DNA from: Candidatus Dojkabacteria bacterium | GTDB lineage: Bacteria; Patescibacteriota; Dojkabacteria; B142; WJKM01 | Assembly: GCA_041918255.1 (NCBI GenBank) | Contig: JAYRWD010000026.1 | Coordinates: forward strand, 9,977-73,976 | Direction of reading: 5' to 3' | Length of the DNA: 64,000 nt | Shown: piece by piece, positions 1 to 64,000 of the stretch | Position numbering within the stretch: position 1 is the stretch's first letter | Layout of the letters: the number at the start of each line of letters is the position of its first letter | Position numbers and translations under genes: made by a program | The notes under the pieces: generated by a model | What the model was told of the DNA's origin: nothing | The model's database searches: none | The model's input: only the letters and a program-made list of their open reading frames with translations

Positions 1-906
1 TTCTATAACTTCTACCCCTTTTTTTTCTAAACTAGTGATGCCACCCCTAACTATTTTCTCCACCTCAACATCTATTCCCTGTTCGAAATATTGTCTGGGC
101 ACTCCTACTTTAACACCTTTGAATGAATCAGTTAATTTATTTACGTTATAATATGCGCCCACAGGGATATCATAAGTTATATTATCTTTAATATCTTTGC
201 CAGCAATAATTTGTTCGACAAGCCCGGCTTCAAAAACATTTCGAGCAATAATTCCAGGTGTATCAAAGGAAGAAGCCATAGATATTAACCCGTATCTTGA
301 GTTGCGACCATAAGTGGCCTTTAGTCCGACCAAACCGGTGAACGCGGCTGGTTGTCGAACCGAACCACCCGTATCAGTTCCTATGGCAAATAATCCAATA
401 CCGGCCGCCAAAGATGCGGCCGCACCAGAACTCGACCCACCTGGCACCCTTGTTGTATCAAGGGGATTCAATGTCGGTCCATACCCCGAATTTTCGCCGC
501 TCCCACCAAACGCGAATGGATCGCAATTTGTCTTGCCAATAATAATCGCTCCCTCTTGTTCCAACTTTTCAACTACCGTAGCACTATATTGTGCTATATG
601 ATTTTCAAGCATTCTAGAACCGGCGGTGGTTTTTTTCCCCTTCGTCATTATTACGTCTTTGACCGTAAAAGGTATCCCCGCCAACATCCCAAGTTGTTTC
701 CCAACCCGCACCTGAAGATCAATTTCCCTTGCCTTTTCTAGGCTTTCATCAAAAACGGTTATAAAAGCGTTTAACTCTTGTCCTAAAGTTTTTGCAAGAT
801 TCAAATGATAGCTAACTAATTCAACTGCTGAAATCTCCTGCTTTTTTACCTTTGTTACAGCCTCTTGAATAGAAATTGTAGAATACTTTTGTTTATTGAT
901 CTTCAT
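1..906 (-). CDS. gatA: Glutamyl-tRNA(Gln) amidotransferase subunit A (GatA). Partial: the C-terminus runs off the window start.
   Basis: Minus-strand translation from the ATG at 906 gives MKINKQKYSTISIQEAVTKVKKQEISAVELVSYHLNLAKTLGQELNAFI. The amidase signature GGSSSGAAASLAAG is encoded around 420-470. The ORF is open to position 1 and overlaps gatC by 14 nt. Confidence 0.85.
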   Translation of the reverse strand, partial: MKINKQKYSTISIQEAVTKVKKQEISAVELVSYHLNLAKTLGQELNAFITVFDESLEKAREIDLQVRVGKQLGMLAGIPFTVKDVIMTKGKKTTAGSRMLENHIAQYSATVVEKLEQEGAIIIGKTNCDPFAFGGSGENSGYGPTLNPLDTTRVPGGSSSGAAASLAAGIGLFAIGTDTGGSVRQPAAFTGLVGLKATYGRNSRYGLISMASSFDTPGIIARNVFEAGLVEQIIAGKDIKDNITYDIPVGAYYNVNKLTDSFKGVKVGVPRQYFEQGIDVEVEKIVRGGITSLEKKGVEVIE

Positions 907-1213
907 CCTGTTTTTCATTTGTTGATCTAAAAGAAAAAAAATTACCCTTTCGCTTAAAATTTGAAAGATTAGCAAATATCTCTTCTTCGTGTAAACCAAT
1001 CGACATCTCATCTTCACGAAATATGGGACCCCGGAAATCATAGACATTGGAAGTTTCCTCTATATCCGATAGGACCACATCATTTAACATATCGACGTAA
1101 TCCAATAATGAAGCAAATTGCTCGGTAAACATATCTAATTCTTTATCTGTCAATTTAATTTTAGCCAGATTGGCAATTTTCGATATTGTTGCTTTTTCAA
1201 TTATTTTTTTCAT
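893..1213 (-). CDS. gatC: Asp/Glu-tRNA amidotransferase subunit C (GatC)
   Basis: A 106-aa product with the LAKLxLxxxE-type N-terminus. It lies immediately upstream of gatA and overlaps it on the same strand. Confidence 0.75.
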   Translation of the reverse strand: MKKIIEKATISKIANLAKIKLTDKELDMFTEQFASLLDYVDMLNDVVLSDIEETSNVYDFRGPIFREDEMSIGLHEEEIFANLSNFKRKGNFFSFRSTNEKQDEDQ

Positions 1214-1410
1214 GTATTACACAGACATATTTATAAACAATGCATAATTATATACCAACAACTTGAGAATATTGAACTCAATGCAGAATCTTTCAATACA
1301 ACGTCAAAATTCTAAGCGAAATACTCATATTTGCTGGATTATATCTTTAGATAGGCGACGCCTCTTTATCTGACGTAAGAACTCAATGCCAAACTTTTCC
1401 TTTGCCAACC

Positions 1411-1866
1411 TTAATTTGGTTTGACGTTGAACCGGACCGAGTAGTCAGAGGGATCCTTATCTATGCCCTTTATATTTAGATCGATTTCGCCATTACCATC
1501 AAATTCATAATAGTAAGATAAACAATCACTATTAGCCCCCTGTCCTTCACCCGGTATCCCGCCATTTGAAACCAAACCCGCAGTAGCATTCCCACTTTTA
1601 GTAGTAAATTGCATGAAGTTATCCTGCTGTGGATATATCCCTCGAGGGATATTTATAAAAAGCCTGGAGGTCTCAGTTACTTCCTGAGTAGAATTATTTG
1701 GGAATGAGTTGCATAATTTAAGCTTTTGTTCAAAGGATTCTTCGCCCGATTTTTGAGTTGCATTTTCTACCTTTACCCTAAGTGTTTGAAAAGATATCCA
1801 ATAAGTACCAGCTACTAGAACGGACAATACTGCCAATGACATAAAAAATACAAACTTTTTATTCAT
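1411..1866 (-). CDS. Hypothetical secreted protein with an N-terminal signal peptide or anchor.
   Basis: A 151-aa ORF with a hydrophobic N-terminus (FVFFMSLAVLSVLVAGTYWISF). I recognise no other motif. Confidence 0.4.
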   Translation of the reverse strand: MNKKFVFFMSLAVLSVLVAGTYWISFQTLRVKVENATQKSGEESFEQKLKLCNSFPNNSTQEVTETSRLFINIPRGIYPQQDNFMQFTTKSGNATAGLVSNGGIPGEGQGANSDCLSYYYEFDGNGEIDLNIKGIDKDPSDYSVRFNVKPN

Positions 1867-2124
1867 GCGTCGAAAGCTTGAAAATTAAGCCAAAGTTCCC
1901 TGACGAAGACAGCAACTAATTTAATCAAATTATACACCGAATTGAAATAACCCGAGCCTCAGTTCGAACAAGAGACGCGACAAGATGTCCCCTTACTTTG
2001 CAAACAGATGAAGTTGCACTCAGGATTTCTTGATATTTTGTAATAAAGTATCGTCTGATCAAATACTCACAGACGCAAAAAATCTGCTAAACTGTTGAAC
2101 GTAGAAATAAATTCACATTCTGCA

Positions 2125-3645
2125 ATGTTAGCTAAAATCTATACCGCTGCTCTGATTGGATTAGACGCGAAACTGGTAGAAGTCGAAGTCGATATTCAAA
2201 GAGGATTGCATAAATTCAATATCGTTGGACTTGCCGGTAAAGCAATACAAGAAGCAAAAGATCGGGTAACGGCCGCCATTAAGAATTCAAAGGCGGATTT
2301 TATATTTCGCCACATCACAGTCAGTCTTGCGCCTGCCGACCTTCCCAAAACAGGTCCTTCTTATGATTTACCAATCGCCATAGGTATATTACTAGCCTCA
2401 AAACAAATTCATTTCAATCCAGAGGATATTTTGCTACTTGGGGAATTATCACTTGAAGGTAGAATACGCCCGCTCCCAGGAATATTGCCGATAGCTACCA
2501 ATGCCACAAAGATCGGATTCCACAAGCTTATAGTTCCGGTACAAAATGCCCCTGAGGCTTCTCTAGTTCCAGATGTTGAAATTTATCCTGCAGAAACAAT
2601 TGATCAGCTAATAGATTTTTTTCGTGGCGAGCAAATAATTGAAAGGTTTACACCCCCCTCTTCCTCGGGAAACAAACCAAGGTTTTACACGCACGATATG
2701 CGGTTTGTGAAAGGGCAAGAACATGCAAAACGTGCCGTGGAGATTGCCGCTGCAGGAAACCACAATATCTTACTTACTGGAACGCCTGGCTCAGGTAAAA
2801 CACTTCTAGCGAAAACACTTCCCTCTATTCTGCCCGAAATGACTTGGGAAGAAAGTCTAGAAGTTACACGAATTCATAGCGTGGCCGGTCTAGTAACCGA
2901 GGCTAATCCGCTCGTTACCATTCGTCCATACCGAAATCCACATCACACAACCTCAGAAGTTGCGCTCGTCGGGGGTGGTGCTTTTCCGCGACCCGGAGAG
3001 ATTTCGCTCGCTCATAGGGGTGTTTTGTTCTTAGACGAATTTCCAGAATTTACTCGTGCCGCTCTTGAAGCATTACGCCAACCCATGGAGGATAAGATTG
3101 TCAATATCTCCCGTGCTAGTGCCTCTTTACAATTTCCAGCAAACTTTATGCTGATAGCTGCCATGAATCCGTGTAAATGTGGTTGGAGAGGCGATCCTGA
3201 CAAACCATGTACATGTTCGCAACTTGAGTACCAAAAATATCAAAAAAGAATAAGTGGTCCCATCTTAGATAGAATCGACCTACAAGTAACCGTGCAAAAA
3301 GTTAGATACGAAAAACTAATAGCTACAGAAGACACTGCAGAAAGTTCAGAGTCGATACGCATCCGGGTACAAAATGCGCGAAATATTCAATTATCGCGAT
3401 ATCATAATCACAGGATTGTCTCAAATAGCGAATTGCGGCAACAGGATATTAATTCATTCATACACCTCGATAATGAATCACAAGAGATGTTGCGCAAAGC
3501 TGTAGATAAATTTAATTTATCCGCAAGAAGTTACTTTAGAATTTTACGCGTAAGTAGAACCATCGCCGATCTTGGAAAATTTGAAGAGGTAACCCACGAA
3601 CATGTGGCCGAAGCCCTCTCTTACAGATTTAGCGCAGAGGATTAA
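2125..3645 (+). CDS. comM: Mg-chelatase-like AAA+ ATPase YifB/ComM family
   Basis: N-terminus MLAKIYTAALIGLDAKLVEVEVDIQRGLHKFNIVGLAG, Walker A GTPGSGKT and Walker B FLDEFPEF. The track ORF begins at a TTG at 2095; the conserved N-terminus starts at the ATG at 2125. Confidence 0.85.
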   Translation: MLAKIYTAALIGLDAKLVEVEVDIQRGLHKFNIVGLAGKAIQEAKDRVTAAIKNSKADFIFRHITVSLAPADLPKTGPSYDLPIAIGILLASKQIHFNPEDILLLGELSLEGRIRPLPGILPIATNATKIGFHKLIVPVQNAPEASLVPDVEIYPAETIDQLIDFFRGEQIIERFTPPSSSGNKPRFYTHDMRFVKGQEHAKRAVEIAAAGNHNILLTGTPGSGKTLLAKTLPSILPEMTWEESLEVTRIHSVAGLVTEANPLVTIRPYRNPHHTTSEVALVGGGAFPRPGEISLAHRGVLFLDEFPEFTRAALEALRQPMEDKIVNISRASASLQFPANFMLIAAMNPCKCGWRGDPDKPCTCSQLEYQKYQKRISGPILDRIDLQVTVQKVRYEKLIATEDTAESSESIRIRVQNARNIQLSRYHNHRIVSNSELRQQDINSFIHLDNESQEMLRKAVDKFNLSARSYFRILRVSRTIADLGKFEEVTHEHVAEALSYRFSAED

Positions 3646-3688
3646 AAGGTTATAAAATTTATCCCACAGTAATTCCGTTTAATTTGCT

Positions 3689-4285
3689 TTAGAGTCGAAT
3701 GCGTGGCGTCTCCCCTACCCTTTCGTAATATTTATCAAATTCTTCCCCCTTCCATAAGTTATGTTCAGGATTGGGTACTCGCGAAATAAAAAGTATTCCA
3801 TTTAAGTGGTCAACCTCATGTTGCACAACATGCGCAAAAAATCCTTTGGCATCAACCCTCCTTATCTCCCCTTCTAAGGTTGTGTATTGAACCTCAATTC
3901 GATCAGCTCGAGAAACAGGTCCATATATAGCAGTTTTCTCATTTTCGCCAATTGAAAGACAGCCCTCCCAATAGGTTGATTCTCCAGTCACTTGTTTCGC
4001 GATTTCGGGATTAATCATGACCTCCCATAATTTAGTTTTTGAAAGATGTCTAACTTTTTTTCCCTTTTTTTGTTGCTCTTCAAGATCGGTTCTTCTACAT
4101 ATGCACAATCTCACCCCCCTGCCCACTTGATTTGCGGAAAGTCCTGCGGAGCGATCTCGCAACTTCTCGCAAGTTTCCATCATATCTTTGGCCAAAGACT
4201 GTACCTCCTTATGCGAAACACTCTTAATTGCTTGCGCTGGAGTTTCAAGGATGGGGTCACCTATTTGAATTATTTTTAGAACCAC
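3689..4285 (-). CDS. def: Peptide deformylase
   Basis: All three PDF motifs are present: G-x-G-LSANQVG, EGCLS and HEVDHLNG. Confidence 0.85.
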   Translation of the reverse strand: MVLKIIQIGDPILETPAQAIKSVSHKEVQSLAKDMMETCEKLRDRSAGLSANQVGRGVRLCICRRTDLEEQQKKGKKVRHLSKTKLWEVMINPEIAKQVTGESTYWEGCLSIGENEKTAIYGPVSRADRIEVQYTTLEGEIRRVDAKGFFAHVVQHEVDHLNGILFISRVPNPEHNLWKGEEFDKYYERVGETPRIRL

Positions 4286-4492
4286 TGTTGCGTATGAACA
4301 AAACTTGCTAATTATACTTTATTTGTAGCATAGAACTAAATATTAGAACATATATACTCACGCCATATCTTTAAATAATAATTTGGTGTTACTTTCACGT
4401 GAAACCAGAAAATAACTTCAGATAATGTTGAATATTACTTGATGTCCAACCAGACAAACAAATATAATCAACGTATCATTATATTTGTATTC

Positions 4493-5551
4493 ATGATAGT
4501 TTTAGTAACTGGTGTTGCTGGCTTTATTGGTTCGTACACCGCAAGGAAATTTTTATCTGAAGGGCACGAAGTTATTGGGGTAGATAATTTTGACCCAATG
4601 TATTCAAAGAAGGCTAAACTTTTCAATTTGAGACTTATTGAAATTCAAGCGGGTTTGCTCGCGAAAGGAAAAAGCAACTTAAATGAATTCTCAATATTTG
4701 AACTGTTACGAAGTTACCAAAAAGAAACATCTACAACAAAGGGTAGCTTTGTTTTTTACGAAGCAGACATCCGTGATCCCAAAGAAATGCTTCGTCTATT
4801 TAAGAAACATAAGCCAGACATTCTAATTCATTTGGCGGCATTAGGTGGTGTACCGGATTCGATGAAAAGACCTTTGCAATATATAGAGACTAATGTACTT
4901 GGAACCACCAATCTTTTAGAACTTTCTGTGCAAAACGATTTGAAGCATTTTGTGTTTGCTTCCTCTTCCTCAATATACGGCGATACAGATATGGGTGTCC
5001 AGGGTGAAAACACAGATGCAGACAAACCGATCTCACAATATTCAGCATCCAAACGCATGAGTGAAATTCTAGGGTACACATACAACTCTATTTATAATCT
5101 GCCCTTCACTTGCTTACGTTTTTTTACGGTTTACGGACCACTTCAAAGACCCTATGGCATGGCCATTCAAAAATTTATACGTCAAACCCTGGAAAATAAA
5201 CCACATACACTCTACGGGGATGGGTCAATGCAAAGAGATTATACATATATCGACGATACAGTTGAAGGAATATACGCGGCCTCACAGAAACCAATCGGTT
5301 ATATAGAATGCAACATAGGATGTGGTAACGCGATAAGCCTAATTAACCTAAGCGAGTTAATAATACAGAATCTAAAAAAAGGATCGCGAATATTTATCGA
5401 TAAACCGCCGACTGAAGTCTTATCTACTCTTGCTGACATTTCAAAAGCACAAGCTGTATTTGGATATACTCCAAAAATTGCTTTTGACGAAGGACTCAGA
5501 CGACAAATTGAAGTTTTTCTAGAAATGCCTGATTGGTATAAATCAATTTAG
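4493..5551 (+). CDS. NAD-dependent epimerase/dehydratase (GalE/UDP-sugar epimerase family)
   Basis: Rossmann motif VLVTGVAGFIGS at the N-terminus from the ATG at 4493, plus the YxxxK region (YSASK). The track ORF from 4439 adds an unlikely leader. Confidence 0.7.
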   Translation: MIVLVTGVAGFIGSYTARKFLSEGHEVIGVDNFDPMYSKKAKLFNLRLIEIQAGLLAKGKSNLNEFSIFELLRSYQKETSTTKGSFVFYEADIRDPKEMLRLFKKHKPDILIHLAALGGVPDSMKRPLQYIETNVLGTTNLLELSVQNDLKHFVFASSSSIYGDTDMGVQGENTDADKPISQYSASKRMSEILGYTYNSIYNLPFTCLRFFTVYGPLQRPYGMAIQKFIRQTLENKPHTLYGDGSMQRDYTYIDDTVEGIYAASQKPIGYIECNIGCGNAISLINLSELIIQNLKKGSRIFIDKPPTEVLSTLADISKAQAVFGYTPKIAFDEGLRRQIEVFLEMPDWYKSI

Positions 5552-5599
5552 TGTGTTTTACGTGAAACTATTTTTCCCGTGTTGCAAAATATCTTGACG

Positions 5600-6403
5600 C
5601 TAAAATGCCTCAAGACCCCTTAGTATTTTTGGCAATTGCTTTAAGGTAGAGTTATAACCCTCATTGATATACTGAACCGCATTTGAAATTTTTGCGATGT
5701 TGAACGTAACCGATTCGATCTGTGGCTCAATAATTATATCCGCTTCCTTCACGTTAGCTTTTGCCAAATAATATCTGAATGAGTCAAGTGCACCCCTCAT
5801 AACCTTTGACATCGAGGGCATCCGATTGTGGGTTATGCTACTTGGAAAAAAACATGAATCTAAATTTACCCCTATCACAAAGTCGGCACCTAACTTCCTT
5901 GCGGCGTCTACAGGTACCGGTTGCGAAGCCCCTCCATCTATGTAAAGTGCGTTCCCGATGTTTACTGGTCTAAATAAAAAGGGTACCGCGGATGTCGCCT
6001 CGAGTGCCTGTTCAAGTGAACCACGATCAAATATTGCGGTATGACCCGATATCAAATCAGTTGCCAATACAGCAAATTTTGGTTTTAAATTAATAATATT
6101 TTGCTCCCCAATAAACTTAATTACGTGGGCAATTGCCTTCTTATTCTTTAGTAGTCCAGCTTGGAAATTAAACTTGGAAATCAGTTTGAGGATTTTAAAT
6201 ACATCAAGATCCAGCCAAAACTTCTCTATCTCATCAATGGTTTTTCCAGAACAATACATTGCTCCCACCAATCCACCGGCAGACGCCCCTACTACCAAAT
6301 CTATTGGAACATTATGCTCAGTTAAACATTTTAATACCCCAATATGCGCATACCCCCTCAAACCACCACTTCCCAAAGCAAGTCCAACGTTTCTTTTTCT
6401 CAT
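5600..6403 (-). CDS. Patatin-like phospholipase
   Basis: Oxyanion motif GSGGLRG and the nucleophile-elbow motif GASAG, spaced as in patatins. The catalytic Asp context DGG is present. Confidence 0.75.
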   Translation of the reverse strand: MRKRNVGLALGSGGLRGYAHIGVLKCLTEHNVPIDLVVGASAGGLVGAMYCSGKTIDEIEKFWLDLDVFKILKLISKFNFQAGLLKNKKAIAHVIKFIGEQNIINLKPKFAVLATDLISGHTAIFDRGSLEQALEATSAVPFLFRPVNIGNALYIDGGASQPVPVDAARKLGADFVIGVNLDSCFFPSSITHNRMPSMSKVMRGALDSFRYYLAKANVKEADIIIEPQIESVTFNIAKISNAVQYINEGYNSTLKQLPKILRGLEAF

Positions 6404-6475
6404 AGGTTTTATTGATATTTAAGGATATAATCCATGTAATAAAGCTTATTATATTCGTTTTAACTTCATTTTGTC

Positions 6476-7303
6476 ATGCCGGAAACAGGTCAAACAAGAC
6501 TTCTATATATTGGGGATGTTTCTGCTCGTCCCGGTCGCTCGGTTGTACATGAAATATTACCTAAATTAAAAGTTAAATATCACTTTGATTGGGTTATAGC
6601 TAATATTGAAAACGCAGCAGCAGGGAGAGGCGTCACGCGCCAAATTCTCGAGGAGTTTAACGCTATTGGAATCGATTACTTCACAGCAGGAGAACATATT
6701 TGGGATAGGGTCCAATTTACCAAAGAAATGCAAGATAGCTCGTTGCCAATACTTCGAGCATATAACTACGAAGCCCAACAACAGCTACCCGGAAAAGGAT
6801 GGGTTCTACTTACTAACGGAAGTAAGAAACTTTTGCTGGCGTTATTCCTTGGGCAGACCTTTATGAGAGAGAATGTACGAAATCCATTCTGGGCAGCCGA
6901 TGAGCTCTGGGACTCATTGATAGGGGAGGGAATAGTTGAGGCCACGAAAATACCTGACTTCCCCGTAGTCTTTGAAATTCATGCAGAGGCTACCTCGGAA
7001 AAAAAGACATTCGGTTATTATGCTCGCGAAAGAGCTTCTTGTGTGGTTGGAACTCATACCCATGTTCCGACAGCTGACACTCAAATTAATTTCGGGCAAG
7101 CTTATGTAACCGACATTGGCATGTGTGGGATACATGATGCAAGTTTATGGGTCGAATACGAGAAAGCTCTTCTTAATTTTAAGTATCCTTATAAAAATAA
7201 ATTCGAACCAAAACTCGAAGGGAAAAGAGTATTTAATTCCGTAATGGTTGAGTTTCAGGATGGTATCGCGACAAAAATTAAGCGATTAGATTTCGCTATT
7301 TAA
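6476..7303 (+). CDS. ymdB: YmdB-like metallophosphoesterase (2',3'-cyclic-nucleotide phosphodiesterase family, TIGR00282-like)
   Basis: The N-terminal LLYIGDVSARPGR and the spacing of downstream GEH/His motifs match the YmdB family. Confidence 0.65.
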   Translation: MPETGQTRLLYIGDVSARPGRSVVHEILPKLKVKYHFDWVIANIENAAAGRGVTRQILEEFNAIGIDYFTAGEHIWDRVQFTKEMQDSSLPILRAYNYEAQQQLPGKGWVLLTNGSKKLLLALFLGQTFMRENVRNPFWAADELWDSLIGEGIVEATKIPDFPVVFEIHAEATSEKKTFGYYARERASCVVGTHTHVPTADTQINFGQAYVTDIGMCGIHDASLWVEYEKALLNFKYPYKNKFEPKLEGKRVFNSVMVEFQDGIATKIKRLDFAI

Positions 7304-7708
7304 ATTCGAATTTTCACTTCTAGTCTATAATCTCACACAAATAAAAACCGAAAACTTTTTATTTCAACAACCCATAACTATACCCCATAAAAATCGGTCT
7401 GTGCAGGATTGATAGAGTAGAACCTCTTTCCTGTGGTAAACATTGCCTTCGTATATAAATCACCCCGATGCCTAAAATGTAATACTAGTGAGCATTTGCG
7501 TAGCATAGCACAATATTGTTTACCCTCTATGGAGTATACCCACTACATACTTGTTTTTCTTTCATCGGCAAGGTGCTCTGATCCTATATTTATCAACCGT
7601 ATGTTTCGAATCTCTGCCACAGTCTTGACATTCACAGTTACTAACCGTATTCTGTTAGCAATACCATTGATTTATCAATGGTAAATCTATAAAGGAGGTG
7701 AGATAACA

Positions 7709-7981
7709 ATGAATAAAGCAGATCTAGTCGATGCAGTAGCATCAGCGACTGGCGTAACCAAAAAAGACGCGGGCTTAATGCTCGAGGCTTTAATGGAAGC
7801 AGTCATGGGAGCACTAAAGAAAGGTTCACGAGTAACCCTAACGGGCTTTGGAACTTTTATGGTATCCCAAAGAAAGGCCAGAACTGGACGCAACCCACAG
7901 AGTGGCGAAGTCATCAAGATTCCAGCTCGCAAAGTTGCAAAGTTCAAACCAGGGAAAATGCTTCGCGATATGGTCAAATAA
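7709..7981 (+). CDS. hup: DNA-binding protein HU
   Basis: A 90-aa product, MNKADLVDAVA...GFGTF...RNPQSGEVIKIPARKVAKFKPGK, which is a classic HU/IHF fold sequence. A strong SD, AAAGGAGGTGAG, sits 6 nt upstream. Confidence 0.9.
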   Translation: MNKADLVDAVASATGVTKKDAGLMLEALMEAVMGALKKGSRVTLTGFGTFMVSQRKARTGRNPQSGEVIKIPARKVAKFKPGKMLRDMVK

Positions 7982-8007
7982 TCATATCCGATCCTTTTTA
8001 CCGCAAA

Positions 8008-8038
8008 AAAGATCCCGGAAAGCAGTGGGATCTTTTTT
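8008..8038. terminator. Rho-independent terminator hairpin between convergent hup(+) and serS(-)
   Basis: AAAGATCCC-[ggaaagcagt]-GGGATCTTTTTT. It carries a T-run in one direction and an A-run in the other, so it looks bidirectional. Confidence 0.6.
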
Positions 8039-8056
8039 GATGGTCTAAAATCGGAT

Positions 8057-9385
8057 TTATTTCAAATCTCTTTTTTCTATTCGTTCCTTACCAACATACT
8101 CCTGCAAGACTTCGGGGACTCTTACGCTTCCGTCTTTGTTTTGATAATTCTCTAGAACGGCTATCAGAATTCGAGGTGACGCTACCACTGTATTATTTAG
8201 GGCGTGAGGATAATATTTCTCGCCATTTGGTCTTCTGACCTTAATATTTAGTCTACGAGTCTGCCAATCACCTAGATTTGACGCGCTGTGTGTTTCTCCA
8301 TATCCCTTACGAGAGGGCATCCAAGTTTCAATGTCAAACATTTTATATTTGCCAGCTCCCATATCGCCTGTGCAAAGCTGGATTATCCGATATGGAAGTT
8401 TTAGCTTCTGTAGCAATTCTTCAGAATAACTTAGCATTAGTTGGTGAAGTTTATCGGATATTTCATAATCATTCTCGCACATGACAACTTGCTCAATTTT
8501 CATAAATTCGTGAATACGATAGATGCCCTTTGTATCTTTACCATAACTCCCTATTTCACTTCTATAGCAGGGGGAATACCCAGCATATTTCAATGGTAAT
8601 TCGGATTCATCGATTACCTCCTCAGCCCTGTAGTATAAAAGACTTGGTTCAGCTGTACCTATCAGATAGCGCTTTTCGTTGTCGTCTCCTTCGCGAGTAT
8701 GACGCAAGCTATCCGCCGAGTATACATTATCTTCGTCAAATGGAAAATGTCCCGATCCCCATAACGCTTGCTCGCGAACTAGGGTAGGGGGGATAAAAAT
8801 ATCAAATCCTTTCGACTGTATTAACTTTAAACCAAACATCATAATACCCATGTGTAAGAGGGCTCCTTCGTTTTTCAGGTAATATCCTCGGAAACCGGCT
8901 GTTTTTACACCTCTTTCAAGATCTAAAATACCAAGTTCTGTTCCGAGCGCAATATGATCTTTTATTTGGAAGTCGGGAATCAACGGTGCGCCTCCCTCTC
9001 CTTGATCAGGAGACCATTTTTTGACCTCTACATTCTCTCGCTCATCCTTTCCAACCGGGGTATCGGAAGAGACTATCTGGGGAGTTCTCCACATAATTGC
9101 CATATATTTCTTGTCAAGATCATCAATTATGGCCTCTTTTTCCGCTATTTTTTTCTTTAACTCTTTGCCTTTAAGAATTTCCGATTCTTCGGGTCGACCT
9201 TTTTGTACTTTATCGTATCCAGCATTCAAGTTTCTTTTGGAACGTAGCTCATCTAACTCTTGCCTCAATATTGACAATTTGTCATATAACGACAAAAGTT
9301 CGTCAACGTCTAGATTTAAATTCTTACGTCGCACAAGCTCTTTATAGGCCTCAGGGTCTTGTTTAATTAGCTTGATATCTTGCAT
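8057..9385 (-). CDS. serS: Seryl-tRNA synthetase
   Basis: A 442-aa product with an N-terminal coiled-coil arm and a class II catalytic core (FRGYYLKNEGALL..., TAEPSL, RSEIGSYGKDTKGIYRIHEF). Confidence 0.9.
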   Translation of the reverse strand: MQDIKLIKQDPEAYKELVRRKNLNLDVDELLSLYDKLSILRQELDELRSKRNLNAGYDKVQKGRPEESEILKGKELKKKIAEKEAIIDDLDKKYMAIMWRTPQIVSSDTPVGKDERENVEVKKWSPDQGEGGAPLIPDFQIKDHIALGTELGILDLERGVKTAGFRGYYLKNEGALLHMGIMMFGLKLIQSKGFDIFIPPTLVREQALWGSGHFPFDEDNVYSADSLRHTREGDDNEKRYLIGTAEPSLLYYRAEEVIDESELPLKYAGYSPCYRSEIGSYGKDTKGIYRIHEFMKIEQVVMCENDYEISDKLHQLMLSYSEELLQKLKLPYRIIQLCTGDMGAGKYKMFDIETWMPSRKGYGETHSASNLGDWQTRRLNIKVRRPNGEKYYPHALNNTVVASPRILIAVLENYQNKDGSVRVPEVLQEYVGKERIEKRDLK

Positions 9386-9467
9386 TGCTACAGGAAAATA
9401 AAATATTACATAGGTAATTATAGAACCAAGCAGTACTATTTTACTAATCCAATCGTTTTATAAACGC

Positions 9468-9494
9468 GAAAAAGACCCTCCGTAGGTCTTTTTA
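9468..9494. terminator. Hairpin with flanking T/A runs, a possible terminator downstream of the 9678..10442(-) gene.
   Basis: AAAGACC-[ctccgta]-GGTCTTTTT, flanked by A/T runs on both sides. Confidence 0.4.
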
Positions 9495-9677
9495 GCTGTT
9501 TAGTTCGGTCGAGCCACCTCAAATTTGAGGTTTATTGGTTCGTTTAACACAATGAAATCTTACCAGCGTATCCTTTCCAGGTCAATTTTATTTAAACTTT
9601 CTAAATATACACTTAAAAACTACCTCGCTGATCAAAGTCCTTATCTAACATATCTTTTCGATCGTAAAGGGCTTGCC

Positions 9678-10442
9678 CTAAACCAAAATCTGCATTAATT
9701 TTTCGGTTTTTATCCTGATTAATTCGTATAAAGATTGTTCGAGGTCAAAATCAAGTTCTGGGATATGATTCTCTTCAATCCTCATTCTGCGTAAAGGTGG
9801 AATATGGCGGAACCTCGGATTATATACAAATTCTTGTTTAGCATTTTTTCGGATGCAGAAATAGGCCAACCCCTTCGTCCGTGTCAATTCCTCATTTATC
9901 TCACGTTTGTAACGATATACCCTCGCAAGTATAGCAGGCTCTTCGCCAGTGTTTACGAAAGTATAAAACCACCCCTCTGGGATAGCAACCTTTGTCCGGG
10001 GTTTTATCTCAAATACCAAACCCTCTTCCACGCAAACCTCATCTTGACTATCTTCACAGTTCTTTTGCATAAGTAATGTTACGGTACCATAAACTCCTTC
10101 AACAATTGAGCTAAAATGAATCTCTCTTGTCCATGGTGAGGACGCTTTGAAATAAATATGAGAGCGGATATACTCAATGCCTAGTAAACCTGCAGGGAGT
10201 ACGATTAATTCATAATTCAAACCTTTATCGATTAAATCCTGATCGTCCTTATGATGAAGTGAATATTCAGAATATACATACCGTGGATGGGTTAAGGATT
10301 TATTTAATAGGGTAGGGGTGAGACTGTCAATAGAAATCCTACACCTATTAGTGCAATTTATTTGAGCTTCATCAAGTCTGACGCTAGATGAATTCTCATC
10401 AAAATCTACAGGCAAAGTGCAAATGTCTTGAAGCGAGGTCAT
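9678..10442 (-). CDS. Hypothetical protein, possibly cupin-fold.
   Basis: A 254-aa ORF with good coding appearance. Weak cupin-like motifs are present (REIHFSSIVEGVYG ... PEGWFYTFVNTGEEPAIL). I do not recognise the family. Confidence 0.35.
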   Translation of the reverse strand: MTSLQDICTLPVDFDENSSSVRLDEAQINCTNRCRISIDSLTPTLLNKSLTHPRYVYSEYSLHHKDDQDLIDKGLNYELIVLPAGLLGIEYIRSHIYFKASSPWTREIHFSSIVEGVYGTVTLLMQKNCEDSQDEVCVEEGLVFEIKPRTKVAIPEGWFYTFVNTGEEPAILARVYRYKREINEELTRTKGLAYFCIRKNAKQEFVYNPRFRHIPPLRRMRIEENHIPELDFDLEQSLYELIRIKTEKLMQILV

Positions 10443-10660
10443 TGAGTATTGTGGTTAATAAGTAGGAAATAACCAACTTTAATGTTTAGCGCGTTTCACT
10501 CGCAATTAACCTTTAAGTATCAATGGATATCTTTTCTAATATATAGTTTATGTTACATATTGTCAAATAAAATACTCAAAATATGTGCGCCACAAGCATA
10601 TCGGATATATATCGAAAGCATGGGTTCTTTGGAAATCGTAACAATTTACAAGGAATAGTA

Positions 10661-10734
10661 TGCATCTAACAGGATTTGAACCTGTAACCTCTTCTTCCGC
10701 AAAGAAGTGCTCTATCCAATTGAGCTATAGATGC
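10661..10734 (-). tRNA. tRNA-Arg (anticodon GCG)
   Basis: Minus-strand sequence GCATCTA-TA-GCTC-AATTGGATA-GAGC-A-CTTCT-TTGCGGA-AGAAG-AGGTT-ACAGG-TTCAAAT-CCTGT-TAGATGC-A. All four stems pair, the A20 arginine identity element is present, and CCA is not encoded. Confidence 0.85.
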
Positions 10735-10949
10735 ACGGCGAATATCCGTATCTAGTGTTATGTATTTTAACACCAGACATTACTAATAACAAAAATTATC
10801 ATATTTAAATCTCATGCCACACCCTTATCCATAATTCTACAGACTTTGTGGAAACTGAAGGAAAATGTTTAATTTTGCAACAGCAAGATCCAAATATATT
10901 CATATGGTAATTACAAGCGCGAAACTGCTTGAGGTAGGCTTTTATCGGG

Positions 10950-11537
10950 CTATATCTCGGTGATACGCAGTGGTTTGCCGTCCACTAAACGATCTATTAA
11001 CGCATTTAATCCGCTACTTTCTTGATACTCTATATGATTCAACATATCTTTGACTAACTTCACAACCAATTTTTCTTCTACAACAATTTTTAATTTACCC
11101 TTGCCAGGAAGCATCTCTACATTAAGAAGAAAAAACCCGTGCTTTTTACTTACCCAAAAATTTTTCATATCCTTCCAAAAAAAATGCTTAATCCCAGCCT
11201 TTACACCTTTATCGGTTAAAGCATATTCGACAATGCGTGGATTTATGGTATCTAATACATAAAGTAGGCTTGTTACTGCAAGTACCGCGGCAATAAGAAA
11301 AAAATTCTCAACCAAGATGGCAAATACGATACTTACGACCAACATTACTGCAAGTGAAATATACCAATTTACTCCGTGTTCGACTCTAGGTCTTTCGGGG
11401 GCTGTCCACTCCAATACTATCTCCAAGGGTTTAGGTTTATTTTCACTGGCTTCACTGGCGACACGGTCTAATTCGTTGAGTCGACTCTGCAATTCATATA
11501 TTTGTTTATGCAACATCTGTATTTCTTCTGTTTTCAA
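10950..11537 (-). CDS. Hypothetical membrane protein with an N-terminal coiled coil and two TM helices.
   Basis: A 195-aa product; the TM pair is VNWYISLAVMLVVSIVFAILV / FFLIAAVLAVTSLLYVL. It may be a bacterial PH-domain-type protein, but I am not certain. Confidence 0.4.
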   Translation of the reverse strand: MKTEEIQMLHKQIYELQSRLNELDRVASEASENKPKPLEIVLEWTAPERPRVEHGVNWYISLAVMLVVSIVFAILVENFFLIAAVLAVTSLLYVLDTINPRIVEYALTDKGVKAGIKHFFWKDMKNFWVSKKHGFFLLNVEMLPGKGKLKIVVEEKLVVKLVKDMLNHIEYQESSGLNALIDRLVDGKPLRITEI

Positions 11538-11561
11538 TTTGAGTCCTATTTAATAACTATT

Positions 11562-12038
11562 TCAATTTAAAATCCAGAATCCGATATTTAAGTATAGCGC
11601 AAAACAACACCAAAAAAGATAGGGAAAAGCTATACGCGCTGCAAACTGATCTACCCGATACATAGATCGGATCCACAATAAGATCGTGAGAATGAGGATG
11701 GTCAAAATTATTATTGATAAATCAATTTCGTGAAACCCAAAAAAGATTATCGTCCACAGAGAATTAAATACGAGCTGTGCCCAAAAAAGTATTGTTATTC
11801 TTTTTGTGTTAAACCCCTTCACAACCGAGACAATTTTTACCTTCGCCATACCGACTCCAATAGAAGTGTATAGTATTAACCAAACTGGCGCGAATACCCA
11901 ATTCGGCGGAGTTAGAGGAGGGGAGAGTAAATGCGCGTACCAAGAATTGATAGATGGAGTAATGAAAATTGCTCCCAGAAATCCCGCTAATTGGGCGACC
12001 AAAACCCACAAAATTAATTTTTTTGTCTTGTCCATCAA
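11562..12038 (-). CDS. tspO: TspO/MBR family tryptophan-rich sensory protein
   Basis: A 158-aa product with five predicted TM helices and the TspO hallmark WYAHLLSPPLTPPNWVFAPVWLILYTSIG. Confidence 0.75.
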   Translation of the reverse strand: MMDKTKKLILWVLVAQLAGFLGAIFITPSINSWYAHLLSPPLTPPNWVFAPVWLILYTSIGVGMAKVKIVSVVKGFNTKRITILFWAQLVFNSLWTIIFFGFHEIDLSIIILTILILTILLWIRSMYRVDQFAARIAFPYLFWCCFALYLNIGFWILN

Positions 12039-12412
12039 TGGATAATATGAATACTTTAAAACATTTCTAAATAACCACTGTCACCATGGCTATACATCCT
12101 CTTTCAAGAGTTGACTTGCCACAAAAGCGACGAATACCCATCCAATAAGTACATCTATCAAATTAATTACCGTGAATTCCAATGGCATGGCGAACCATAT
12201 TGCCTGTGGCAAAATTGAATGTGCATTTAGCGTGACAGCATTACAGTTTAATGGTTATAGAAATTAATCTGTTTTTTCAATATTCGACAACTAAGCAATA
12301 TTTATTATAGTACTATTTATTTCATTATAGAGATTAAGACTATTTATTAGAAAAAAATTACTTCCTGTGATTTTCAATATTTCAATTACTATGAAGCCAT
12401 TAAATTAGGAAA

Positions 12413-13084
12413 ATGATTGAATACACCCTCTTTTGTGTAGTTTTGCTTTATACGGCTCAATGGAGCCTATTAAATCTATTATTAGGTAGCCTTGGGGCAA
12501 AAAAATTCCCCATAACCATAGTTCATAACGATAGCATCAGGCAATTAATAAAGAACAAAACAGGGATAGAAGTCAAAACAATCAAAATTTCAGAATCCAA
12601 CAGCCCTTTTGGAATGATGATTGGTATTCCAACCAAACCTCAGCTTTTGCTTTCAAGAATACTTTACGATACATTTACACCTGATGAATTGGAATATGTG
12701 GTTCTACATGAAGTTGGACATTACTACCTATGGCATACTGTTACCGAGCTTGCAATTGGAATAATATTGTTTGTTGACGGTATTGTGATCCTCGGCAGTA
12801 CTCCGTCACTTTACAAATCTGTTCCCACCGCCTTATTACTTGGACTAGTGTTTGGCGTCATTATGGTTCGCCTTGGAAGGCTAAATGAATATCAGGCTGA
12901 TGCATACTCCCTTAGGCATATGACAAACCCACGGGGTATGGTTCTGGCAACAAATAAATTTAAAAGCCATTATAAAGGAAATAGAAATAAAATCATCGAG
13001 TTTCTGTTTTATCGTGGGAATCCTTTCGACAACAGAATAAAAATGGCTGAGGCCGAAATCGAAAGAAGAAAAACAAGTGAATAA
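12413..13084 (+). CDS. Membrane-anchored HExxH zinc metallopeptidase (M48/M56-like)
   Basis: An N-terminal TM helix, then VVLHEVGHYYLWH (HExxH plus a downstream His) and a further TM segment. Confidence 0.5.
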   Translation: MIEYTLFCVVLLYTAQWSLLNLLLGSLGAKKFPITIVHNDSIRQLIKNKTGIEVKTIKISESNSPFGMMIGIPTKPQLLLSRILYDTFTPDELEYVVLHEVGHYYLWHTVTELAIGIILFVDGIVILGSTPSLYKSVPTALLLGLVFGVIMVRLGRLNEYQADAYSLRHMTNPRGMVLATNKFKSHYKGNRNKIIEFLFYRGNPFDNRIKMAEAEIERRKTSE

Positions 13085-13313
13085 TTGGCACACGCTCTTC
13101 TGGGGAACAAGCCTAGGTTTGTTAACTCAATATGTTTATGGCTTGGAGTGAAGTACAGATCATTTATGTAAAATCTTAAAAGGTCAGATTGCAAGAAAGT
13201 AGTATCAATTATAAAGACGCACTTAGCCGTTAATTCTTGCCATAATATTTATTCCTCTTAACCATACTATCCTCCAAAGACATGATATACTTGCTAAGTT
13301 AGATATATTCACC

Positions 13314-15008
13314 ATGCAAATTCGAATCCTTATCGAAAAACTCTTACAAGATATTACAGGCGATCCGAACGCCGTTTTGGAACGCCCAAATGATACCTCA
13401 AACGGAGACTATGCAAGCAATATTGCCCTACGTGAGTGCAAAAGACTTAAAAGGTCACCAGTAGATTTAGCCAACGAATATGCCAGTAAGCTAGACTTAG
13501 CTTTGCGAAAAGATGGCATCACCGTAAGAGTTGCTGGAAATGGCTTTATAAACTTCACTCTGCCAAAAAAGGTACTTGCCCTTGAGACTGAAAAAATTTT
13601 AAAACAAAAGGAGGATTACGGGCTAATTAAGTTGAAAAAACCACAACGAATTCTTGTCGAATATGGTCAGCCCAATACACATAAACTTCCACATATAGGT
13701 CATCTCTTTTCCTATATTTGCGGTGAGTCAATAGCGAGACTTATCGAACAAAATGGACACGTAGTGCGACGGGTCAATTATCAAGGAGATATCGGTCCCC
13801 ATGTAGCCAAAAGTTTATACGCGTGGATCAAAAAAGGTAAGCCCGATCCGAAAATACCAAGAGAACGTGTTGAGCTTTTGCAACAGTGTTATCAAGAAGG
13901 ATCCGCCCTCTATGCGGAGAATGAAGATGCAAAAAAAGAAATTGGCCTACTTAACCAGTTAATATATAAAAAAGCTCCTCAAATACTCCAAGATTGGGAG
14001 ATAACTAGATCATGGTCACTTGACTATTACCGAGAATTTGAAAAGAAGCTGGGTATCTCACAGGTCCAATTTTATGTTGAGAGCGGGGTTTGGGAAATTG
14101 GTTTGCAGGAAGTTAAAAATAACATCGGAAAAGTTTTTTCTCAAAGCGAAGGAGCGGTTGTTTTTGAAGGCGAGAGATTTGGATTTCACACCCGGGTGTT
14201 TATTACAAAAGCAGGAAACCCAACATATGAGGCAAAAGACATGGGTCTCATAAAACGTAAAAAGGATGATTGGATTTTCGACCTCAATGTAATAACCACC
14301 GCTGTCGAACAAAACGAATATTTCAAAGTAATAATTGCCGCTGCAGAAATTCTTTATCCTGAGCTCAAAGACAAATTAAAACATATTGGCTTCGGTATGA
14401 TAAGTCTAAAATCTGGCAAGATGAGTTCCCGAACAGGAAAAATTGTCAGCGCAATGGGATTAGTAGAGGAGGTTGAATTAAAAGTTAAAACAATTCTTTC
14501 GGGTCGCCCAGATTTGAATGAAGAGGAAAAAGAGAAAATTGTAACTAAAGTTGCGCTCGGCGCAATCAAGTATGCGTTTTTGCGTGGAAATATTTCACAA
14601 AACATGGCGTTTGATATCGACGAGAGTGTCTCGCTCGAGGGAAACTCTGGTCCATATATCCAATATACTTGCGCAAGGGGCAAATCCATCTTGCGAAAAC
14701 ATAATGCCAAAACCTCTAAAAATATATCCGCGGACAAACTAAATCTTACTGAGGTAAATCTGCTTCGCCAACTTTACTTTTACCACGAAACGCTTGAAAA
14801 GGCCTATGCTACCAACAGTCCACACCTAATGTGTACCTATCTATTCTTCCTTGCGCAATCTTTCAACTCTTTTTACAATACTTGCAATATCCTGACCGAA
14901 CCGGATCCAGTAATCAAAAACAATAGGCTCAATATTGTCGCAGCAACGGTACAAATTCTTTCTCTTGGTTTAGACATCTTAGGAATTGAAACCGTAGAAA
15001 AAATGTGA
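13314..15008 (+). CDS. argS: Arginyl-tRNA synthetase
   Basis: An N-terminal ArgRS add-on domain (ERPNDTSNGDYASNIAL), a class I HIGH motif (PHIGH), the MSSRTGK (KMSKS-equivalent) motif and a C-terminal DALR-like anticodon-binding region. Confidence 0.85.
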   Translation: MQIRILIEKLLQDITGDPNAVLERPNDTSNGDYASNIALRECKRLKRSPVDLANEYASKLDLALRKDGITVRVAGNGFINFTLPKKVLALETEKILKQKEDYGLIKLKKPQRILVEYGQPNTHKLPHIGHLFSYICGESIARLIEQNGHVVRRVNYQGDIGPHVAKSLYAWIKKGKPDPKIPRERVELLQQCYQEGSALYAENEDAKKEIGLLNQLIYKKAPQILQDWEITRSWSLDYYREFEKKLGISQVQFYVESGVWEIGLQEVKNNIGKVFSQSEGAVVFEGERFGFHTRVFITKAGNPTYEAKDMGLIKRKKDDWIFDLNVITTAVEQNEYFKVIIAAAEILYPELKDKLKHIGFGMISLKSGKMSSRTGKIVSAMGLVEEVELKVKTILSGRPDLNEEEKEKIVTKVALGAIKYAFLRGNISQNMAFDIDESVSLEGNSGPYIQYTCARGKSILRKHNAKTSKNISADKLNLTEVNLLRQLYFYHETLEKAYATNSPHLMCTYLFFLAQSFNSFYNTCNILTEPDPVIKNNRLNIVAATVQILSLGLDILGIETVEKM

Positions 15009-15019
15009 TGACGAAATTT

Positions 15020-16831
15020 TTAGTTCCTTAACGTTATCTTTCGTTTTATTGCTACCATTAAACCACCTCCCCAAAAAATAACTAAACCACAGACCCCTAG
15101 GAAAAAAATTTGGGACCGGTTATTAATATCAATCCCGTCACGTAAAGACTGTGCCCCACCAACTAAGCGATCAGCAAGATATTCACTCAACATTTCGCCC
15201 AGGCTTCTGTCAATTTTAGGAAATTCGGCAAGTATCTCTTTTTGCGATTTGTATTGGTCAAAAATTTCAGGGGACAGATCTACCGTTTTTATTAAAAAAC
15301 TCGGTAATTCCAAATCAACGCTTTTTTTGCCATATGCCTGCACCGCGACACTTGGTGGTTCTTCAGGATTCTTATACGCCACATGGGTAAATAAATGATT
15401 CAAATCTCCACCTACAAGGAGATCGCCCGATTCTCCCCACGTGACATCCACATCTACCCATCGGCCTAATTTCGGCATATAAATTTGCACCCATTGATGT
15501 GCTTCCTGACCTGTAGAAGCAACTCTAGCATCATATCCATATCCATAAACAGCGCGAGTCGCTATACCCGCCGCTCTTGCCAATGTCAAAAATAAATCAG
15601 AATACTCCATACACACCGCAGATCCTCCCTGTAAAGTCTTTAGGGCTCCCTGACGCACGTTTAAACCAAATCTCTTTACTTGACTATAATCTATATGATC
15701 AACTACATAATTATAAATATTTGCCGATACAGTGTAGACGTTATTCTGTTCACCTTTTAGACGATTCGCCAATTGCACAATTTCTGGATTTTCAACCTCC
15801 CAGTATTGGGCCGGCTTCGTATAAAGTTCCCTCATATCAGCACTAAGCTGCCCAATATCCCCAGCTTCAGCTTGAAAATTAATATCGTCCCCTTCCTCAA
15901 CAACTGCATATCCTGTCACCGTTATATTTTGAGCTTCATTTGTTTTAAATTTAAAACTTGCTATCAAGTTGCCCGATTCATCTTCAATAACTTGAATAGG
16001 GGAGGGAATTATAGAGTCGAAGTAAACCTTTTGCGTTACCTTTCCCCCTTCGATATCACGAGGTATTAACAAAGCATACTCATTGGCTAAACCTGACAGA
16101 ATATTTTCGCTTGGTTTAATTTCCTGTTGGATTTCAAATCGATATATCTGCCACGTGCCAAGCTGTATCCACGCGTATTTCCCCACCAAGCTATCCTGGG
16201 CAAATTGAAAAATCTCATAATCTCCCTCTTTGGAACGCCTTGCTGGTTGAGGAGATACGAAATGAATTGTTTTATTTATACTGTTTGGAACTTTAACTGT
16301 CGTTTTGTATAAATACTCCGCAGTATTTGTAGAAAAAACAAAACCTTTTGCAAACCCATTTACGTATATATCCACCAATGCCCCATTTGTATAGGCCAGC
16401 CCGGGATGGATATATTTGATATCCACAGTTTTCTTTTCACCAGGTATTAAATTTTGTTTGAACGTTGTCCATATATGAGCAGTCTCATCTTCAATATTTG
16501 AAGAGAAGTTTATTTCCCTATTACCTTCACGCATGATTAAACTTCTTATTGTCCTCTCTAAAAGTAGGTTTATATCTGGGTCGTTTTGCCGGAATCCAAT
16601 TATCTGAAAATCAATTTTTTCACCAGCTGGGATATATAATTCTTGTGATTCATTTGTAATCGTCTGTGTTTCGGTTACTTCTAATTGTTTTTGTACATTC
16701 AGTTCGTATGTCCTATCGACTTCTATTTTTATCTTTGCCGAAGCTTTGTTTGAAAAAAGTATAAAAAAAAGAAAAAGTGTCGAGATTTTTAGTAAAATCG
16801 TAAGTCCCGATCTCCGTTTATAATTTTTCAT
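15020..16831 (-). CDS. Transglutaminase-like cysteine protease domain protein. It is secreted and carries a C-terminal TM anchor.
   Basis: A signal peptide is followed by the transglutaminase core GGSAVCMEYSDLFLTLARAAGIATRAVYGYGYD, with downstream His/Asp. The last roughly 30 aa are hydrophobic. Confidence 0.7.
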   Translation of the reverse strand: MKNYKRRSGLTILLKISTLFLFFILFSNKASAKIKIEVDRTYELNVQKQLEVTETQTITNESQELYIPAGEKIDFQIIGFRQNDPDINLLLERTIRSLIMREGNREINFSSNIEDETAHIWTTFKQNLIPGEKKTVDIKYIHPGLAYTNGALVDIYVNGFAKGFVFSTNTAEYLYKTTVKVPNSINKTIHFVSPQPARRSKEGDYEIFQFAQDSLVGKYAWIQLGTWQIYRFEIQQEIKPSENILSGLANEYALLIPRDIEGGKVTQKVYFDSIIPSPIQVIEDESGNLIASFKFKTNEAQNITVTGYAVVEEGDDINFQAEAGDIGQLSADMRELYTKPAQYWEVENPEIVQLANRLKGEQNNVYTVSANIYNYVVDHIDYSQVKRFGLNVRQGALKTLQGGSAVCMEYSDLFLTLARAAGIATRAVYGYGYDARVASTGQEAHQWVQIYMPKLGRWVDVDVTWGESGDLLVGGDLNHLFTHVAYKNPEEPPSVAVQAYGKKSVDLELPSFLIKTVDLSPEIFDQYKSQKEILAEFPKIDRSLGEMLSEYLADRLVGGAQSLRDGIDINNRSQIFFLGVCGLVIFWGGGLMVAIKRKITLRN

Positions 16832-16869
16832 GACAGATAGATAAATTCTTTAGCACATTTTAAATTACC

Positions 16870-19041
16870 ATGGGTTCACTTACAAACACATTACCACCAC
16901 AGGATAATATTCTACACTCTCTTAACCCAATGCAACGTGAGGCTGCCGGATATGTTGATGGACCATTATTGATTTTAGCAGGAGCAGGGTCGGGAAAAAC
17001 ACGAGTTCTCACACATAGAATAGCGTATATTATCGCGAATGGATTTGCAAGACCAGGCGAAATCATGGCCGTTACTTTCACCAATAAAGCGGCCGAAGAG
17101 ATGAAAAACAGAATATCTGAATTGCTTAGTGCCTATCAAATTTCCGCCGGCTCTCGCACTCTCTTCTGGTGCGGAACTTTTCATTCTGTTTGTGTTAAGG
17201 TTCTACGTAAAGAAGCACAGGCAGTTGGCATAAACCCCAAATTCAGCATATATGACGCAACTGATTCCCTCAGCGTTGTTAAGGAAGCAATGAAACGTCT
17301 AAATATTGACAAAAAAAAGTTTAGTCCCCATGCTATTCGCGCAACTATTTCCTCCGCAAAAAACGAACTCATATCACCCCAGGAATATTTGGATATAGCC
17401 GAATCTTACTTTCTTTCAACAGTTGCTGATATTTATCCTGTGTATCAAAAAATTCTAGATGAAAATAATGCATATGATTTTGATGATTTAATTTTCAAAA
17501 CCTTTATACTTTTTCGTGACCATCCACAGATTTTGGGAAAATATAAACATCTTTTTAAATTTATACTTGTAGACGAGTACCAAGATACAAATAAAGCACA
17601 ATACGTTGTGATCAAACTTCTCTCAAATAATAACCTCTGTGTTGTCGGAGACGACGATCAAAGTATATATGGCTTTCGAGGCGCAAATATTACAAATATT
17701 TTAAATTTTGAGAGGGATTTTCCAAATTCCAAAATTGTTAAACTAGAACAAAATTATCGTTCTACTCAACCCATACTTGATGCCTCACATTCAGTTGTAA
17801 AACACGTCAAATCCAGAAGGGCAAAGCGACTTTGGACAGAGAAGAAGGGTGGCAATCCAATTACAGTTTATAGGGCCCTAGATGAGACAGACGAGGCTGA
17901 GTGGGTCTCGCTTCAGTGTGAGGATATAATAAAAACCTTTCGTTCACATGATATCGCGGTGCTTTACCGCACAAACGCACAGTCCCGCTCAATCGAAGAG
18001 TCCTTCATCAAACATGATCTGCCCTATAAAATCGTTGGTGGGGTTAGATTCTATGATAGAAAAGAGGTTAAAGATATCCTAGCCTATTTAAAAACTCTGC
18101 AAAACCCAAAGGATAGCCTAAGTCTTGAACGTATAATCAATTACCCTAGACGCGGTATTGGTGCAAAAACAATCGAAACTATACGCACTTCTGCTCTAAG
18201 TATGGGACTTTCTCCCACTGAGTTTTTGAAGCAAGAGAGAATGAACATAAAGACGGAAGAACTAAAAAACTTTACAGAATTGCTTTTCACTCTAGAACAA
18301 AATATTACGAAGTATAAGCTTTCTGATTTCATAAATTTTGTTTTAAATAAAACAGGATATATTGAATTTTTAGACGACGGAACCATTGAAAGCCAAGGCA
18401 GGATTGAAAACATACAAGAACTTGTTTCCGTGGCAAGTAGATACGACGGGCAAGAAAATCGAATACTTGCACTCGAACATTTTTTAGAGGATATAAGCCT
18501 ATTAGAAGACAAAACAGATAAAACCGGCGATTTCTCAAAACCTGCAATAACGCTTATGACCGTACATGCAGCCAAAGGTTTGGAACATTCTTTTATCTTT
18601 GTTGTCGGTATGGAGGAGATGCTTTTCCCGCACGCAAGATCATATGCCAATCCTGCCGAGCTAGATGAAGAACGAAGGCTTGCATATGTTGCTATCACAA
18701 GAGCACGGGAATCACTATATTTATCGTATGCCGATTCGCGTGTTTCGTTTGGTAAAATCCAAACTAATCCTAGGTCCCGCTTTATCAATGACATACCGGC
18801 TTCATTGCTTAATATCATCGTCTCTCCATTCATACACGAAGATGACGCCTTCAGTCATTTCTACGAGGAAGAACCCGAAAAAGAACTACCTAAAGTAAAC
18901 GTAGGAGATAGAGTAAAGCACGACATTTTCGGTACCGGGGTAATTACAGATATTTCTCATTCGACTGCTACTATAGATTTTGGTCCGATCATCGGCGAAA
19001 AAGAACTCGCATTAGAATACGCCCCACTCGAAAAACTCTGA
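16870..19041 (+). CDS. pcrA: ATP-dependent DNA helicase PcrA/UvrD (SF1)
   Basis: Motif I AGAGSGKTRVLTHRIAYII and motif II VDEYQDTN. The remaining SF1 motifs follow through to VGMEEMLFPH. The product is 723 aa. Confidence 0.9.
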   Translation: MGSLTNTLPPQDNILHSLNPMQREAAGYVDGPLLILAGAGSGKTRVLTHRIAYIIANGFARPGEIMAVTFTNKAAEEMKNRISELLSAYQISAGSRTLFWCGTFHSVCVKVLRKEAQAVGINPKFSIYDATDSLSVVKEAMKRLNIDKKKFSPHAIRATISSAKNELISPQEYLDIAESYFLSTVADIYPVYQKILDENNAYDFDDLIFKTFILFRDHPQILGKYKHLFKFILVDEYQDTNKAQYVVIKLLSNNNLCVVGDDDQSIYGFRGANITNILNFERDFPNSKIVKLEQNYRSTQPILDASHSVVKHVKSRRAKRLWTEKKGGNPITVYRALDETDEAEWVSLQCEDIIKTFRSHDIAVLYRTNAQSRSIEESFIKHDLPYKIVGGVRFYDRKEVKDILAYLKTLQNPKDSLSLERIINYPRRGIGAKTIETIRTSALSMGLSPTEFLKQERMNIKTEELKNFTELLFTLEQNITKYKLSDFINFVLNKTGYIEFLDDGTIESQGRIENIQELVSVASRYDGQENRILALEHFLEDISLLEDKTDKTGDFSKPAITLMTVHAAKGLEHSFIFVVGMEEMLFPHARSYANPAELDEERRLAYVAITRARESLYLSYADSRVSFGKIQTNPRSRFINDIPASLLNIIVSPFIHEDDAFSHFYEEEPEKELPKVNVGDRVKHDIFGTGVITDISHSTATIDFGPIIGEKELALEYAPLEKL

Positions 19042-19090
19042 ACACCCTCCTCTCCAGTACTTTAATCACTTCTCTTTGAAACGACGAACA

Positions 19091-20416
19091 TTATTTATAT
19101 GTTTCTTCTAAAGCTTGCTTTGTCTTTCTGAACGCTTTAACAATCATACTGACCTCTTCATTTTTGATATTTATGTGTGTTGGAAGATTGATGACATGTT
19201 GTGCAAGCCATTCCGCTTTGGGGCATGAACCCTTCCGATATTGAAACGCCCCCAAATCAACATCTTCGCAATGAATGACGGAAGTATACCAATTTCCTAA
19301 GTATATATCTTCTTTTTCTAACTCTTTCAAAACAACGGCAGGCTCTTCGACTATTATAGGTACTCGCAACCAAGTTGCCTGTGCATATTTGTTTATTTGA
19401 ATTAGTTGAGGCAAGACTATCCCTCTAACTTTTTCTCCGAAGACAATTGGGCGTTGTTCGAATATTTCCTGTTCATAATACAAGGATGCAATTTTTTTTC
19501 TGTGTTCAATTTTTTCATTAAGTCCATCAAATTGTCTAGACGCCAGTGCGGCATTTAGTCCAAAAAAACCCCCGGGTAACCATCCTGGACGAAGGCCTTT
19601 CAATTCATACTTTGTGAGTCCTAATTCGAGAATTTTATATTTCTGTGCTATTTCAGCTATTTTCTCCCCAATAAATATCCCCCTTGCCTTAAAAAAAAGA
19701 AGTATTGGATTGAGCGCCTGCCTTATTTGATCCCTTATTCGCGTTTTCTTTCTTTTATTCCATATTTCTTGCAAACGTAACTCCCGTTGATCCGCATCAT
19801 CAACTTTCATATTGATCGTTGCGAATCCACCCCTTGTACCAGATAATACTTTTTCGTTACCGAACGAAAAGATAGCTGCATCTCCTATAGTCCCTGCTTT
19901 ATATTTTTGTCCCTCAATGAAAATTTCTTGACCAAGACTGTGACAACAATCCTCAATTAGAAGTATTTTTTTCCGAGAACAAAGTTCCTTGATCCTTCCA
20001 ATATCTGGTGCAATTCCAAAAGTATACTGTACGATAATCGCCTTTGTCTTAGGTGTAATTTTCTTCTCTAGATCCTCAATATCTAAATTAAAATTTGATA
20101 ATTCAATATCGATCCACACCGGGGTTGCCCCCGTCCAAACAATTGGATTCGGCAACGCGACACAAGTAAAGGCCTGTAAAGCCACCTCGTGTTTAGAATT
20201 AATTCCAAAAGCCTCTAATATCGCAAACAAAGCACTCCTACCACTATCAAAGCCGTACACTTTTTGACCTAAGTACGAGCTCAATTTACACTCTAATTCA
20301 AGAATTGATTTGTGGTCATTCCATCGCCAAATTCGGAGAAAATTCCATACACAAAAGAAAAAATCGTTTAGTCTGAGATTTGGTGCCCACGCTATATTGA
20401 TCTTTTTGACGCTCAT
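19091..20416 (-). CDS. DegT/DnrJ/EryC1/StrS-family PLP-dependent sugar aminotransferase
   Basis: Characteristic of this family are GFDSGRSAL, ALQAFTC, LIEDCCHSLG and the PLP-lysine region FSFGNEKVLSGTRGG. Confidence 0.75.
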   Translation of the reverse strand: MSVKKINIAWAPNLRLNDFFFCVWNFLRIWRWNDHKSILELECKLSSYLGQKVYGFDSGRSALFAILEAFGINSKHEVALQAFTCVALPNPIVWTGATPVWIDIELSNFNLDIEDLEKKITPKTKAIIVQYTFGIAPDIGRIKELCSRKKILLIEDCCHSLGQEIFIEGQKYKAGTIGDAAIFSFGNEKVLSGTRGGFATINMKVDDADQRELRLQEIWNKRKKTRIRDQIRQALNPILLFFKARGIFIGEKIAEIAQKYKILELGLTKYELKGLRPGWLPGGFFGLNAALASRQFDGLNEKIEHRKKIASLYYEQEIFEQRPIVFGEKVRGIVLPQLIQINKYAQATWLRVPIIVEEPAVVLKELEKEDIYLGNWYTSVIHCEDVDLGAFQYRKGSCPKAEWLAQHVINLPTHINIKNEEVSMIVKAFRKTKQALEETYK

Positions 20417-20434
20417 TTACTATTACTAATAATA

Positions 20435-21562
20435 TTACTCCAGCCTCATCGGCATAATTATGTGAATATATTCTGAGTCCTCCTTATCTTTAAATACACC
20501 TGGGGCAGAGGGTCCGTTTGTTTCGTATATAATCTCTTCACCTTCGATAGCATTTATCATGTCCTGCAAGAAACGCGCATTATAGGCTGTCTCAACCAAC
20601 TCCCCGCTTGTATTAACAATGTCGCAAATAGCTTCATTTTTTCCCATATCTATAACTTCCGAAGAAAGAACCAAATGATTCTGATCAGGTTTAACAATAA
20701 ATCTAGCTTTATTCCCAATAACGTTTCTAGCAAAAATGCCCACTATTTTGACTGCGTCTGCTAATTCGACCTTAAGTGCGCTAAAAGCATGTTGCTTATC
20801 TACTGGCAAAATATCCTCATAAGCAGGAAATTCTCCCTCGATAAGCCTTGTAGCCAACTCAATTTCGTTTAGTTTAAAAATCAATTGATTTTTTCCCTCT
20901 AGAAAAAACAGCTCTATCATATCCTTTTCCTGTGCCTCGCTTCTTATAATACGAGCTACTTCTAATAACGTCTTCGCAGGTACGATTTGATTAAATTCAT
21001 GATTTGCTCCTTCTTTAAGACTAATTTGTTTTTGTGAAAGACGAAAACCATCAACCGCAACAAGAGTTAATTTATGTTCCGTAATCTTGAGTAAGACTCC
21101 TGTCAAAACAGGACGAGCGGTATCTGTAGATGCTGAGAAAGCAGTTTTTTCAATCGCCTTAGCAAATAATAAAGCTCTTAATCTAACTATGGCTTTTCCT
21201 GTCGCGACAGGAACAGTCGGGAATTCATCCGCGGAGATAGTCACAAATTCGGCAGTATTATCCACCGACTTAACCACAAGCTTTGTACCTTCTTCAATAA
21301 TACTCAATTTCCCTGGTTTTAAAGAGCTAACAAATTCAAAGAGTAAACGGGCTGATACCGTCATTTTGCCTTCTTTCTCTACCTGTGCAGCTAAATTGAC
21401 ATTTATCCCCATTTCCAAATTAGTACTAGAGAGCTTAAATATTGAGTTTTGTGCTTCTATCAGTACATTATTTAATACCGGGATAGAAGGCCTTCCACTT
21501 ATCGCCTTGTTAATGTGAGAGAGAGCTTTGGCAAATTTTTCTTGTATTATTTCTGTTTTCAT
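20435..21562 (-). CDS. dnaN: DNA polymerase III beta sliding clamp
   Basis: A 375-aa product with three-domain clamp architecture. It lies immediately downstream of dnaA on the same strand. Confidence 0.85.
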   Translation of the reverse strand: MKTEIIQEKFAKALSHINKAISGRPSIPVLNNVLIEAQNSIFKLSSTNLEMGINVNLAAQVEKEGKMTVSARLLFEFVSSLKPGKLSIIEEGTKLVVKSVDNTAEFVTISADEFPTVPVATGKAIVRLRALLFAKAIEKTAFSASTDTARPVLTGVLLKITEHKLTLVAVDGFRLSQKQISLKEGANHEFNQIVPAKTLLEVARIIRSEAQEKDMIELFFLEGKNQLIFKLNEIELATRLIEGEFPAYEDILPVDKQHAFSALKVELADAVKIVGIFARNVIGNKARFIVKPDQNHLVLSSEVIDMGKNEAICDIVNTSGELVETAYNARFLQDMINAIEGEEIIYETNGPSAPGVFKDKEDSEYIHIIMPMRLE

Positions 21563-21769
21563 TTCGAGATTTTTATATTTAATATCTATAATAAAGAAGA
21601 GTTAGTAGGAGCTGTGGATATGTTGTTAAATACCCTAAATTAAAATAAAGAGGCACACTTTCGACTCGTATAACTATGTGAACAACTAAATGTAAAGTTA
21701 TTTTTAAAGAACTAATATCCTTATTTAGATAGCAAAAACAGCGAATATATTTCTGAACACAAGTATCCG
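21563..21769. promoter_or_regulatory. AT-rich dnaA-dnaN intergenic region with a DnaA-box-like site, a candidate oriC element.
   Basis: TGTGGATAT at 21613..21621 matches 8 of 9 positions of the complement of TTATCCACA, and the region has very AT-rich flanks. Confidence 0.45.
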
Positions 21770-23164
21770 TTAGACTCCCAGCGAGACGTTAAAACCCTCT
21801 CGAATTCTCATAATTTGTTCTTCAAATCCCTTATTTAATTCTAACATCCCTTTGATTTTATCAATTCCGTGCATTATGGTGGTATGATCTTTTCTTTTTA
21901 GCATTTCGGCAATTTCCTCCAGTTTGTAGCCAAAATCTTCTCGCATGATAAACATTGCTACCTGCCTAGCTAAAGCTATTTCAGCTTTTCGTGTTTGTCC
22001 GAGTATTTGGTTTTTTGGGACGTCAAATTCTTTAGAAATAATACTAATTAATTCCTTTGGTTTAATTTTGATACGTTTACTCTGAGGATCGAGACCTAAT
22101 ATATTTGCGGCTTCATCAATAGAAAGATGAGTTTGATGAATTTGATCATAAAGGGCTAATTGTTGTAGAGAGCCCTCAAGACGTCTTACGTTATCTGTGA
22201 TATGGCGAGCAATATATTCTAATAATTCATGAGGGAGGTCCATATTTAACTGTTGGGCTTTTTTCTCTACTATTGCCATTCTTGTTTCAAAGTCAGGAGC
22301 TTCTATCTGTACCACCATACCTCCCTGGAAACGAGATAAGAGACGTACTTCTAACCCTTTGATCTCTTCGGGTGGACGATCGGATACAAACACAAGCTGC
22401 TTGTTTTGATTGTGAAGTGCGTTGAAAGTATTAAATAATTCATCTTGCGTTTGTTCCCACTTATAAATCATTTGAATATCGTCAATTATTAATAGATCAA
22501 GTTGACGATATCTATTCCTAAAATCGCGGGCTTTCCCTGTTTGAATAGAAGAGACCATCTCGTTTAAAAAATTTTCGCTTGGTTTGTACAGGACCTTTTT
22601 ACCTGGATTTTTTTCTAATAATTTTATGCCAATGGCCTGTGCTAAATGTGTCTTCCCAAGCCCGGTTTTTCCATATATAAATAAAGGGTTGTAGGCCATC
22701 CCTGGTTTCTCGATCACCGCGCAACAAGACGCATGAGCAAGACGATTTGAGGGGCCAACTACAAAATTGGTGATCGAGAATTTTGGATTAATATTAGCCT
22801 CGGTAGCAATCTGTGTCTGATTGAGGTTTTCCCCTTTGTGAGTATTGAGAAGGGGTGCTCGAGCTATATCTTTTGATTCTATTTTTGGGGAGAGTTCGTT
22901 GACGAGATTTTTTGCAATTTCAAAATCAACTTCTAATTCTTCTCCAGCAACATAGGAAAGGGTTTTCTGTATAAGGTCAAGATATTTTTTTCTTAACCAA
23001 TCAGACATGTAGCTGTTCTTTACCCCAACAACAGCTCTTTTTCCTGTAATATTCATGAGCTCAGTTGGTATAAACCAAGTTTTAAAGTGAGGTGGAGAGT
23101 CAAGTTTTACTTCGATTTGGGCTAATGTTGTTTTCCAGAGAACCTGCAAATCTTGTTGCTTCAT
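21770..23164 (-). CDS. dnaA: Chromosomal replication initiator DnaA
   Basis: Walker A GKTGLGKTHL, AAA+ sensor motifs, and a C-terminal DNA-binding domain with ...HTTIMHGIDKI. Confidence 0.9.
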   Translation of the reverse strand: MKQQDLQVLWKTTLAQIEVKLDSPPHFKTWFIPTELMNITGKRAVVGVKNSYMSDWLRKKYLDLIQKTLSYVAGEELEVDFEIAKNLVNELSPKIESKDIARAPLLNTHKGENLNQTQIATEANINPKFSITNFVVGPSNRLAHASCCAVIEKPGMAYNPLFIYGKTGLGKTHLAQAIGIKLLEKNPGKKVLYKPSENFLNEMVSSIQTGKARDFRNRYRQLDLLIIDDIQMIYKWEQTQDELFNTFNALHNQNKQLVFVSDRPPEEIKGLEVRLLSRFQGGMVVQIEAPDFETRMAIVEKKAQQLNMDLPHELLEYIARHITDNVRRLEGSLQQLALYDQIHQTHLSIDEAANILGLDPQSKRIKIKPKELISIISKEFDVPKNQILGQTRKAEIALARQVAMFIMREDFGYKLEEIAEMLKRKDHTTIMHGIDKIKGMLELNKGFEEQIMRIREGFNVSLGV

Positions 23165-23244
23165 AACCTATGAGTATTAATAATTTAGGAAAATTATTCG
23201 GGCATGTTTGTTATGCGAGGAAGCATGTACTAAGATATAATATT

Positions 23245-23253
23245 TGTGGATAA
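23245..23253. promoter_or_regulatory. Perfect DnaA box (TGTGGATAA, the complement of TTATCCACA) upstream of dnaA.
   Basis: It is an exact 9-mer, lying 81 nt upstream of the dnaA start in the divergent dnaA/yidD promoter region. Confidence 0.5.
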
Positions 23254-23290
23254 CTTTCAAGTACAAAATACAGTAAATAAATCGAAACTC

Positions 23291-23566
23291 ATGCAAAAAG
23301 AAGCCAGAGGTGGATTTGTGTTACAAAAGAAAATAGTTTATGTTTTTGTCAAGTCGATTACTTTATATCAAAAAATTTTTTCTTTCGACCATAGTTTTTG
23401 GGCACGACCAGATATTGTAAGGGTGTGCCTTCATCAGCCTAGTTGTTCTGAATACGCAAGGCAGGCGTTAGATAAATACGGTTTAATAAAAGGTCTGAGG
23501 ATGAGCATTAAGAGAATAATCTCATGTGGTCCATGGACGAGAAAAGTTATTGATCCAGTCCCATAA
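23291..23566 (+). CDS. yidD: Membrane protein insertion efficiency factor YidD
   Basis: The YidD signature CLHQPSCSEYARQALDKYGLIKG...RIISCGPW...DPVP. The track ORF starts at 23246, so the true start is uncertain; I chose the ATG at 23291. Confidence 0.65.
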   Translation: MQKEARGGFVLQKKIVYVFVKSITLYQKIFSFDHSFWARPDIVRVCLHQPSCSEYARQALDKYGLIKGLRMSIKRIISCGPWTRKVIDPVP

Positions 23567-23718
23567 TTGATAATCTCAAAATATATTTGATTGAAAAAAG
23601 CAAGATTATTCGGGGAATTATTTAGAGGAGAATAGGAATTCTCTAATAAAAACACCAGGTAATTTTTTTAGCCTTGCGTTAAGCATTGATACCTACACCA
23701 CCCATAGCTAAAAAATAG

Positions 23719-24264
23719 TTATGAACGAACAGATATTATTAAGCAAACATATCCGGCATGTGGTCGTGTATCTTTAGCACGATAAATCTTTGAAGATTCT
23801 CTTAGTGAATCAACAATGAGCGAATTTGTCTTAACCTGCGGTCCTTCTCCTAAGAAAATAAAATCTCCTTTGTTGATTCCGAATTTAGAAAGAGAGCTAT
23901 CTTGCACTTCAAAGGCAATTAGAATTTTGGTTTCGGGGACAAGAGAAAAATCGATGTGTAATATACAGGCGGGCTCTTTTTGAAAAACTGTTTTGCCTTT
24001 TTCTATTTTACCCATCAGCTCAACTGCCCGAGTTATCAGTTTTGTAGTAGTTTTACAAATTTCAACACCTCGCGCTTGGTTCATCTCCTTTTTTAGAAAT
24101 CCCTTGTGTTTCAGATTTTCAACGTGTTCGTGGACCGTAGAGATGGCCTTCAATTTAAAGTGTTTTTTTATTTCTTCTAGCGAGGGGGCGTACCCATTTT
24201 TCTGTATACTGAGTTCGAGGAAATCTAAAATCTGCTTTTGACGCCTTGTAAGTGGTAGGCCCAT
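23719..24264 (-). CDS. lexA: LexA-like repressor (winged-helix N-domain plus S24 peptidase-like C-domain)
   Basis: The N-terminus GLPLTRRQKQILDFLELSIQKNGYAPSLEEI matches the LexA wHTH consensus. The C-terminal VQDSSLSKFGINKGDFIFL matches the S24 catalytic segment, and the catalytic Lys region is downstream. The track ORF adds 24 unlikely leader residues. Confidence 0.65.
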   Translation of the reverse strand: MGLPLTRRQKQILDFLELSIQKNGYAPSLEEIKKHFKLKAISTVHEHVENLKHKGFLKKEMNQARGVEICKTTTKLITRAVELMGKIEKGKTVFQKEPACILHIDFSLVPETKILIAFEVQDSSLSKFGINKGDFIFLGEGPQVKTNSLIVDSLRESSKIYRAKDTRPHAGYVCLIISVRS

Positions 24265-24365
24265 TTCGGAATATAGTATTAAAATAAAGAAACTACTGCT
24301 TTTCTTCGGTAATGAAATCTTATGGATTATAATCATCTTCTAAGTAAATATACAATAGCAAAAAA

Positions 24366-25064
24366 ATGAAAAAAAATTTGTACGACCAAGAATCATTTGG
24401 GGAGATATTTAATAAAGCAAGACTAGAACTCAAATTAAGCCTTGAGGACATTTCTCAAAAATTAAAAATACGCAGGTCAATCTTGGAAGCTATAGAAAAT
24501 GGGGAGGTACATAAAATCCTCCACGACATCTATGCCAAAGGTTTTGTCCGTAATTATGCTAAATTATTAGGGTTGAATGCGGAAAGAATGGTCCGTCTAT
24601 ATATGAGAGAGGGAGGGAGAATTAAAAGTGAAGGAATATATTCAAAGGAAAGAGTAGAAACAGAAATAGATAAAGGGAATTTGGATAAATTACAGGAGGA
24701 AGAGGTTTCAAAGTCAAAAATTATTCTAATTGCAGTAGGATGTCTGGTTATAATTATAGTTATTTTCCGATTAATCGGAGTGTTGAGCAGACCAAAATTA
24801 ATGTTGACACAACCAGCTTTTGCCTCTGCCCAGGAGATGGGAAACATTTCTTTAGATATAAGTACAGCTACAATAAATATACAGGGAGAAACTGACTTTG
24901 GAAATTATATATTTGTAAATGGAAACAGAATAGAAACTTATGGTTTGAATATTTTCTCTTTCCCGTATGAGAATATACCTATGGGTGATAGTGAAGTTAA
25001 GATACAGGCGAAAAATGAATTAAACAATTCCGCTGAAATTATTATTAAACTGCATAGACGATAA
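24366..25064 (+). CDS. RodZ-like XRE-family HTH membrane protein. It is divergent from lexA.
   Basis: The N-terminal HTH (LKLSLEDISQKLKIRRSILEAIENGE) is followed by a single TM helix (IILIAVGCLVIIIVIF) and an extracytoplasmic C-domain, which is RodZ-type topology. Confidence 0.5.
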   Translation: MKKNLYDQESFGEIFNKARLELKLSLEDISQKLKIRRSILEAIENGEVHKILHDIYAKGFVRNYAKLLGLNAERMVRLYMREGGRIKSEGIYSKERVETEIDKGNLDKLQEEEVSKSKIILIAVGCLVIIIVIFRLIGVLSRPKLMLTQPAFASAQEMGNISLDISTATINIQGETDFGNYIFVNGNRIETYGLNIFSFPYENIPMGDSEVKIQAKNELNNSAEIIIKLHRR

Positions 25065-25103
25065 TTAAGAAGAGTTGCAGATTGTAGGGAGAACAGAAAA
25101 AAC

Positions 25104-26201
25104 TCAGGAAACCTCTTTAAGATCTTGCCATAGTGAACGTTGTTTCGAATTCAGTGATGTGGGAATCTGTACGTTTATCTTCACATATTGATCGCCATTT
25201 TTATTCCCTTTGAATTGGGGACCGCCTTTCCCACTCAATTTGAAAACGGTTCCGGGCTGAGTTCCCGGGGGAACCTTCATTGCTAGATCTCCGTGGACAG
25301 TCATGACACTTATCTCTCCACCGAGGGTTGCGACGATAGGATCGATTGATTGCTGCACGTAGATATCATTTCCACGTCGTTCGAAGTATTCATGGGGAGT
25401 TATTTCAATGCTGACATTTAAATCGCCGGATTGTCCGCCATTTGATCCTGCATTTCCCCGGTTTCGAAATTTTAGTGTGACGTTATCTGGAATCCCGTGT
25501 GGAATCTTTATGGTAAATAGATCTTCCACGTCATTATTTCCTTTGCCCTTGCAAGCCTTGCAAGGCCGTTTAATAATCTCGCCAGCGCCATTACACTCTG
25601 GGCATACAGTTTGAGTTTGCATCCTGCCGATGAAGGTTTGCTGAATTTGAATTACCGTTCCTTTCCCGTGACAGCGGGAACAGGTGATTTTATCCGAAAC
25701 GGATTCGGCCCCTGACCCATTACATTCGACACAAACACCCTTTCTTTTGTATTTGATTTTACGCTCGGTACCAAATATTGCCTCGAAAAAGTCAATGGTG
25801 ATGGAAATCTGCAAGTCCTCACCCGGATAAGTTCGGGAGCGTTTATGTCGTGTTTGACCAAAACCAAAATCTCCAAATCCTCCAAAATCTTGACCAAAAA
25901 ATTGACTAAAAACATCTCCCAAATCCTCGTAACTAAAACCCCCTGCGTATCCGTTATTATTACCGAAACCCGAAAATCCCTGCGTCCCGGCATGCCCGAA
26001 TTGATCATAAGCCTTCCTTTTTTCGGGGTCGCCTAAAGTCTCATACGCCTCTTGCACCTCCTTAAACTTTGTTTCCGCATCAGGGGATGAATTTCTATCT
26101 GGATGAAATTGTTTGGCTAAAGTTCTATATGCTTTTTTTATTTCTTGGGTGGTCGCGGTTTTCGTAATCCCAAGAACTTCATAATAATCTCTTTTTTCCA
26201 T
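25104..26201 (-). CDS. dnaJ: Chaperone DnaJ
   Basis: A J domain (DYYEVLGI...HPD), a G/F-rich linker and four CxxCxGxG zinc-finger repeats. The start is placed at the Met of MEKRDYYEVLG; the track ORF starts 21 codons upstream. Confidence 0.9.
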   Translation of the reverse strand: MEKRDYYEVLGITKTATTQEIKKAYRTLAKQFHPDRNSSPDAETKFKEVQEAYETLGDPEKRKAYDQFGHAGTQGFSGFGNNNGYAGGFSYEDLGDVFSQFFGQDFGGFGDFGFGQTRHKRSRTYPGEDLQISITIDFFEAIFGTERKIKYKRKGVCVECNGSGAESVSDKITCSRCHGKGTVIQIQQTFIGRMQTQTVCPECNGAGEIIKRPCKACKGKGNNDVEDLFTIKIPHGIPDNVTLKFRNRGNAGSNGGQSGDLNVSIEITPHEYFERRGNDIYVQQSIDPIVATLGGEISVMTVHGDLAMKVPPGTQPGTVFKLSGKGGPQFKGNKNGDQYVKINVQIPTSLNSKQRSLWQDLKEVS

Positions 26202-26423
26202 TGCGGTAATATTAGGGATATGATGTATAGATTTTAGCAAACGAGTAATACCTTTGCTAGTCACAAAATTTTTAAAGGTTGCTAGTTGTATTTAGGTATG
26301 TAATATCTGCAAGGCTAGAAAGTTTTTAAGAAGGCTGAATGAAAACCAAGATGTTAAGAAATATAAGGTTTATTCGGGATAAAATATGTTAAAATGATCA
26401 CTAGCGTAAATATCAAATAGATT

Positions 26424-28007
26424 ATGAGAGCAAAGACTACAAAGAAAAAACTTCAATATCACATAGAAAGGCCACCTGTAGTTGCTGTCATGGGGCATGT
26501 TGATCATGGGAAGACATCAATTCTCGACAAGATTCGTGAAACCAATGTTCAAGCAAAGGAGGCGGGTGGAATTACTCAAAATACCCGGGCGCATTCTGTT
26601 GCATTCCAAGGGCAGAAAATAACCTTTATCGATACGCCTGGTCATGAGGCATTCTCTCAAATGAGGTCACGTGGCGCTAAGGTCACAGATATTGTTCTGC
26701 TTGTAGTGGCTGCGGATGATGGGGTTCAGCCACAAACTATCGAATCGATCCGTTTTGCCCAAGAAGCTAAATGTCCGATTATAGTGGCTATCAATAAAAT
26801 TGACCTTCCTGGTGTTGATGCGAAAAAGATTCTAAATCAACTTTCTCAATATAACGTATTAGTAGAAGCGTATGGCGGTGATGTTCAAGTATATGAGGTT
26901 AGTGCCCATAGTGGCAAAGGCATCACAGAGCTTTTGGAGGGAATATTACTTCAGGCTGAGATGATGCAAATAAAAACACATAATTCGTTATATGGAAAAG
27001 CTCAAGCGGTTGTGCTGGAATCTAGACTTGACAATAAATTGGGGCCGATAGCTCTCATTTTGGTAAAAGCTGGTATTGTGGAGGTTGGAAATTATTTAGT
27101 CAATACAGAAGAAGTATCGTGTGTGAGGGCATTATTAGACGAATTTGAGAAACCAAGCGAAACTGTCGTGGAATCTACCCCTATCTGGTTAGTGGGGGTT
27201 GAGAACATAATTCCTGTGGGTAGGGAGATATATTTTGTCGAGTCGGAGAAGGAAGGAAAGAATATTATGGATAGTTTGAGGAAAGATAGACAATCTAAAA
27301 TACTGGTAAAGGATAATGAAGAATCCGAACTTCGGCCAGAGGGCGAAGCTACAGATCTTTCTTTATTATCCGAGCTTATGGAAAATGAAGAGAGAAATAA
27401 GGAAGTAAAAAAATTAAATTTAGTAGTGAAAGCCGATGTGCAAGGAACGCTTGAGGTGATTCTAAACGAGCTTACTAAATTGAATAACGAAGAAACTGAG
27501 GTAAAGATTATTCATTCTGGAACGGGGGCTATAACAAGAAATGACGTGTTGAAAGCTAAAAATACTCGTGGGCTGGTTATAGGATTTCAGGTAGGTATTC
27601 CAACTGATTTGGAATCAATAATTCGGAACGAGCGGGTGATAGTTCGCACTTACAAAGTAATTTATGAATTGATAAATGAGATAAAAGACGCGATGGAGGG
27701 TATGCTGGAGCCGGAGGAATACGAGGAAGAGGTGGCGAGGGCTAAGGTGAAGAAGATATTCCCCCTATCCGATGGCGACCTGGTAGCTGGGTGCGTTGTC
27801 TTATCTGGCAATATGATCAAGGGTTATCAAGTATGGGTAGAGAGAGATGGCGAGGAAATTGGGAGAGGAAAAATTACATCTCTGCGCAAGGCCAAGAATG
27901 AAGTGAAGGAAGCTCAGAAGAATACCGAGTGTGGGATCTTAATTCACCCAAAGGTAGAAATTGAAGAGGGTGACGAAATAGTCCAGTTTAAGGTAATAAA
28001 AAACTAA
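26424..28007 (+). CDS. infB: Translation initiation factor IF-2 (short form lacking the N-terminal extension)
   Basis: The G-domain motifs VAVMGHVDHGKTS and DTPGHEAF, NKID, and the C-terminal beta-barrel domains. It is 527 aa. Confidence 0.9.
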   Translation: MRAKTTKKKLQYHIERPPVVAVMGHVDHGKTSILDKIRETNVQAKEAGGITQNTRAHSVAFQGQKITFIDTPGHEAFSQMRSRGAKVTDIVLLVVAADDGVQPQTIESIRFAQEAKCPIIVAINKIDLPGVDAKKILNQLSQYNVLVEAYGGDVQVYEVSAHSGKGITELLEGILLQAEMMQIKTHNSLYGKAQAVVLESRLDNKLGPIALILVKAGIVEVGNYLVNTEEVSCVRALLDEFEKPSETVVESTPIWLVGVENIIPVGREIYFVESEKEGKNIMDSLRKDRQSKILVKDNEESELRPEGEATDLSLLSELMENEERNKEVKKLNLVVKADVQGTLEVILNELTKLNNEETEVKIIHSGTGAITRNDVLKAKNTRGLVIGFQVGIPTDLESIIRNERVIVRTYKVIYELINEIKDAMEGMLEPEEYEEEVARAKVKKIFPLSDGDLVAGCVVLSGNMIKGYQVWVERDGEEIGRGKITSLRKAKNEVKEAQKNTECGILIHPKVEIEEGDEIVQFKVIKN

Positions 28008-28478
28008 TTAGGGTTTATGATATTTTCCCCCGTGCAGAATGTTAAATACCCGGTAAAGTTGTTCTAGCAGAATTATGCCCGCGATATCGTGTTGAATGGT
28101 CATGGGCGACAGTGAAAGTAAAGAATCTGCTGTGTTCAAGACCTCTTGTTCAAATCCAAAAGCGTTTCCCAGAAAAAAATTTACATCCTTTCCAGTTTCC
28201 TGCCACTCTTGTATTTTTTTCCCAAATAATGGGGTGTCAAATTGTTTTCCTTTCTCATGAAGGAGAATTGTAATGCCAGCGGGTTTGTGTTTATCAAGAA
28301 TTGTACTATTGATTTTGTGTTTCTCAATGTTTTTTATCTCTCTAATTTCGAAAGGCACGTATCTTTGAATCGCGAGAGAATAGTATTCAAATGAATCTCT
28401 AACGCTGGAATCTTTGGTTTTGCTGAAAGTAATAAGGCGAAACAAATGTTTATTTCTAAATATATTTCTATTATACAA
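28008..28478 (-). CDS. rlmH: 23S rRNA (pseudouridine1915-N3)-methyltransferase RlmH (SPOUT)
   Basis: A 156-aa product with YbeA/RlmH-family size and a C-terminal SPOUT knot region (LSLSPMTIQHDIAGIILLEQLYR). Confidence 0.75.
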   Translation of the reverse strand: MYNRNIFRNKHLFRLITFSKTKDSSVRDSFEYYSLAIQRYVPFEIREIKNIEKHKINSTILDKHKPAGITILLHEKGKQFDTPLFGKKIQEWQETGKDVNFFLGNAFGFEQEVLNTADSLLSLSPMTIQHDIAGIILLEQLYRVFNILHGGKYHKP

Positions 28479-28514
28479 ACTTTGAAGTGAATAAGGGTTA
28501 GTGATAAGCTAGAA

Positions 28515-30632
28515 GTGATTATTATTCGATCCGTTATGTTTCAAAAGAGATTGATAAAGAAAATATTAAAGGTGTGTTGTGTGCTTTTCGTATTAACAGG
28601 GTTTTTTATTGGCATGGGTCCTGTCCGCGGGGAAGGTCAAACAAGGGAATTCTGTGAGAAGGTTAGCGTGGTTGTTAGTACGGATAATGTGGATGAGGAG
28701 CAGAGTGTTATTGAAGTAGATTCAAATTTCATTCCAATTAAGCCTTATAAATTTAAGATACAAGTTAATCCGGATGCGTTTGTTGGGTGGAGTGATGCTG
28801 ATATGGAGATACGGATCGAGACAGATGCTATTTCAAGCTGGAATGACCCAGAACCAAATGATCCAAGTTTTATAATTAATACATATACAGCGAATGCTTT
28901 GTATGCAGAATTTAGTAGCAGATCAATTGAGGAGCTGGGAATGGGGCCATTTGCGTATATGTTAATGGAAAAGGGAACTAAAAAGGAATTTAAAATGAAA
29001 CGCAATAATAATGAAGAATTAGCCGATTGTGGCAAGATTATTGACGTCGTTCCATCTGATTATGTATCTAATAAGTGTAGTGATAGAAATCTTACCGCAG
29101 GTGCTTGGAAAGTTCCAGGATATTTCCAATGTAACTATAATAATGAAGGTTGGGATGTAAACACGTTTTCCACCTGTGATGCACAACAAGTTCGGCCCAC
29201 TGACGAGCTGTGTAGCGCATTGTTTAATGATAAGCTTACCGACGATAATACAGTATTCTGTTCAAAGTGTAAGACTGAAGCGGATTTACCAGGGTATGGT
29301 ACTACTCATCTTTATGGGGAATTGTGCGAACTTGGAGAGGGAAAGTGCGGGTATGATACTGGTTTAGTATGCCGAACTGTTGGATTGCAGAATTTATGTG
29401 TAAATAGTGATAAGCTTTGGGTTCGTGAAGATTGTATAGTTGGGGCAGATGAGTGTGTCGAAAAGGACAATGGGGGTTACACGGTCAAGTGTATTCAAAC
29501 GCAGCCATATACTTCTGTACCTGCTAATCCTTTGCAGCTCGCACAGATTATTGATCCGCCAGCAAGTAATAAATATTATGGAGTTGGGGTTATAGGTTCT
29601 ATGGGAGAATGTAAGTCACTGCAATATTTGGACAAAGTAGGCTGTGACACAGATCCCTACTGCCAAGGAAAAGTTGACGATGGTAATCCAGCAATAGTTG
29701 CATATAACTATGAGCTTGGAAAATGTATAAACAAAACTTATTGTGACTTTGGTTATTCATACGAAGAGTTTCCTAACGAAGAAGATGAAAACGTTCGGGG
29801 GACAGATGGACAAATTAGCATTGGATTAACCAAGGAAACCAAAGATCGGGGATATTCTGGGATTAGTGCAACATTATCTGGATTAGCCGGAAAAGAGATA
29901 AGCAAAGAGGCGGTGGGAAGTTTGAAATTTGAAAATATCCCATATGGTGAGGGTATCAAATATACTCTTAAGGTTAGTATCATTCCCGCTTCGCGGGGCG
30001 CAGGGATGATGGGCGGTTTACTTATTCATTCAAGTGCGCAAGCACCAGTAGTGTGTACCAAAACTAAGAGCATTGAGATGTTAGAAAAATTTAAAATAAT
30101 TGATCTTGAAGTCACAATAGACAAGGATGGAAAATGTACGTTAACGGTTGCCGAAGATTCTAGTTCAATTTCTCCCTCTTCATATGTTTCCAATATTGGC
30201 ATTGAAGGATGTGGTGACAGCCTAAGTTGCATCAATTGTTTAATTAGAAAAGACGCAACAAACTTCGAAAAGTTTACAAGTCTTGAAGAAGCCGTTGCCG
30301 CCAATGCAGGAGGCGAGGATAAAATTTATAGGACCAATAATATTTATACAGCGCTAGGGTGTATCGATCCCAGTGATCAGGGGATTATAGTAAGATTGTT
30401 ACAGATTTCTCTAGGTATAGTAGGAGGAATTACGGGGGCGCGTTTCGGACAGGCGGCTTACAAGTTTGGCAAAGGCGAGCCTGAGTCTACCAAGGAAGCA
30501 TGGGAAATAATCTGGTCCGCAATTTTGAGCCTTCTACTTATTGCATTCTCGGTAGTAGGTTTTCGATTTATCGGAATTAATCTATTCAAATTACTTACTC
30601 CCGGAACAGTAGAGATACCTTCTCCAAAGTAA
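28515..30632 (+). CDS. Large secreted Cys-rich protein that ends in a pilin-like (TrbC/VirB2-topology) paired-TM hairpin.
   Basis: A 705-aa product. An N-terminal signal anchor is followed by about 560 aa with more than 40 Cys, and the C-terminus is IVRLLQISLGIVGGITGARFGQAAY-[loop]-WEIIWSAILSLLLIAFSVVGFRFIGINLF. This has the same topology as the five genes that follow. Confidence 0.6.
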   Translation: MIIIRSVMFQKRLIKKILKVCCVLFVLTGFFIGMGPVRGEGQTREFCEKVSVVVSTDNVDEEQSVIEVDSNFIPIKPYKFKIQVNPDAFVGWSDADMEIRIETDAISSWNDPEPNDPSFIINTYTANALYAEFSSRSIEELGMGPFAYMLMEKGTKKEFKMKRNNNEELADCGKIIDVVPSDYVSNKCSDRNLTAGAWKVPGYFQCNYNNEGWDVNTFSTCDAQQVRPTDELCSALFNDKLTDDNTVFCSKCKTEADLPGYGTTHLYGELCELGEGKCGYDTGLVCRTVGLQNLCVNSDKLWVREDCIVGADECVEKDNGGYTVKCIQTQPYTSVPANPLQLAQIIDPPASNKYYGVGVIGSMGECKSLQYLDKVGCDTDPYCQGKVDDGNPAIVAYNYELGKCINKTYCDFGYSYEEFPNEEDENVRGTDGQISIGLTKETKDRGYSGISATLSGLAGKEISKEAVGSLKFENIPYGEGIKYTLKVSIIPASRGAGMMGGLLIHSSAQAPVVCTKTKSIEMLEKFKIIDLEVTIDKDGKCTLTVAEDSSSISPSSYVSNIGIEGCGDSLSCINCLIRKDATNFEKFTSLEEAVAANAGGEDKIYRTNNIYTALGCIDPSDQGIIVRLLQISLGIVGGITGARFGQAAYKFGKGEPESTKEAWEIIWSAILSLLLIAFSVVGFRFIGINLFKLLTPGTVEIPSPK

Positions 30633-30688
30633 CTGAGCAAAAGAAGGTAAAACAAGGTAAAATATTCATATAAAATATTAGAACTAGA

Positions 30689-31063
30689 GTGATGAGAGTG
30701 GTGCGGACCATAAAATCAAAACTTCTTGCGACAGCTGTTTTCGTCAGCACTTTTTCAATATTTGCTTTGAGGGTCGTACACGCCGTAGCTATTCCAGACC
30801 CAATAGGAAAAGATTTTCTAACCATCTTCAACGATGTCACCGGTCTCATTAAACCAATAACTGTACTTACCTTCCTAGCGACCTTTTTTTATGGTGGATA
30901 TACATGGATGACAGCAGGGGATAGCGAAGATGCGGTAAAAAAGGCCGGGAAAATTCTCACCACGTCAATTATCGGACTGATAATTATATTCCTAGCCCCA
31001 TCCTTAGCCGAACTTGTTGCAAGTTTGCTTGGAGTGAGGCAAATTATTGAATTTCCTAATTAA
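30689..31063 (+). CDS. TrbC/VirB2-like pilin-topology protein (signal peptide plus two TM helices), minimal version.
   Basis: A 124-aa product. It has a roughly 34-aa signal peptide ending AVA, helix 1 ITVLTFLATFFYGGYTWM, a short charged loop, and helix 2 ILTTSIIGLIIIFLAPSLAELVASLL. Confidence 0.6.
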   Translation: MMRVVRTIKSKLLATAVFVSTFSIFALRVVHAVAIPDPIGKDFLTIFNDVTGLIKPITVLTFLATFFYGGYTWMTAGDSEDAVKKAGKILTTSIIGLIIIFLAPSLAELVASLLGVRQIIEFPN

Positions 31064-31065
31064 CG

Positions 31066-31896
31066 ATGATGGATACAAATTTTCTTCGTAGTGCTAAAAC
31101 AATCTTAATTATTTTATGTGTTACTGGAACTGTCTACTTTGTTTCGCAGACCGGATATGTAAAGGCGGAGGGGGAAATATTAGATATCAAATGTGCTAGG
31201 GAAAGGATCCTAAATCCCACCGGTTGTTATGCAAGTGGCGAGAAAGATAGTCCAACAAGCAGTTTTAGTTTTTCGGGTACCGAGGAGAAAGGAGAGTTGG
31301 GGGGTTGTAAGGATCAAGAAAACAGCGAAAAATTTATGTGCGAATTAAATAAATTTTGCACTGGCTCTGGAGAGGAAAAAGATCAAACCTTTGGAAAAGA
31401 CGGATTAAATTACTCGGGGACCACTTTGCGATTCACTCAGGCCAACCTACCCAAGCTGATTAGAATGGCGCTCACAATCATTTTTTCCCTATTAGGCATC
31501 ACTGCACTCTTTATGGCTATTTACGGAATAATGAAATGGTTCTATGCCGTTCGCGGAGGTGGGGACGTTTCAAAGATGACAACATACTTTATGAATGGAA
31601 TATGGGGAGTATTTTTCGCGGCAGGAAGCATAGGCTTTACATATATGTTGTTTTGGGTTTTCGGGTATCGGGATAATATATTTGATTTCGGTGCTGTCTT
31701 TGATGAATTATATAGCGTAGATTGCGAAGCGGTTGTTAGCGAAAACGGAGATCCGGTAGACCCTACGCAAGTGCAAGCATTATGTGATAAATATAACCTT
31801 TCGTGTATGTATGTTCCGGGCAAATGTGTAGAGAGAGTGGCAGATTTCGATAGCTGTACTTCTAAGCCAAAAACAAGCAATATGAGGGTTACATAA
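31066..31896 (+). CDS. Pilin-topology paralog with a Cys-containing N-ectodomain and a Cys-rich C-tail.
   Basis: A 276-aa product with a signal peptide. Its TM hairpin is MALTIIFSLLGITALFMAIYGI / IWGVFFAAGSIGFTYMLFWVF. A Cys-rich tail follows. Confidence 0.55.
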   Translation: MMDTNFLRSAKTILIILCVTGTVYFVSQTGYVKAEGEILDIKCARERILNPTGCYASGEKDSPTSSFSFSGTEEKGELGGCKDQENSEKFMCELNKFCTGSGEEKDQTFGKDGLNYSGTTLRFTQANLPKLIRMALTIIFSLLGITALFMAIYGIMKWFYAVRGGGDVSKMTTYFMNGIWGVFFAAGSIGFTYMLFWVFGYRDNIFDFGAVFDELYSVDCEAVVSENGDPVDPTQVQALCDKYNLSCMYVPGKCVERVADFDSCTSKPKTSNMRVT

Positions 31897-31935
31897 GATA
31901 AGCCTATCCAGAACGTCTATAAATGTTACGCCAAT

Positions 31936-32688
31936 ATGGGTATGAAAAATAAAATATATTTATCATTCGCAACGCTCCTCACACTGTTTTCCTTTGCTAC
32001 GAGGGTAGCAGCTCAGGTTAATATTGATGTCCCAGACGGAAAAACCAAAATTGAGATAGATTATTTCAAACCATCGGCCTTTACAGATTTGATGAAGTTT
32101 GGGGCTTTAGGATTTGTGGGATATATCGCCATTTTCCTTGTTGGCTTTATGTTTATATATATCACCGTCCAAATAGCCATTTCCGCGGGCAAAATTATTC
32201 AAAGCCAAGGAGATTCTGGCAAACTCGAGGAAGGAGTTTCCGAAATCCAAAAATTTATGCGAGGGGTTTTGATAGCAATGTTATTTTTATTGGCATTTGT
32301 GGCGGTTGGAATCTTTATGGGAAGCGGAAATATTATGAAGTGGCCTTCTAAACTCGGACAATGTGGCGGGGGCGGGGTTTTGTTTAACGCAGAATATGAC
32401 GCCTCCCTGAAGAATGAAAAGATCTATGAGAAGGAAACGCAAGTACTATGTTGTAGAAATTTTGAAAGTTTGGACTTTGGGGACGAAAATACCGTCTTGG
32501 TTTCTCCAGTAGGGGGTATTAGAGGATTTAGCAAGGATGGACCTTCAGCAGGAAATCCATTCGCTATAGTCGTGGGAACCGAAACGGACGGAGGCTGGAT
32601 GTTTATCCTACCATCTGCAACAGGAGAATCTAGAGATTTACAATCGACCCAATCTGACCAAGAGAAATATGTTTGTTCGATTTATTAA
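31936..32688 (+). CDS. Pilin-topology paralog
   Basis: A 250-aa product with a signal peptide (…ATRVAAQ). Its TM hairpin is FGALGFVGYIAIFLVGFMFIYITV / VLIAMLFLLAFVAVGIFMG. A C-tail with CGGGG and CC follows. Confidence 0.55.
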   Translation: MGMKNKIYLSFATLLTLFSFATRVAAQVNIDVPDGKTKIEIDYFKPSAFTDLMKFGALGFVGYIAIFLVGFMFIYITVQIAISAGKIIQSQGDSGKLEEGVSEIQKFMRGVLIAMLFLLAFVAVGIFMGSGNIMKWPSKLGQCGGGGVLFNAEYDASLKNEKIYEKETQVLCCRNFESLDFGDENTVLVSPVGGIRGFSKDGPSAGNPFAIVVGTETDGGWMFILPSATGESRDLQSTQSDQEKYVCSIY

Positions 32689-32721
32689 GATTGCAACCTG
32701 AGGAGTTTCTTTGTATTATAT

Positions 32722-33387
32722 TTGAGAAAGCTAAAAATAATTAATATTATTTTAAAAAATATGAAGCAATTTAAAACATTGGCAAAAGTTGGTTTGGGTT
32801 TAGCTCTATCTTTGGCATCAACATATACAGTTGTAGCCGCTCAGTGTGGAGGTTGGTTGCCAGAATTCCTACAGGGGTTTGTGTGCGAGGATCCAGTAAA
32901 CAATTTAACAAACAGGGTGAAAGTGTTTTTCGTACTAGCTTTCGGAGCAGTAATACTAATGGGAGTTGTGTATACAATTTCGGCTGCGTTGAAGTTCATG
33001 CGAAGTAAGGGTGAAAGCGGAGAGATTGAAAATAGCCAAAAAGCAGTCACGGCGATTTTCTACGGAGTTGCTTCGCTTTTTGTTGGAGTGATTGGTATGG
33101 TTGTGGTCACACTATTCTTTTCTCCCACGGTTATTTTCCCTCAGCAAATTTGTATACAAGCCCCGGATAGCTACGGCTGTTTTGCCTGTCGTAATCCTAA
33201 GAAGGGTTCAAATGTTTCTTTCGTAGATATTTGTAATGCATGTAACGATGTGTCCGAGGCACCACTAAGTGATATTAGTGGAAATGTGACGTGTGCTGAT
33301 GATGTTCCCGCGAATATCTCCGATGATGATATAGTTCTAAAGCTTGATGAGGTAAAAACGGTTGGAACGAAAAAAGTTGGGGTCTAG
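32722..33387 (+). CDS. Pilin-topology paralog
   Basis: A 221-aa product with a signal peptide (…VVAAQ) followed by CGGW...C. Its TM hairpin is VFFVLAFGAVILMGVVYTI / AIFYGVASLFVGVIGMVVVTLFF. A Cys-rich tail follows. Confidence 0.55.
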   Translation: MRKLKIINIILKNMKQFKTLAKVGLGLALSLASTYTVVAAQCGGWLPEFLQGFVCEDPVNNLTNRVKVFFVLAFGAVILMGVVYTISAALKFMRSKGESGEIENSQKAVTAIFYGVASLFVGVIGMVVVTLFFSPTVIFPQQICIQAPDSYGCFACRNPKKGSNVSFVDICNACNDVSEAPLSDISGNVTCADDVPANISDDDIVLKLDEVKTVGTKKVGV

Positions 33388-33586
33388 ATTGGAACAGGAT
33401 TATTCAAATCCGCTTTCTTCAAACTGAATAAAAATTGACTTTATGCGATACCCGAAAAAGGCAACAAATGTGTGTCACACTGAGTTCATCGAGGTGCGAC
33501 ACTATCATATTTTTACCCCTCGACGTGCTTCTGCCAGAGGCAGACAGACAGGGTGACATAATAAATGTAGTTTCGTATAAAGTCTA

Positions 33587-34540
33587 ATGAAGTATAAATT
33601 GCTTTCTTTGTTTGCCATTGCTCTGACTGTTAGCACGGTTTTTTTCACCACGCCAGGAATCGCTCTGGTTAGTGCGCAAAGTCAAGAGGAAGTAAATCCG
33701 CTTTTCGATCTCAGTTCAACCGATCCAATCTATATAAATCTCAATTACGACTGTACAAATATTAAGTGGTCGGAAGGTGCGATAGGGATTTATAGAAAAG
33801 TCTATAAGTCCGGGGACAAATATTATGAAGCCAATCCTCGAATAAACGAAATCCAGCAATATCTAAATGGCAAGCCCTATGCCGAGACCTACTTTCTTTT
33901 TGAAGGCGAAACGGGATTGAGTTTAGAAGAGAGTTCTATTAACAAAAATGATTTCAATGCCACGCCATTCAACGAAATAAAGAGGATTGCTCCCTCGCCT
34001 TTTATTATTCCTAGTGATAATCCAGAGCCTATTTTGAAAGAATACGTTGGCATGCCCCTGTGTGATGGTGCCTATTCCTTTAGTGGAAACGATTTTCTTG
34101 CTCCAAATCAAAAGATGAGAGCAAGTCTCGATAATCAGAACGAAAGTTTCGGAGAGCCAAAAAGTTTTGTCCCAGCAAATTTCGTACCCCCTGTATTGCA
34201 GCAAGCGGAAAATTACTTCGTGGAGATAATATACATTTTTTGGAGTATTATTGGACTAGCAGCAGTTGGGCAGTTATTTGTCATAGGTTTGAAAATCCTG
34301 ACATCAAGCTTTAGCCCGGAGCAAAAAGGAGCTACGTTACGCTCGGTAGCATTATGGGTGGTCGGACTGGCATTGGCCATAGTGGCTATTCCACTTTTGC
34401 AATTTATTTTTAGAATTTTGGACATACAAGACACTAGATGCTTCAAATATACTGAGAATAATGAATTAGTTTACGATCTGACCGTTCCGGGTTTCACGTT
34501 CTTCTTTAATGATACATGTACGTCCGAGGAGAGCTTGTAG
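33587..34540 (+). CDS. Pilin-topology paralog with a roughly 170-aa ectodomain.
   Basis: A 317-aa product with a signal peptide (…LVSAQSQ). Its C-terminal hairpin is FVEIIYIFWSIIGLAAVGQLFVIGL / LRSVALWVVGLALAIVAIPLLQFIF. Confidence 0.55.
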   Translation: MKYKLLSLFAIALTVSTVFFTTPGIALVSAQSQEEVNPLFDLSSTDPIYINLNYDCTNIKWSEGAIGIYRKVYKSGDKYYEANPRINEIQQYLNGKPYAETYFLFEGETGLSLEESSINKNDFNATPFNEIKRIAPSPFIIPSDNPEPILKEYVGMPLCDGAYSFSGNDFLAPNQKMRASLDNQNESFGEPKSFVPANFVPPVLQQAENYFVEIIYIFWSIIGLAAVGQLFVIGLKILTSSFSPEQKGATLRSVALWVVGLALAIVAIPLLQFIFRILDIQDTRCFKYTENNELVYDLTVPGFTFFFNDTCTSEESL

Positions 34541-34608
34541 CGAACCTGTCCTTGCCAGAACTTCCCTAAATCCGTGATAATGTGTTTCACTAAATAACCC
34601 AAATTATT

Positions 34609-35769
34609 ATGTTCAAATTCATACATACAGCCGATCTTCACCTTGGGGCGAAGGCAGGATGGCTAGGTACTCGAGCAACAAGCCATAGAAAATTATTATT
34701 AGATACCTTTGCCCAAATTTGTGACGAGACGCGAAATAGGGGGGCAAACGCATTAGTTATAGCAGGGGATCTTTTTGATACCCCATATCCAAGTACTAAT
34801 ACCATAAATTATGTGCAATCTCGTTTAGAGGCATTAGCAAGGGGGGGCACAATGGTTTTAATTGTGGCAGGCAATCACGATCGCTATATTGATTCTTCGG
34901 TATATTCCAAACTGAAATTCTCAAATCCTCTCATCCATGTTTTCTCTCCAGAAAAAGTTGAGGTAATTGAGTCAACGAATTTTGCGGTTAGGTTTTTTTC
35001 GCAGAGTATAGCTCAAAGATTCTCAACATCCTCAACCCTTGGGCGACTCATAGATGCTCGCAAGAATGGTAGGATGGACGGCGGAGGTTTTACAGATATT
35101 GCGATTGTTCACGGATCAGTAGAATTAGGATCGAATACGACCAACCACGGGATATCAAAGGAGGAAATTACAAATTCTGGTTTCGCATATATAGCACTTG
35201 GCGATTGGCACGGATTATTGGAAGTATCAAACAAAGCAACAAAAGCTTGGTATCCAGGCTCACCTCAACCATTGGCTTTTGATCAGAAAATGTTTGGTCA
35301 TGTTCTGGAAATATCGGTCGAGCCCGGTGTAAATGAAAGAGTAGAAGTTATGCCAATTAAGATTTCTGAGTTATTTACACAGGAAGTTACATTTGATTGT
35401 TCAAAACAGGATAACCACCAAGGAGGCGGACAATCTTTATATGAACGTATAGACAGGACTATTACCGGACTATCAAATAAGAATTTGTTACTTGAAATGA
35501 AATTAAGTGGCATCATAAAGCCAGAAATGCCAATTAATTTAGGGGAGATATTGGAGGCCGATACGGATAAATTTTATTTATTACGAATCATAAATCTAAC
35601 GAAGATAGGTTTAACACAGGAAGAGATAGAAGCTATACCCGAGACTACGGTTTCTGGAAGACTAATCAGAATTGCTAAACACAGACTTGAGATCGAAAAA
35701 GACGAGAATGTACGCAAAATTATTGAGCAAGCCTTAGTGGAGGGATTACAAAAATTAAGCGAATTGTAG
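34609..35769 (+). CDS. SbcD/Mre11-family metallophosphoesterase, YhaO(SbcF)-like
   Basis: Calcineurin-like motifs IHTADLHLG, AGDLFD and AGNHDR. It is 386 aa and lies directly upstream of the SMC-like ATPase. Confidence 0.75.
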   Translation: MFKFIHTADLHLGAKAGWLGTRATSHRKLLLDTFAQICDETRNRGANALVIAGDLFDTPYPSTNTINYVQSRLEALARGGTMVLIVAGNHDRYIDSSVYSKLKFSNPLIHVFSPEKVEVIESTNFAVRFFSQSIAQRFSTSSTLGRLIDARKNGRMDGGGFTDIAIVHGSVELGSNTTNHGISKEEITNSGFAYIALGDWHGLLEVSNKATKAWYPGSPQPLAFDQKMFGHVLEISVEPGVNERVEVMPIKISELFTQEVTFDCSKQDNHQGGGQSLYERIDRTITGLSNKNLLLEMKLSGIIKPEMPINLGEILEADTDKFYLLRIINLTKIGLTQEEIEAIPETTVSGRLIRIAKHRLEIEKDENVRKIIEQALVEGLQKLSEL

Positions 35770-35855
35770 AGGATTTTTAGCGCGCCCGAAAACGCAAGCA
35801 TAACGTAACGATTATAATTTTTTATACTTTTTTGCAACACGTTGAAAAATAAATA

Positions 35856-37967
35856 ATGATCATAAAAAGTCTTCGAATAAACAACTTCAGACTCTTTCAG
35901 GATAGACAACTTTTTTTCTCTAGTGGTCTGAATATTGTGATTGGACCAAATGAAGCCGGAAAATCCACGCTTGTTTCTGCTCTGAAACACGCTCTGTATA
36001 CGGATCCTGTATCTAAATCAAAAATGATAGCAGCGGATATATCTGGATGGGACGAAGGGGATTCGCGTAAGGCGGAAATTGAAATAGAATTTGAAGCCGA
36101 AGGGATAAATTACGTATTTGAAAAGAACTTTCTGGGTAAAGAGACATTCTTAAAAGCTAAGAATGAAAATAGATGGCAATATAAAGGTAAAGAAGCGCTT
36201 GAAAAAATTGTTGAAATTTATGGCATACCCAATGTTGAAATGTTTGAAACTTCGGCCTCACTAAACCATGAAGATCTAGAAAAAGTACGAAAAAGTACAA
36301 CATTTGTAGCAGCGCTTCAGAATGCGTCTACCCAAGGAAGTAGGGATGGAAGAATCCAAGACATTTTGAGGCAGATCGATTTAGAGATTCAAAATCTTCG
36401 ACGTGGTATGGTTGCGCTGGCAAAAAATCCCGGGTTAATCCGAAGCGCTATGGATGATTTAAAGCGGTTAGAAATTGAAAAGGAGGAGAAAGGTGTAAGG
36501 TGGAAAGAACAGCAGGGTTTAATAGAAAAATACAAACAACTTGTAACAAGGAAGGATGAGCTTGAAGTAAAAGAAAAAGAGCTAGCCCGGATCATAGATG
36601 TAAGCGAAACCTATTACCGGAAGCAAAAGGAATATAACGAGATCAATACACAAAGGACTGAATTGGAGGAGAGAATCGAGAAAATCGAAGAGATTGAAGG
36701 AGAGTATAAAAAAATAGCGAATGAGTTGTTAGCGTTTGAATCGGAGAAACGTCAGAGCTACCTTGAAACTCAAAAGATATTAACAGAATATGAAAAAGAA
36801 ATTGATAGCTTAAATAATTCCGTTGCGGTTCTAAAGGGAAAGAAAAGGGAAACCATACTTAAAAAAGCAAAGGAGCAGCAGCTTTTTTTGAAAGGATTGG
36901 GTATTACTCTCGGGCTTGTCGGAATAGTTGCATCAGTGAAATATTGGGAATTCATATTTTTAGGATTGGGAGGAGTAGTTATGTTTCTACTTGCGGTCAA
37001 AATTCAAAAAATTTACGAAAAGTTTTTGCGTGTAAATGAGGATAGTCAGATAGAAGGTCTGAGGGAGCAGATTTTGCAGGAGAATACTAAGATAGAAATG
37101 GCACTATCGAAAATAGATATGGTTACGATTCAAGAATTGGATCACACAATACACGAATATGAAAAAAAATTGGTTAGGAAAGAAGAAAAGGGAAATGCTC
37201 TGATAAGCCTACTTGGAAATGAGAATCTTGAAAAACTGAAACAAAAAAAGAGTATCTTGGCGCAAGAGGCAGAGGGCATAAGGGCGGTATACCTAACGGA
37301 GGAAATCAAAATGGGTGTTTTAGACACTAGAGCCTTATCAGTTGATAGGGGTAATTATGTACAGGTGAGAAGAGAGCTTGAAGATGTGAGGGCGGATATA
37401 GCAAGACTTGAAGGAAGATTGGGAGTGGAGCAAATCTCGTTAGAAGAAATATCGGAAACAGAAGATCGGTATGATTTAGCAAAAGAGAAGTATAAAAACA
37501 GCAAAAATAAATTGGCAGTACTTACGTTGCTAAGCGATATGCTAGGCGAAGCTACGCAGGACACAACGGTGTTGGTGGCTCATGCGGTACGGGAAATCGT
37601 CGAAAAATATATAAAAGTAATTACAGAAGGAAAATATACTAGGGCAAGGTTGGATCGAGAATTAGAATTAGAAGTTTATTCTCCAGAAAAAAATGACTGG
37701 ATAAATCCCATGAAGTATCTGTCGTCGGGGGCGTGCGATCAGATTTTTTTCTTGGTACGGTATGGTTATTTCAAGCTTCTGTCTAGCGGGAAGCGGCCCT
37801 TTTTGGTATTAGATGATGCGTTTTTAGCGTTTGATAGTATTCGGATGAAGAGTGCTATGGAGCTTCTCAAAGTTTTAGCTGAGGAAAATCAAATAATTTA
37901 TTTAACCCATCGAAAGAATCTAGCTAAATACGGAGATACGCTGTACCTGTGCGAATGGTATAGATAA
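35856..37967 (+). CDS. SbcC/Rad50-like SMC-family ATPase with a central transmembrane hairpin, YhaN(SbcE)-like
   Basis: N-terminal Walker A IGPNEAGKST. There are long coiled coils. A mid-protein hydrophobic pair, GITLGLVGIVASVKYWEFIFLGLGGVVMFLLAV, takes the place of a CxxC zinc hook. The C-terminus carries the signature LSSGACDQ, Walker B LVLDDAFLAFD and the H-loop YLTHR. Confidence 0.7.
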   Translation: MIIKSLRINNFRLFQDRQLFFSSGLNIVIGPNEAGKSTLVSALKHALYTDPVSKSKMIAADISGWDEGDSRKAEIEIEFEAEGINYVFEKNFLGKETFLKAKNENRWQYKGKEALEKIVEIYGIPNVEMFETSASLNHEDLEKVRKSTTFVAALQNASTQGSRDGRIQDILRQIDLEIQNLRRGMVALAKNPGLIRSAMDDLKRLEIEKEEKGVRWKEQQGLIEKYKQLVTRKDELEVKEKELARIIDVSETYYRKQKEYNEINTQRTELEERIEKIEEIEGEYKKIANELLAFESEKRQSYLETQKILTEYEKEIDSLNNSVAVLKGKKRETILKKAKEQQLFLKGLGITLGLVGIVASVKYWEFIFLGLGGVVMFLLAVKIQKIYEKFLRVNEDSQIEGLREQILQENTKIEMALSKIDMVTIQELDHTIHEYEKKLVRKEEKGNALISLLGNENLEKLKQKKSILAQEAEGIRAVYLTEEIKMGVLDTRALSVDRGNYVQVRRELEDVRADIARLEGRLGVEQISLEEISETEDRYDLAKEKYKNSKNKLAVLTLLSDMLGEATQDTTVLVAHAVREIVEKYIKVITEGKYTRARLDRELELEVYSPEKNDWINPMKYLSSGACDQIFFLVRYGYFKLLSSGKRPFLVLDDAFLAFDSIRMKSAMELLKVLAEENQIIYLTHRKNLAKYGDTLYLCEWYR

Positions 37968-38137
37968 TTGTACGTGCACTTATGTTAGTAGGCTTTAGTC
38001 TTTTGTATATAAGCACAGAACAAGAAAATTATTTTGAGACCCAACAAACCTATGAGTAGATCAAAGCTCTTGATTGGAGGATTGCGGAATATATAGGCTG
38101 CTTTTGGTATACTGGAAGCGAATAATATAAGACTTAA

Positions 38138-39883
38138 TTGCCCGTGATTTTGAAAAAGATCAAGTATCAAAGGTTTACGATTTCAATTCTCCTTTTGAGT
38201 ATTTTTTTTGCGATTTCGACCATTCCAACTAATGCTCGCACCATTTCTGAAATTGAGTCGGAAATAAAACAGAAACAACAAGAACTTACTGAAGTTAATA
38301 CGACAATTGCCGAACTAGAAGAGAATATTATTAAGCAAAAAGCTGAGATGGAAAATGTTGTCGGAAGGCGTAATACCCTGAGGGCAGAATTAGCATTGAA
38401 CGCAAACCAAAAAAGTCTGATAGAGGAAGAGCTGCGCGACTTAAACAAGAACGAGATCTTAACAAAATTAGAGCAAGAAAAGAGAATTCTGACGCAGGAC
38501 CGATTAGTTTCTGAGGCATATGTGACATGGAGACAAATGAATACTTTTCGGATTTTGCTTCAGACCAATTCGGAAGATATTGTCAAAATTTCGACATATC
38601 AGAACTCCGTTTCTGAGCGCGAACAGAAAAATATTGAGCAACTCGAAACAGAGTTAGAAGCAATACAAAAAGAGTTGAACGAAAATGAAATTAAAAAGGC
38701 ACAATATCAGGCCGAAATTGATAAAATTGACGCGCAAGTCAAGGTAACAGAAAGATTATTGGCAGAGCTAGATTCAAAAATTTTAGCTAATCAAAACGAC
38801 GTTGCGAATTATCGAGGTAGATTAGGATCTATTCAATCCGCGATCGACGAATTGACGGCGGAGCAGAAAAGAATATTAGAGGCCGAATCTGTATTTTTGG
38901 GTAAGGTCAGCAATGGGGGCACAAAGACTATTAAACAAGGACAAATCTATTTTCAGGGTATTGGAAGGGAGGCCTATCAGGGACATGGTGTAGGCATGTC
39001 TCAGTTCGGAGCTTTGGGTGCGGCACTGGCCGGATGGGATGCGGAGAAAATAGTTGAATTTTATTATCCTGGTGCGGAGGTTGAGACGTATGGAAAAGGC
39101 AAAAAAATAAGTGTAGAAGGATATGGAAGTATGGATATTGAAGATTATGTAGCGGGAGCTGGTGAGGTACCCGACCATTCTTGTGAAGAATTAGATTTAA
39201 AATTTGACTCAAAGAATGTGTGGCAATGTTGGCCAGAAGAAGCCATAAAAGCTCAGGCAATAGCTTTCCGAACATACGGGATTCATAGCACAATCAGCGG
39301 AGGTACCATATGTACTTCGGCTAAATGTCAGGTATATAAAGGTGGGACGAATAAAAAATGGGCGGCCGAGGCCACAGAGGGTAGAGTTATCATGTATGAT
39401 AATGAACCAATAGCAGCTTTTTATAGCTCTGACAATCATAATGGATGGGGGAATGGAAATAATGATACTGTGTGGAGCAGTATGTCCGGTGTAGGAGAAC
39501 CAAAAAAATATTTGCGTGCAGTAAATGACAAAAAGATTGCTTTTCATTATACCTATACGGATTGGGGATGGAGAACAAACGGATATTCAATTTCAGATGT
39601 TGATAAAATGTTAACTTGGAGTGTGAATTCAGAAAAATCTACGAGTGGTTACAAAGAATTTTTAAAAACAATAAAAACAAAAGTAGGGACTCTAAAGGGC
39701 ATGGATTTTGAGAGGGATCCCTCTGGAAGGGTGAAAAGAGTCAAATTGATTGGGGAAAAGGGAGGTGAGTATATAGCTGGATGGCTTTTCAAATCTGCTT
39801 GGAATATATGGGTAGGGAATGAAATGCCCAGTGGGGAAAAGGATTTCATTTATAGCCTGACATATTACATGCGAGTTGGATAA
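38138..39883 (+). CDS. Secreted coiled-coil protein with a C-terminal SpoIID/LytB-like peptidoglycan hydrolase domain.
   Basis: A signal peptide, then about 230 aa of heptad-rich coiled coil, then the SpoIID-type motifs GHGVGMSQFGALGAA and AFYSSDNHNGWGN. Confidence 0.6.
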   Translation: MPVILKKIKYQRFTISILLLSIFFAISTIPTNARTISEIESEIKQKQQELTEVNTTIAELEENIIKQKAEMENVVGRRNTLRAELALNANQKSLIEEELRDLNKNEILTKLEQEKRILTQDRLVSEAYVTWRQMNTFRILLQTNSEDIVKISTYQNSVSEREQKNIEQLETELEAIQKELNENEIKKAQYQAEIDKIDAQVKVTERLLAELDSKILANQNDVANYRGRLGSIQSAIDELTAEQKRILEAESVFLGKVSNGGTKTIKQGQIYFQGIGREAYQGHGVGMSQFGALGAALAGWDAEKIVEFYYPGAEVETYGKGKKISVEGYGSMDIEDYVAGAGEVPDHSCEELDLKFDSKNVWQCWPEEAIKAQAIAFRTYGIHSTISGGTICTSAKCQVYKGGTNKKWAAEATEGRVIMYDNEPIAAFYSSDNHNGWGNGNNDTVWSSMSGVGEPKKYLRAVNDKKIAFHYTYTDWGWRTNGYSISDVDKMLTWSVNSEKSTSGYKEFLKTIKTKVGTLKGMDFERDPSGRVKRVKLIGEKGGEYIAGWLFKSAWNIWVGNEMPSGEKDFIYSLTYYMRVG

Positions 39884-39950
39884 TTGAAGAAGCACGACTT
39901 CGAAGTCACTTGCCAAGTTTGTAAAAAGATAGTAATTTAGGTATATAACA

Positions 39951-42155
39951 ATGCAAATTGATAGAAATAGAATAAAAACTCAGTATTTCGTTGGGGCTTC
40001 TCGTAAGACTCAGTGGTCAAGCGTGTATATATTCTCACCCCATATACCCGCCGTTTATGAAAAGATGGGCGATCTGTTTGCCATTATTACGTTATCGAGC
40101 CCCCCTTCATTTGATTCTAATACCGCAGGAAATCTCTTGATAGACGCACTGCAAGAGGCATATTTTGATGGCCCAAATGAGAATCCATTTGAAGGAATTG
40201 ATTATGCAGTGAAGTCGGCAAAGAAACGTTTAGAGGATCTAATTGAGAGTGATGAAATAATTTCGCAAACTGGAATCGAACTTAGTTTACTATTGGTAGT
40301 TATTCATGAAGAAAAGGCTTATTTAGCCCGCATCGGCGAAGGAGCAATTTTTGGATTCAGAGAGGGCGAAATGGTTGAATTCACTACTAGTTTGAAAGAT
40401 CCCGATGGCAAGGGACATATGAAAACTGCAAGTCTAAGGGTTAGTCCTGGAGATCGATTTGCGATTCTGACTAAAGAAATTCAGCAAAATATTTCAAAAG
40501 ATGAAATTGAAGCAAGTCTCGTGAAGTTTAAGCTAGAGAATATTGAAAATAAAAAGTTTTCAGATGAGGCCTTGAGCGCGATTTTACTTATTGAGGTCGA
40601 GAAAGAGGAGAGGGCAGATATACTAGAGATCAAAGAGTCAATTCAGAATGACAGTGTCAAAGATGAAGATTTCAAAGGGATGTATAGAGAATTTGAAACA
40701 CGAACTTTGAAGGAAAGGGGGGATGAAGAAGCCGAATATAAATTTTTGTCCGCATCAACTTATCATTCTACACCAATATTTATGAGGCTCAGAAGGCAAG
40801 TCAAAGTAGTAATGAATTCTAGATCGTTGGCTAAGGTTATTATATATGGGCGTAATGTCCTCGGGGTACTATTCGGACTATTGGGATCTTTACATCGAAC
40901 CATAAAGTCAAAAGTACTAAAGATACCTCCTAAAGAAATGCTGTATATAAATGATTTGAACAAAGGTGGTAATAAAAGACCAGCAATATTTTTCTTTGTT
41001 TTATCAATTTTATTGATTTACTTTATTATTACAGGAGTTTCGAATTCAAGAGAACGCGCAAAGCTTGCATTTGAGGCTGAGCAAACGATCGTAACATCTG
41101 AAGCTGAACTGACTGAGCTAGAAAATAAAGTAGCCTCTATCATTCTTACCTACGGTAACGAAATAGATAGGGATGCAGCTTTTCGAAAAGTAGACGAGAT
41201 TAAATTAAAATTAGAAGCACTGAAGGTAGAAGAAGTATCTGAGAAACAAAATGCAATTCTAGATAGATTGGAAGAAGTGAATCGTAAGCTTCGTAGGATT
41301 ATTCAGGTCAGAGAAGTTAAAGTGGTCAAAGATTTTGCAGTAATAGAGGGTAGCCAAATAGCTGATATTGATATCGGAGCAGAACAAATTTTTGTGGCCG
41401 ACGGTGGTGATGGCAAAATTTTAGCATTTGATAGGGCAGGTGGGAGTATGAAACAATTAGCCACCGGCTTAAAAGGTCTAATCTCTATAGCATATTCAAA
41501 TCTTGGGCATTTAGCATTTATTGACGGTGATCCTCAAAGAGTTTTAGGTCTTATCAGACTGTCTGATAATATATTGACTCGGGTACCAGGTATCGATGCA
41601 ATTAGGCTCGGCAGGGTAAATGATATCGATGCTTACAAAGTTGGGGAGAACGATAATCGCATTTATGCTGTTCGACCAGAGTCTTCACAAGTTATTCAAA
41701 TGCGTCAATCGGCAGGAGAGTATGTTTTGCCCGAAATTAGACTTGAGAATAAAGATTTGGGGAAAATTTCAGATCTTGAGGTAAGTGACGGGAGGATCTA
41801 CATTCTGTCTCAGGACAAAGGAATTAAGGCTTTTTTTGGAAACGGGGAGGTAGCTTTGAAGCTGTACGGTCTTATGCAACCAGAATTATGGAATTCGGCA
41901 AATAATATATATGTGGATTCAAAATATATATATTTAAGCAATGATTCTATGAAGAGGATTGCGGTTTTCTCAAAATTTAGACCATCGGATGAAGGAGCGG
42001 TGGATTTTATCGCACAGTATGATTTAACCGGATTGCCTCAGAGCGGTAAACTCGGCGAATTGGTTGCCAGTCAACAACAGAGAACTATATATGTCGTACT
42101 CGGAAGTAAGATAGTGAAACTTGATATGTCAGCTATGGAGGAATTCACATACTAG
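39951..42155 (+). CDS. Hypothetical 734-aa single-pass membrane protein: N-terminal cytoplasmic domain, coiled coil, and a C-terminal repeat (beta-propeller-like) domain.
   Basis: A TM helix (PAIFFFVLSILLIYFIITGV) lies mid-protein. The N-domain is faintly PP2C-like (ARIGEGAIFGF), but the DGHGG motif is absent. The C-terminal 300 aa are rich in repeated G/D-containing strands. Confidence 0.4.
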   Translation: MQIDRNRIKTQYFVGASRKTQWSSVYIFSPHIPAVYEKMGDLFAIITLSSPPSFDSNTAGNLLIDALQEAYFDGPNENPFEGIDYAVKSAKKRLEDLIESDEIISQTGIELSLLLVVIHEEKAYLARIGEGAIFGFREGEMVEFTTSLKDPDGKGHMKTASLRVSPGDRFAILTKEIQQNISKDEIEASLVKFKLENIENKKFSDEALSAILLIEVEKEERADILEIKESIQNDSVKDEDFKGMYREFETRTLKERGDEEAEYKFLSASTYHSTPIFMRLRRQVKVVMNSRSLAKVIIYGRNVLGVLFGLLGSLHRTIKSKVLKIPPKEMLYINDLNKGGNKRPAIFFFVLSILLIYFIITGVSNSRERAKLAFEAEQTIVTSEAELTELENKVASIILTYGNEIDRDAAFRKVDEIKLKLEALKVEEVSEKQNAILDRLEEVNRKLRRIIQVREVKVVKDFAVIEGSQIADIDIGAEQIFVADGGDGKILAFDRAGGSMKQLATGLKGLISIAYSNLGHLAFIDGDPQRVLGLIRLSDNILTRVPGIDAIRLGRVNDIDAYKVGENDNRIYAVRPESSQVIQMRQSAGEYVLPEIRLENKDLGKISDLEVSDGRIYILSQDKGIKAFFGNGEVALKLYGLMQPELWNSANNIYVDSKYIYLSNDSMKRIAVFSKFRPSDEGAVDFIAQYDLTGLPQSGKLGELVASQQQRTIYVVLGSKIVKLDMSAMEEFTY

Positions 42156-42179
42156 AAATGATTAAGCGAATTACAGCCA

Positions 42180-42635
42180 ATGGAAAGTAAGCAATACGCA
42201 AAAAATAAAGCCGCGTTTCATGATTATAGAATTATTGAGGAATTTGAAGTAGGTCTTGTTTTACAGGGATGGGAGGTTAAATCTATCCGGGTAGGGGCTG
42301 TCAGTCTTAAAGAAAGTTACATTGCCCCGGTAGGAAAAGAATTATTGATTTATGGAATGAATATTGCAAAGTGGAAGTATACACTTAGGGTAGGGGAACA
42401 GATGGAATTGCGACCGCGCAAATTACTAGTAAATAGAAAGGAAATAGAGCATATTGTCTTTGAGCAAAAAAGAAATGGTGTAACAATCATCCCGCTATCA
42501 ATATACGATCGACGTGGACATATAAAATTGAAAATAGCACTGGGGAAGGGATTACGTAAATATGATAAAAGGGAAGTCGAAAAATCCCGAGAAATCATGA
42601 AAGGGAGTAGGGAAAAACAGGCGGAAAGATGGTAG
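42180..42635 (+). CDS. smpB: SsrA-binding protein SmpB
   Basis: NKAAFHDYRIIEEFEVGLVLQGWEVKSIR, with a basic C-terminal tail. It is 151 aa. Confidence 0.9.
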   Translation: MESKQYAKNKAAFHDYRIIEEFEVGLVLQGWEVKSIRVGAVSLKESYIAPVGKELLIYGMNIAKWKYTLRVGEQMELRPRKLLVNRKEIEHIVFEQKRNGVTIIPLSIYDRRGHIKLKIALGKGLRKYDKREVEKSREIMKGSREKQAERW

Positions 42636-42682
42636 GCACAAGCTATAGCTATGATATAATTTATATCAATTAAGTACAACAA

Positions 42683-43072
42683 GTGTTTAGAAAAAAAATT
42701 GATGAGCAAACAGGTGTGCCATCTCCTGAAATAGCAGGAGGAGCGGTCTCTACTGGTGTCCCTCGAGGTAGTGAGGTACTCACAAACAAAGAGATTCAAT
42801 CCGGAAGTGGGTATAATGAGAAGAAAACAGATACCCAAAAAGAGACTAAGATTCCTCAGTCGCCAACTCAAACGCAGATTAAGACGCAAGGTCCGGCGCA
42901 GACTACGCAAACAGTAGTGCCGAAAGTATGGGGTTACAAAATTTCTCCCTCGTTAGTTTCGAATCTAGGTAAGGTAAGGAGGGGGAAAAGTTCTGCAGAT
43001 CCTAAAACAGGAATTGGTTGCTTGTATATGCTTATCGATAGACTTTTTAGAATGCAGACAGCCTCGGCCTAG
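42683..43072 (+). CDS. Doubtful small ORF encoding a low-complexity T/Q/K-rich product.
   Basis: The 129-aa product is largely compositionally biased (TQKETKIPQSPTQTQIKTQGPAQTTQT). It has no convincing SD and could be non-coding. Confidence 0.2.
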   Translation: MFRKKIDEQTGVPSPEIAGGAVSTGVPRGSEVLTNKEIQSGSGYNEKKTDTQKETKIPQSPTQTQIKTQGPAQTTQTVVPKVWGYKISPSLVSNLGKVRRGKSSADPKTGIGCLYMLIDRLFRMQTASA

Positions 43073-43151
43073 CCTAGAATTTCACCCATTCCCAATACTC
43101 AAAAATATTCATCTAGTGTATTATTAGTATGACCTTTAGTACCAATTTATA

Positions 43152-45623
43152 ATGATTCAAGCTGTCCGCATATTAGCACAAATGGATTTTTTCTCCTTAG
43201 TTATGGACCCTGCGTCATTCGTAGATGAAGCAAGCAATGACCCTTCGTTTCTGATAATGGTTTGCCTTATGGCAATATTGGGTCTTGTAATTTTGATTCT
43301 AGCGTATAAGCTATTTATGAAGGGAGTGATGCATGCTTCTATGGAAAAAAAGTCATTAAGCTCAGTTCTCTTTGAAGTTAGACTTCCGCATACGAATGAG
43401 GTCGAGATACAATCAGCCGATCAAATGCTAACGGGGTTTCTTGGCATTGAAAGAGAACTGAAGGGGCTACAAAAATGGTTTGGTTCGAAATATTATATTA
43501 GTTTTGAAATTGTAGCGTTGCCTGAGACTATAAGATTTTTTGTAAATGTCCCAAAGAAATTAGCGACACTTGTAGAAAAACAAATAAATGGTACTTATCC
43601 TGAGGGTGAAGTAATAAGAACGGATGAATATAATATATTTGGACCTGGGCAGAAGGTAGAATTCTGTTCATTGAAGTTAGCTGAGGATCCGTATAAGCCC
43701 ATCCGGACATATGAAGAGCTTTCGCAAGATGGTTTAAGCAGCATTACCTCCGTTATGAATAAAATGGGTCCTGGTGATGCTATGGCGTTACAGATTGTTA
43801 TTACTCCCTCATCAGGAGAGTGGCGCAAAGATGGTCGAAAATACGTAAATAAAATACGAGAGAATAATTCTGATCCGGAAAAATCAAAGATAGAGGTAGA
43901 AGACGAAATACTTGCTGCAATTGAAAAGAAGGCAGAAAAGCCTGGATTTGAATCAGTTGTGAGGATTGTAAGTGTTTCTACGTTAGGAGAAATAGCTAAA
44001 TCAAATTTGGATAACATGGTTTACGCGTTTGATCAGTTTGCTAATCAAAATGGAAATAGGTTTAAAAAAGTTTCATACAAGAAAAGAAAGGAACAAAGGG
44101 AATTCATGAAGTCCTTTTTGTACAGATTCCCCTCGAAAGCGATGATTTTAAACTCCTCTGAATTAGCTACTATTTTTCACTATCCAAATAGCAAAATTAC
44201 TACTCCGCACATACATTGGCTTACCTCGAAACGTGCTCCAGCAAGTGGAGAAGTCTTATCTCATTTCGAAAATGCAGGGGTATACCTAGGAGTGAATGAA
44301 TATAGGGGCACGAAAAGAAAGATATTCATGCGCTATGACGATAGGCGACGACATTTTTATTATGTTGGTAAAACAGGTTCTGGTAAATCTGTAATGTTGC
44401 AGCATATGGCCTATCAGGATATTTTAAACGGACAGGGATTAGCATTCCTGGATCCTCACGGGGACGCCGTTGAATGGCTTATGGATCGAATACCGGCCGA
44501 ACGTGTCGAGGACATTATTTATTTCAACCCTGCGGATACGGATCGTCCAATAGGTATGAATATCATGGAATGGTATACCGAACATGATAAACACATTATT
44601 GTGAATGGTTTCTTGGGTCTTCTTAATAAATTATTTGATCCTTACAATCAAGGTATTACTGGACCACGTTTCGAGCAGGCCGTAAGGAATGCGATGTTGA
44701 CTGTTATGGCAAAAAAAGGCACTAGCTTGGCTGAAGTGATGACACTTTTACAAAATGACAAGATAGCAGAGAAATACTTTCCATATTTAAACGATGATAT
44801 TGTAAAACGCTATTGGACAGAACAAATAGCCCATACCCAGGAATTTCACAAATCGGAAATTTTAGGATATATAACCTCTAAGTTTGACAGATTTATCACA
44901 AATAAATTGATGCGAAATATTATTGCTCAAAGCAAATCTGGCTTTGATTTCCGTACAGTTATGGATGAAGGCAAGGTTTTATTAATTAACTTATCCAAGG
45001 GATTAATCGGGGAAGAAAACTCACAATTCCTAGGGCTATTATTGATACCCAAAATGTTGCAAGCAGCGATGAGTAGGGCGAATATTGAAGCTGGATCAAG
45101 GCGGGATTTTTATCTATATGTAGACGAGTTCCAGAATTTTGCGACGCCTGATTTTGCTCAAATTCTTTCGGAGGCTCGAAAATACAGGCTTAACCTAATT
45201 GTCGCTAACCAATACATCGCCCAAATGACGGATGAGATCCGTGATGCTGTTTTCGGTAATGCAGGGTCTATAGGTAGTTTCAAAGTGGGAGTGAATGATG
45301 CGCAGTACTTGGCGAATGAATTTGAGCCAGTATTTAATCAAAACGACTTAATCAATTTGGAAAATTTGAATATGTATATCAAGTTACTTGTAAAAGGTGA
45401 ATATCCTCCTCCATTTTCGTTAAAATTAGATACGGATTTGGTCTTCAAAACACCACCGAATAAAGAAATTGGTCAGCTTGTTAGGGAACTATCGCGACTG
45501 AAGTATGGGAAAGACGCAAAGCTGGTCGATGCCGAGATAAAGGCAAGAGAACAAGAAGATGGACCAGGCAATATTGTATCACAACCACCGCCTCCGGCGT
45601 ATAAGCCACCGCTGAGTAGCTAA
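43152..45623 (+). CDS. VirD4/TraG/TraD-family type IV coupling-protein-like P-loop ATPase
   Basis: An N-terminal TM helix. Walker A YYVGKTGSGKS is followed by LDPHGD, which resembles the T4CP DPKGE motif. Walker B is YVDEFQNFA, with GNAGSIGSFKVG beyond it. The product is 823 aa. Confidence 0.55.
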   Translation: MIQAVRILAQMDFFSLVMDPASFVDEASNDPSFLIMVCLMAILGLVILILAYKLFMKGVMHASMEKKSLSSVLFEVRLPHTNEVEIQSADQMLTGFLGIERELKGLQKWFGSKYYISFEIVALPETIRFFVNVPKKLATLVEKQINGTYPEGEVIRTDEYNIFGPGQKVEFCSLKLAEDPYKPIRTYEELSQDGLSSITSVMNKMGPGDAMALQIVITPSSGEWRKDGRKYVNKIRENNSDPEKSKIEVEDEILAAIEKKAEKPGFESVVRIVSVSTLGEIAKSNLDNMVYAFDQFANQNGNRFKKVSYKKRKEQREFMKSFLYRFPSKAMILNSSELATIFHYPNSKITTPHIHWLTSKRAPASGEVLSHFENAGVYLGVNEYRGTKRKIFMRYDDRRRHFYYVGKTGSGKSVMLQHMAYQDILNGQGLAFLDPHGDAVEWLMDRIPAERVEDIIYFNPADTDRPIGMNIMEWYTEHDKHIIVNGFLGLLNKLFDPYNQGITGPRFEQAVRNAMLTVMAKKGTSLAEVMTLLQNDKIAEKYFPYLNDDIVKRYWTEQIAHTQEFHKSEILGYITSKFDRFITNKLMRNIIAQSKSGFDFRTVMDEGKVLLINLSKGLIGEENSQFLGLLLIPKMLQAAMSRANIEAGSRRDFYLYVDEFQNFATPDFAQILSEARKYRLNLIVANQYIAQMTDEIRDAVFGNAGSIGSFKVGVNDAQYLANEFEPVFNQNDLINLENLNMYIKLLVKGEYPPPFSLKLDTDLVFKTPPNKEIGQLVRELSRLKYGKDAKLVDAEIKAREQEDGPGNIVSQPPPPAYKPPLSS

Positions 45624-45901
45624 AAGCTATAGCACAAAGATCTTGAATAGCAAAAAAAACTGTAACATGCATTGTCTGGACCGTTCATTTTGCCTATGTT
45701 TACCTACACCGCCTTAAATATCGGGAGAGTAAGTAATTACATAGCCTAATTACGTGAAAAAACAATCTCCTCTGAAAAATTACCTAGTATATCTAGTTTT
45801 TCATATAAATTTGCAAAGGGTAGTCAGCTTTTTCAAATAGTGCTAATCTATCATTGAAGCTTTTACAAATTATATACATCTAATTTTATTTATTTCTTGC
45901 C

Positions 45902-47347
45902 TTGAAATATTTAAAATATCAATGCGTATTATGTCTGCTAGTTATTTCACTTTGCTTGAGCATAAAGTTAGTGTCGAGGGTTGAAGCCGCTTCTGTTGAT
46001 ATTGATGGGAATGGCGTGCTTACTTATACTGCCGAAGCTGGGGAAACAAATCTTTTGACTTTTGAGCAAAGCAGAGATGATTATATCTTTAGGGAAAGCG
46101 CAATCAATATTTCGGTAGAAAGTGATGACTGTACTGGGGATGGGACAAAGGCAGTCACTTGTGATAATAGTAATGTGGAGAGTATAGAAATTTATCTGGA
46201 GGATGAGAACGATAAAGTCTGGATAGAATCGTTTGAACACGTAGTGACATTAGACCTTGGCAGCGGAAGCGACCAAGCGACATGGTACTTCGATAACAGA
46301 TTCACCCAAGAGGATGGAGAGATAATGGGCGGAGGCGGAGCTGATACTTTGATTGTAGAAGGTGATTCTACAAGCGACGAGTTTGATGTGCTTGAAAGCG
46401 GAGGAAATTTAAGGATCAAGCGAAACGTACCGACCCCGAAAGCGTATTTAGATATAAGCGATTTTGCATATTTAGATATCAAACTTGAAGGAGGGGATGA
46501 TACACTCTCGGTTCTTGGAAATCTAGATGACGTAGAGGATATTTCTTCCATGGAGATTACCATAGAGGGTGGCGAGGGGAATGATGAAATCGATGCCTCT
46601 GATATTGATGATGGGATCTTAGACGATATGAATTTGTTAATATTTGGCGATGAAGGTGACGATCTATTAAATGGTAGTAAAGGGAAAGATTCCATAGATT
46701 GTGGAGAAGGGGATGACCAGTATGAAGATAACGGTGGATTTGATGAAATTGACGATACGTGTAATGAAACAGTGGTGGTCGCAACTGAGCCATTCTCCGA
46801 TATAGATGGAAACATTTTCAAGTCTTACATCGAGTCACTGTATGCAAATGGTATAGTCTCGGGTAGTCAGGGAAGATTTTTTCCAAATGAGTATCTCACA
46901 AGAGGACAATATGCGAAAGTTATATTTTTGGGCTTGGAATTACCCGTTAATGTAGGTTGCGGTGGGTTCCCCGATGTGAATGGAACTGATGTATTTTATA
47001 ATTATATTACCTCTTTGAAATGTCACGGGATTGTGAGTGGCAAAAGCAATGGAACTTATGGGTCTGAGGAACCAATTAGTAGGGGAGCGGCAGCGAAGAT
47101 AGCAGTGGAGGCATTGAAATACAAAAACGCTAATATTTTCTTTACTGATGGTTCTATACAGTTCAACGATTTGAATACTTCAAATCCTTTTTATGGCTAT
47201 ATTATTCTAATTGCTTCAGCAAGGGTTAATGGCGAGGCGATAATGGGGGGTAGTAATGGGAACTTTATGCCGAGTTCATTTATGACCAGAGGGGAAATGG
47301 CAAAAGTAGTGAGCAACACCCGCAGTTATTGGCAAGCTAGCGTGTAA
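45902..47347 (+). CDS. Surface protein with an Asp-rich (Ca-binding-like) region and three C-terminal S-layer-homology (SLH) domains.
   Basis: A signal peptide, a D/G-rich repeat region (GDEGDDLLNGSKGKDSIDCGEGDD), then three repeats of the type FxDIDGNIFKSYIESLYANGIVSGS...FFPNEYLTRGQYAKVI. Confidence 0.65.
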   Translation: MKYLKYQCVLCLLVISLCLSIKLVSRVEAASVDIDGNGVLTYTAEAGETNLLTFEQSRDDYIFRESAINISVESDDCTGDGTKAVTCDNSNVESIEIYLEDENDKVWIESFEHVVTLDLGSGSDQATWYFDNRFTQEDGEIMGGGGADTLIVEGDSTSDEFDVLESGGNLRIKRNVPTPKAYLDISDFAYLDIKLEGGDDTLSVLGNLDDVEDISSMEITIEGGEGNDEIDASDIDDGILDDMNLLIFGDEGDDLLNGSKGKDSIDCGEGDDQYEDNGGFDEIDDTCNETVVVATEPFSDIDGNIFKSYIESLYANGIVSGSQGRFFPNEYLTRGQYAKVIFLGLELPVNVGCGGFPDVNGTDVFYNYITSLKCHGIVSGKSNGTYGSEEPISRGAAAKIAVEALKYKNANIFFTDGSIQFNDLNTSNPFYGYIILIASARVNGEAIMGGSNGNFMPSSFMTRGEMAKVVSNTRSYWQASV

Positions 47348-47421
47348 TGCTCCAGGGTGGACTCGAACCACCGACCCCCGCTTTATAAGAACGATGCTCT
47401 AACCGACTGAGCTACTGGAGC
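47348..47421 (-). tRNA. tRNA-Ile (anticodon UAU)
   Basis: Minus-strand sequence GCTCCAG-TA-GCTC-AGTCGGTTA-GAGC-A-TCGTT-CTTATAA-AGCGG-GGGTC-GGTGG-TTCGAGT-CCACC-CTGGAGC-A. All stems pair, with two G-U wobbles in the anticodon stem, and CCA is not encoded. Its 3' end abuts the SLH gene stop. Confidence 0.8.
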
Positions 47422-47582
47422 GTTTTTGTGGTTAGAACTGGTTGTTCTCGAATCGAGATTTTCCGTCCTACTTCCCAACACAGGAAGCAAAGGGTTTCTT
47501 TCTAAAATAGATTCTATCACGAAACTCATGCGCTGACCTAGCGATCATGCAAGGATTGTTTCCGTGAAAATAGCAAAAAAAT

Positions 47583-48461
47583 CTATAGGGAGGCGGTTTT
47601 GCTGGAATTTAAATTTCGTTTTGTTTTTACCATCTCTAGATACTTTTCAGTGCTGGTAATACGTTTGTGACCTACTATTTCCGCGATTTGTTCAAGTGGT
47701 ACACCGTGTTCCAGCTGGAAGACAATGAAAGTATTTCGTATATCATTGACAGTTGCGTCATCTATACCGGATTTTTTGAACGTATTATTGATAGTTGTAC
47801 GGATATTCCTAATCAATACTTGCTTTCCAGATTTGGTGGTAAATAAGTAGCCTTCGTCATCTTGCGGACGGGGGCGAATTTTGAGATATTTTCTGATAGC
47901 TTCTACGCACGTCTCGTTTAGGATTATAGTTCGGGCCGGATTGCTCGCATAGGATTCGATGGTAGCGGTTGGGACTTTGGCATCAAGCTCGAGCTGGGAA
48001 ATTTTTAACCTGGACAATTCGCCGATCCGCATGCCTGTTTGCAATAAAACTTCTACCATGGCGTAAAGCCTTGGGCTTGATCTAGCCGTATCCCGGAGTG
48101 CTTTATATTCTAGACTATTGAGAATTCGTCTCTGTTTAGTTTCAAACTTTGGATGCACTATACCTTCTGCAATATTGGCGTTTACATGATTTTCGGAGTG
48201 CAAAAATTTGAACAAAGTCCGAAAACTGTTAATTTTTCTAGAAATTGTTTTTAAGGTGAATTTCTGCTCGGTTACCAGCTCTTGGATATATAACTCTAGA
48301 TGGTTTGTTTTGTAATCTGATAATAGAGAAATTTCGTTTTTGTATCTGCCAAATAATTGCTCGATATCCTTCTTGTAGGCTATGATAGTTGAGGGAGAAC
48401 GTTTTTTTTCTTTAAGATTGGCAATAAAGAGTTCTAGAGCTTGAGAATGTGGAATTGACAT
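47583..48461 (-). CDS. Tyrosine site-specific recombinase (XerC/XerD or integrase family)
   Basis: An N-terminal SAM-like core-binding domain. The C-terminal catalytic region is IRNTFIVFQLEHGVPLEQIAEIVGHKRITSTEKYLEM, with the nucleophile Tyr in KYLEM. It is 292 aa. Confidence 0.75.
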   Translation of the reverse strand: MSIPHSQALELFIANLKEKKRSPSTIIAYKKDIEQLFGRYKNEISLLSDYKTNHLELYIQELVTEQKFTLKTISRKINSFRTLFKFLHSENHVNANIAEGIVHPKFETKQRRILNSLEYKALRDTARSSPRLYAMVEVLLQTGMRIGELSRLKISQLELDAKVPTATIESYASNPARTIILNETCVEAIRKYLKIRPRPQDDEGYLFTTKSGKQVLIRNIRTTINNTFKKSGIDDATVNDIRNTFIVFQLEHGVPLEQIAEIVGHKRITSTEKYLEMVKTKRNLNSSKTASL

Positions 48462-48612
48462 AGCCGAAATTGTTAATATACATAAAGCGATAAATAGAGG
48501 ATATCGTGTATTCTACAATGAAACAGATGAATTTTATCAATATTATGCAAAAAAGGCAATACTACGGGACATATTATGAATTTATGTTAGCCAGTTTAGC
48601 TTTTAGTACGAT

Positions 48613-49038
48613 ATGAACAAAAACATCTTACTTAGGAAAATGTATCAAATTCTTAGACTTGAGAAGGGTCTTAGTGTGAAGATATCACCCAGTACAATGG
48701 CGCTTTTCATGCTATTTGTGCTTTTTTCGATCCTTCTGATGAGAAATATATATTCAAGCCTATCGGCACTTGACAAGTATTCGGTTTTGGAGAAAGAGAG
48801 TAAGGTTTTAGAGGAGCTTAAACAAACCAATACTAGACTTAAACAGGAAAAGGATTACTATTCCTCGCCATATTTCGTAAAGCTCTATGCTCGTGAAAAT
48901 TTAGGACTAGTCCAGCCCGGGGAAGTGATTTACTACATCCAAAGGGATAGAAATTTTGCTTATGAAGATAAGTTTGAGAATTATGAACCGATTGCGATAG
49001 TTTCTAATAAAAGTATGTGGATTGATTTGATACTATAG
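48613..49038 (+). CDS. Septum formation initiator, FtsB/DivIC family
   Basis: A single N-terminal TM helix, a coiled coil, and the ARENLGLVQPGEVIY motif. Confidence 0.6.
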   Translation: MNKNILLRKMYQILRLEKGLSVKISPSTMALFMLFVLFSILLMRNIYSSLSALDKYSVLEKESKVLEELKQTNTRLKQEKDYYSSPYFVKLYARENLGLVQPGEVIYYIQRDRNFAYEDKFENYEPIAIVSNKSMWIDLIL

Positions 49039-49065
49039 TGTAGATTGTGTTAGAATGGATGACAC

Positions 49066-49137
<72 letters not shown>

Positions 49138-49204
49138 CGTACTGGCTCCAAAACCCTATTCTCCAGAAAATATGATCATAACGATTTTTACAAAGCCTTC
49201 TGGG

Positions 49205-49591
49205 TCATTGGGTAGCATTGGTAGTGGTTAGCTTGGGAATAATTCCGGCATTTCGGAAGGTTTGGGTTAAAGTAGAAAGGATAGTATTGAGATTTGCTTC
49301 CAGAACTTTGCCTTTTAGTAAAATAACACAATCGAATGGTTGCGGGCTTAGATCTTTAATAATTGTCGCAAGTGCCGTGCGAGTCATTCGTTTTGCTCTA
49401 TTTCGTTGGACAGCGTTACCTACTTTCTTGCTAGCCACAATCCCGAAATGATGAGAGGTATTTTCTCCAAGACGAAATGAAGATTTAAAATTGACTAATA
49501 CGTCAAAGATATCGGTATTAAACCTTTTATGCTTTCGATAAACAGTAAGAAATTCTTTGTTTTTGCGCAAACGTAGGTTTTTTGGGAGCAT
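49205..49591 (-). CDS. rnpA: Ribonuclease P protein component
   Basis: A 128-aa basic protein, MLPKNLRLRKNKEFLTVYRK..., with the RNR-like motif. It lies downstream of rpmH on the same strand. Confidence 0.8.
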   Translation of the reverse strand: MLPKNLRLRKNKEFLTVYRKHKRFNTDIFDVLVNFKSSFRLGENTSHHFGIVASKKVGNAVQRNRAKRMTRTALATIIKDLSPQPFDCVILLKGKVLEANLNTILSTLTQTFRNAGIIPKLTTTNATQ

Positions 49592-49756
49592 TCGCGTGAC
49601 AAAGCAAGTAAGCTTGGACTTTAGTCAAATTCTGGACAAATATCTGATCGAAAGGTTGAATTAGGATTTTCAGTTAATAACTAATCCATTCCGTTCACGG
49701 ATTATCTTCCAAAGCAAACACCAAAAGTCGGTTGGAAGTCTAGCGCAAACCGTGTA

Positions 49757-49939
49757 TTATCGTCTTCGTGAAAGACGTTTATTTTTGTCTTGTCGTATTT
49801 CATCAGACACTGTAAGACTTTTGCGACCCTTGGCGCGACGACGTTTTAGCACTAACCGCCCAGCTTTTGTGCTTGCTCGGGATCGAAAACCTAGTTTTGT
49901 GACTCTCCTCCGTTTTTTGGGCTGATATGGTCTTTTCAT
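49757..49939 (-). CDS. rpmH: 50S ribosomal protein L34
   Basis: [21 protein letters not shown]... Confidence 0.9.
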
Positions 49940-50131
49940 TGCAATAGTGTATATTTAAGTTTCAACCATTATTTTAGCATAGAATTTATTATTTGTATTG
50001 GTTGCGTATGAGCTAGGAACTTTTTATGAATTAAGGAGAATAATCGTGGCTTAATATGCTAGTTATTTACTTTAAACCCTCGAAATGACACAATAAGTAA
50101 GAGAGGACTTATTTTAAAGTGCATCATCACA

Positions 50132-51508
50132 ATGAAGATAAAAAATACGCGAATGAGGTTTGGAAAGCATTATGTTGGGTTGTTCGTGGCTGTAGTAATA
50201 ATTTTAGCAATATCCGCAGGCGTATATCTGTATCGTGAGGCCAATCCCGGAGCAAGTAATAAGTGGAATATAAATGAATATGTTGATATAACAAAGCCAC
50301 CTTATAACGCGATTGGAGATGGTATCGCTGATAACTATCAAGTATTGAGCTCAGCATTAGCAGCATTAAATAATGGACAGTATCCAGTCTTGTATTTCCC
50401 TCCTGGTGAGTATAGAATTGCTATCCCTCCGGGCGTATACGCGCTTCGAGTACCGTCCACGATGGCCATTCTAGGACAAAAGGATGTAACTACTATTAAA
50501 TTTGATATTACAAATACAGGGCTTTATTCAGCACTTAAATTCGAAACAGGGGAAGATTTTATGCTTAAGGATATTATTCTCGAGGGAACAAAACTAGAAA
50601 TACCCTTTTCACAGTCTTCGTATTGGACCGTTGTTTCAGTGAATAAATCCTCGGGCATTCATTTTGAAGGAATTACTATTAAGAATGGGCAACGATTCGG
50701 ACTTGAAGTGATGGGTAGTAATGATGTAAATATTACGGATAGCAATTTCATAGGTAACGGCTGGGCAGAGGAAGTAGCTGGAAATGCTCCGCAACATCTG
50801 ATAGGCGGGGTCCGAGTGGTTAATTCTACCGATGGTACAAGAAGTTCGCGGGTCTATATCGCAAGGTCAAACTTTAGCAATAATGGCGGAGAGGGCCTAC
50901 TTGTGAGTCGAAGTGATAACCTCCGCATTAAAGCTAATACGGTAAGTAATAATGGACTTTATAGATATCATGGCAATCAAGATGGTATCGCTCTTTCGGG
51001 ATTAACAGATTCGAGGATTTCAAAAAATATTGTCTCAGGGAATTTTTCTGATGGGATTGTTCTAACTGTGTCCTCGAACATCGATTCTTCACATGATGTT
51101 GAAATATATGATAACAAGTCATTTAATAATGGTGGCAACGGGATTTTGCTGTATAGTTTGCCGGATAGTAATACTGGAGTTATGTCATTTGTGATTATAG
51201 ATTCAAACGAAGTGTATAACAATGGGTTGGGAAATACCTCTGGGTATCCGTATTCTTTTGATGGAATCAGAGTTTCACCTTGGGGGGCAGGAAATCGAAT
51301 CACGGGAGTAAGCATTAGAAATAATGTTTGTTATGATACGCGCACTGGTTTGGCAAGAACACAAATGCATGGGATCGGACAACTTCCGAGAGAAATCGAT
51401 ACTAATGGAGGTATAAGCAAGGTGGGGGTTATACTGGGAAGTAATGATTGTTATAACAATGAACATGCCCAGATATGGCTCTGGGAATTAGAGCAAATGA
51501 GATATTAG
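50132..51508 (+). CDS. Membrane-anchored right-handed parallel beta-helix (pectate-lyase-fold) protein
   Basis: An N-terminal TM anchor, then PYNAIGDGIADNYQVLSSALAA. Many NxG/xNNG beta-helix rungs follow (NNGGEGLLVSRSDNLRIKANTVSNNG...). Confidence 0.6.
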   Translation: MKIKNTRMRFGKHYVGLFVAVVIILAISAGVYLYREANPGASNKWNINEYVDITKPPYNAIGDGIADNYQVLSSALAALNNGQYPVLYFPPGEYRIAIPPGVYALRVPSTMAILGQKDVTTIKFDITNTGLYSALKFETGEDFMLKDIILEGTKLEIPFSQSSYWTVVSVNKSSGIHFEGITIKNGQRFGLEVMGSNDVNITDSNFIGNGWAEEVAGNAPQHLIGGVRVVNSTDGTRSSRVYIARSNFSNNGGEGLLVSRSDNLRIKANTVSNNGLYRYHGNQDGIALSGLTDSRISKNIVSGNFSDGIVLTVSSNIDSSHDVEIYDNKSFNNGGNGILLYSLPDSNTGVMSFVIIDSNEVYNNGLGNTSGYPYSFDGIRVSPWGAGNRITGVSIRNNVCYDTRTGLARTQMHGIGQLPREIDTNGGISKVGVILGSNDCYNNEHAQIWLWELEQMRY

Positions 51509-51530
51509 TTATAAACATATTCAAGAATTT

Positions 51531-52457
51531 ATGAATAGGATCAGGTTCGGTACTGGGGGTATTCCGATAACGACTCCAAGAAGAGAGGTGGAGGACGGTG
51601 TGAAGAGGATACGCGAACTTGGGCTTGATGCCATGGAGTTGGAATTTGTCTATCAAGTATTTGTTCCGTCAGAGAGGAGGGAGTCACTTAAAAGAATTGC
51701 CATTGGAAACAATGTTGATCTAACAGTACACGGCTCATATTTTATTAATCTGGCGGCTATAGATAAGGCGAAGTGGCATGCTAGCCAAGATAGGATCGTG
51801 CAGTGTGCGAAAGCTGGGTTCGAGTGCGGGGCTAAATCTTTAACGTTTCATAGCGCGGCACTAATGGGACGAGATGAAAAAGCAGTTTTCGCGATAGTGA
51901 GAGATGCTTTCGCGCAGATATATGAAACACTTAATGAAGAAAAGATTGATATAAAACTTTCACCTGAGATAACAGGGAAGGCAGCGCAATTTGCCGGGGT
52001 AGAAATGCTGATTGAATTAGCTAAGACTTTCAAAAAAGAAGGAATGGGGATTTGTGTAGATTTCGCTCATCAACATGCTAGAAATGGAGGAGGCTGGAAT
52101 ACCTACGAGGAGTTTAAAAAAATATTGACCTTAATTCAGGAAGGACTTGGGAAAGAGGCTTTACATAATTTACATATGCATATGTCGGGTATTAATTATT
52201 CCGCGAAAGGAGAGCGAAATCATTTGACGCTTCTACCAACAGAGCAGGATTATTTGAATAGAGGAATAAGTATCGGCGATACTGGCAAGTTGTACGATAA
52301 TCTCGAGGCATCAAAGCGACTAGATACTCCAGATATTGCTTGGATGGAGTTAATGCATGCTCTGAAGGATATGGACGTAGGAGGGGTGCTAATTTGTGAA
52401 AGTCCAAACCTAGAGCAGGACGCTTTGTTAATGCAAAGTTTTTATAATTCGCTTTAG
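51531..52457 (+). CDS. AP endonuclease family 2 / xylose-isomerase-like TIM-barrel protein (endonuclease IV-like)
   Basis: VHGSYFINLAA, TFHSA, ICVDFAHQHA and LHMHMSG parallel the Endo IV metal-binding motifs. Confidence 0.5.
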   Translation: MNRIRFGTGGIPITTPRREVEDGVKRIRELGLDAMELEFVYQVFVPSERRESLKRIAIGNNVDLTVHGSYFINLAAIDKAKWHASQDRIVQCAKAGFECGAKSLTFHSAALMGRDEKAVFAIVRDAFAQIYETLNEEKIDIKLSPEITGKAAQFAGVEMLIELAKTFKKEGMGICVDFAHQHARNGGGWNTYEEFKKILTLIQEGLGKEALHNLHMHMSGINYSAKGERNHLTLLPTEQDYLNRGISIGDTGKLYDNLEASKRLDTPDIAWMELMHALKDMDVGGVLICESPNLEQDALLMQSFYNSL

Positions 52458-52466
52458 TTAGCTAAT

Positions 52467-53009
52467 ATGGTAAGAGTCTTTCTAGGGTTTGTAGCTAGTC
52501 TGTTTGTCTATGGCATACTGTTATTTTTATTGAATCATCTTTCCTTTTTTGATGAAAATAAGCTTGTGGCAGTTAGGACAAAACATGAGTTGAAAACGCA
52601 AGAACAATTTGTCGAATTTTACGATCAATTAAAAGGAGCAGGTTTGATTCTTGAAGTAATCGATTCAAAGAATTTTATTTTGTTACTTGCCATTTCTTCG
52701 ATTTTTGTGTTTATTTCTTTTGCTACATTGCATATGTTTTTTGATAAACTTTTTTTCAAGTCGTTCTATCAGCAACCATCATTGAAGCCTGCATTCATGA
52801 GATCTGGGATTGTAACCGCTCTATTAATGTATTCGTTCGGATTGCGTGTCATAGGTGAACGAGGGTTTGTTTTGCCTTTGTTTGGGCTAATCATTGCGGT
52901 AGGTATAAGTTGGTTTATTCTTGAACCTGCCTTGCGAGAGAAGCAGATGATTCCAAGAAAACTTGGAGAAAACGAGATAGAAAATCAAGACATTCCTAAA
53001 CATGATTAA
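52467..53009 (+). CDS. Hypothetical polytopic membrane protein
   Basis: A 180-aa product with four hydrophobic segments. It overlaps tatD by 8 nt, which suggests translational coupling. Confidence 0.35.
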   Translation: MVRVFLGFVASLFVYGILLFLLNHLSFFDENKLVAVRTKHELKTQEQFVEFYDQLKGAGLILEVIDSKNFILLLAISSIFVFISFATLHMFFDKLFFKSFYQQPSLKPAFMRSGIVTALLMYSFGLRVIGERGFVLPLFGLIIAVGISWFILEPALREKQMIPRKLGENEIENQDIPKHD

Positions 53010-53874
53010 TTTTAAAAATCTTCTAGCTCAAAATAGGCTATTTGATTCTCACTGTCATCTGAATGACGTTGTATTCGATATTGATCGTGAAGAAGTGCTC
53101 ACGAACGCACAGAGTAAAGGTGTTGATTATGTTTGCGACATTTCGGTAAATTTGAACTCGTCCGAAAGGGCAGTGCAAAATATGGGTATTGACCCACGGG
53201 TACTTTCAACTATCGGGGTGGATCCAGAGGTGTGTATTCCGGGTAGTGACTTGTTTGCTTTTGAAGATGATGTTGATTATGGGCATGAACTTTCCGTGCT
53301 TATGGAGAAAGCGAAAAAATCTGGAAAAGGATTACCTATCATGCTAGGAGAGACGGGAGTAGATAATTATTGGATTGTAAAGAATCAGGTTCCTGTTGCG
53401 GACGCAGAATTATTGCTTGATCGTCAAATCAAACTCTTTGAGTTGCATGCTAGGATGGCCGAAGATTTTGATATTCCTTTGACAATTCATTCAAGAAACG
53501 CAATAGATATCTGTTTGGGCGTTTTAGAAAAGTTTCCCAAAGTCGTTGCGATTTTTCATTCACTCACACCTGATTTGGAAGATACTCCAATGATATTTGA
53601 GAAGAAATTGGAAATAATTTTTGAAAGGGGGTATTTTGTTGGTGTAAATGGCATAGCGACATTTCCCTCAGCGTCAATATTGCGTGAGGCTCTAGTGAAA
53701 ACTCTGAAACAGAAAGATATGCCTTCCTCACCTGAACCAATTGATTTTTATAATCGCCAAATTGTTTTTGAAACAGACGCTCCTTGGCTCGCGCCAGCTC
53801 CGCTGCGAGGAACCCGAAACCAGCCAGCTAATATTTCGCTGATTTACTCATTCATGAAGAGCTTGTTCAGCTAG
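53002..53874 (+). CDS. tatD: TatD-family metal-dependent hydrolase/DNase
   Basis: FDSHCHLND, GETGVDNY, TIHSR and FETDAPWLAP. Confidence 0.7.
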   Translation: MINFKNLLAQNRLFDSHCHLNDVVFDIDREEVLTNAQSKGVDYVCDISVNLNSSERAVQNMGIDPRVLSTIGVDPEVCIPGSDLFAFEDDVDYGHELSVLMEKAKKSGKGLPIMLGETGVDNYWIVKNQVPVADAELLLDRQIKLFELHARMAEDFDIPLTIHSRNAIDICLGVLEKFPKVVAIFHSLTPDLEDTPMIFEKKLEIIFERGYFVGVNGIATFPSASILREALVKTLKQKDMPSSPEPIDFYNRQIVFETDAPWLAPAPLRGTRNQPANISLIYSFMKSLFS

Positions 53875-53956
53875 CTTGATTAATCTCGAAGTCGGGCGCA
53901 GTCTATAATGCTGGTTGATTGTGGGTCTATATGTTGGAAATAAGGGACCATGGTAC

Positions 53957-54238
53957 TTATCTTCTTCCATTTCTGCGGTACAAAGGTAGTAGGGTCCGAG
54001 TGCCTGTTCCTTTTTCTAGAAGGTCCAAGTCTTTCTCCCGCTGTCTAACTTCGTGTGCACCAGCATTTTTGAGTCGGCTAGCAAGCCAAGCCTCCCGTGC
54101 CACAACACCGGGATCTACCGCCAGTGCAGCATTGTCTAATTCGGCTAGTTGTGCATCTGTCAAAGGTGTCCACTTATCGGGGGGTTCATTAGCAGAGTTA
54201 GCACCGGTCGCAGCATTAAGTTGTTCGGCCATGTACAT
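53957..54238 (-). CDS. Small Ala-rich ORF inside a GC-rich island, possibly a foreign or relic gene fragment.
   Basis: The 93-aa product, MAEQLNAATGANSANEPPDKWTPLTDAQLAELDNAALAVDPGVVAREAWLASRLKNAGAHEVRQ..., has a high-GC-organism amino-acid profile. The local GC is far above the window background. Confidence 0.3.
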   Translation of the reverse strand: MYMAEQLNAATGANSANEPPDKWTPLTDAQLAELDNAALAVDPGVVAREAWLASRLKNAGAHEVRQREKDLDLLEKGTGTRTLLPLYRRNGRR

Positions 54239-54671
54239 GCGTATAAAACTATATTGTAAGTATATATATATATATTCATTTTGTCAATAGGGATTATTTT
54301 TTTGTGCAAGATGGGATTTGTTAGACAAATAATCTTTGTTTTGTAGTCAGTAAATTTTTCAAGTACTGAAAAAAATTATAAATTGTGGGGAGCTAGTTTT
54401 TTTGCGTTCAGATATTGAAAGGCTCTAATGCCTATGTTTGTAATTATTATCACTATTTTGAAATTAAGTATTTTATACTTAAGGAAAGCTTGTTCATTCC
54501 AAAAGGCTTAGAGATGAAGAATAACACAAGGAATTGAAAAAATTCGGGAGCGGTTTTATAGATAGAAATAGTAGAAATATTTTAGGATTTTCGTTATGCT
54601 AGGATAGGCAATAATTATGTTTGTATTAGGTTGCACAGAATAATTTTAAATAGTTATTTAGAATAGACGCG

Positions 54672-57600
54672 ATGTCATTTTCAATTGTACTATTAGACGA
54701 TGATTTTGTTTTTAGACAGACGGTCAATATCGTATTGACTAACCTGTCAAAACGAACCGGCATTGATCTAAAAGTTTTTACCTCTGGAAATGGAGTAGAA
54801 GGATTGGGATATGTATACGTTACCAATCCCGACCTAATCATTGTAGACACAACATTGCCCAAATATGCAGGCAAGGAGCTCATAGAGTTTATTATCTCAA
54901 ACCAACGAATCAGCAAAAATTCAATTGTAGTCACAGACCAAGGAGATCGAAAAGTATCCATCAAAGAGCCAGGATCAATAATACTCAGCAAAAAATCTAA
55001 AACTTTTTTAAAAGATTTATCACAGATAGTTCTGGAAATCGCACGGAAGCACGACAAATCTCTTCCCCAACAGGTTGGTAAAGTAGCTGGACTGAATATA
55101 GGGCAAAGAGTGGTCGAACTTGCCAATAAAAGCGATATCGAGGCTATGAAAGCCGAGCGCAGCAAGAGCTTTTTTCTACGGAAGTGGCATTATGTCGTAA
55201 GATTTGGTTATGAAGTGATATTAAGCATTTTACTGACCAGTTTATACATCAAGTTTAGGAGACCTGAAGACGCGAATATTGAAGGTTCTCCCGCTGACGA
55301 GAAATATTATCGAGTTCGGGTGTATCCCACCATAAGTACCATTGGAACCACAGCCGTATTTTTCTTATTGCAAGTAATTCTTTTCATACTAGGCGGCGTC
55401 ACGGTTATGAATCTAAGATTCGATAGCATATTCGCAGCATGGAAGGGGAGTGAAGTCATCGATTTAGCAAACAGTGAATTTGATACAGATGCGATTGAAT
55501 ATGATGACGGAGTGTTAAGACTAAAAAACCTAAATAGCGTTGTTATTGAACCCCAAGAACAAGAAATACCTTTGTCGGGTCCCGTTGACGAAAGCTCTGA
55601 GGATGTCGATTCGGTTGATGAAGTAGACGATGGGGAGAGTCCGGTACCTACCGACATCGAAATTCCTTCGGAGGTGGCGAGTCCCACAGAAGAGGTAGTC
55701 CCGACTGAGGAGGTGGGTGAAGAATCATCAGATATTACAAATGAGGAGGATCAGCAGATTCCCTCTGTCGAACCCGAAGTAATTGTGGATGAAAATTCCG
55801 GTGAAGGAAATGTTCAAACAGAAGAATCAGGACAGAGCGAGCCTATTCAAACTGAGGAGTCTGGATCAAGCGAGAATAGTACATCTGTTGATGCTGATAG
55901 CAATAGTTTAGATTCGAACGAAGGTTCTGATGCAACTGTTTTAGGTATAGAAGATGAACGCCCCATTCGGACAAAACCTGAATATTCAACTGAGAAACCA
56001 TCAGTAGTGTTTAACGAAGTAGTTAAATTTTCGCAGTTAGTAAGCATACTTGAAGAAAGCAGGGATAACGATTCATTGAGTAGTATGCTTTCGCCAATAT
56101 ATGGATATACTAAAGGACAATATCCCAAAAATGGGATTACCTATCAATTATCTCCTGATGGAGAACATTGGTTCTTCTATGATGGAGCTGGATGGACCGT
56201 AACAGAGCAGGGCTATATGACATCAAACTCGATCCAGGAAGTAAATTTGAATCTGTCAAAGTTTGAAAGCGCGCTTGGCGAGGTATATCTAAGAGCTTTC
56301 TTCATCTCGGATGGAGATACTTTAGTACAATTAAAAGCTCTTACAATTAATCGCGATCTAAATCTTATAACCAAGCTCTTAGAGGAGCAACAGTGGATTT
56401 TACCCGAAGAATTATCCCTTCCGACCAGTATCTTAGTACAGGCTATGCGACCGGTGGTGTTGAGCGCTGCTACCGTGGATGGAACAAAAATAGTGACTGG
56501 ACGAGTAGAAATGCCCGAAGGTATTACGGTCAGTGAAAGCGAGTTGCAGAATCTGGTGGTTGAAATTTATCAAACAGAAGCTGATGATGAAGCGATGGAA
56601 CCTATTGGACGAGAAAAGTTGATAGGGACAACTAATGTACAGAGAGTCACACGTAGTGATGGCATCGTCGAGGATCAATTTATGCTTGAGGTTCAAGGGG
56701 AGGGAGGGAATTTTGTAAGTGCTAGAATTGTCTACAAACCAGATAGTCCAGAAGAAACACCAGTCGAAGTGGAGTCGGTTGAATCAGATTTAATTCATAA
56801 CGCCTCTTTCACTATAACAAGCAATGCGGATACGGGTGATGCTAGCCCGGGGAATGGTGTCTGCAATACCGGTGGTGCAATATGTACCCTCAGAGCTGCG
56901 ATACAGGAGACTAATGCACTTGCCAATGGGGCAAGTCCGGATAATATACTCTCAAATCTATCTGCCTTGCAAAGATTAATAACCCCAGATACCGCGCTTC
57001 CGGATATTACCGATCCAGTTAGTATTGATCTATCTCAAGAGGTAGGTCGTGCTCCTACGATGGTTGTACGCTTGGATGGAAGTGATATCGCAGATCCAAA
57101 TACGGTGAATGGATTAACTATAACAGCTGGGTCTAGTACTGTCCAAGGTTTTGCAATTTTCAACTTTGGAGGAAATGGGATAAAACTTTCGACTGGGAAT
57201 AGTAACGTAGTTAAGTGGATGAACATCGGAACAAATATTTTGGAAGAATCGAACCCAAACGGTCAGAATGGTATTCATATTTTGAATTCAGGAAATAACT
57301 CGATCGGTATAACTGGCAGTACTACCATCATTAGTAGCAATACGCTCAATGGAATTTTGATCGAGGGGGCCCAGTCAACTGGCAATACGGTCTATAACTG
57401 CAAAGTAGGGGTTAATGGTGCAGGGACAGCCGCCCTCGGGAACACGCAGAGTGGGATAAAAATACTTAATGCTGACTCGAATATTATTGGTGACACACTA
57501 AAGTCAAACACTATCTCGGGAAATACTCTGGATGGGATAGAGCTTGACGGAGCAGACTCAAATACTATTAGGGCTAATTTTATTGGAGACTATACAAATG

Positions 57601-60600
57601 CCGGCAGTTCATTTGTAAACGCTAGATATGGTATACAGCTAACAACTTCGACTTCAAATACAATCGCGTCTAATTATATTACTGGTAATTCTTATGGTGG
57701 AGTATTGCTCGCAGGCACGTCGGATGTTAATACATTGAACGCTAATACTGTTGGTATTACATATTCAGGTGCGACCAAAGGCAATGGGACAAACAAGAGT
57801 GGTATCTATATACAGGACTCCTCAGATAATTTACTGGGTACATCCTCTTCAAGCAATAAGAATATAGTTTCCGGACATGATGTTGCTGGTATTGTAATAG
57901 AGGGGCTAAATGCTACCGCGAGTGGCAATTTGTTGAAGTATAATTATGTAGGGACGAATACTAGTGGCGCAATTTCGTCCGGTTTCGAGAATGATAGAGC
58001 TGGGATAATTATTGCGGGGGATGCAGATTCTAATATCATTGGTGGAGATTGGAATGATGAGGGTAATGTCATAAAGGGAAATGGATCAGGAATCCTCGTA
58101 ATGAGCTATAGTAATTTGTCAAAAAATCCTGATGGAAATAGTATAGTGAGCAATACGATCAGTGGAAATACGGGTTATACTGAAACCGGACTTGGAATAG
58201 ATTTGGCAGATGATACCGATCAAGATTTAGAGCCGGATAGCGGTCAGGGGGGTAATAGTAATGATGCCGGTGATAGTGATGGCGGGGCAAATGGATATCT
58301 TAATTATCCGGTTATCACGCAGGCAAGTACCTCCCTTGGCGTGACTACAATAGATTATACGATAGATATCGAATCCTCCCCTTATTATCTTCTGCAATTT
58401 TTTTCTGTAACTAGTGAAGATCCTACTGGATATGGAGAGGCTGACACATTATTGTGTCAGGAAATTGTCCCATTAGCTGATATCGGAAATACTCTTGATT
58501 GCGGTGGCGCTTCATTAGTAGATGGTGTGGCGTTGTCGATAACGGTTACCCTGTGTGAAGATAGTGGGTGTTCTGCATTAGGTGCAACGTCCGAATTTGG
58601 GCTAAATATAATTGGTACAAGCGATTCGTTTGTTGTAAATTCTATAGCGGATTCCGCAGATGCGTCCCCTGGGGATGGAGTATGTGAAACTGCTAGCTCT
58701 ACATGTACGTTGAGGGCCGCGATACAGGAAATGAATACTAAGCCATCTGGCGGGTATATCCTATTTGATTTGAATCCAGCTGATGGACAGCACTATTGCT
58801 ACGTTGATGATGGAGTCGAAGGACAAATTACAAATAAAACTACTATTGCAACTGCGATTAATAACGATTCAGATGCCGCTTGTGGTGGTGGTACTGTAGA
58901 TTCGGATTTTCCGAATAGCTGGTTCATGATTAGTCCGAATTCCGCCTATCCAAGTATAGCCGTACCTGTCGTTCTAGATGGGTATTCACAAGACGGTACT
59001 GCAGAAGCAACTTCTGACTCAGAAGCCATTCTTAAAATAGCAATCCGTTACACATTTAGCGGATCACAATTATTCAATCTTAATAGCTCTGGAATCACTT
59101 TTAAAGGGGTGTCTATAGGTATGGGAACGTCTGGTTCCGGTGGAGATCCTAATGTTAACTTTGCAATTAGAATCTCTGCGGGAGGAGTGAATGTTTCCGG
59201 TAATTATATTGGAACAGGACCGTCTGGATACGAAACCAGTTTGGGTCTAGCGCAGGATGGGGTGTCTGTTAACTCAAGTGGTGATGGTATCACTATTGGT
59301 GGGTCAGATCCAGCTAATAGAAATATTATCTCCGGAAATCATTACAATGGTATAGCTATCAACACCTCGGGGGTTACGGTGTCGGGGAATTATATAGGTT
59401 TAGCTAGAGATGGACTAACTGACCTGGCAAATAGCTACTGGGGAATTGCTGTATACGCTGGAGATAACATCATAGGTGGTGATAGCAGCGATGAAGTAAA
59501 CTATATCGGGGGAAACACATTAGGCGGAATTTTACTAAGTGGAGCCAGTTCAAGTGAAAATCAGGTATTAGGCAATTATATTGGGTTTGGAAGAGATGGT
59601 TTGACTGCGGTAGGAAATCTAGGTCCAGGTATTCAGTTCGAGTTAGGCGCGAATAATAATCGTATAGGGAGTATGTTATCGAACGCGGCGAATCTAGTTG
59701 CGAATAATTCCGGCAACGGGGTGCAAATTGCTGATGGGGATTCGATCGGAAATTCGATACTTAGAAACTCGATATACATGAATGATGGCATTTCGGTTGA
59801 CTTAGGGCCTGATGGTTTCACACCTAACGACCCTAATGATATTGATTCCGGTGCAAATACGCTTCTGAATTATCCAGATATTTCGTCTGTTCGATATACC
59901 TCCGAGGGCGTGGAAATTTATGGAGCGCTTGAGGCGGACGCGAATGTTTCAAATTATTACCGAATATTTTTTTACAGTAATCCGAGTGGTAGCGGATCCT
60001 ATGAAGGTAAATACTATTTGGGTTACACAGACGTGAGTTTAGATTCGGGGATTTATGATTTTCAATCAACACCTATCATCATCCAGGGGACAAAGCCTGC
60101 TAGTGGAAATAACGCAATTACATCGATGGCTGTGGCATGTGATGCTACTCCATGTGTAACATTCGCTGATTCTTCAGAATTTAGCGGGGCATTTGATGCT
60201 GTTGGTAATAACGGTGAAGTGGATATTCCTGAAGAGGTTGAAGTAGGGGATCAAATTGATCTTCAAGTTGTGGATTATGACGTCGACCGAGATGCTAGTA
60301 CGCCCGAAACGATTTCTTTGACAACTGTAAACGATAGAACAGGCGAGGAAGAGGTTATTATTCTGACTGAGACCGAACCGGGCAGTGGAATTTTTGAGGC
60401 CACTCTAGATACTCTAGAGAATCAGGTGGCGGGCGACAATAGCGATGGCGACGTGAATGTTTCCGTTGATGATACTCTAACCACTTCTTATGACGACGAA
60501 CTTACCTCTGATGGAGATACGCTCGTTGTCTTATTCGCCACAAGCGTAGTTGCCCAGGGTTCTACGGATCCGGAAATTACGCCAACGCCTACTCCGACAC

Positions 60601-61709
60601 CAATATCTACACCAACACCCACTTCATCGTCTGGTCGCTCAAATGGATCGGAGTATAACGGTACGAGTGGTAGTAATTCGCAGAGCCAAGACCTTGAAGT
60701 GACCCCAGATACTATCAGGGTCATATTGCCACCATCTCTAAGTAGAAATATAAACTCATGCACAACCCATATTGATATCCGAGATGTACAGATTAGGAGA
60801 AATGTCGAAGAAACTTCGGCTCAATTATGTTGGACTACGACGCCAGAGATTACAGTTGGGACGGTTAAATATGGTAGGGGAGGGATTCTCGATAGAGGTA
60901 CTCTACGTAATGGACGTTGCGCTACTCTAAACAATTTAGCACTTGATGCTACATATAACTTCGAAATTAGCGAAAGTGAAGCAGGTTGTGAGGGTATAAC
61001 TATAGACGGAAGCTTCTATATGCCTAAACAAGGTTCGGATTCAAACTTCGTGTTCATTGGCGGGACTAATCCCCTTCAAGAAAAGAGAGAGGCAAAACTT
61101 TTGGAAGTAACGGGTCTGATAACTGGGGTTGCGTCCATAAGTACGATGTTTGTTCTGGTGCCCTTTAATTTTCTTCTCAATCCAAATATGTTTCGTTTCG
61201 GATTGTTAACATTAGTAGGTCTGAAGCGCAAAAAGAATGGAATTGTATATGATATTTCAACTGGGAAGCCTATTACTTATTCAAAGGTCGAAACATTTGT
61301 CGATGGGCTACTAACTGACAGGACAGCCTCTGGTTTAGATGGTAGATTTGGTCTATCTTTAAGTAAGCCGGGAAGGGTAAAAGTTGTGGTTAGTCATGAG
61401 GGATATTATGATCGAGAAGTGATTGTAGATATCGGAGAGGGGGAAACTAAAATTCAAAAGATAGGGCTGATTGAAAAAAGCGAATATGATAAAGAAAAAG
61501 GAAAATTAGATAATCTCAAAAATAAATTGATAGTCCATAAATATTACGCCAATACGGCGTTGATTCTCCTCGGGCTATCGTCTTCGATATTTTCCTACGT
61601 TGCTGTAGGAACTAAGCTTGGAATTATAAGTATATTGGTATTTGTGGGAACTAGTGCTTATGCCTTGGCGTATAGTAAATACGGGAAAAAGTCTGTAGAA
61701 GTAGATTGA
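54672..61709 (+). CDS. Giant (2345-aa) membrane-anchored surface protein. It has an N-terminal receiver-like domain, TM helices, acidic repeats, tandem parallel beta-helix modules, a Pro/Thr linker, a CarbopepD_reg/Cna-B-like domain and C-terminal TM helices.
   Basis: The frame stays open for 7 kb. The N-terminal roughly 120 aa have CheY-like placement of acidic residues, Thr and Lys (LLDDD...LIIVD...VVTD...SKKSK). There are two copies of the C-x7-CTLRAAIQE-x-N module and dozens of NxG rungs. Other elements are TPTPTPTPISTPTPT, GIVYDISTGKPITYSKVETFVDG and terminal hydrophobic helices. Confidence 0.8.
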   Translation: MSFSIVLLDDDFVFRQTVNIVLTNLSKRTGIDLKVFTSGNGVEGLGYVYVTNPDLIIVDTTLPKYAGKELIEFIISNQRISKNSIVVTDQGDRKVSIKEPGSIILSKKSKTFLKDLSQIVLEIARKHDKSLPQQVGKVAGLNIGQRVVELANKSDIEAMKAERSKSFFLRKWHYVVRFGYEVILSILLTSLYIKFRRPEDANIEGSPADEKYYRVRVYPTISTIGTTAVFFLLQVILFILGGVTVMNLRFDSIFAAWKGSEVIDLANSEFDTDAIEYDDGVLRLKNLNSVVIEPQEQEIPLSGPVDESSEDVDSVDEVDDGESPVPTDIEIPSEVASPTEEVVPTEEVGEESSDITNEEDQQIPSVEPEVIVDENSGEGNVQTEESGQSEPIQTEESGSSENSTSVDADSNSLDSNEGSDATVLGIEDERPIRTKPEYSTEKPSVVFNEVVKFSQLVSILEESRDNDSLSSMLSPIYGYTKGQYPKNGITYQLSPDGEHWFFYDGAGWTVTEQGYMTSNSIQEVNLNLSKFESALGEVYLRAFFISDGDTLVQLKALTINRDLNLITKLLEEQQWILPEELSLPTSILVQAMRPVVLSAATVDGTKIVTGRVEMPEGITVSESELQNLVVEIYQTEADDEAMEPIGREKLIGTTNVQRVTRSDGIVEDQFMLEVQGEGGNFVSARIVYKPDSPEETPVEVESVESDLIHNASFTITSNADTGDASPGNGVCNTGGAICTLRAAIQETNALANGASPDNILSNLSALQRLITPDTALPDITDPVSIDLSQEVGRAPTMVVRLDGSDIADPNTVNGLTITAGSSTVQGFAIFNFGGNGIKLSTGNSNVVKWMNIGTNILEESNPNGQNGIHILNSGNNSIGITGSTTIISSNTLNGILIEGAQSTGNTVYNCKVGVNGAGTAALGNTQSGIKILNADSNIIGDTLKSNTISGNTLDGIELDGADSNTIRANFIGDYTNAGSSFVNARYGIQLTTSTSNTIASNYITGNSYGGVLLAGTSDVNTLNANTVGITYSGATKGNGTNKSGIYIQDSSDNLLGTSSSSNKNIVSGHDVAGIVIEGLNATASGNLLKYNYVGTNTSGAISSGFENDRAGIIIAGDADSNIIGGDWNDEGNVIKGNGSGILVMSYSNLSKNPDGNSIVSNTISGNTGYTETGLGIDLADDTDQDLEPDSGQGGNSNDAGDSDGGANGYLNYPVITQASTSLGVTTIDYTIDIESSPYYLLQFFSVTSEDPTGYGEADTLLCQEIVPLADIGNTLDCGGASLVDGVALSITVTLCEDSGCSALGATSEFGLNIIGTSDSFVVNSIADSADASPGDGVCETASSTCTLRAAIQEMNTKPSGGYILFDLNPADGQHYCYVDDGVEGQITNKTTIATAINNDSDAACGGGTVDSDFPNSWFMISPNSAYPSIAVPVVLDGYSQDGTAEATSDSEAILKIAIRYTFSGSQLFNLNSSGITFKGVSIGMGTSGSGGDPNVNFAIRISAGGVNVSGNYIGTGPSGYETSLGLAQDGVSVNSSGDGITIGGSDPANRNIISGNHYNGIAINTSGVTVSGNYIGLARDGLTDLANSYWGIAVYAGDNIIGGDSSDEVNYIGGNTLGGILLSGASSSENQVLGNYIGFGRDGLTAVGNLGPGIQFELGANNNRIGSMLSNAANLVANNSGNGVQIADGDSIGNSILRNSIYMNDGISVDLGPDGFTPNDPNDIDSGANTLLNYPDISSVRYTSEGVEIYGALEADANVSNYYRIFFYSNPSGSGSYEGKYYLGYTDVSLDSGIYDFQSTPIIIQGTKPASGNNAITSMAVACDATPCVTFADSSEFSGAFDAVGNNGEVDIPEEVEVGDQIDLQVVDYDVDRDASTPETISLTTVNDRTGEEEVIILTETEPGSGIFEATLDTLENQVAGDNSDGDVNVSVDDTLTTSYDDELTSDGDTLVVLFATSVVAQGSTDPEITPTPTPTPISTPTPTSSSGRSNGSEYNGTSGSNSQSQDLEVTPDTIRVILPPSLSRNINSCTTHIDIRDVQIRRNVEETSAQLCWTTTPEITVGTVKYGRGGILDRGTLRNGRCATLNNLALDATYNFEISESEAGCEGITIDGSFYMPKQGSDSNFVFIGGTNPLQEKREAKLLEVTGLITGVASISTMFVLVPFNFLLNPNMFRFGLLTLVGLKRKKNGIVYDISTGKPITYSKVETFVDGLLTDRTASGLDGRFGLSLSKPGRVKVVVSHEGYYDREVIVDIGEGETKIQKIGLIEKSEYDKEKGKLDNLKNKLIVHKYYANTALILLGLSSSIFSYVAVGTKLGIISILVFVGTSAYALAYSKYGKKSVEVD

Positions 61710-61711
61710 AA

Positions 61712-61798
61712 CGGAGGTGAGAGGATTCGAACCTCTGGTCCCGCAAGCGAGACATTGGTTTTCGAGACCAACCCATTCGACCGCTCTGGCACACCTCC
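61712..61798 (-). tRNA. tRNA-Ser (anticodon CGA)
   Basis: A type II tRNA: GGAGGTG-TG-CCAG-AGCGGTCGAATGG-GTTGGT-CTCGAAA-ACCAAT-[long variable arm GTCTCGCTTGCGGGAC]-CAGAG-GTTCGAAT-CCTCT-CACCTCC-G. Confidence 0.85.
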
Positions 61799-62111
61799 TT
61801 AGGGAACAAGGCAATAGATTATATCTTATTTGGAAAGATCGGCTTAATGCAAAAAACGGGGGTCTGAAAACGGTGAAAAGTGTTGTGCTACAGTCGTTAA
61901 GATTGGGTTATCTACAAACGGAAAGATCGAAAATATTCGGGAGATCTCTGTGAATATAATTTCGGAGAGATGATAAATGAACAAATAAAGAATATCTGCA
62001 ATCGGTCCACTAGGTGTTGCGAGTAAAAAATCAATGTGTACACCTTAGGGCAAGATTCTTACGCACCCCTGCGATGCAGAGTATTAGAGAATGAAATCAA
62101 ATATGCTTCGG

Positions 62112-63470
62112 TTAGTCCCTTTCTAGCGAAGTTCCCCCTCCGTTATTGGTCGTTGTTATTTTTTGAGGGGGCGTTATGGTTGCTTTACCTCCGCCGACTT
62201 CGATCTGAGTTGGGTTGGGATAAGCCCTAGTACCTTTCCCTGGACTTGGCGGTTGACAGTTAAAGGATTTAGGTGTCAAAAGACAAGCAAAAGGTCCTCC
62301 ATACGCGCCAATGTCATTTCGTGATCCATCAGGATCATTAGATAGAAAGTCGGTATCACCAGCGTTCACTGCTGGCGAACTACCTTTTTGGATTCTGAAA
62401 TCGCTTTTTTCTATAGAAATAAATTTTGGAGCGACATTTAATAAATTAGTAGTGTCGGGTGTATAGGGTTCCTGGTTGTACCGAACTAGTTCATGGTTGC
62501 CCAAATTATCACTCAAATTATATTTAAAATCTGGAATTGCGGTGGCGGCTAGACCGTAAATTAAGAAGATAACCGAATTGCCCCCGCTAATGATGTTGTT
62601 GCGTATTGAGATTTCTTGAATTGTAGAACCGGTGATATGTATACTATCTCGAAGATTATAAAAAGTATTGTTTAAAATATTTCCTGAAGTAAAGTTCGCC
62701 AGGTAAATGCCATTTAAACCACTGAATATATTTGACTTTAGATACAAATTAGAGATTTCCGCTTCGGCGAATAAGCCTCCGATAACATCGTAGTTATTAA
62801 ACACGTTCCCGGTTATGTCTAGTATGTCAATGTGATGGCTTTCGTCTAATGTACTGATACCATAACATCTTGCGTAACAGTCAAAAACTGATTGATCAAT
62901 TTTCACGTTTCGTGCGTTACCAAGGAGTATTTGGTTGTTTTGGGATGAGTTAAAATAAGACATAGAAACATGAAGGTCTGCAATTGTTGAGTCGATCAGA
63001 ACACCCCCCCGGGTTCCTAGATTAAACCGGATATTGATTACATTCAGGCTTTCTACCGCGTAAAAGATATATGCTCCATCTGAATCATTCACTGTTAGTT
63101 CGGTCCCATTCCCTTCCCCTTGTAGGGTCAAAATTTTATTTATATTAATGCTGGTTGCTGGCATCTGATAATGCCCACTCTTAATGAGTATGGTATCTCC
63201 GTCCTGTGCGACATTTACTGCTTGGCGTATGGCTTCACCGTTAGGTTGTACTGCCTGTACAGGATAGTCGCACTCTCGTCGGACTTCTGAACAGACTACA
63301 AAAGTTCTTGGCTCTGAAGCTTTGGAAGCAACCTCGGTCGGCTCTTTGTCGCTAACTGCCACAGCAATTATCGCAAACAATAATCCAAGTATTAGAAATC
63401 CCGCGCCTAATAATAAAGTGAAATTTCTAGTTTTCGGGGCAGACATTGCGGTTGAATTTTCGAGCTTCAT
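62112..63470 (-). CDS. Membrane-anchored parallel beta-helix (NosD/pectate-lyase-like) protein with a Pro-rich C-tail.
   Basis: An N-terminal TM helix (FTLLLGAGFLILGLLFAIIAVAV), then DGDTILIKSGHYQMP and repeated NN/G beta-helix rungs. The C-terminus is PPSPGKGTRAYPNPTQ. Confidence 0.6.
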   Translation of the reverse strand: MKLENSTAMSAPKTRNFTLLLGAGFLILGLLFAIIAVAVSDKEPTEVASKASEPRTFVVCSEVRRECDYPVQAVQPNGEAIRQAVNVAQDGDTILIKSGHYQMPATSININKILTLQGEGNGTELTVNDSDGAYIFYAVESLNVINIRFNLGTRGGVLIDSTIADLHVSMSYFNSSQNNQILLGNARNVKIDQSVFDCYARCYGISTLDESHHIDILDITGNVFNNYDVIGGLFAEAEISNLYLKSNIFSGLNGIYLANFTSGNILNNTFYNLRDSIHITGSTIQEISIRNNIISGGNSVIFLIYGLAATAIPDFKYNLSDNLGNHELVRYNQEPYTPDTTNLLNVAPKFISIEKSDFRIQKGSSPAVNAGDTDFLSNDPDGSRNDIGAYGGPFACLLTPKSFNCQPPSPGKGTRAYPNPTQIEVGGGKATITPPQKITTTNNGGGTSLERD

Positions 63471-63549
63471 GTTTGTGAACGGTTAATATGTAAAGAAACC
63501 TTGACTAATCTACAAACAGTATAAAAGAATGGAATGTTCAAATCAAATA

Positions 63550-63578
63550 AAAAACCCTCCCAGTTTGGGAGGGTTTGG
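63550..63578. terminator. Rho-independent terminator downstream of the RRM gene (minus strand)
   Basis: On the minus strand, CTTCCAAACCCTCCCA-[aact]-GGGAGGGTTTTTTATTT. Confidence 0.6.
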
Positions 63579-63597
63579 AAGTATCGCTAAAGTTTAT

Positions 63598-63864
63598 TTA
63601 GTCTCGCTCTTCCTTCTGTGGCTTTGCTTCCGACACATAGATTACTCTACCGTCGACTTCGGCCTTCGCATTTAGCTCTTCAATAGCCTTTTGCGCTTCC
63701 TCGGGAGTTGACATAGTCACGAACCCGAATCCCTTTGATCGGTTCTTTACCTTATCGTAAATGATTTTGACATCAAGAACCGTTCCAACCTGGCTAAAGA
63801 CTTCTTTGAGTTGGTCTTCTGTGGCTCGCCAGGAAATGTTGCCTACGAATAGTTTATTCGTCAT
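63598..63864 (-). CDS. RRM-type RNA-binding protein
   Basis: RNP-2 KLFVGNIS and RNP-1 KGFGFVTM in an 88-aa product. Confidence 0.85.
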   Translation of the reverse strand: MTNKLFVGNISWRATEDQLKEVFSQVGTVLDVKIIYDKVKNRSKGFGFVTMSTPEEAQKAIEELNAKAEVDGRVIYVSEAKPQKEERD

Positions 63865-64000
63865 GATTTAGGCATAAAATAAAAAAATAAAGTATCGAAT
63901 CCCGAGAAATAAAAAGCTACTGAAGTAATTTTTATTCCTGATCATCGCAAGGCAATTATAACATTATTGGGCGAACTAAATAAATGCTCTCTCTTCTTTG

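What the first reader, a model, noticed from the sequence alone, without database searches (positions are those of the whole stretch)
28515..34540. Six tandem paralogs share only a C-terminal VirB2/TrbC-like TM hairpin and have hypervariable Cys-rich ectodomains
Six consecutive same-strand genes, of 705, 124, 276, 250, 221 and 317 aa, share one architecture. Each has a cleavable signal peptide and one pair of closely spaced hydrophobic helices separated by a short charged loop. The 124-aa member is essentially just that, which makes it a textbook conjugative-pilin (TrbC/VirB2) precursor topology. The other five append unrelated Cys-rich ectodomains N- or C-terminal to the hairpin. The first carries a 560-aa domain with more than 40 cysteines. 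This looks like a cassette of alternative pilin or tip-adhesin subunits built on one polymerising core. A diversified surface filament would be expected for an epibiont or cell-contact organism. Such an array has not, to my knowledge, been characterised.
Basis: partly seen in the sequence, partly recalled or inferred. Interest (0 to 1): 0.85.

Follow-up and report, generated by a model that had tools for sequence, protein, structure and literature searches.

The report
Tandem VirB2-like pilin genes with ectodomains
Six neighbouring genes near the replication origin all carry the membrane hairpin of conjugative (VirB2/TrbC-type) pilins, five of them with extra, mostly cysteine-bearing outer domains; this is a further example, with unusually large members, of the "pilin arrays" already described for the type IV secretion systems of the ultrasmall Patescibacteria.

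Summary
The six same-strand genes are real, and each encodes a signal peptide plus one two-helix membrane hairpin.

**Family assignment**
- The 124-aa protein is a bona fide Pfam PF18895 T4SS_pilin (44 bits, cutoff 26.6).
- The other five fall below Pfam's threshold.
- A profile built from 324 pilin domains outside the window ranks the six as the top six of about 5,350 test proteins.
- hhalign gives 64-94% probability for the five, against at most 23% for decoys.
- The 705-aa protein's hairpin is 39-42% identical to a "TALGCIP"-type pilin domain in proteins that also carry canonical pilin domains.
- The 250-aa member is the weakest case.

- The large protein has 28 cysteines, not more than 40.
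- The hairpin is not always C-terminal.
- The arrangement has been described: tandem arrays of 2-11 divergent VirB2-like pilins, often near dnaA, are reported for Patescibacteria (Wang 2023; Quinonero-Coronel 2025).

**What is less described**
- Long cysteine-rich ectodomain extensions are common in metagenomic relatives: 48 of 223 complete genes are at least 180 aa.
- The 705-aa ectodomain has strain-level hypervariable patches.
- No VirB4 or VirB6 lies in the window, only a coupling-protein-like ATPase.

Pilus assembly remains an inference. Verdict: new member of a known kind, moderate interest.

The parts
28515..30632 (+). g1: a 705-aa ORF (likely start at 28536, giving 698 aa). It has a signal peptide, a ~580-aa ectodomain with 26 Cys and no detectable homologue, and a C-terminal pilin-type hairpin of the 'TALGCI' subtype.
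   Evidence: ORF; topology and Cys counts. Pfam PF18895 gives only 10.9 bits. The outside profile gives E = 1.3e-3 and hhalign 64%. The hairpin is 39% identical over 109 aa to the first pilin domain of P0035 and 42% to P0044. Homologue searches found only the protein itself. The AF2 model of the ectodomain has pLDDT 34.
30375..30578 (+). g1 hairpin (residues about 621-688)
29129..29198 (+). g1 hypervariable patch 1 (codons about 205-228): 28 of the 30 g1 differences from a 99.3%-identical genome fall here.
   Evidence: In that genome a scaffold gap follows, at window 29302-29568.
29655..29905 (+). g1 hypervariable patch 2 (codons 381-464): 33 of 36 differences from strain contig L082 fall here, mostly non-synonymous.
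30689..31063 (+). g2: a 124-aa canonical 'bare' T4SS pilin precursor with a signal peptide and a hairpin. It has no Cys and carries the family motifs IPDP and YGGYTWMTAGD.
31066..31896 (+). g3: 276 aa. A central hairpin (nt 31453-31674) is flanked by a 95-aa N-terminal and a 73-aa C-terminal ectodomain, each with 5 Cys.
   Evidence: Outside profile E = 2.4e-7; hhalign 94%. Its BLASTP hits go only to pilin-domain proteins.
31936..32688 (+). g4: 250 aa. An N-proximal hairpin (nt 32098-32325) is followed by a 120-aa C-terminal ectodomain with 4 Cys. This is the weakest family member.
   Evidence: TrbC E = 0.068. Profile E = 0.044 against 0.054 for the best decoy. hhalign 91%. No BLASTP link.
32722..33387 (+). 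g5: 221 aa (likely start at 32761, giving 208 aa). An N-proximal hairpin (nt 32917-33126) is followed by an 86-aa C-terminal ectodomain with 6 Cys.
   Evidence: Profile E = 5.6e-4; hhalign 87%.
33587..34540 (+). g6: 317 aa. A 183-aa N-terminal ectodomain precedes the hairpin (nt 34226-34411) and a 42-aa C-terminal tail. It follows a 199-bp gap.
   Evidence: NCBIfam NF045849 (Mbov_0395 pilin-like conjugal transfer protein) at 25.9 bits, E = 5.6e-6. PF18895 E = 0.009. Profile E = 9.6e-9; hhalign 93%.
43152..45623 (+). A possible partner, unproven: an 823-aa coupling-protein-like (VirD4/TrwB/TraD) ATPase 8.6 kb downstream. It is the only other T4SS-type gene in the window.
   Evidence: Pfam T4SS-DNA_transf, TraG-D_C and TrwB_AAD_bind; PDB TrwB; NCBIfam TraD and CD1115.
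21770..23164 (-). Context: dnaA, with dnaN next to it and the GC-skew switch near 22 kb. The array therefore starts 5.3 kb from the replication origin region.

Best explanation
The region is an origin-proximal tandem array of six Sec-exported membrane proteins. All are built on the VirB2/TrbC-superfamily pilin hairpin (Pfam PF18895, T4SS_pilin). It is the same kind of 'VirB2 array' or 'pilin array' already described for the monoderm-type T4SS of Patescibacteria.

**Shown**
- g2 is a canonical small pilin.
- g1, g3, g5 and g6 carry the same domain, and g4 probably does.
- Every mature cysteine lies in a segment that is extracytoplasmic if the signal peptide is cleaved, which puts both termini outside and the loop inside, as in VirB2.
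- The extensions are unrelated to one another.
- The g1 extension varies in local patches between near-identical strains.

**Inferred**
- After Sec export and signal-peptidase cleavage, the hairpins sit in the membrane as a pool.
- The bare pilin g2 would be the bulk subunit of a T4SS-associated filament or envelope conduit.
- The extended paralogues would insert through the same hairpin as minor, terminal or basal subunits, or as alternative subunits.
- These would display disulfide-stabilised domains towards the host cell surface.
- Diversity of the ectodomains would then tune partner recognition or evade phage and host defences.
For: - **Domain assignment, public models.** Pfam and NCBIfam hits fall exactly at the hairpins.
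- **Domain assignment, outside profile.** A profile of 324 outside domains gives g2 4.6e-29, g6 9.6e-9, g3 2.4e-7, g5 5.6e-4, g1 1.3e-3 and g4 0.044. The best of about 5,350 decoys scores 0.054.
- **hhalign.** Probabilities are 99.7, 94.3, 92.6, 91.3, 86.9 and 64.4%, against at most 22.6% for decoys.
- **g1 link.** The g1 hairpin is 39-42% identical to the first pilin domain of multi-pilin proteins.
- **Topology.** All 52 mature Cys lie in the predicted outside segments, and none in TM1, the loop or TM2.
- **Published precedent.** 441 arrays of 2-11 divergent VirB2 genes are reported, with T4SS genes near dnaA (PMC12102498). S. epibionticum has an essential six-pilin array (PMC10633639 and PMC12857230).
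- **Metagenomic relatives.** 44 same-strand arrays of at least 3 genes were found in 80 loci, and 20 of them include members of at least 180 aa. The extensions are 6.5% Cys against a 1.3% background.
- **Strain variation.** g1 has two hypervariable ectodomain patches.
- **Other T4SS gene.** A T4CP-like ATPase lies 8.6 kb downstream.
Against: - No VirB4, VirB6, VirB3/PrgI or VirB8 gene lies within the 64-kb window.
- None of 20 large genes flanking metagenomic arrays was a T4SS ATPase or channel.
- Five of the six proteins fail Pfam's own threshold, and g4 is borderline in every test.
- The six hairpins are not significantly similar to each other directly.
- A 580-aa domain on every subunit is hard to reconcile with tight helical pilus packing, so g1 cannot be a bulk subunit.
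- No pilus of this type has yet been seen in any Patescibacterium, according to the reviews read.
- The organism's phylum was not verified here.
Confidence: 0.6

Rival explanations
1. Hairpin-anchored surface proteins that work independently of any T4SS. In this reading the pilin-like hairpin is only a membrane anchor or oligomerisation module, and the ectodomains act as adhesins, binding proteins or envelope components. The small members would be degenerate or scaffold copies.
For: - No VirB4 or VirB6 lies in the window.
- Metagenomic arrays sit next to solute-binding proteins, Ig-like surface proteins, DUF2079 membrane proteins and PBPs rather than T4SS genes.
- The published survey found the pilin gene near virB4 in only 1,135 of 1,948 assemblies.
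- Single polypeptides with 2-10 concatenated hairpins exist, which look more like polytopic membrane proteins.
Against: - In S. epibionticum the array lies inside the T4SS cluster and is essential.
- The domain is homologous to TrbC/VirB2.
- A T4CP-like gene is nearby.
- Conservation of a bare 90-residue mature pilin in 3,449 representatives argues that the hairpin itself has a function.
Confidence: 0.25
2. Sec-secreted effectors or toxins delivered to the host cell. This is the older reading of the TM7x 'Sec-secreted array' and 'six putative effector genes'.
For: Earlier literature treated the equivalent genes of TM7x as secreted or effector genes. Signal peptides and cysteine-rich domains are common in secreted effectors.
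Against: Every member keeps two strongly hydrophobic helices (Kyte-Doolittle 1.5-2.8 over 19 residues), which would retain it in the membrane. The only shared part is the hairpin, not a catalytic or binding domain. No toxin or enzyme family hit was found.
Confidence: 0.07
3. The shared architecture is a coincidence of composition, or the genes belong to another two-helix family such as holins, VirB3/PrgI or type IV (T4P) pilins.
For: Pairwise similarity among the six is at noise level. Four of them score only 11 bits on PF18895.
Against: - The six are the top six of about 5,350 proteins with an outside profile, and they are the only hits in the window.
- No holin, PrgI or N-methyl pilin model hits at E <= 1.
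- The signal peptides are classical A-x-A type, not class III.
- There is no phage context.
Confidence: 0.05

Closest known systems
Pilin array of the Southlakia epibionticum ML1 T4SS (SEML1_0014-0019; Wang et al. 2023, PMC10633639; reviewed in PMC12857230)
   Same: Six tandem, sequence-divergent PF18895/VirB2-like genes with signal peptides, close to the start of the chromosome. Monoderm-type T4SS background.
   Different: - The ML1 pilins are small. The sizes read were 126-138 aa, with one having its domain at residues 115-180. All hit PF18895 at i-E about 1e-7 to 1e-11.
- Here five of six are 208-698 aa with large extensions, and they miss Pfam's threshold.
- The ML1 array lies inside the virB4/virB6 cluster and lacks a coupling protein. 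Here no virB4 or virB6 is in view, but a T4CP-like gene is.
VirB2 arrays of Patescibacteria (Quinonero-Coronel et al. 2025, PMC12102498)
   Same: Tandem arrays of 2-11 genes with about 25% mean identity, often near dnaA/dnaN/rnpA. This matches the position and divergence seen here.
   Different: By that study's criteria (i-E < 0.001, more than 50% profile coverage with Pfam or CONJScan models), only g2 would be counted, so this locus would be scored as a single pilin. Ectodomain extensions and cysteine content are not discussed in the text I read.
Conjugative pilins TrbC/VirB2/TraA, and the archaeal conjugation-type pilin of Aeropyrum pernix (PDB 8dfu)
   Different: Sequence identity is about 16%. 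Nothing here shows cyclisation, lipid co-assembly or pilus formation. Classical systems have one pilin gene and no large ectodomain fusions.
Mbov_0395/MMCAP2_0565 family pilin-like conjugal transfer proteins of Mycoplasma ICEs (NCBIfam NF045849)
   Same: Small two-helix proteins of monoderm conjugation systems. g6 matches at 25.9 bits and g2 at 18.3 bits, at the hairpin.
   Different: Both scores are below the curated cutoff of 40 bits. There is no ICE context here.
VirB2 paralogue amplification in Bartonella and Anaplasma T4SS (as cited in PMC12102498)
   Same: Tandem, variable pilin paralogues, proposed to give antigenic variation or to broaden host-surface interactions.
   Different: Those are diderm T4SSs of intracellular pathogens, whose paralogues are small and similar to each other. 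Here the hairpins are highly divergent and carry unrelated extra domains.
Minor pilins and tip adhesins of type IV pili and type II pseudopili (functional analogy only)
   Same: A shared polymerising membrane segment carries variable, sometimes large, outward-facing domains. Subunits are encoded in clusters.
   Different: An unrelated fold and machinery: a single N-terminal helix, a class III signal peptide and a prepilin peptidase. None of these features is present here.

Membership tests
Pfam PF18895 T4SS_pilin (TrbC/VirB2 superfamily) | Score at or above the curated gathering threshold (26.6 bits) | tested here: inconclusive
   g2 meets it at 44.2 bits. g6 scores 16.5, g3 11.1, g5 11.0 and g1 10.9 bits, so they do not. 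g4 has no PF18895 hit; it hits TrbC at 13.8 bits.
Pfam PF18895 T4SS_pilin (TrbC/VirB2 superfamily) | Significant match to a family profile built from sequences outside the window, against a decoy background | tested here: met
   - HMM of 324 domains: the six are the top six of about 5,350, with E from 4.6e-29 to 0.044, against 0.054 for the best decoy.
- hhalign gives 64-99.7%, against at most 22.6% for decoys.
- The g1 hairpin is 39-42% identical to the pilin domains of P0035 and P0044.
- g4 remains borderline.
Pfam PF18895 T4SS_pilin (TrbC/VirB2 superfamily) | Precursor with a cleavable Sec signal peptide, then two transmembrane helices joined by a short loop, with both termini outside | tested here: met
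   - Hydropathy and A-x-A-type sites are present in all six.
- All 52 mature Cys fall in the predicted outside segments.
- Cleavage itself was not testable without SignalP or an experiment.
Pfam PF18895 T4SS_pilin (TrbC/VirB2 superfamily) | Fold like solved conjugative pilins | tested here: inconclusive
Pfam PF18895 T4SS_pilin (TrbC/VirB2 superfamily) | Polymerises into a pilus made by a VirB4-dependent machine | not testable with these tools
   Needs cryo-EM or cryo-ET, or genetics.
Patescibacterial T4SS with VirB2 array (Wang 2023; Quinonero-Coronel 2025) | Two or more pilin genes in tandem, or separated by one non-pilin gene | tested here: met
   Six contiguous genes with gaps of 2-199 bp, using the family profile. 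Under the paper's own Pfam cutoffs only g2 qualifies.
Patescibacterial T4SS with VirB2 array (Wang 2023; Quinonero-Coronel 2025) | Linked VirB4 and other MPF-FATA-type components (VirB6/PrgH, PrgI/VirB3, TrsD) | tested here: not met
   Pfam scans of all 43 non-array ORFs of at least 120 aa that do not lie inside a longer ORF on the other strand found none, apart from a T4CP-like ATPase at 43152-45623. DnaJ (25104-26264) was identified from its sequence and from the Pfam calls on strain contig L083. The rest of the genome was not available. The paper finds the pilin near virB4 in 1,135 of 1,948 assemblies.
Patescibacterial T4SS with VirB2 array (Wang 2023; Quinonero-Coronel 2025) | Chromosomal position near dnaA/dnaN/rnpA | tested here: met
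   dnaA at 21770-23164, dnaN at 20435-21562, rnpA at 49205-49591, and a GC-skew switch near 22 kb.
Patescibacterial T4SS with VirB2 array (Wang 2023; Quinonero-Coronel 2025) | Host organism belongs to Patescibacteria/CPR | not tested
   No rRNA or taxonomic label was obtainable. The assignment is inferred from the family's distribution in the literature and from relatives found in groundwater small-filter metagenomes.
Holins or other two-helix membrane families | Match to a holin, PrgI or other family model, or a phage-lysis context | tested here: not met
   No such model hits at E <= 1 in Pfam or NCBIfam. Neighbours are housekeeping genes.
Type IV (T4P) pilins | Class III signal peptide (G|F/M-x-x-x-E) and a single N-terminal helix | tested here: not met
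   The sequences show classical signal peptides and two helices. No N_methyl or pilin model hit.
Diversity-generating retroelement target | A template repeat and a reverse transcriptase near the variable region | tested here: not met
   No second copy of 29601-29950 exists in the window. No RT was found among the scanned ORFs.

The most novel reading that the evidence does not exclude
The extended members are a distinct, overlooked class: pilin-hairpin-anchored, disulfide-rich, rapidly diversifying ectodomains. They would be mounted on, or at the end of, an essential T4SS-related filament and would determine which host cells the epibiont can engage. Because they fall below standard HMM thresholds, published censuses undercount array sizes and miss this display function. 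The locally hypervariable g1 patches would mark the contact surface.
Probability: 0.3. Interest if true: 0.65.

Novelty: new member of a known kind. Interest (0 to 1): 0.38.

Why it matters
The role of the T4SS and its pilin array in Patescibacteria is an open question. The array is essential in the one species tested, and no pilus has been seen. This locus shows that an array can consist mostly of members with large, cysteine-bearing, mutually unrelated outer domains, and that standard domain searches miss them. It also shows that one such domain varies in sharp patches between near-identical strains. That points experiments toward the ectodomains as likely host-contact surfaces. It also suggests that array censuses should be redone with more sensitive profiles. 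It does not reveal a new kind of system.

Tried and rejected
- **Genome scan with IF-2 for synteny.** It was swamped by the universal GTPase motif. The 80 unrelated loci were reused only as decoys.
- **Word-index homologue searches of g2, g1 and a 65-sequence family alignment.** These returned essentially only this species.
- **Leave-one-out HMMs from the six hairpins alone.** They gave no signal, so direct paralogy cannot be shown.
- **The search for related loci with family alignments.** I replaced this with a back-translated YGGxxWMTAG motif scan.
- **AF2 of g1 without an alignment.** pLDDT was 34, so the model was not used for fold search.
- **Fold and PDB searches.** Foldseek against PDB with the g2 model found nothing significant. 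PDB sequence searches with g2 and with the family profile gave only noise.
- **DGR hypothesis for the g1 variable patches.** No template repeat and no RT were found (and the Pfam scans).
- **Phage or holin reading.** No support.
- **Synteny with metagenome locus L148, where IF-2 lies next to an array.** The IF-2 is only 37% identical, so it is not a close relative.
- **Taxonomic identification.** Exact-match look-ups and accession searches in papers failed.

Full report
**1. What is in the sequence**

Six ORFs lie head to tail on the + strand:

| Gene | Coordinates | Maximal length (aa) |
|---|---|---|
| g1 | 28515-30632 | 705 |
| g2 | 30689-31063 | 124 |
| g3 | 31066-31896 | 276 |
| g4 | 31936-32688 | 250 |
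| g5 | 32722-33387 | 221 |
| g6 | 33587-34540 | 317 |

The gaps between them are 56, 2, 39, 33 and 199 bp. The likely true starts are M8 for g1 (698 aa; gene call on a strain contig) and M14 for g5 (208 aa).

Hydropathy analysis shows the same layout in every protein:
- An N-terminal signal-like segment ends in a V/A-x-A site.
- Exactly one pair of strongly hydrophobic helices follows, separated by a 13-25-residue polar loop.
- The hairpin is C-terminal in g1, g2 and g6, central in g3, and N-proximal in g4 and g5.

All 52 cysteines of the mature proteins lie in segments that are extracytoplasmic if the signal peptide is cleaved. None is in TM1, the loop or TM2. This fits a VirB2-like topology (N-out, C-out) with disulfide-bonded outer domains.

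**2. Is the shared hairpin a VirB2/TrbC-type pilin domain?**

*Public models.* g2 passes Pfam PF18895 (T4SS_pilin) at 44.2 bits against a cutoff of 26.6, and nearly passes TrbC/VirB2 PF04956 at 22.7 bits. The other five give only sub-threshold hits, but always at the hairpin:
- g6: 16.5 bits on PF18895, and 25.9 bits on NCBIfam NF045849, the Mycoplasma-ICE pilin-like conjugal transfer family.
- g1, g3 and g5: about 11 bits on PF18895.
- g4: 13.8 bits on TrbC.

*Direct comparison.* The six hairpins are not significantly alike. Pairwise phmmer scores are about 10 bits or less, and a leave-one-out HMM fails against about 5,350 decoy ORFs.

*Outside profile.* An exhaustive phmmer search of mature g2 against 1.84 billion representatives found 3,449 relatives at E <= 1e-3. 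From 149 of them I built a profile of 324 pilin domains that contains nothing from the window.

| Protein | Outside-profile E | hhalign probability, % |
|---|---|---|
| g2 | 4.6e-29 | 99.7 |
| g6 | 9.6e-9 | 92.6 |
| g3 | 2.4e-7 | 94.3 |
| g5 | 5.6e-4 | 86.9 |
| g1 | 1.3e-3 | 64.4 |
| g4 | 0.044 | 91.3 |
| Best decoy | 0.054 | at most 22.6 |

The six window proteins are therefore the top six against the decoy set plus the six. No other ORF in the window scores better than E = 3.6.

*The g1 link.* g1 is linked more firmly through a sub-type of the domain that starts with "TALGCI(P/D)". Its last 110 residues are 39% identical over 109 aa to the first hairpin of P0035, and 42% identical to P0044. 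Both proteins go on to carry two canonical YGG...TAGGDP pilin domains.

*The weakest member.* g4 remains the weakest. It has no BLASTP bridge, and it rests on hhalign, rank, architecture and position.

*Fold.*
- An AF2 model of g2 (pLDDT 75) is a signal helix plus a helical hairpin.
- Foldseek and the PDB sequence searches gave nothing significant.
- The fold evidence is therefore consistent with a conjugative pilin but not discriminating.

No holin or other family competes.

**3. The ectodomains**

- They have no Pfam or NCBIfam match.
- They show no similarity to each other, and none to ectodomains of the relatives I collected.
- g1 has no detectable homologue beyond its own species.
- AF2 without an alignment failed for g1 (pLDDT 34), so the folds are unknown.

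Three near-identical strain sequences exist.
- Contig L082 is 98.4% identical to the window. 33 of its 36 differences fall in g1 codons 381-464, and most are non-synonymous.
- A genome at 99.3% identity (GCA_964578695.1) has 28 of its 30 g1 differences in codons 205-228. It also has a scaffold gap right after that patch, at window 29302-29568.
- The g1 hairpin, g2 and the start of g3 are almost invariant.
- No template repeat or reverse transcriptase is present, so this is not a DGR within the window.

"Hypervariable" is therefore true between paralogues. At strain level it is shown only for patches of g1.

**4. Context**

- The array starts 5.3 kb from dnaA and dnaN, at the GC-skew switch. 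It follows IF-2 and rlmH, and precedes SbcD/SbcC-like genes.
- Pfam scans of the 43 non-array ORFs of at least 120 aa that do not lie inside a longer ORF on the other strand found no VirB4, VirB6, VirB3/PrgI or VirB8. DnaJ (25104-26264) was identified from its sequence and from the Pfam calls on strain contig L083.
- The only other T4SS-type gene is an 823-aa coupling-protein-like ATPase at 43152-45623.
- The organism could not be named. The window has no rRNA gene, and exact-match look-ups and accession searches gave no label. A Patescibacterial origin is inferred, not shown.

**5. What is already known**

- Quinonero-Coronel et al. 2025 (PMC12102498) report 441 VirB2 arrays of 2-11 pilin genes in 383 Patescibacterial assemblies, with about 25% mean identity. 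They also report T4SS genes commonly near dnaA, dnaN and rnpA.
- Wang et al. 2023 (PMC10633639) found an essential series of predicted pilins inside the T4SS cluster of Southlakia epibionticum. [quoted passage not shown]
- The ML1 pilins are small and hit PF18895 clearly.

**6. What differs here, and how general it is**

Five of the six members carry extensions of about 110 to 600 residues and escape standard thresholds. By the 2025 study's criteria this locus would count as a single pilin.

A motif scan of metagenomes (YGGxxWMTAG) returned 80 loci with 273 pilin-domain ORFs.
- 64 loci have two or more such ORFs.
- There are 44 same-strand arrays of three or more genes.
- Of 223 complete single-domain ORFs, 48 are at least 180 aa, 25 are at least 250 aa and 13 are at least 400 aa. 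The longest is 3,086 aa with 128 Cys.
- The extensions average 6.5% Cys, against a 1.3% background.
- 20 of the 44 arrays mix bare and extended members.

The window's architecture is thus common among relatives. It is not discussed in the papers I could read.

**7. Mechanism**

Shown:
- Homology of the hairpin to the T4SS pilin family.
- Sec-type signal sequences.
- Cysteines confined to the predicted outer segments.
- Unrelated ectodomains.
- Local strain-level variation in g1.
- The origin-proximal position.

Inferred:
- The proteins are exported and cleaved, and sit in the membrane through the hairpin.
- g2 is the bulk subunit of a T4SS-linked filament or conduit.
- The extended paralogues use the same hairpin to join as minor, terminal or basal subunits that display disulfide-stabilised domains to the partner cell.

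I put about 0.85 on [quoted passage not shown], and about 0.35 on the specific filament model with display subunits. I give 0.6 to the overall statement.

The main rival (0.25) is that the hairpin serves only as an anchor for T4SS-independent surface proteins. Two observations favour it: there is no VirB4 or VirB6 here, and none was found among 20 large genes flanking metagenomic arrays. The effector and chance readings are unlikely.

**8. Verdict**

The finding is a new member of a known kind, with moderate interest (0.38). Its value lies in the under-described extended, cysteine-bearing, strain-variable members.

Noticed in passing
window 29129-29198 and 29655-29905 (g1 ectodomain); L082, L083: There are two sharply bounded hypervariable patches between near-identical strains, about 40% and 13% divergent and mostly non-synonymous, with small recoded stretches. 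The surrounding DNA is more than 99% identical. In the sister assembly a scaffold gap lies between the two patches (window 29302-29568). The pattern looks like diversifying selection or imported recombination tracts. No DGR template was found.
   Followed up: partly
P0003, P0005, P0009, P0035, P0054 and others (relatives of g2, not in the window): Many family members are 'poly-pilins': one signal peptide followed by 2 to about 11 concatenated pilin hairpin domains in a single polypeptide. For example, P0003 is 606 aa with 7 domains. 88 of the 148 top representatives have at least 2 domains. This is a covalent version of the gene array.
   Followed up: partly
L088, L106, L108, L124, L129, L135, L144, L152, L163 (metagenome loci): An ABC-type extracellular solute-binding protein gene (Pfam SBP_bac_1 in the five copies scanned, four more recognised with an HMM built from those five; five compared pairwise are 38-45% identical) lies directly 5' of the pilin-domain array on the same strand. 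The gaps are 2-133 bp. All 9 SBP-like genes found in the 80 loci are in this position, and in at least six of the nine loci an extended, cysteine-rich member follows. No such gene lies next to the window's array.
   Followed up: partly
window 33388-33586 (gap between g5 and g6): The 199-nt intergenic region folds much better than shuffles: MFE -53.8 kcal/mol, z = -3.5, with 2 of 200 shuffles as good. It has no Rfam family at gathering score. It could be a structured leader for g6, or a small RNA.
   Followed up: no
window 43152-48461: A coupling-protein-like ATPase (823 aa) is followed by an SLH-domain surface protein, tRNA-Ile(TAT) and a XerC/D-type tyrosine recombinase. This could be a remnant or boundary of an integrated element, or it could be ordinary chromosomal genes.
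   Followed up: no
window 54672-61709: A giant 2,345-aa ORF has beta-helix/NosD and CarboxypepD_reg-like domains, and a sub-threshold response-regulator receiver hit at its N-terminus. It is probably a large surface protein. A second beta-helix protein lies at 50132-51508.
   Followed up: no
window 39951-42155 and 42683-43072: A 734-aa protein with no Cys has a central pair of hydrophobic segments (residues about 293-363) and only a faint PP2C-like hit. A 129-aa low-complexity protein lies just upstream of the T4CP-like gene. Neither has a family assignment.
   Followed up: no

Follow-up and report, generated by a model that had tools for sequence, protein, structure and literature searches.

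The block between positions 28515 and 47421 of the analysed window (64 kb of a 107.7-kb contig) is best explained as a composite stretch of chromosome close to oriC, in which four modules of differing distribution lie side by side, rather than as one dedicated machine; we put the probability of this reading at roughly 0.6. The host belongs to Candidatus Dojkabacteria (CPR/Patescibacteria), and close homologues carry Dojkabacteria names. A sequence-only reading of the same DNA had assembled all the parts into a single translocation machine. Its linkage of the pilin array, the SpoIID hydrolase and a 734-aa protein, its identification of the pilins and its view of the locus as chromosomal stood, whereas the nuclease pair, the SLH protein, the ATPase and the tRNA boundary fell away. 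Because the modules are distributed differently among 161 related loci, including ATPase-centred and SpoIID-centred sets, the apparent parts list of one machine is a lineage-specific juxtaposition. Sequence comparison of these loci indicates that only the pilin array, the coiled-coil SpoIID protein (SpoIID-cc) and the 734-aa propeller protein travel together across lineages. No published description of this linkage was found; Patescibacteria were already known to have pilin arrays and orphan homologues of coupling proteins.

The block lies 5-24 kb from oriC, with dnaA and dnaN at 20.4-23.2 kb of the window, the minimum of the cumulative GC skew at ~22 kb and the sole perfect DnaA box of the window at 23245. 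All 14 open reading frames listed for the block were recovered on the plus strand at the coordinates given below. Such a run of genes on one strand is expected from replication co-orientation, since the block sits just to one side of oriC. The T4SS genes of Patescibacteria have been reported to map near dnaA (PMC12102498). Promoter and terminator scans of the locus gave results at chance level.

The array (28515-34540) comprises six genes, and all six products have a signal peptide and a transmembrane hairpin. The 124-aa protein (30689..31063) is a canonical VirB2-like T4SS pilin, matching Pfam T4SS_pilin PF18895 above the cut-off (E 2e-11, 44.2 bits; cut-off 26.6) and TrbC/VirB2 (E 1e-4). A Dojkabacteria pilin HMM matched all six proteins at the hairpin, with E values from 5e-38 (the 124-aa pilin) to 3e-3, whereas the best protein of the window outside the array reached only 0.18. 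The proposal that the hairpin proteins are pilins, here of the VirB2 type, is thereby supported. The four smaller pilin-like paralogues are a 276-aa protein with cysteine-rich extensions (31066..31896; E 1e-3, residues 125-182), a 250-aa protein (31936..32688; hairpin 64-128, E 2e-4), a 221-aa protein (32722..33387; hairpin 62-133, E 2e-6) and a 317-aa protein with an N-terminal ectodomain (33587..34540; E 7e-10, residues 201-283). The last of these also gave a weak Pfam T4SS_pilin match (E 9e-3) and has an orthologue in the related locus L001. Gene 1 encodes a large, secreted, pilin-like protein of 705 aa (28515..30632) with 28 cysteines and a C-terminal VirB2-like hairpin (helices 624-642 and 665-683; HMM match E 3e-3, residues 647-687). 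The largest gene is the promoter-proximal one in related loci too. The 705-aa protein may be a tip subunit or an adhesin. VirB2 arrays of 2-11 genes have been described in Patescibacteria (PMC12102498).

SpoIID-cc (38138..39883) is a membrane-anchored SpoIID/LytB-family peptidoglycan hydrolase of 581 aa, in which an N-terminal transmembrane helix (residues 13-31) is followed by a coiled coil and the SpoIID/LytB domain. It matched TIGR02669 above the cut-off (E 4e-33, 115 bits; cut-off 83) and the SpoIID structures 4rwr and 5i1t, in agreement with its earlier description as a coiled-coil SpoIID/LytB hydrolase. The 734-aa product of the next gene (39951..42155), previously described as a single-pass membrane protein, does have one transmembrane helix (345-363), and an extracellular NHL beta-propeller was now recognised in it. 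A conserved cytoplasmic N-domain, to which no fold was assigned, precedes the helix, and a coiled-coil stalk and the 6-bladed NHL/YWTD propeller follow it. Profile searches of the PDB matched LRP2 YWTD propellers (best E 2e-25), Pizza proteins (2.6e-21 and weaker) and the PknD sensor domain (1.5e-13). The family forms 355 representative clusters, and NHL repeats were detected in 16 of 50 members. The housekeeping trans-translation factor SmpB (42180..42635; Pfam SmpB, E 1e-42) comes after the propeller protein in loci of both Dojkabacteria and Microgenomatia and is a syntenic passenger of the cluster.

Together, the array, SpoIID-cc, the propeller protein and SmpB (28515-34540 and 38138-42635) form module A, which, judging from synteny, appears to be a conserved patescibacterial cell-surface cluster. 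The cluster, SmpB included, recurs in Dojkabacteria and many Microgenomatia. Four other Dojkabacteria loci (L051, L052, L058 and L064) share the order pilins, SpoIID-cc (then bPH and a small transmembrane protein), propeller protein, SmpB, small ORF, ATPase and Xer. Among 80 SpoIID-centred metagenome loci, 32 were informative for pilin neighbours, and pilins lay no more than three genes upstream of SpoIID-cc in 22 of these; after de-replication at 60% identity, they adjoined it in 14/19 informative clusters. The linkage of array, hydrolase and 734-aa protein is thus upheld across diverged lineages. Downstream of SpoIID-cc, the same 80 loci contained a bPH protein in 30, the propeller protein in 22, where it is the third gene 3' of SpoIID-cc, and SmpB in 14. 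The array is divergent from SpoIID-cc in Microgenomatia but runs in the same direction in Dojkabacteria, which means that their adjacency has outlived an inversion. The SpoIID module occurred without adjoining pilins in 10/32 loci and in four Levyibacteria loci. About 1/4 to 1/3 of the informative lineages have the module in this form, which leaves room for a general role in the cell wall.

Module B consists of a small protein and an ATPase (42683-45623) together with Xer and DivIC (47583-49038); its ATPase is a highly conserved core gene of Microgenomatia and Dojkabacteria with a neighbourhood of its own that is likewise conserved. The 823-aa membrane ATPase (43152..45623) is a VirD4/VirB4-like orphan coupling-protein homologue of the DUF8128 family; it exceeded the Pfam cut-offs for T4SS-DNA_transf (24.0; cut-off 20.1) and TraG-D_C (23.4; cut-off 22), in agreement with its earlier description as VirD4/TraG-like. 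Directly upstream is a largely disordered 129-aa protein (42683..43072) whose C-terminal part is kept in L001, L002 and L003. The Xer-type tyrosine recombinase (47583..48461, minus strand) has Phage_integrase and SAM_1 domains and matched the XerA, XerD and XerC models, every one below its cut-off (E 1e-37 to 3e-33). It is followed by a DivIC/FtsB-type division protein (48613..49038, plus strand; Pfam DivIC, E 7e-10). ATPase homologues, 37-56% identical, are present in at least 599 species-level genomes. Xer lay within five genes downstream of the ATPase in 30/59 loci (convergent in 29) and DivIC was present in 25/59; the upstream neighbours are the housekeeping genes NrdR and ribonucleotide reductase. 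Pilins were found within 10 kb of the ATPase in only 6/82 loci, and the available flanks of the 80 SpoIID-centred loci contained no ATPase copy. The usual neighbours of this core gene are thus Xer and DivIC rather than pilins, and its proposed place in one machine with the pilins is not supported. A published survey found just 148 of 5,713 coupling-protein homologues in the vicinity of virB4 and proposed exaptation (PMC12102498).

These neighbours raise the alternative that the region serves cell-wall growth and division, with SpoIID-cc, the propeller receptor, the FtsK/HerA-superfamily ATPase, Xer and DivIC acting in septal wall remodelling and chromosome resolution; the pilin array would then be an unrelated neighbour retained through ancestral synteny. 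FtsEX-regulated division hydrolases have a coiled coil fused to a hydrolase, and the architecture of SpoIID-cc resembles that of PcsB/EnvC/CwlO. The synteny of ATPase, Xer and DivIC throughout Microgenomatia, a PBP2/FtsI-like transpeptidase after the ATPase in L007, FtsH close by in many loci, the UppS and mevalonate-pathway genes flanking the cluster and the SpoIID modules without adjoining pilins are consistent with it. However, pilin arrays adjoin SpoIID-cc in most de-replicated lineages despite the change of orientation, and neither FtsE nor FtsX was found in the window, which makes a division neighbourhood a rather unlikely explanation.

Module C (34609-37967) encodes an SbcD/Mre11-type (YhaO-like) phosphoesterase of 386 aa (34609..35769; Metallophos, E 5e-9, with SbcD and Mre11 NCBIfam matches below cut-offs) and a YhaN-type SMC/Rad50-like ATPase of 703 aa (35856..37967; SMC_N, AAA_23 and AAA_27). 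Two central transmembrane helices (residues 343-383) of the latter form a hairpin where the coiled-coil apex would be, and this hairpin is kept in a ~700-aa subfamily that includes a diderm non-CPR genome. The Metallophos and AAA_27 matches agree with the earlier naming of a YhaO/YhaN-like pair. Its proposed role as a machine component fared less well: the pair occupies this site in only three loci, the window and its close relatives L001 and L009, and the 80 SpoIID-centred loci gave no SbcD match and one weak SMC match. Only 34 homologues were found (full-length identity 22-30%), one pair beside a UvrD/PD-(D/E)XK helicase-nuclease gene and others among unrelated genes. Module C is a membrane-tethered SbcCD-like pair inserted in one sub-lineage, and most likely processes DNA ends for repair. 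There is little chance that it is instead an accessory defence-like SMC-nuclease module in a permissive site: its patchy spread, its lineage-specific insertion, its very fast divergence (30-34% identity to L001 for the pair and 30% for the 703-aa protein, versus 71% for the neighbouring ATPase) and PADLOC matches to LmuB (Lamassu SMC; E 4e-18, residues 220-692) and to N-terminal regions of GajA and PtuA would fit, but these matches reflect generic ABC/SMC-head similarity, the Mre11/SbcD-type partner, no known Lamassu effector, had no PADLOC match, the YhaN signature AAA_27 is present in the family, and the helicase-nuclease neighbour indicates a repair context.

Module D (45902-47421) appears, from the loci compared, to be specific to this genome. 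It consists of a secreted, SLH-anchored acidic-repeat protein of 481 aa (45902..47347; three C-terminal SLH domains, E 3e-21) and tRNA-Ile(UAU) (47348..47421, minus strand; ARAGORN, Rfam 68.5 bits), whose 3' end abuts the stop codon of the SLH gene. No homologue of the SLH protein was present in 81 ATPase-centred loci, and in L001 and L051 Xer directly follows the ATPase. The SLH protein and the tRNA occupy this site in this genome only, so the SLH anchor is not supported as a machine component. The block does stop at the tRNA 3' end with the recombinase beyond it, as noted before. The chromosomal association of Xer with the ATPase is conserved, however, and the recombinase was rejected as an island integrase, and the tRNA and recombinase as an island boundary. 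An att-like direct repeat of the tRNA-Ile 3' end was not found anywhere in the window. The view of a chromosomal system rather than a recent island is supported.

It is accordingly improbable that all parts form one envelope-spanning T4SS- or competence-type machine for DNA or protein translocation, in which the pilins would supply the filament, SpoIID the wall breach, the ATPase the motor, the SbcD/YhaN pair a membrane-tethered DNA-end processor and the SLH protein the anchor, for example for the import and processing of host nucleic acids. The genes are contiguous on the plus strand, the order pilins, nuclease pair, SpoIID, propeller, ATPase is repeated in L001 and L009, the SMC-like ATPase has a membrane anchor, the coupling ATPase is genuinely VirD4/VirB4-like, and pilins, SpoIID module and ATPase adjoin pairwise, each in different lineages. 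Patescibacteria also rely on nucleic acids from their hosts, and tubes resembling a T4SS have been observed at the interface with the host (bioRxiv 10.64898/2026.06.21.733656). However, replication co-orientation accounts for the one-strand layout, the four other Dojkabacteria loci have the cluster without the nuclease pair, homologues of that pair occur in repair or unrelated contexts (one in a diderm genome), the SLH gene occupies this site in no other related locus, and most genomes show no linkage between the ATPase and pilins. VirB4 and VirB6 had been noted as missing, and indeed no ORF of at least 110 aa in the window matched either; neither ComEC nor a relaxase was found there. The phylogenetic profiles of the parts so far appear uncorrelated.

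In the composite reading, the pilins would be exported by Sec and inserted into the membrane as hairpins, and a T4SS-type pilus would be polymerised from them by a putative VirB4-based system whose genes would lie elsewhere in the genome. Dojkabacteria genomes in Table S1 of PMC12102498 are scored VirB4-positive. SpoIID-cc, a glycan-strand hydrolase on a coiled-coil stalk of ~200 residues, may open peptidoglycan locally and let the filament cross the wall, a VirB1-like role, but its enzyme family differs from that of VirB1. The propeller protein might act as an outside-in sensor or a docking partner. The DUF8128 ATPase, presumably hexameric, and its small upstream partner could serve as substrate receptor for a dispersed T4SS or have been exapted for a different function. 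The ATPase adjoins the SpoIID module in two arrangements, on the downstream side in Dojkabacteria and on the upstream side in four loci of Levyibacteria, a sign that modules A and B may be functionally connected, which the composite view underplays. In 47/73 loci, the ATPase gene is preceded on its own strand by a small ORF that ends less than 150 bp before it.

The block at 28515-47421 contains 14 ORFs, all on the + strand, and is closed by a tRNA on the − strand. Profile searches bore out each of the gene identities proposed by the sequence-only reading, namely a pilin array, a nuclease pair (34609-37967), a coiled-coil SpoIID/LytB hydrolase (SpoIID-cc, 38138-39883), a 734-aa membrane protein (39951-42155), a VirD4/VirB4-like ATPase (823 aa, 43152-45623) and an SLH protein, with the SmpB gene embedded in the block. 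The ATPase homologues closest to that of the window came from named Candidatus Dojkabacteria, and the nearest relative was contig WJKM01000011.1 of GCA_014729085.1 (locus L001). Identity to the L001 orthologues was 71% for the ATPase, 64% for the Xer recombinase, 54% for SpoIID-cc and 30-34% for the 734-aa protein and the SbcD/YhaN pair, a spread that points to very uneven evolutionary rates inside the block. The sequence-only reading had joined the whole block into one envelope-spanning machine. This view was only partly supported by the comparison of related loci: the juxtaposition is lineage-specific, the ATPase has a neighbourhood of its own, and the block is a composite to which the nuclease pair and the SLH/tRNA segment were added locally.

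Four other Dojkabacteria loci (L051, L052, L058 and L064) have a common gene order. After the pilin array come SpoIID-cc, a membrane protein with a bPH domain, a small protein (about 86 aa, two transmembrane helices) and the propeller protein (the 734-aa protein of the window), followed by SmpB, a small ORF, the ATPase, Xer and DivIC. The sample was widened to 80 metagenome loci centred on SpoIID-cc, which include 58 orthologues. These proteins were mostly closest to Levyibacteria-labelled sequences, and two were Dojkabacteria-like. VirB2-like pilins (1-10 genes) lay within three genes upstream of SpoIID-cc in 22 of the 32 loci with enough upstream sequence, without exception on the divergent strand. 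De-replication at 60% identity left 19 informative lineages, of which 14 kept the adjacency. Downstream, the order was fixed: the bPH gene came first (30 loci), then the genes for a membrane protein of 77 aa (18), for the propeller protein (22) and finally for SmpB (14). In most pilin arrays, that of the window included, the largest gene was promoter-proximal. Within the flanks available, neither the ATPase nor SbcD was found in any of the 80 loci, and a single weak SMC match was obtained across them. Pilin array, SpoIID-cc and propeller protein thus make up a widely conserved patescibacterial cluster in which SmpB is a passenger; the cluster most plausibly serves the T4SS-type pilus at the cell surface. 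Literature searches found nothing joining SpoIID with Patescibacteria or the Candidate Phyla Radiation, and SpoIID-cc, bPH and the NHL-propeller protein were not mentioned in the searched text of PMC12102498; the linkage is apparently undescribed in the searchable literature.

Two side features of these loci are of interest. A ComFC-like gene (double zinc ribbon and phosphoribosyltransferase) lies 5-9 genes downstream of SpoIID-cc in 16 loci (for example, L112:12494-13192) and is absent from the block of the window. Additionally, the distal end of Microgenomatia pilin arrays carries two further genes (L118:670-4481, − strand). The first encodes a secreted protein of 754 aa that contains 23 cysteines and, on inspection, an SLT-like motif at its C-terminus; the product of the second (503 aa, about 10 transmembrane helices) is possibly VirB6-like. 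Family members of the two occur in 7 and 3, respectively, of the SpoIID-cc-centred loci (L084-L163); neither has a Pfam match or a homologue in the window.

SpoIID-cc is a 581-aa protein in which a transmembrane anchor and a long coiled coil precede the hydrolase domain, a layout shared with PcsB, EnvC and CwlO. Its domain scored 115.4 bits against TIGR02669 (cut-off 83.3), which places it in the SpoIID/LytB family of lytic transglycosylases, and the E-x-P and AQA-x-A-x-RTY motifs are kept. Specifically, E343, P345, E368, Q373, R378 and Y380 were invariant in an alignment of 10 orthologues. Unlike in known SpoIID/LytB proteins, the segments of the domain appear to be permuted. In the alignment to 4rwr, the GHGVGMSQ-GA segment occupies residues 282-319 of SpoIID-cc, ahead of the catalytic-region segment with AQAIAFRTY (366-434), whereas in the solved SpoIID the same segment is C-terminal (4rwr residues 284-321). 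The family consensus has the same permuted order. Judged by these alignments, the SpoIID domain (residues 254-505) looks circularly permuted. SpoIID-cc also differs from both the SpoIID/LytB and the PcsB/EnvC/CwlO proteins in its setting, with no sporulation context, no FtsEX nearby and linkage to pilin genes.

The propeller protein has one transmembrane helix (345-363), and profile comparison identifies the extracellular region at its C-terminus as a six-bladed NHL/YWTD propeller (LRP2, E 2e-25; PknD, 1.5e-13). Its family comprises 355 representative clusters, and NHL repeats were detected in 16 of 50 members. Mycobacterium tuberculosis PknD is likewise a single-pass membrane protein with an extracellular six-bladed NHL-type propeller (1rwi); unlike that of PknD, the cytoplasmic part of the 734-aa protein is a conserved non-kinase domain without an assigned fold. 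A PP2C_2 identity for this N-terminal domain was rejected, the match being below the cut-off and present in 1 of 50 members. The single-sequence AlphaFold2 model was too poor for use (pLDDT 38), and the sole sequence recovered by a word-index search for homologues was a fragment of the 734-aa protein itself.

Patescibacteria, which live on other cells, account for a large part of bacterial diversity. In the single species tested genetically, the T4SS and its VirB2-like pilins are essential to epibiotic growth. The hairpin proteins of the block are indeed pilins. A 124-aa protein exceeded the Pfam cut-off for T4SS_pilin (PF18895). Each of the six members of the array shows the VirB2-type layout of signal peptide plus transmembrane hairpin, and the hairpin of each was matched by a Dojkabacteria pilin HMM (E 5e-38 to 3e-3; best non-pilin protein of the window, 0.18).

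The T4SS parts list of the sequence-only reading stood in part. VirB2-type pilins and a VirD4/TraG ATPase are present, while VirB4, VirB6, VirB3, VirB8 and an SLT/CHAP hydrolase of the VirB1 type are not. The absence of VirB4 and VirB6, noted from the start, was confirmed: no ORF of at least 110 aa in the 64-kb window had a Pfam match to VirB4, and the sole VirB4-related ATPase scores as VirD4/TraG by sequence. VirB6, VirB3 and VirB8 likewise gave no Pfam match in the window, and an HMM of the 10-transmembrane protein that lies beyond the Microgenomatia pilin arrays had no match there either. VirB4 is probably encoded elsewhere in the genome, outside the window, since the Dojkabacteria genomes consulted in Table S1 of PMC12102498 are scored VirB4-positive. 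The hydrolase present is of the SpoIID/LytB family, and a role as a functional analogue of VirB1, without membership of that family, is possible. A competence (Com) DNA-uptake machine was rejected, as no window ORF had a Pfam match to ComEC, ComEA or type IV (ComG-type) pilins and the pilins are VirB2-type, not type IV.

The closest known system is the patescibacterial MPF-FATA-like T4SS (Southlakia epibionticum; Quinonero-Coronel et al. 2025, PMC12102498; review PMC12857230). The block shares with it six sequence-divergent PF18895/VirB2-like pilins in an array, a position on the chromosome near dnaA/oriC, the lack of a relaxase and a coupling-protein homologue encoded apart from virB4. Unlike that system, VirB4, VirB3, VirB6, VirB8 and TrsD are all absent from the 64-kb window, and the wall hydrolase is a coiled-coil SpoIID instead of the SLT/CHAP VirB1 type.

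The ATPase proved to be a relative of type IV coupling proteins, as had been suspected, and not FtsK-like. It exceeded the Pfam cut-offs for T4SS-DNA_transf (24.0 vs 20.1 bits) and TraG-D_C (23.4 vs 22), and its Walker A (GKTGSGKS) and Walker B (VDEF) motifs were invariant in 15 homologues. The AlphaFold2 model (pLDDT 77.6) showed a TrwB-like nucleotide-binding domain with a helical insertion resembling the all-alpha domain. Its top Foldseek match was R388 TrwK/VirB4, aligned at full length with the two-domain protein (E 2e-16) with a TM-score of only about 0.3; TrwB followed (E 7e-12, target TM-score 0.63-0.68). This ranking places the modelled ATPase in the VirD4/VirB4 clade. Like VirD4/TrwB and VirB4, it has an N-terminal membrane anchor; it differs from VirD4/TrwB in having one predicted transmembrane helix, vs two, and from VirD4 and VirB4 in a cytoplasmic alpha/beta domain of about 300 residues, annotated DUF8128, between anchor and motor.

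Unlike T4SS coupling proteins, the ATPase is a vertically inherited core gene. It was found in at least 599 species-level genomes of Dojkabacteria, many Microgenomatia lineages, WWE3 and Doudnabacteria, with 37-56% identity across classes. Neighbours were counted in 81 loci with flanks of up to 10 kb: 30 of the 59 informative loci had a convergent Xer gene and 25 of the 59 had DivIC, while a small upstream ORF was present in 47 of 73. The ATPase, Xer and DivIC thus constitute a second conserved neighbourhood, apart from the pilin cluster. In Microgenomatia, NrdR, ribonucleotide reductase and, by inspection, an adenosyltransferase-like gene lie upstream. Only 6 of 82 loci, each of the Dojkabacteria type, have pilin genes within 10 kb of the ATPase, and neither VirB4 nor a relaxase was found near it. 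This pilin-poor setting agrees with the virB4-distant coupling-protein homologues of the survey in PMC12102498, which reports 5,713 such homologues in Patescibacteria, only 148 of them near virB4, and raises exaptation as a possibility.

The ATPase/convergent Xer/DivIC-FtsB synteny, conserved across Dojkabacteria and many Microgenomatia, spans 43152-49038 in the window; locus L007 has a PBP2/FtsI-like gene between its ATPase and Xer genes. The ORF just before the ATPase gene (42683-43072) encodes the small, mostly disordered protein (80-200 aa across loci), which may be a conserved partner; by eye, several of these proteins end in a hydrophobic-basic helix. A longer antisense ORF (42350-42910) is probably spurious.

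The ATPase lies next to the SpoIID module in Dojkabacteria and, in another arrangement, in four Levyibacteria loci; a functional tie between the two may therefore exist. The Xer/DivIC synteny had also suggested an FtsK analogue. The ATPase fold is nearer to VirB4, TrwB and HerA than to FtsK, and such an analogue is a minor possibility. A tblastn search with the Escherichia coli FtsK motor gave no match in 2.2 Mb of related loci, and no useful literature on FtsK in these lineages was found. A defence function for the ATPase was rejected because its PADLOC matches were generic P-loop similarities.

The nuclease pair consists of a Metallophos/SbcD-like protein followed by a YhaN-type ATPase (SMC_N/AAA_23/AAA_27) with two central transmembrane helices. 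Metallophos, SMC_N and AAA_23 exceeded their cut-offs, and the calcineurin-like phosphoesterase preceding a coiled-coil SMC-head ATPase is the order known from SbcCD/Mre11-Rad50 and Bacillus subtilis YhaO/YhaN (SbcE/SbcF). The AAA_27 (YhaN) signature scored 44.4 bits vs 22, and all 34 homologues found carry PF13514. Unlike SbcCD/Mre11-Rad50, the 703-aa ATPase, much shorter than SbcC/Rad50, has no CxxC zinc hook; it contains two cysteines, and a transmembrane hairpin (343-383) takes the apex position. The SbcD and Rad50 equivalog models were far below their cut-offs on the pair. The hairpin is kept in YhaN members of about 700 aa and is present also in a diderm genome, as a trait of the subfamily. 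Elsewhere, the pair is kept as a two-gene unit beside a UvrD/PD-(D/E)XK helicase-nuclease or among unrelated genes. Its position between the pilin array and the wall hydrolase, not shared with YhaO/YhaN, was seen only in the window, L001 and L009. The pair is most likely a lineage-specific insertion with a repair role. A defence-like module is less likely, and the PADLOC matches of the SMC protein, which had raised a defence-system reading, were generic SMC similarities.

The block does end at tRNA-Ile(UAU), as had been described: the tRNA abuts the stop codon of the SLH gene, and an Xer-type recombinase lies beyond. A genomic island at the tRNA was rejected. An att-like repeat, raised in the sequence-only reading, did not appear, as no direct repeat of the tRNA 3' end was found anywhere in the window besides the tRNA itself (25-mer with up to 3 mismatches; 16-mer with up to 2). 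The GC content of the window is uniform (0.38-0.42). The recombinase, of the Xer type, keeps its synteny with the ATPase across classes (the 30 of 59 loci already counted) and is a conserved neighbour, not an island-specific integrase. The core of the block is also conserved among Dojkabacteria loci, without the patchiness of the whole block expected of an island. The chromosomal location suspected earlier is thus upheld. The last protein of the block has three SLH repeats and no homologue in any related locus, and in L001 and L051 Xer directly follows the ATPase, without an SLH gene. The SLH/tRNA segment is a local addition. The UAU anticodon of the tRNA (47348-47421) is an uncommon bacterial means of reading AUA; a CAU-anticodon tRNA lies 1.6 kb away (49066-49138).

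The comparison thus separates genes linked across lineages (pilins, SpoIID-cc, bPH and NHL propeller) from lineage-specific passengers (nuclease pair, SLH protein and tRNA). The linked set offers candidates, open to test, for wall remodelling at the pilus and for sensing of the host, and the orphan DUF8128 ATPase with its Xer/DivIC neighbours is a separate, very conserved puzzle. We also considered a bolder scheme, to which we give roughly one chance in eight. In it, the pilins, SpoIID-cc, bPH and the NHL-propeller protein would be a surface-filament and wall-breaching module of Microgenomatia and Dojkabacteria, encoded apart from VirB4. In this Dojkabacteria sub-lineage, it would have recruited a membrane-tethered SbcCD-like nuclease and, with this nuclease and the orphan ATPase beside it, would acquire nucleic acids from the host. 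The composite reading guards against mistaking a lineage-specific juxtaposition for a new secretion machine.

The same-strand run noted in the sequence-only reading can be explained by the position of the block. The dnaA and dnaN genes occupy 20.4-23.2 kb on the − strand, cumulative GC skew is lowest at about 22 kb, and the single perfect DnaA box of the window (TTATCCACA, 23245-23253) is intergenic upstream of dnaA. The region 20435-23720 is the probable replication origin, and these three features put the start of the block about 5 kb to the right of oriC. On that side, about 23 of 29 genes, counted from the ORF list, are on the + strand. A + strand run is what replication co-orientation predicts and is no evidence for an operon; promoter-like and terminator-like sites occurred at chance frequency. 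The Rfam scan of the window returned four tRNAs and nothing else. The rnpA gene is at 49205-49591, 26 kb from the origin, so that the block lies between dnaA and rnpA. Further downstream, 54672-61709 encodes a giant protein (2345 aa). It contains right-handed beta-helix/NosD repeats and a CarboxypepD_reg-like domain at the C-terminus, and its N-terminus gave a response-regulator receiver match that falls below the Pfam cut-off. Additional beta-helix proteins are encoded at 50132-51508 and possibly at 62112-63470.

Follow-up and report, generated by a model that had tools for sequence, protein, structure and literature searches.

A divergent, short-armed YhaO/YhaN (SbcF/SbcE) pair with a predicted apical membrane hairpin in Candidatus Dojkabacteria

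The closest described relatives of the gene pair considered here are SbcE (YhaN) and SbcF (YhaO) of Bacillus subtilis. In competent cells both proteins gather at the DNA-uptake pole, SbcE-YFP forms nucleoid and polar foci with no membrane signal reported, and the sbcE mutant is sensitive to double-strand breaks and mildly impaired in transformation (PMC2811018). SbcE has been described as carrying a "unique central domain", the first half of which is hydrophobic and insoluble; both the isolated central domain and the full-length protein were insoluble in Escherichia coli, and a membrane anchor was not described (PMC2811018). Two-hybrid assays revealed an interaction between SbcE and YhaO (PMC2811018), and further ones between SbcE and two membrane proteins, YabT and SpoIIE (PMC4205851), and a surface-shaving set from Staphylococcus contains YhaN with a software-predicted "Membrane" location (PMC7137321). 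Roles in double-strand-break repair and transformation, and association with the nuclease, are known from B. subtilis only. The literature searched contained no testing or discussion of membrane insertion for the YhaN family.

In this study, we analysed a stretch of 64,000 nucleotides from a Candidatus Dojkabacteria bacterium (hereafter, the window), in which a preliminary description had noticed a Mre11/Rad50-like nuclease and ATPase pair; both open reading frames were confirmed, each with matches to the expected superfamily, and their start codons agree with the N-terminal consensus of the family. The upstream gene (34609..35769, forward strand) encodes a YhaO/SbcF-type nuclease of the Mre11/SbcD family with 386 aa, assigned through Pfam, TIGRFAM, BLAST-level likeness and alignment: it matches Metallophos at 5e-9 and TIGR00619 (sbcd) at 2.7e-16, the latter with 60.1 bits and thus under the cutoff of 77.65, and Thermotoga maritima Mre11 aligns with residues 2-262, which correspond to the catalytic and capping domains. 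The phosphoesterase motifs I-V (34630..35214, forward strand) are ADLHLG (residues 8-13), GDLFD (53-57), GNHD (88-91), VHGS (167-170) and GDWHG (198-202). In a 68-sequence alignment, the metal ligands D9, H11, D54, H90, D91, H168 and H201 are all kept, 15 of the 68 relatives share the Asp199 form of motif V, and the Mre11 motif set, as read from these residues, is complete. The best sigma-70-like promoter match of the region, a weak candidate with the sequence TTGCCA-18-GATAAT (34552..34581, forward strand; 10 of 12 matches), lies 28 nt 5' of the nuclease start, in a region that is poorer in promoter-like sites than its shuffles.

The ATPase gene (35856..37967, forward strand) follows on the same strand after a spacer of 86 nt and encodes a Rad50/SMC-like ABC ATPase of the YhaN/SbcE type, 703 aa long and belonging to a short-arm subfamily, according to Pfam, profile, Foldseek and hhalign comparisons. 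Its head is bipartite, as in Rad50. The N-terminal lobe carries, as the preliminary description had stated, a Walker A motif, GPNEAGKS (residues 30-37; 35943..35966, forward strand), of which G30, N32, E33, G35 and K36 are invariant in both alignments used (A1 and A2) and S37 in A1. The C-terminal lobe (37719..37913, forward strand) contains the signature LSSGA (622-626), Walker B FLVLDD (649-654), the D-loop AFLAFD (655-660) and the H-loop YLTHR (682-686); the signature and H-loop thus stood as described, but the Walker B motif ends in DD rather than the canonical DE, a feature found in 142 of the 148 nearest cluster representatives. Additionally, His138 occupies the position where the Q-loop Gln is usual, and with both substitutions the competence of the protein as an ATPase is uncertain. 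Pfam matches comprise AAA_27 (PF13514; 44.4 bits, cutoff 22), SMC_N and AAA_23, the family profile matches both lobes of Rad50 heads at an E value of about 1e-31, and the best Foldseek matches are Rad50 chains of 7zr1. In the AF2 model the ABC head is confident, with a pLDDT of about 90, and two long helices (194-345 and 371-589) separate the head lobes as arms of some 150-205 residues. Cysteine occurs at C627 and C699 only, and the absence of a CxxC zinc hook was likewise correctly noted.

The pair shares with SbcCD and Mre11-Rad50 the same superfamilies and the two-gene logic, but differs from these canonical systems in that a hydrophobic hairpin replaces the Zn-hook CxxC, Walker B ends in DD instead of DE, and both proteins score far under the NCBIfam cutoffs (57 bits for the ATPase against the Rad50 model, whose cutoff is 700). 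The features shared with Bacillota YhaN/YhaO, for which JGI annotations use the label "uncharacterized protein YhaN", comprise a nuclease gene immediately 5', an AAA_27 N-terminus, the DD ending of Walker B, the lack of CxxC and a doubly hydrophobic central segment exactly halfway along the coiled coil. The comparison with the Bacillus SbcE/YhaN class, which had been suggested as a membrane-anchored one, holds for the family (AAA_27, hhalign) and not for the anchor, which is not so described in the B. subtilis work (PMC2811018). The profile comparison with YhaN, a check proposed in the preliminary description, returned an hhalign probability of 98.8% (E 4.7e-17) against the Fervidibacillus protein, with the alignment covering the C-terminal coil and head only, and BLASTP gave 3e-15; the Fervidibacillus locus itself (L044, yhaO-yhaN-yhaM) is authenticated by a YhaM equivalog match of 565 bits. 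PF13514 was present in all 34 word-search homologs of the ATPase, and relatives at E <= 1e-30 number 222 representatives. The window protein falls in a well-populated subfamily with a length of about 700 aa. Across 81 loci from many phyla, the nuclease gene lies 5' of the ATPase gene in 74, mostly with a 4-bp overlap, and unbiased clustering of flanking ORFs from these 81 loci found no third gene conserved in more than 8 of them. The 64-kb window contains no second sbcCD.

There are also clear distinctions from the Bacillota proteins. Compared with the 963-986 aa of Bacillota YhaN, each arm of the 703-aa window ATPase is roughly 130 residues shorter, and the heptad regions of about 300 aa of the Bacillus type, a trait of the Bacillota orthologs rather than of the Pfam family, are lacking. 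The head lobes are only 33-39% identical and the nuclease 24% (over 225 aa, to Fervidibacillus YhaO), the 86-nt spacer replaces the usual overlap, a SpoIID-like gene stands downstream in place of yhaM, the Q-loop Gln position holds His, and the host is a member of the CPR in which the pair lies within a Dojkabacteria-specific block with T4SS-type genes. Judged by sequence, the window pair is a divergent, short-armed member of the YhaO/YhaN (SbcF/SbcE) family, which is named but little studied, and not a new kind of system.

At the apex of the coiled coil, two apolar helices of about 19 residues are joined by a short loop: helix 1, LFLKGLGITLGLVGIVASV (residues 343-361; 36882..36938, forward strand), the loop KYWE (362-365; 36939..36950, forward strand), which is predicted to lie outside the cytoplasm, and helix 2, FIFLGLGGVVMFLLAVKI (366-383; 36951..37004, forward strand). 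The family loop is K/R-poor, with a median of 2-5 residues. Both helices were delineated by hydropathy and are the two most hydrophobic segments of the ATPase, lying at a relative position of 0.50-0.53 with a KD19 maximum of 2.12. On the Eisenberg scale their mean hydrophobicity is 0.70-0.72, whereas no part of the coil arms exceeds 0.29, and their hydrophobic moment is 0.14-0.17; the energy of insertion was estimated at +1.2 and +1.9 kcal/mol, compared with +10.6 for the next-best segment. A neighbouring pair of polar-free 15-mers occurred in 0.02% of 20,000 shuffles. The two adjacent hydrophobic helices of the preliminary description are of membrane type, but the strictly polar-free runs extend over no more than 15 and 16 residues, less than in any other hairpin-bearing homolog tabulated, and the 19- and 18-residue runs require K346 and K382 to be counted as interfacial. 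K/R counts are 4 before the hairpin, 1 in the loop and 4 after it. With its short polar-free runs and slightly positive insertion energies, a monotopic or re-entrant form of the window hairpin is possible.

The hairpin is a feature of the wider family. A central apolar segment is found in 143 of the 148 nearest cluster representatives, with a central CxxC in only one, and the centre of the hairpin falls at 0.513 ± 0.011 of the length of the protein. K/R counts in this sample are 2.9 before the hairpin, 0.4 in the loop and 3.9 after; in a second sample, comprising 51 of 110 homologs across phyla, the corresponding counts are 2.5, 0.5 and 4.25, the mean lengths of the apolar runs are 19.3 and 19.9 residues, and the median loop is 5. 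In both independent samples this positive-inside pattern fits an N-in/C-in hairpin. Glycine, alanine and serine make up 36% of the residues of the hairpin helices, with about two small-xxx-small motifs per helix, and the hairpin is kept in the Dojkabacteria orthologs. In the wider AAA_27 family about half of the proteins, the forms of roughly 800-1100 aa, are without it, indicating that the fold does not depend on membrane anchoring. For the YhaN family, membrane insertion of the hairpin is a prediction, and the only support found for it is the software label and the surface-shaving detection of Staphylococcus YhaN (PMC7137321).

The reading we favour, to which we assign a probability of about 70%, is that the pair is the Dojkabacteria ortholog of YhaO/YhaN (SbcF/SbcE), acting as a DNA-end-processing machine like SbcCD and Mre11-Rad50 that is tethered to the cytoplasmic membrane. 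The metal-ligand motifs of the nuclease, the Rad50-type bipartite head with its two helical arms, the lack of a Zn hook, the apolar apex and the upstream nuclease gene are kept across hundreds of homologs. The hairpin would insert with both ends in the cytoplasm and fix the apex of the ATPase at the membrane, and the heads with the bound nuclease dimer would reach some 22-26 nm deep into the cytoplasm, given arms of 150-176 residues and about 0.15 nm per residue. The small-residue-rich helices may pack hairpin on hairpin in the bilayer and so take over the dimerising role of the Zn hook, while head engagement driven by ATP would clamp DNA ends or hairpins for cleavage in the manner of SbcCD. 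The substrate would be DNA at the membrane or entering through it, and, if the B. subtilis sbcE mutants are a guide, the pair would act in double-strand-break repair, with a minor share in the handling of incoming DNA.

We consider it unlikely that the apex instead stays out of the membrane as a soluble dimerisation or oligomerisation hinge, with the apolar helices buried among two or more protomers as a substitute for the Zn hook in a nucleoid-bound cytoplasmic complex. The SbcE-YFP foci on nucleoids and the treatment of the SbcE centre as a novel "central domain" (PMC2811018) are in keeping with such a hinge, as are the short apolar runs and slightly positive insertion energies of the window protein, and AF2 produced no confident hairpin; with a 15-sequence alignment, pLDDT fell below 50 across residues 330-382, so that the model is uninformative on the apex. 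Against the hinge, the helices are uniformly apolar and non-amphipathic; a buried core would have no need of two helices that are polar-free on all faces; the family combines helices of about 19 residues, loops of 2-5 residues and positive-inside K/R in two samples; and SbcE and its central domain proved insoluble in E. coli.

The surroundings of the pair raise a further possibility, that it serves secretion or uptake. Directly 5' lie six secreted or membrane ORFs (28515..34540, forward strand), including a T4SS-type (VirB2-like) pilin (PF18895, 2e-11 at 30689-31063), and directly 3', as always in this class, a Dojkabacteria-specific protein with a coiled coil and a SpoIID domain (38138..39883, forward strand). 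A VirD4/TrwB-type coupling-protein-like ATPase (DUF8128; 43152..45623, forward strand) follows 5.2 kb 3' of the pair and is syntenic in loci L166-L170. The order pilin cluster, pair, SpoIID-like gene, a gene of ~740 aa, SmpB and VirD4/TrwB-like gene is colinear in Dojkabacteria loci L166-L168 and partly so in L165 and L169, while L085 is uninformative on the gene preceding SpoIID since its contig ends there. Such conservation indicates that the adjacency of the pair to T4SS genes is not accidental within the class; we rejected the idea that it is strain-specific, given the class-wide synteny in L166-L169. A sporadic or horizontally acquired origin in Dojkabacteria, considered because the nearest word-search matches are 28-29% identical, was also rejected, as the syntenic orthologs are merely fast-evolving, with 28-37% identity in the ATPase. 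An apparent difference in gene content between the window and a 99%-identical strain (L084) is explained by scaffold gaps of about 100 bp, and homology to YhaN was not supported for a 518-aa hairpin-bearing coiled-coil ORF in L170, at an hhalign probability of only 4%.

On this basis, the pair in Dojkabacteria might be a working part of the surrounding relaxase-less T4SS-like apparatus, cutting, trimming or degrading DNA taken up from or delivered to a host, for instance for nucleotide salvage; we regard this as improbable. It would account for the persistence of the colinear block despite the divergence of the ATPase, for the retention of the section from the pair through SpoIID to the VirD4-like gene in L169, and for the gathering of SbcE and SbcF at the uptake pole of competent B. 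subtilis, and T4SS clusters of Patescibacteria usually lack a relaxase, leaving the DNA-processing step unassigned (PMC12102498). The parts nevertheless also occur apart: in L169 the pair has no pilin cluster upstream, and L170 has pilins, SpoIID and the VirD4-like gene without the pair. Linkage to T4SS genes was found in none of the 81 loci from other phyla, in none of L001, L082 and L083, and in none of 80 VirD4-anchored CPR loci from metagenomes, which are mostly more distant CPR and also without SmpB and SpoIID. The placement in a putative translocation locus, as proposed at the outset, holds as a colinear block within Dojkabacteria without a wider linkage, and the suggested processing of incoming or outgoing DNA at the membrane is a hypothesis. 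Furthermore, the window ORFs scanned against Pfam yielded no VirB4, and the block includes the housekeeping genes infB and smpB and adjoins oriC, a site common for Patescibacteria T4SS genes, which makes plain vertical synteny a sufficient explanation.

A role in defence against phages or plasmids, with the pair as a module of SMC-like ATPase plus nuclease (as in Lamassu, Gabija and Wadjet) stationed at the membrane against entering foreign DNA, is highly improbable: SbcCD-like complexes can restrict foreign DNA, and the ATPase shares an ABC/SMC-type head with Lamassu LmuB (which also has a coiled coil), Gabija GajA and Septu/retron PtuA, matching their PADLOC models at E values down to 1e-18 (3.8e-18 for LmuB), but these matches span the generic P-loop/SMC head only, the nuclease has no PADLOC match, the characteristic effectors and partners of those systems are missing and the partner is a Mre11-type nuclease, no defence genes recur near the pair in the 81 loci, and its fixed vertical synteny in Dojkabacteria, together with its position beside yhaM in Bacillaceae, is typical of housekeeping genes and not of defence islands.

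Returning to the proposed membrane-tethered YhaO/YhaN machine, a bolder extension, which we hold to be improbable, is that in Dojkabacteria, and conceivably beyond them, it might carry out the DNA processing for which the T4SS-like apparatus of Patescibacteria, relaxase-less and origin-proximal, has no component of its own. Placed next to the channel and the TrwB-type ATPase, it would cleave or degrade DNA that is exchanged with a host cell, and, more generally, exchange of the Zn hook for a transmembrane hairpin might represent an ancient and widespread confinement of Mre11/Rad50 chemistry to the membrane. In Dojkabacteria, the location of the pair beside T4SS-type pilins, a cell-wall hydrolase and a coupling ATPase offers a concrete, currently weak link to DNA exchange in episymbionts with relaxase-less T4SS. 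The window pair is an ordinary, though very divergent, member of a named family, and it is the family that merits more attention: Rad50-like ATPases with a transmembrane-looking apex occur in hundreds of lineages, from Bacillota to CPR, with the apex placed at the protein centre to a positional precision of about 1%. If real, the membrane hairpin would imply that DNA ends are processed in a compartment at the membrane surface and that Rad50-type apex dimerisation can do without zinc.

The two-gene pair reported at 34609-37967 of the window in the preliminary description was recovered as a 386-aa nuclease ORF (34609-35769) followed on the same strand by a 703-aa ATPase ORF (35856-37967), with a spacer of 86 nt between them. 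The N-termini given by the start codons, MFKFIHTADLH for the nuclease and MIIKSLRINNF for the ATPase, agree with the family consensus, and the best promoter-like match of the region, 28 nt 5′ of the nuclease gene, is weak evidence for a putative promoter. The nuclease matches Metallophos in Pfam and the SbcD and Mre11 models of NCBIfam, the latter two with scores far under their cutoffs, and its residues 2-262 align to Thermotoga maritima Mre11/SbcD structures in phmmer searches. An alignment of 68 partner nucleases from related loci shows the metal-ligand positions all conserved, and the window protein has each of them (D9, H11, G53-D54, H90-D91, H168, G198, and H201); its motif V variant, GDWH, is common to 15 of the 68 relatives. 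Judging from these residues, the nuclease looks catalytically competent.

The ATPase exceeds the cutoffs of Pfam SMC_N, AAA_23, and AAA_27, the last being the YhaN-type N-terminal domain, and its family profile matches both lobes of archaeal and Thermotoga Rad50 heads at approximately 1e-31. In an AlphaFold2 model, the ABC head is predicted with confidence and long helices span residues 194-345 and 371-589; its best Foldseek matches are Rad50 chains. An exhaustive search returned 222 cluster representatives with E ≤ 1e-30, nearly all of about 700 aa and 24-31% identical to the window ATPase over the full length. The nucleotide-binding motifs, previously described as canonical, are indeed present, including Walker A (GPNEAGKS, residues 30-37), the signature (LSSGA, 622-626), Walker B (FLVLDD, 649-654), and the H-loop (YLTHR, 682-686), along with a D-loop, but two positions depart from that description: the last two Walker B residues are DD in place of DE, a family-wide trait seen in 142 of the 148 nearest representatives, and His138 (window 36267-36269) occupies the Q-loop position, where most relatives carry Gln. 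The protein shares the Rad50-type head and long arms, whereas it differs from canonical Rad50 in its Walker B, in lacking a zinc-hook CxxC, and in carrying a conserved hairpin at the apex.

Relatives, sought in one genome per species, were seen in Chloroflexota, Limnocylindria, Armatimonadota, Bacillota, Actinomycetota, Acidobacteriota, Proteobacteria, and one Methanosarcinaceae MAG. A nuclease homolog occurs in 74 of 81 loci and, where positioned, lies upstream of the ATPase on the same strand in all loci but one, mostly with a 4-bp overlap; since clustering of the neighbors revealed no other gene family in more than 8 of the 81 loci, the conserved unit is a two-gene module. The locus of Fervidibacillus halotolerans (L044) is the Bacillus yhaO-yhaN-yhaM locus, in which the gene for a 432-aa nuclease is followed by those for a 986-aa ATPase, whose hairpin spans 473-513, and a YhaM equivalog (565 bits). 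Compared with these longer proteins of 986 and 432 aa, the window pair (703 and 386 aa) is 33-39% identical across the head lobes and 24% identical for the nuclease, and a profile built solely from the ~700-aa subfamily matched the L044 YhaN by hhalign with 98.8% probability (E 4.7e-17), bearing out the proposed YhaO/YhaN-type identity. Membership in this family is therefore practically certain, and the pair is a new, divergent, short-armed CPR representative of it.

At the apex of the coiled coils, two adjacent hydrophobic helices had been noted in place of the zinc hook, and both parts of this observation stand. No CxxC is found in the ATPase, whose sole cysteines are C627 and C699. Its two most hydrophobic segments, residues 343-361 (LFLKGLGITLGLVGIVASV) and 366-383 (FIFLGLGGVVMFLLAVKI), are joined by KYWE and centered at 0.52 of the protein length. 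Charged residues make up 10% of positions 343-382 versus 40% of the coil arms, and a neighboring pair of polar-free 15-mers arose in 0.02% of shuffles of the protein. On hand-entered hydropathy scales, the helices have an Eisenberg mean hydrophobicity of 0.70-0.72 and a hydrophobic moment of 0.14-0.17, compared with a hydrophobicity of at most 0.29 for every arm 19-mer, and Hessa-type insertion estimates of +1.2 and +1.9 kcal/mol, the next-best segment reaching +10.6. The AlphaFold2 model is uninformative for the apex, as pLDDT falls below 50 over residues 330-382.

The same architecture recurs across the family. Two central apolar runs occur in 51 of 110 homologs from many phyla, averaging 19.3 and 19.9 residues around a loop of median length 5 that often contains Pro, with 2.5 K/R before, 0.5 within the loop, and 4.25 after. 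Among the nearest 148 representatives, at least one central apolar run is found in 143 and two in 104, the hairpin centers at 0.513 ± 0.011 of the protein length, the K/R counts are 2.9, 0.4, and 3.9, and a central CxxC appears in a single protein; a longer AAA_27 subgroup of roughly 800-1100 aa is without the hairpin. This run and charge pattern is the predicted signature of an N-in/C-in helical hairpin, and membrane anchoring of the ATPase appears probable on these grounds, leaving a soluble hydrophobic hinge at the apex as an unlikely alternative. Gly, Ala, and Ser account for 36% of the helix residues, and each helix has about two small-xxx-small motifs; this composition is compatible with tight helix packing, and hairpin-hairpin dimerization may replace the zinc hook.

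In Bacillus, YhaN and YhaO were named SbcE and SbcF by Krishnamurthy et al. [quoted passage not shown] That the class had been described there as membrane-anchored is correct as to family and hairpin but not as to the anchor: the authors reported a conserved "unique central domain" without CxxC, hydrophobic in its first half and insoluble, and did not put forward membrane insertion (PMC2811018). Indirect hints of a membrane location come from the two-hybrid partners of SbcE, which include the membrane proteins YabT and SpoIIE (PMC4205851), and from a Staphylococcus haemolyticus surface-shaving set containing YhaN with the software label "Membrane" (PMC7137321); our literature search on YhaN/SbcE found nothing beyond these three papers.

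The window is chromosomal and origin-proximal, as dnaN and dnaA at 20435-23164 (-), i.e., 20.4-23.2 kb, coincide with a GC-skew sign change at about 22 kb, placing a replication origin inside it. Its DnaA has closest named relatives of ~60% identity, all Candidatus Dojkabacteria (candidate division WS6), which identifies the organism as a member of the Patescibacteria/CPR; further genes include infB, dnaJ, smpB, tRNA synthetases, and pcrA/uvrD, and every gene between 26.4 and 47.3 kb is co-oriented with replication. A probable giant surface protein is encoded by a 2345-aa ORF at 54672-61709 (+), which contains right-handed beta-helix/NosD repeats and a CarboxypepD_reg-like domain and whose N-terminus is receiver-like at a sub-threshold score.

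The preliminary placement of the pair inside a putative translocation locus recurs within Dojkabacteria and not in the loci sampled from other phyla. A colinear block is seen in the closest relatives that the exhaustive search returned and in loci anchored on a SpoIID-like protein specific to Dojkabacteria; its order is infB, secreted ORFs, T4SS pilin, four membrane ORFs, nuclease, ATPase, SpoIID-like gene, a ~740-aa ORF, SmpB, a small ORF, DUF8128/TrwB-type ATPase, and integrase. It holds in three Dojkabacteria loci (L166, L167, and L168), with the pilin-cluster ORFs all homologous and in order, and ATPase identity in colinear loci goes down to 28-37%; dismissing the T4SS adjacency as accidental would thus be too strong, and the class-level synteny is real. 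Such a block, with its pilins and TrwB-type ATPase, would suit a dedicated T4SS-associated DNA processor, a reading that is nonetheless improbable because the parts are separable and the linkage is conserved solely within the class: L169 keeps the pair, SpoIID, and the TrwB-like gene beside unrelated upstream genes, whereas L170 keeps pilins, SpoIID, and the TrwB-like gene with nuclease and ATPase absent. L171 has no synteny with the block, the neighbors of the pair in L001, L082, and L083 are unrelated, and the combination was found in 0 of 81 loci of other phyla and 0 of 80 metagenome loci anchored on relatives of the VirD4-like (DUF8128) protein, most of the latter coming from more distant CPR and having neither SmpB nor SpoIID nearby. 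Vertical conservation of the origin-proximal region, including infB and smpB, would explain the synteny equally well. In a 2025 survey, the T4SS clusters of Patescibacteria were mostly without a relaxase, carried several VirB2-like pilins, and were often located close to dnaA; the survey makes no mention of an SbcCD- or YhaN-like pair (PMC12102498).

Several components of this region merit description. Six consecutive secreted or membrane ORFs at 28515-34540 (+), each with colinear homologs in other Dojkabacteria, include a clear T4SS/VirB2-type pilin (30689-31063; PF18895, 2e-11) and a weak T4SS_pilin match in a C-terminal hydrophobic region (33587-34540). The SpoIID-like gene at 38138-39883 (+), directly 3′ of the pair throughout Dojkabacteria, encodes a 581-aa protein in which a SpoIID domain forms the C-terminal part, in addition to a hydrophobic N-terminal segment and a long coiled coil; among its roughly 100 relatives, all those with an organism name are Dojkabacteria or WS6, and one source misnames it 'Smc'. 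The 823-aa TrwB/DotL-type coupling-protein-like ATPase at 43152-45623 (+) is very widespread in CPR metagenomes, with at least 598 relatives confirmed (598 of 600 among the matches listed), and beyond Dojkabacteria shows no linkage to smpB, SpoIID, or the pair. The tyrosine recombinase at 47583-48461 (-), with Phage_integrase and SAM-like N domains, ends the syntenic block, also in L166, L168, and L170, and, given its conserved position, is likely of the XerC/D kind and not a mobile-element integrase. In the more distant L170, a 518-aa coiled-coil ORF (8448-10004, +) fills the nuclease/ATPase position; it carries a double hydrophobic segment at its center but no Walker A, its C-terminus loosely resembles the family Walker B and H-loop, and its descent from YhaN is not supported, the hhalign probability being only 4%. 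The YhaN-like gene of L169 (7739-9848, +), from a WS6 OLB20-like genome, is interrupted by a frameshift next to an A-run, leaving ORFs of 433 and 255 aa; it is a pseudogene unless the assembly is wrong here. An AddA-like UvrD-helicase/PD-(D/E)xK gene lies directly after the pair in L001 (12039-14921) and directly before the pilin cluster in the Dojkabacteria locus L168 (1-1976), a possible recurrent DSB-repair neighbor too infrequent to emerge from locus clustering.

A defence module is very unlikely, as a PADLOC scan gave only generic head matches for the ATPase and none for the nuclease. We favor a membrane-tethered SbcCD-like machine, at a probability of about 0.7 that blends family membership, membrane anchoring, and repair function, the last of which, by analogy with Bacillus, seems somewhat favored. 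Overall, the pair and its hairpin are confirmed as an observation of moderate interest, and their earlier reading is partly supported. In such a machine, the hairpin would enter the membrane in-out-in and dimerize within it, arms of 150-176 residues (~0.15 nm each) would keep the heads about 22-26 nm off the membrane, and ATP would gate cleavage of DNA ends or hairpins. The pair would thereby act in DSB repair and the handling of DNA at the membrane, with His138 and the family-wide DD Walker B putting in question the speed, or even the occurrence, of ATP hydrolysis by its ATPase.
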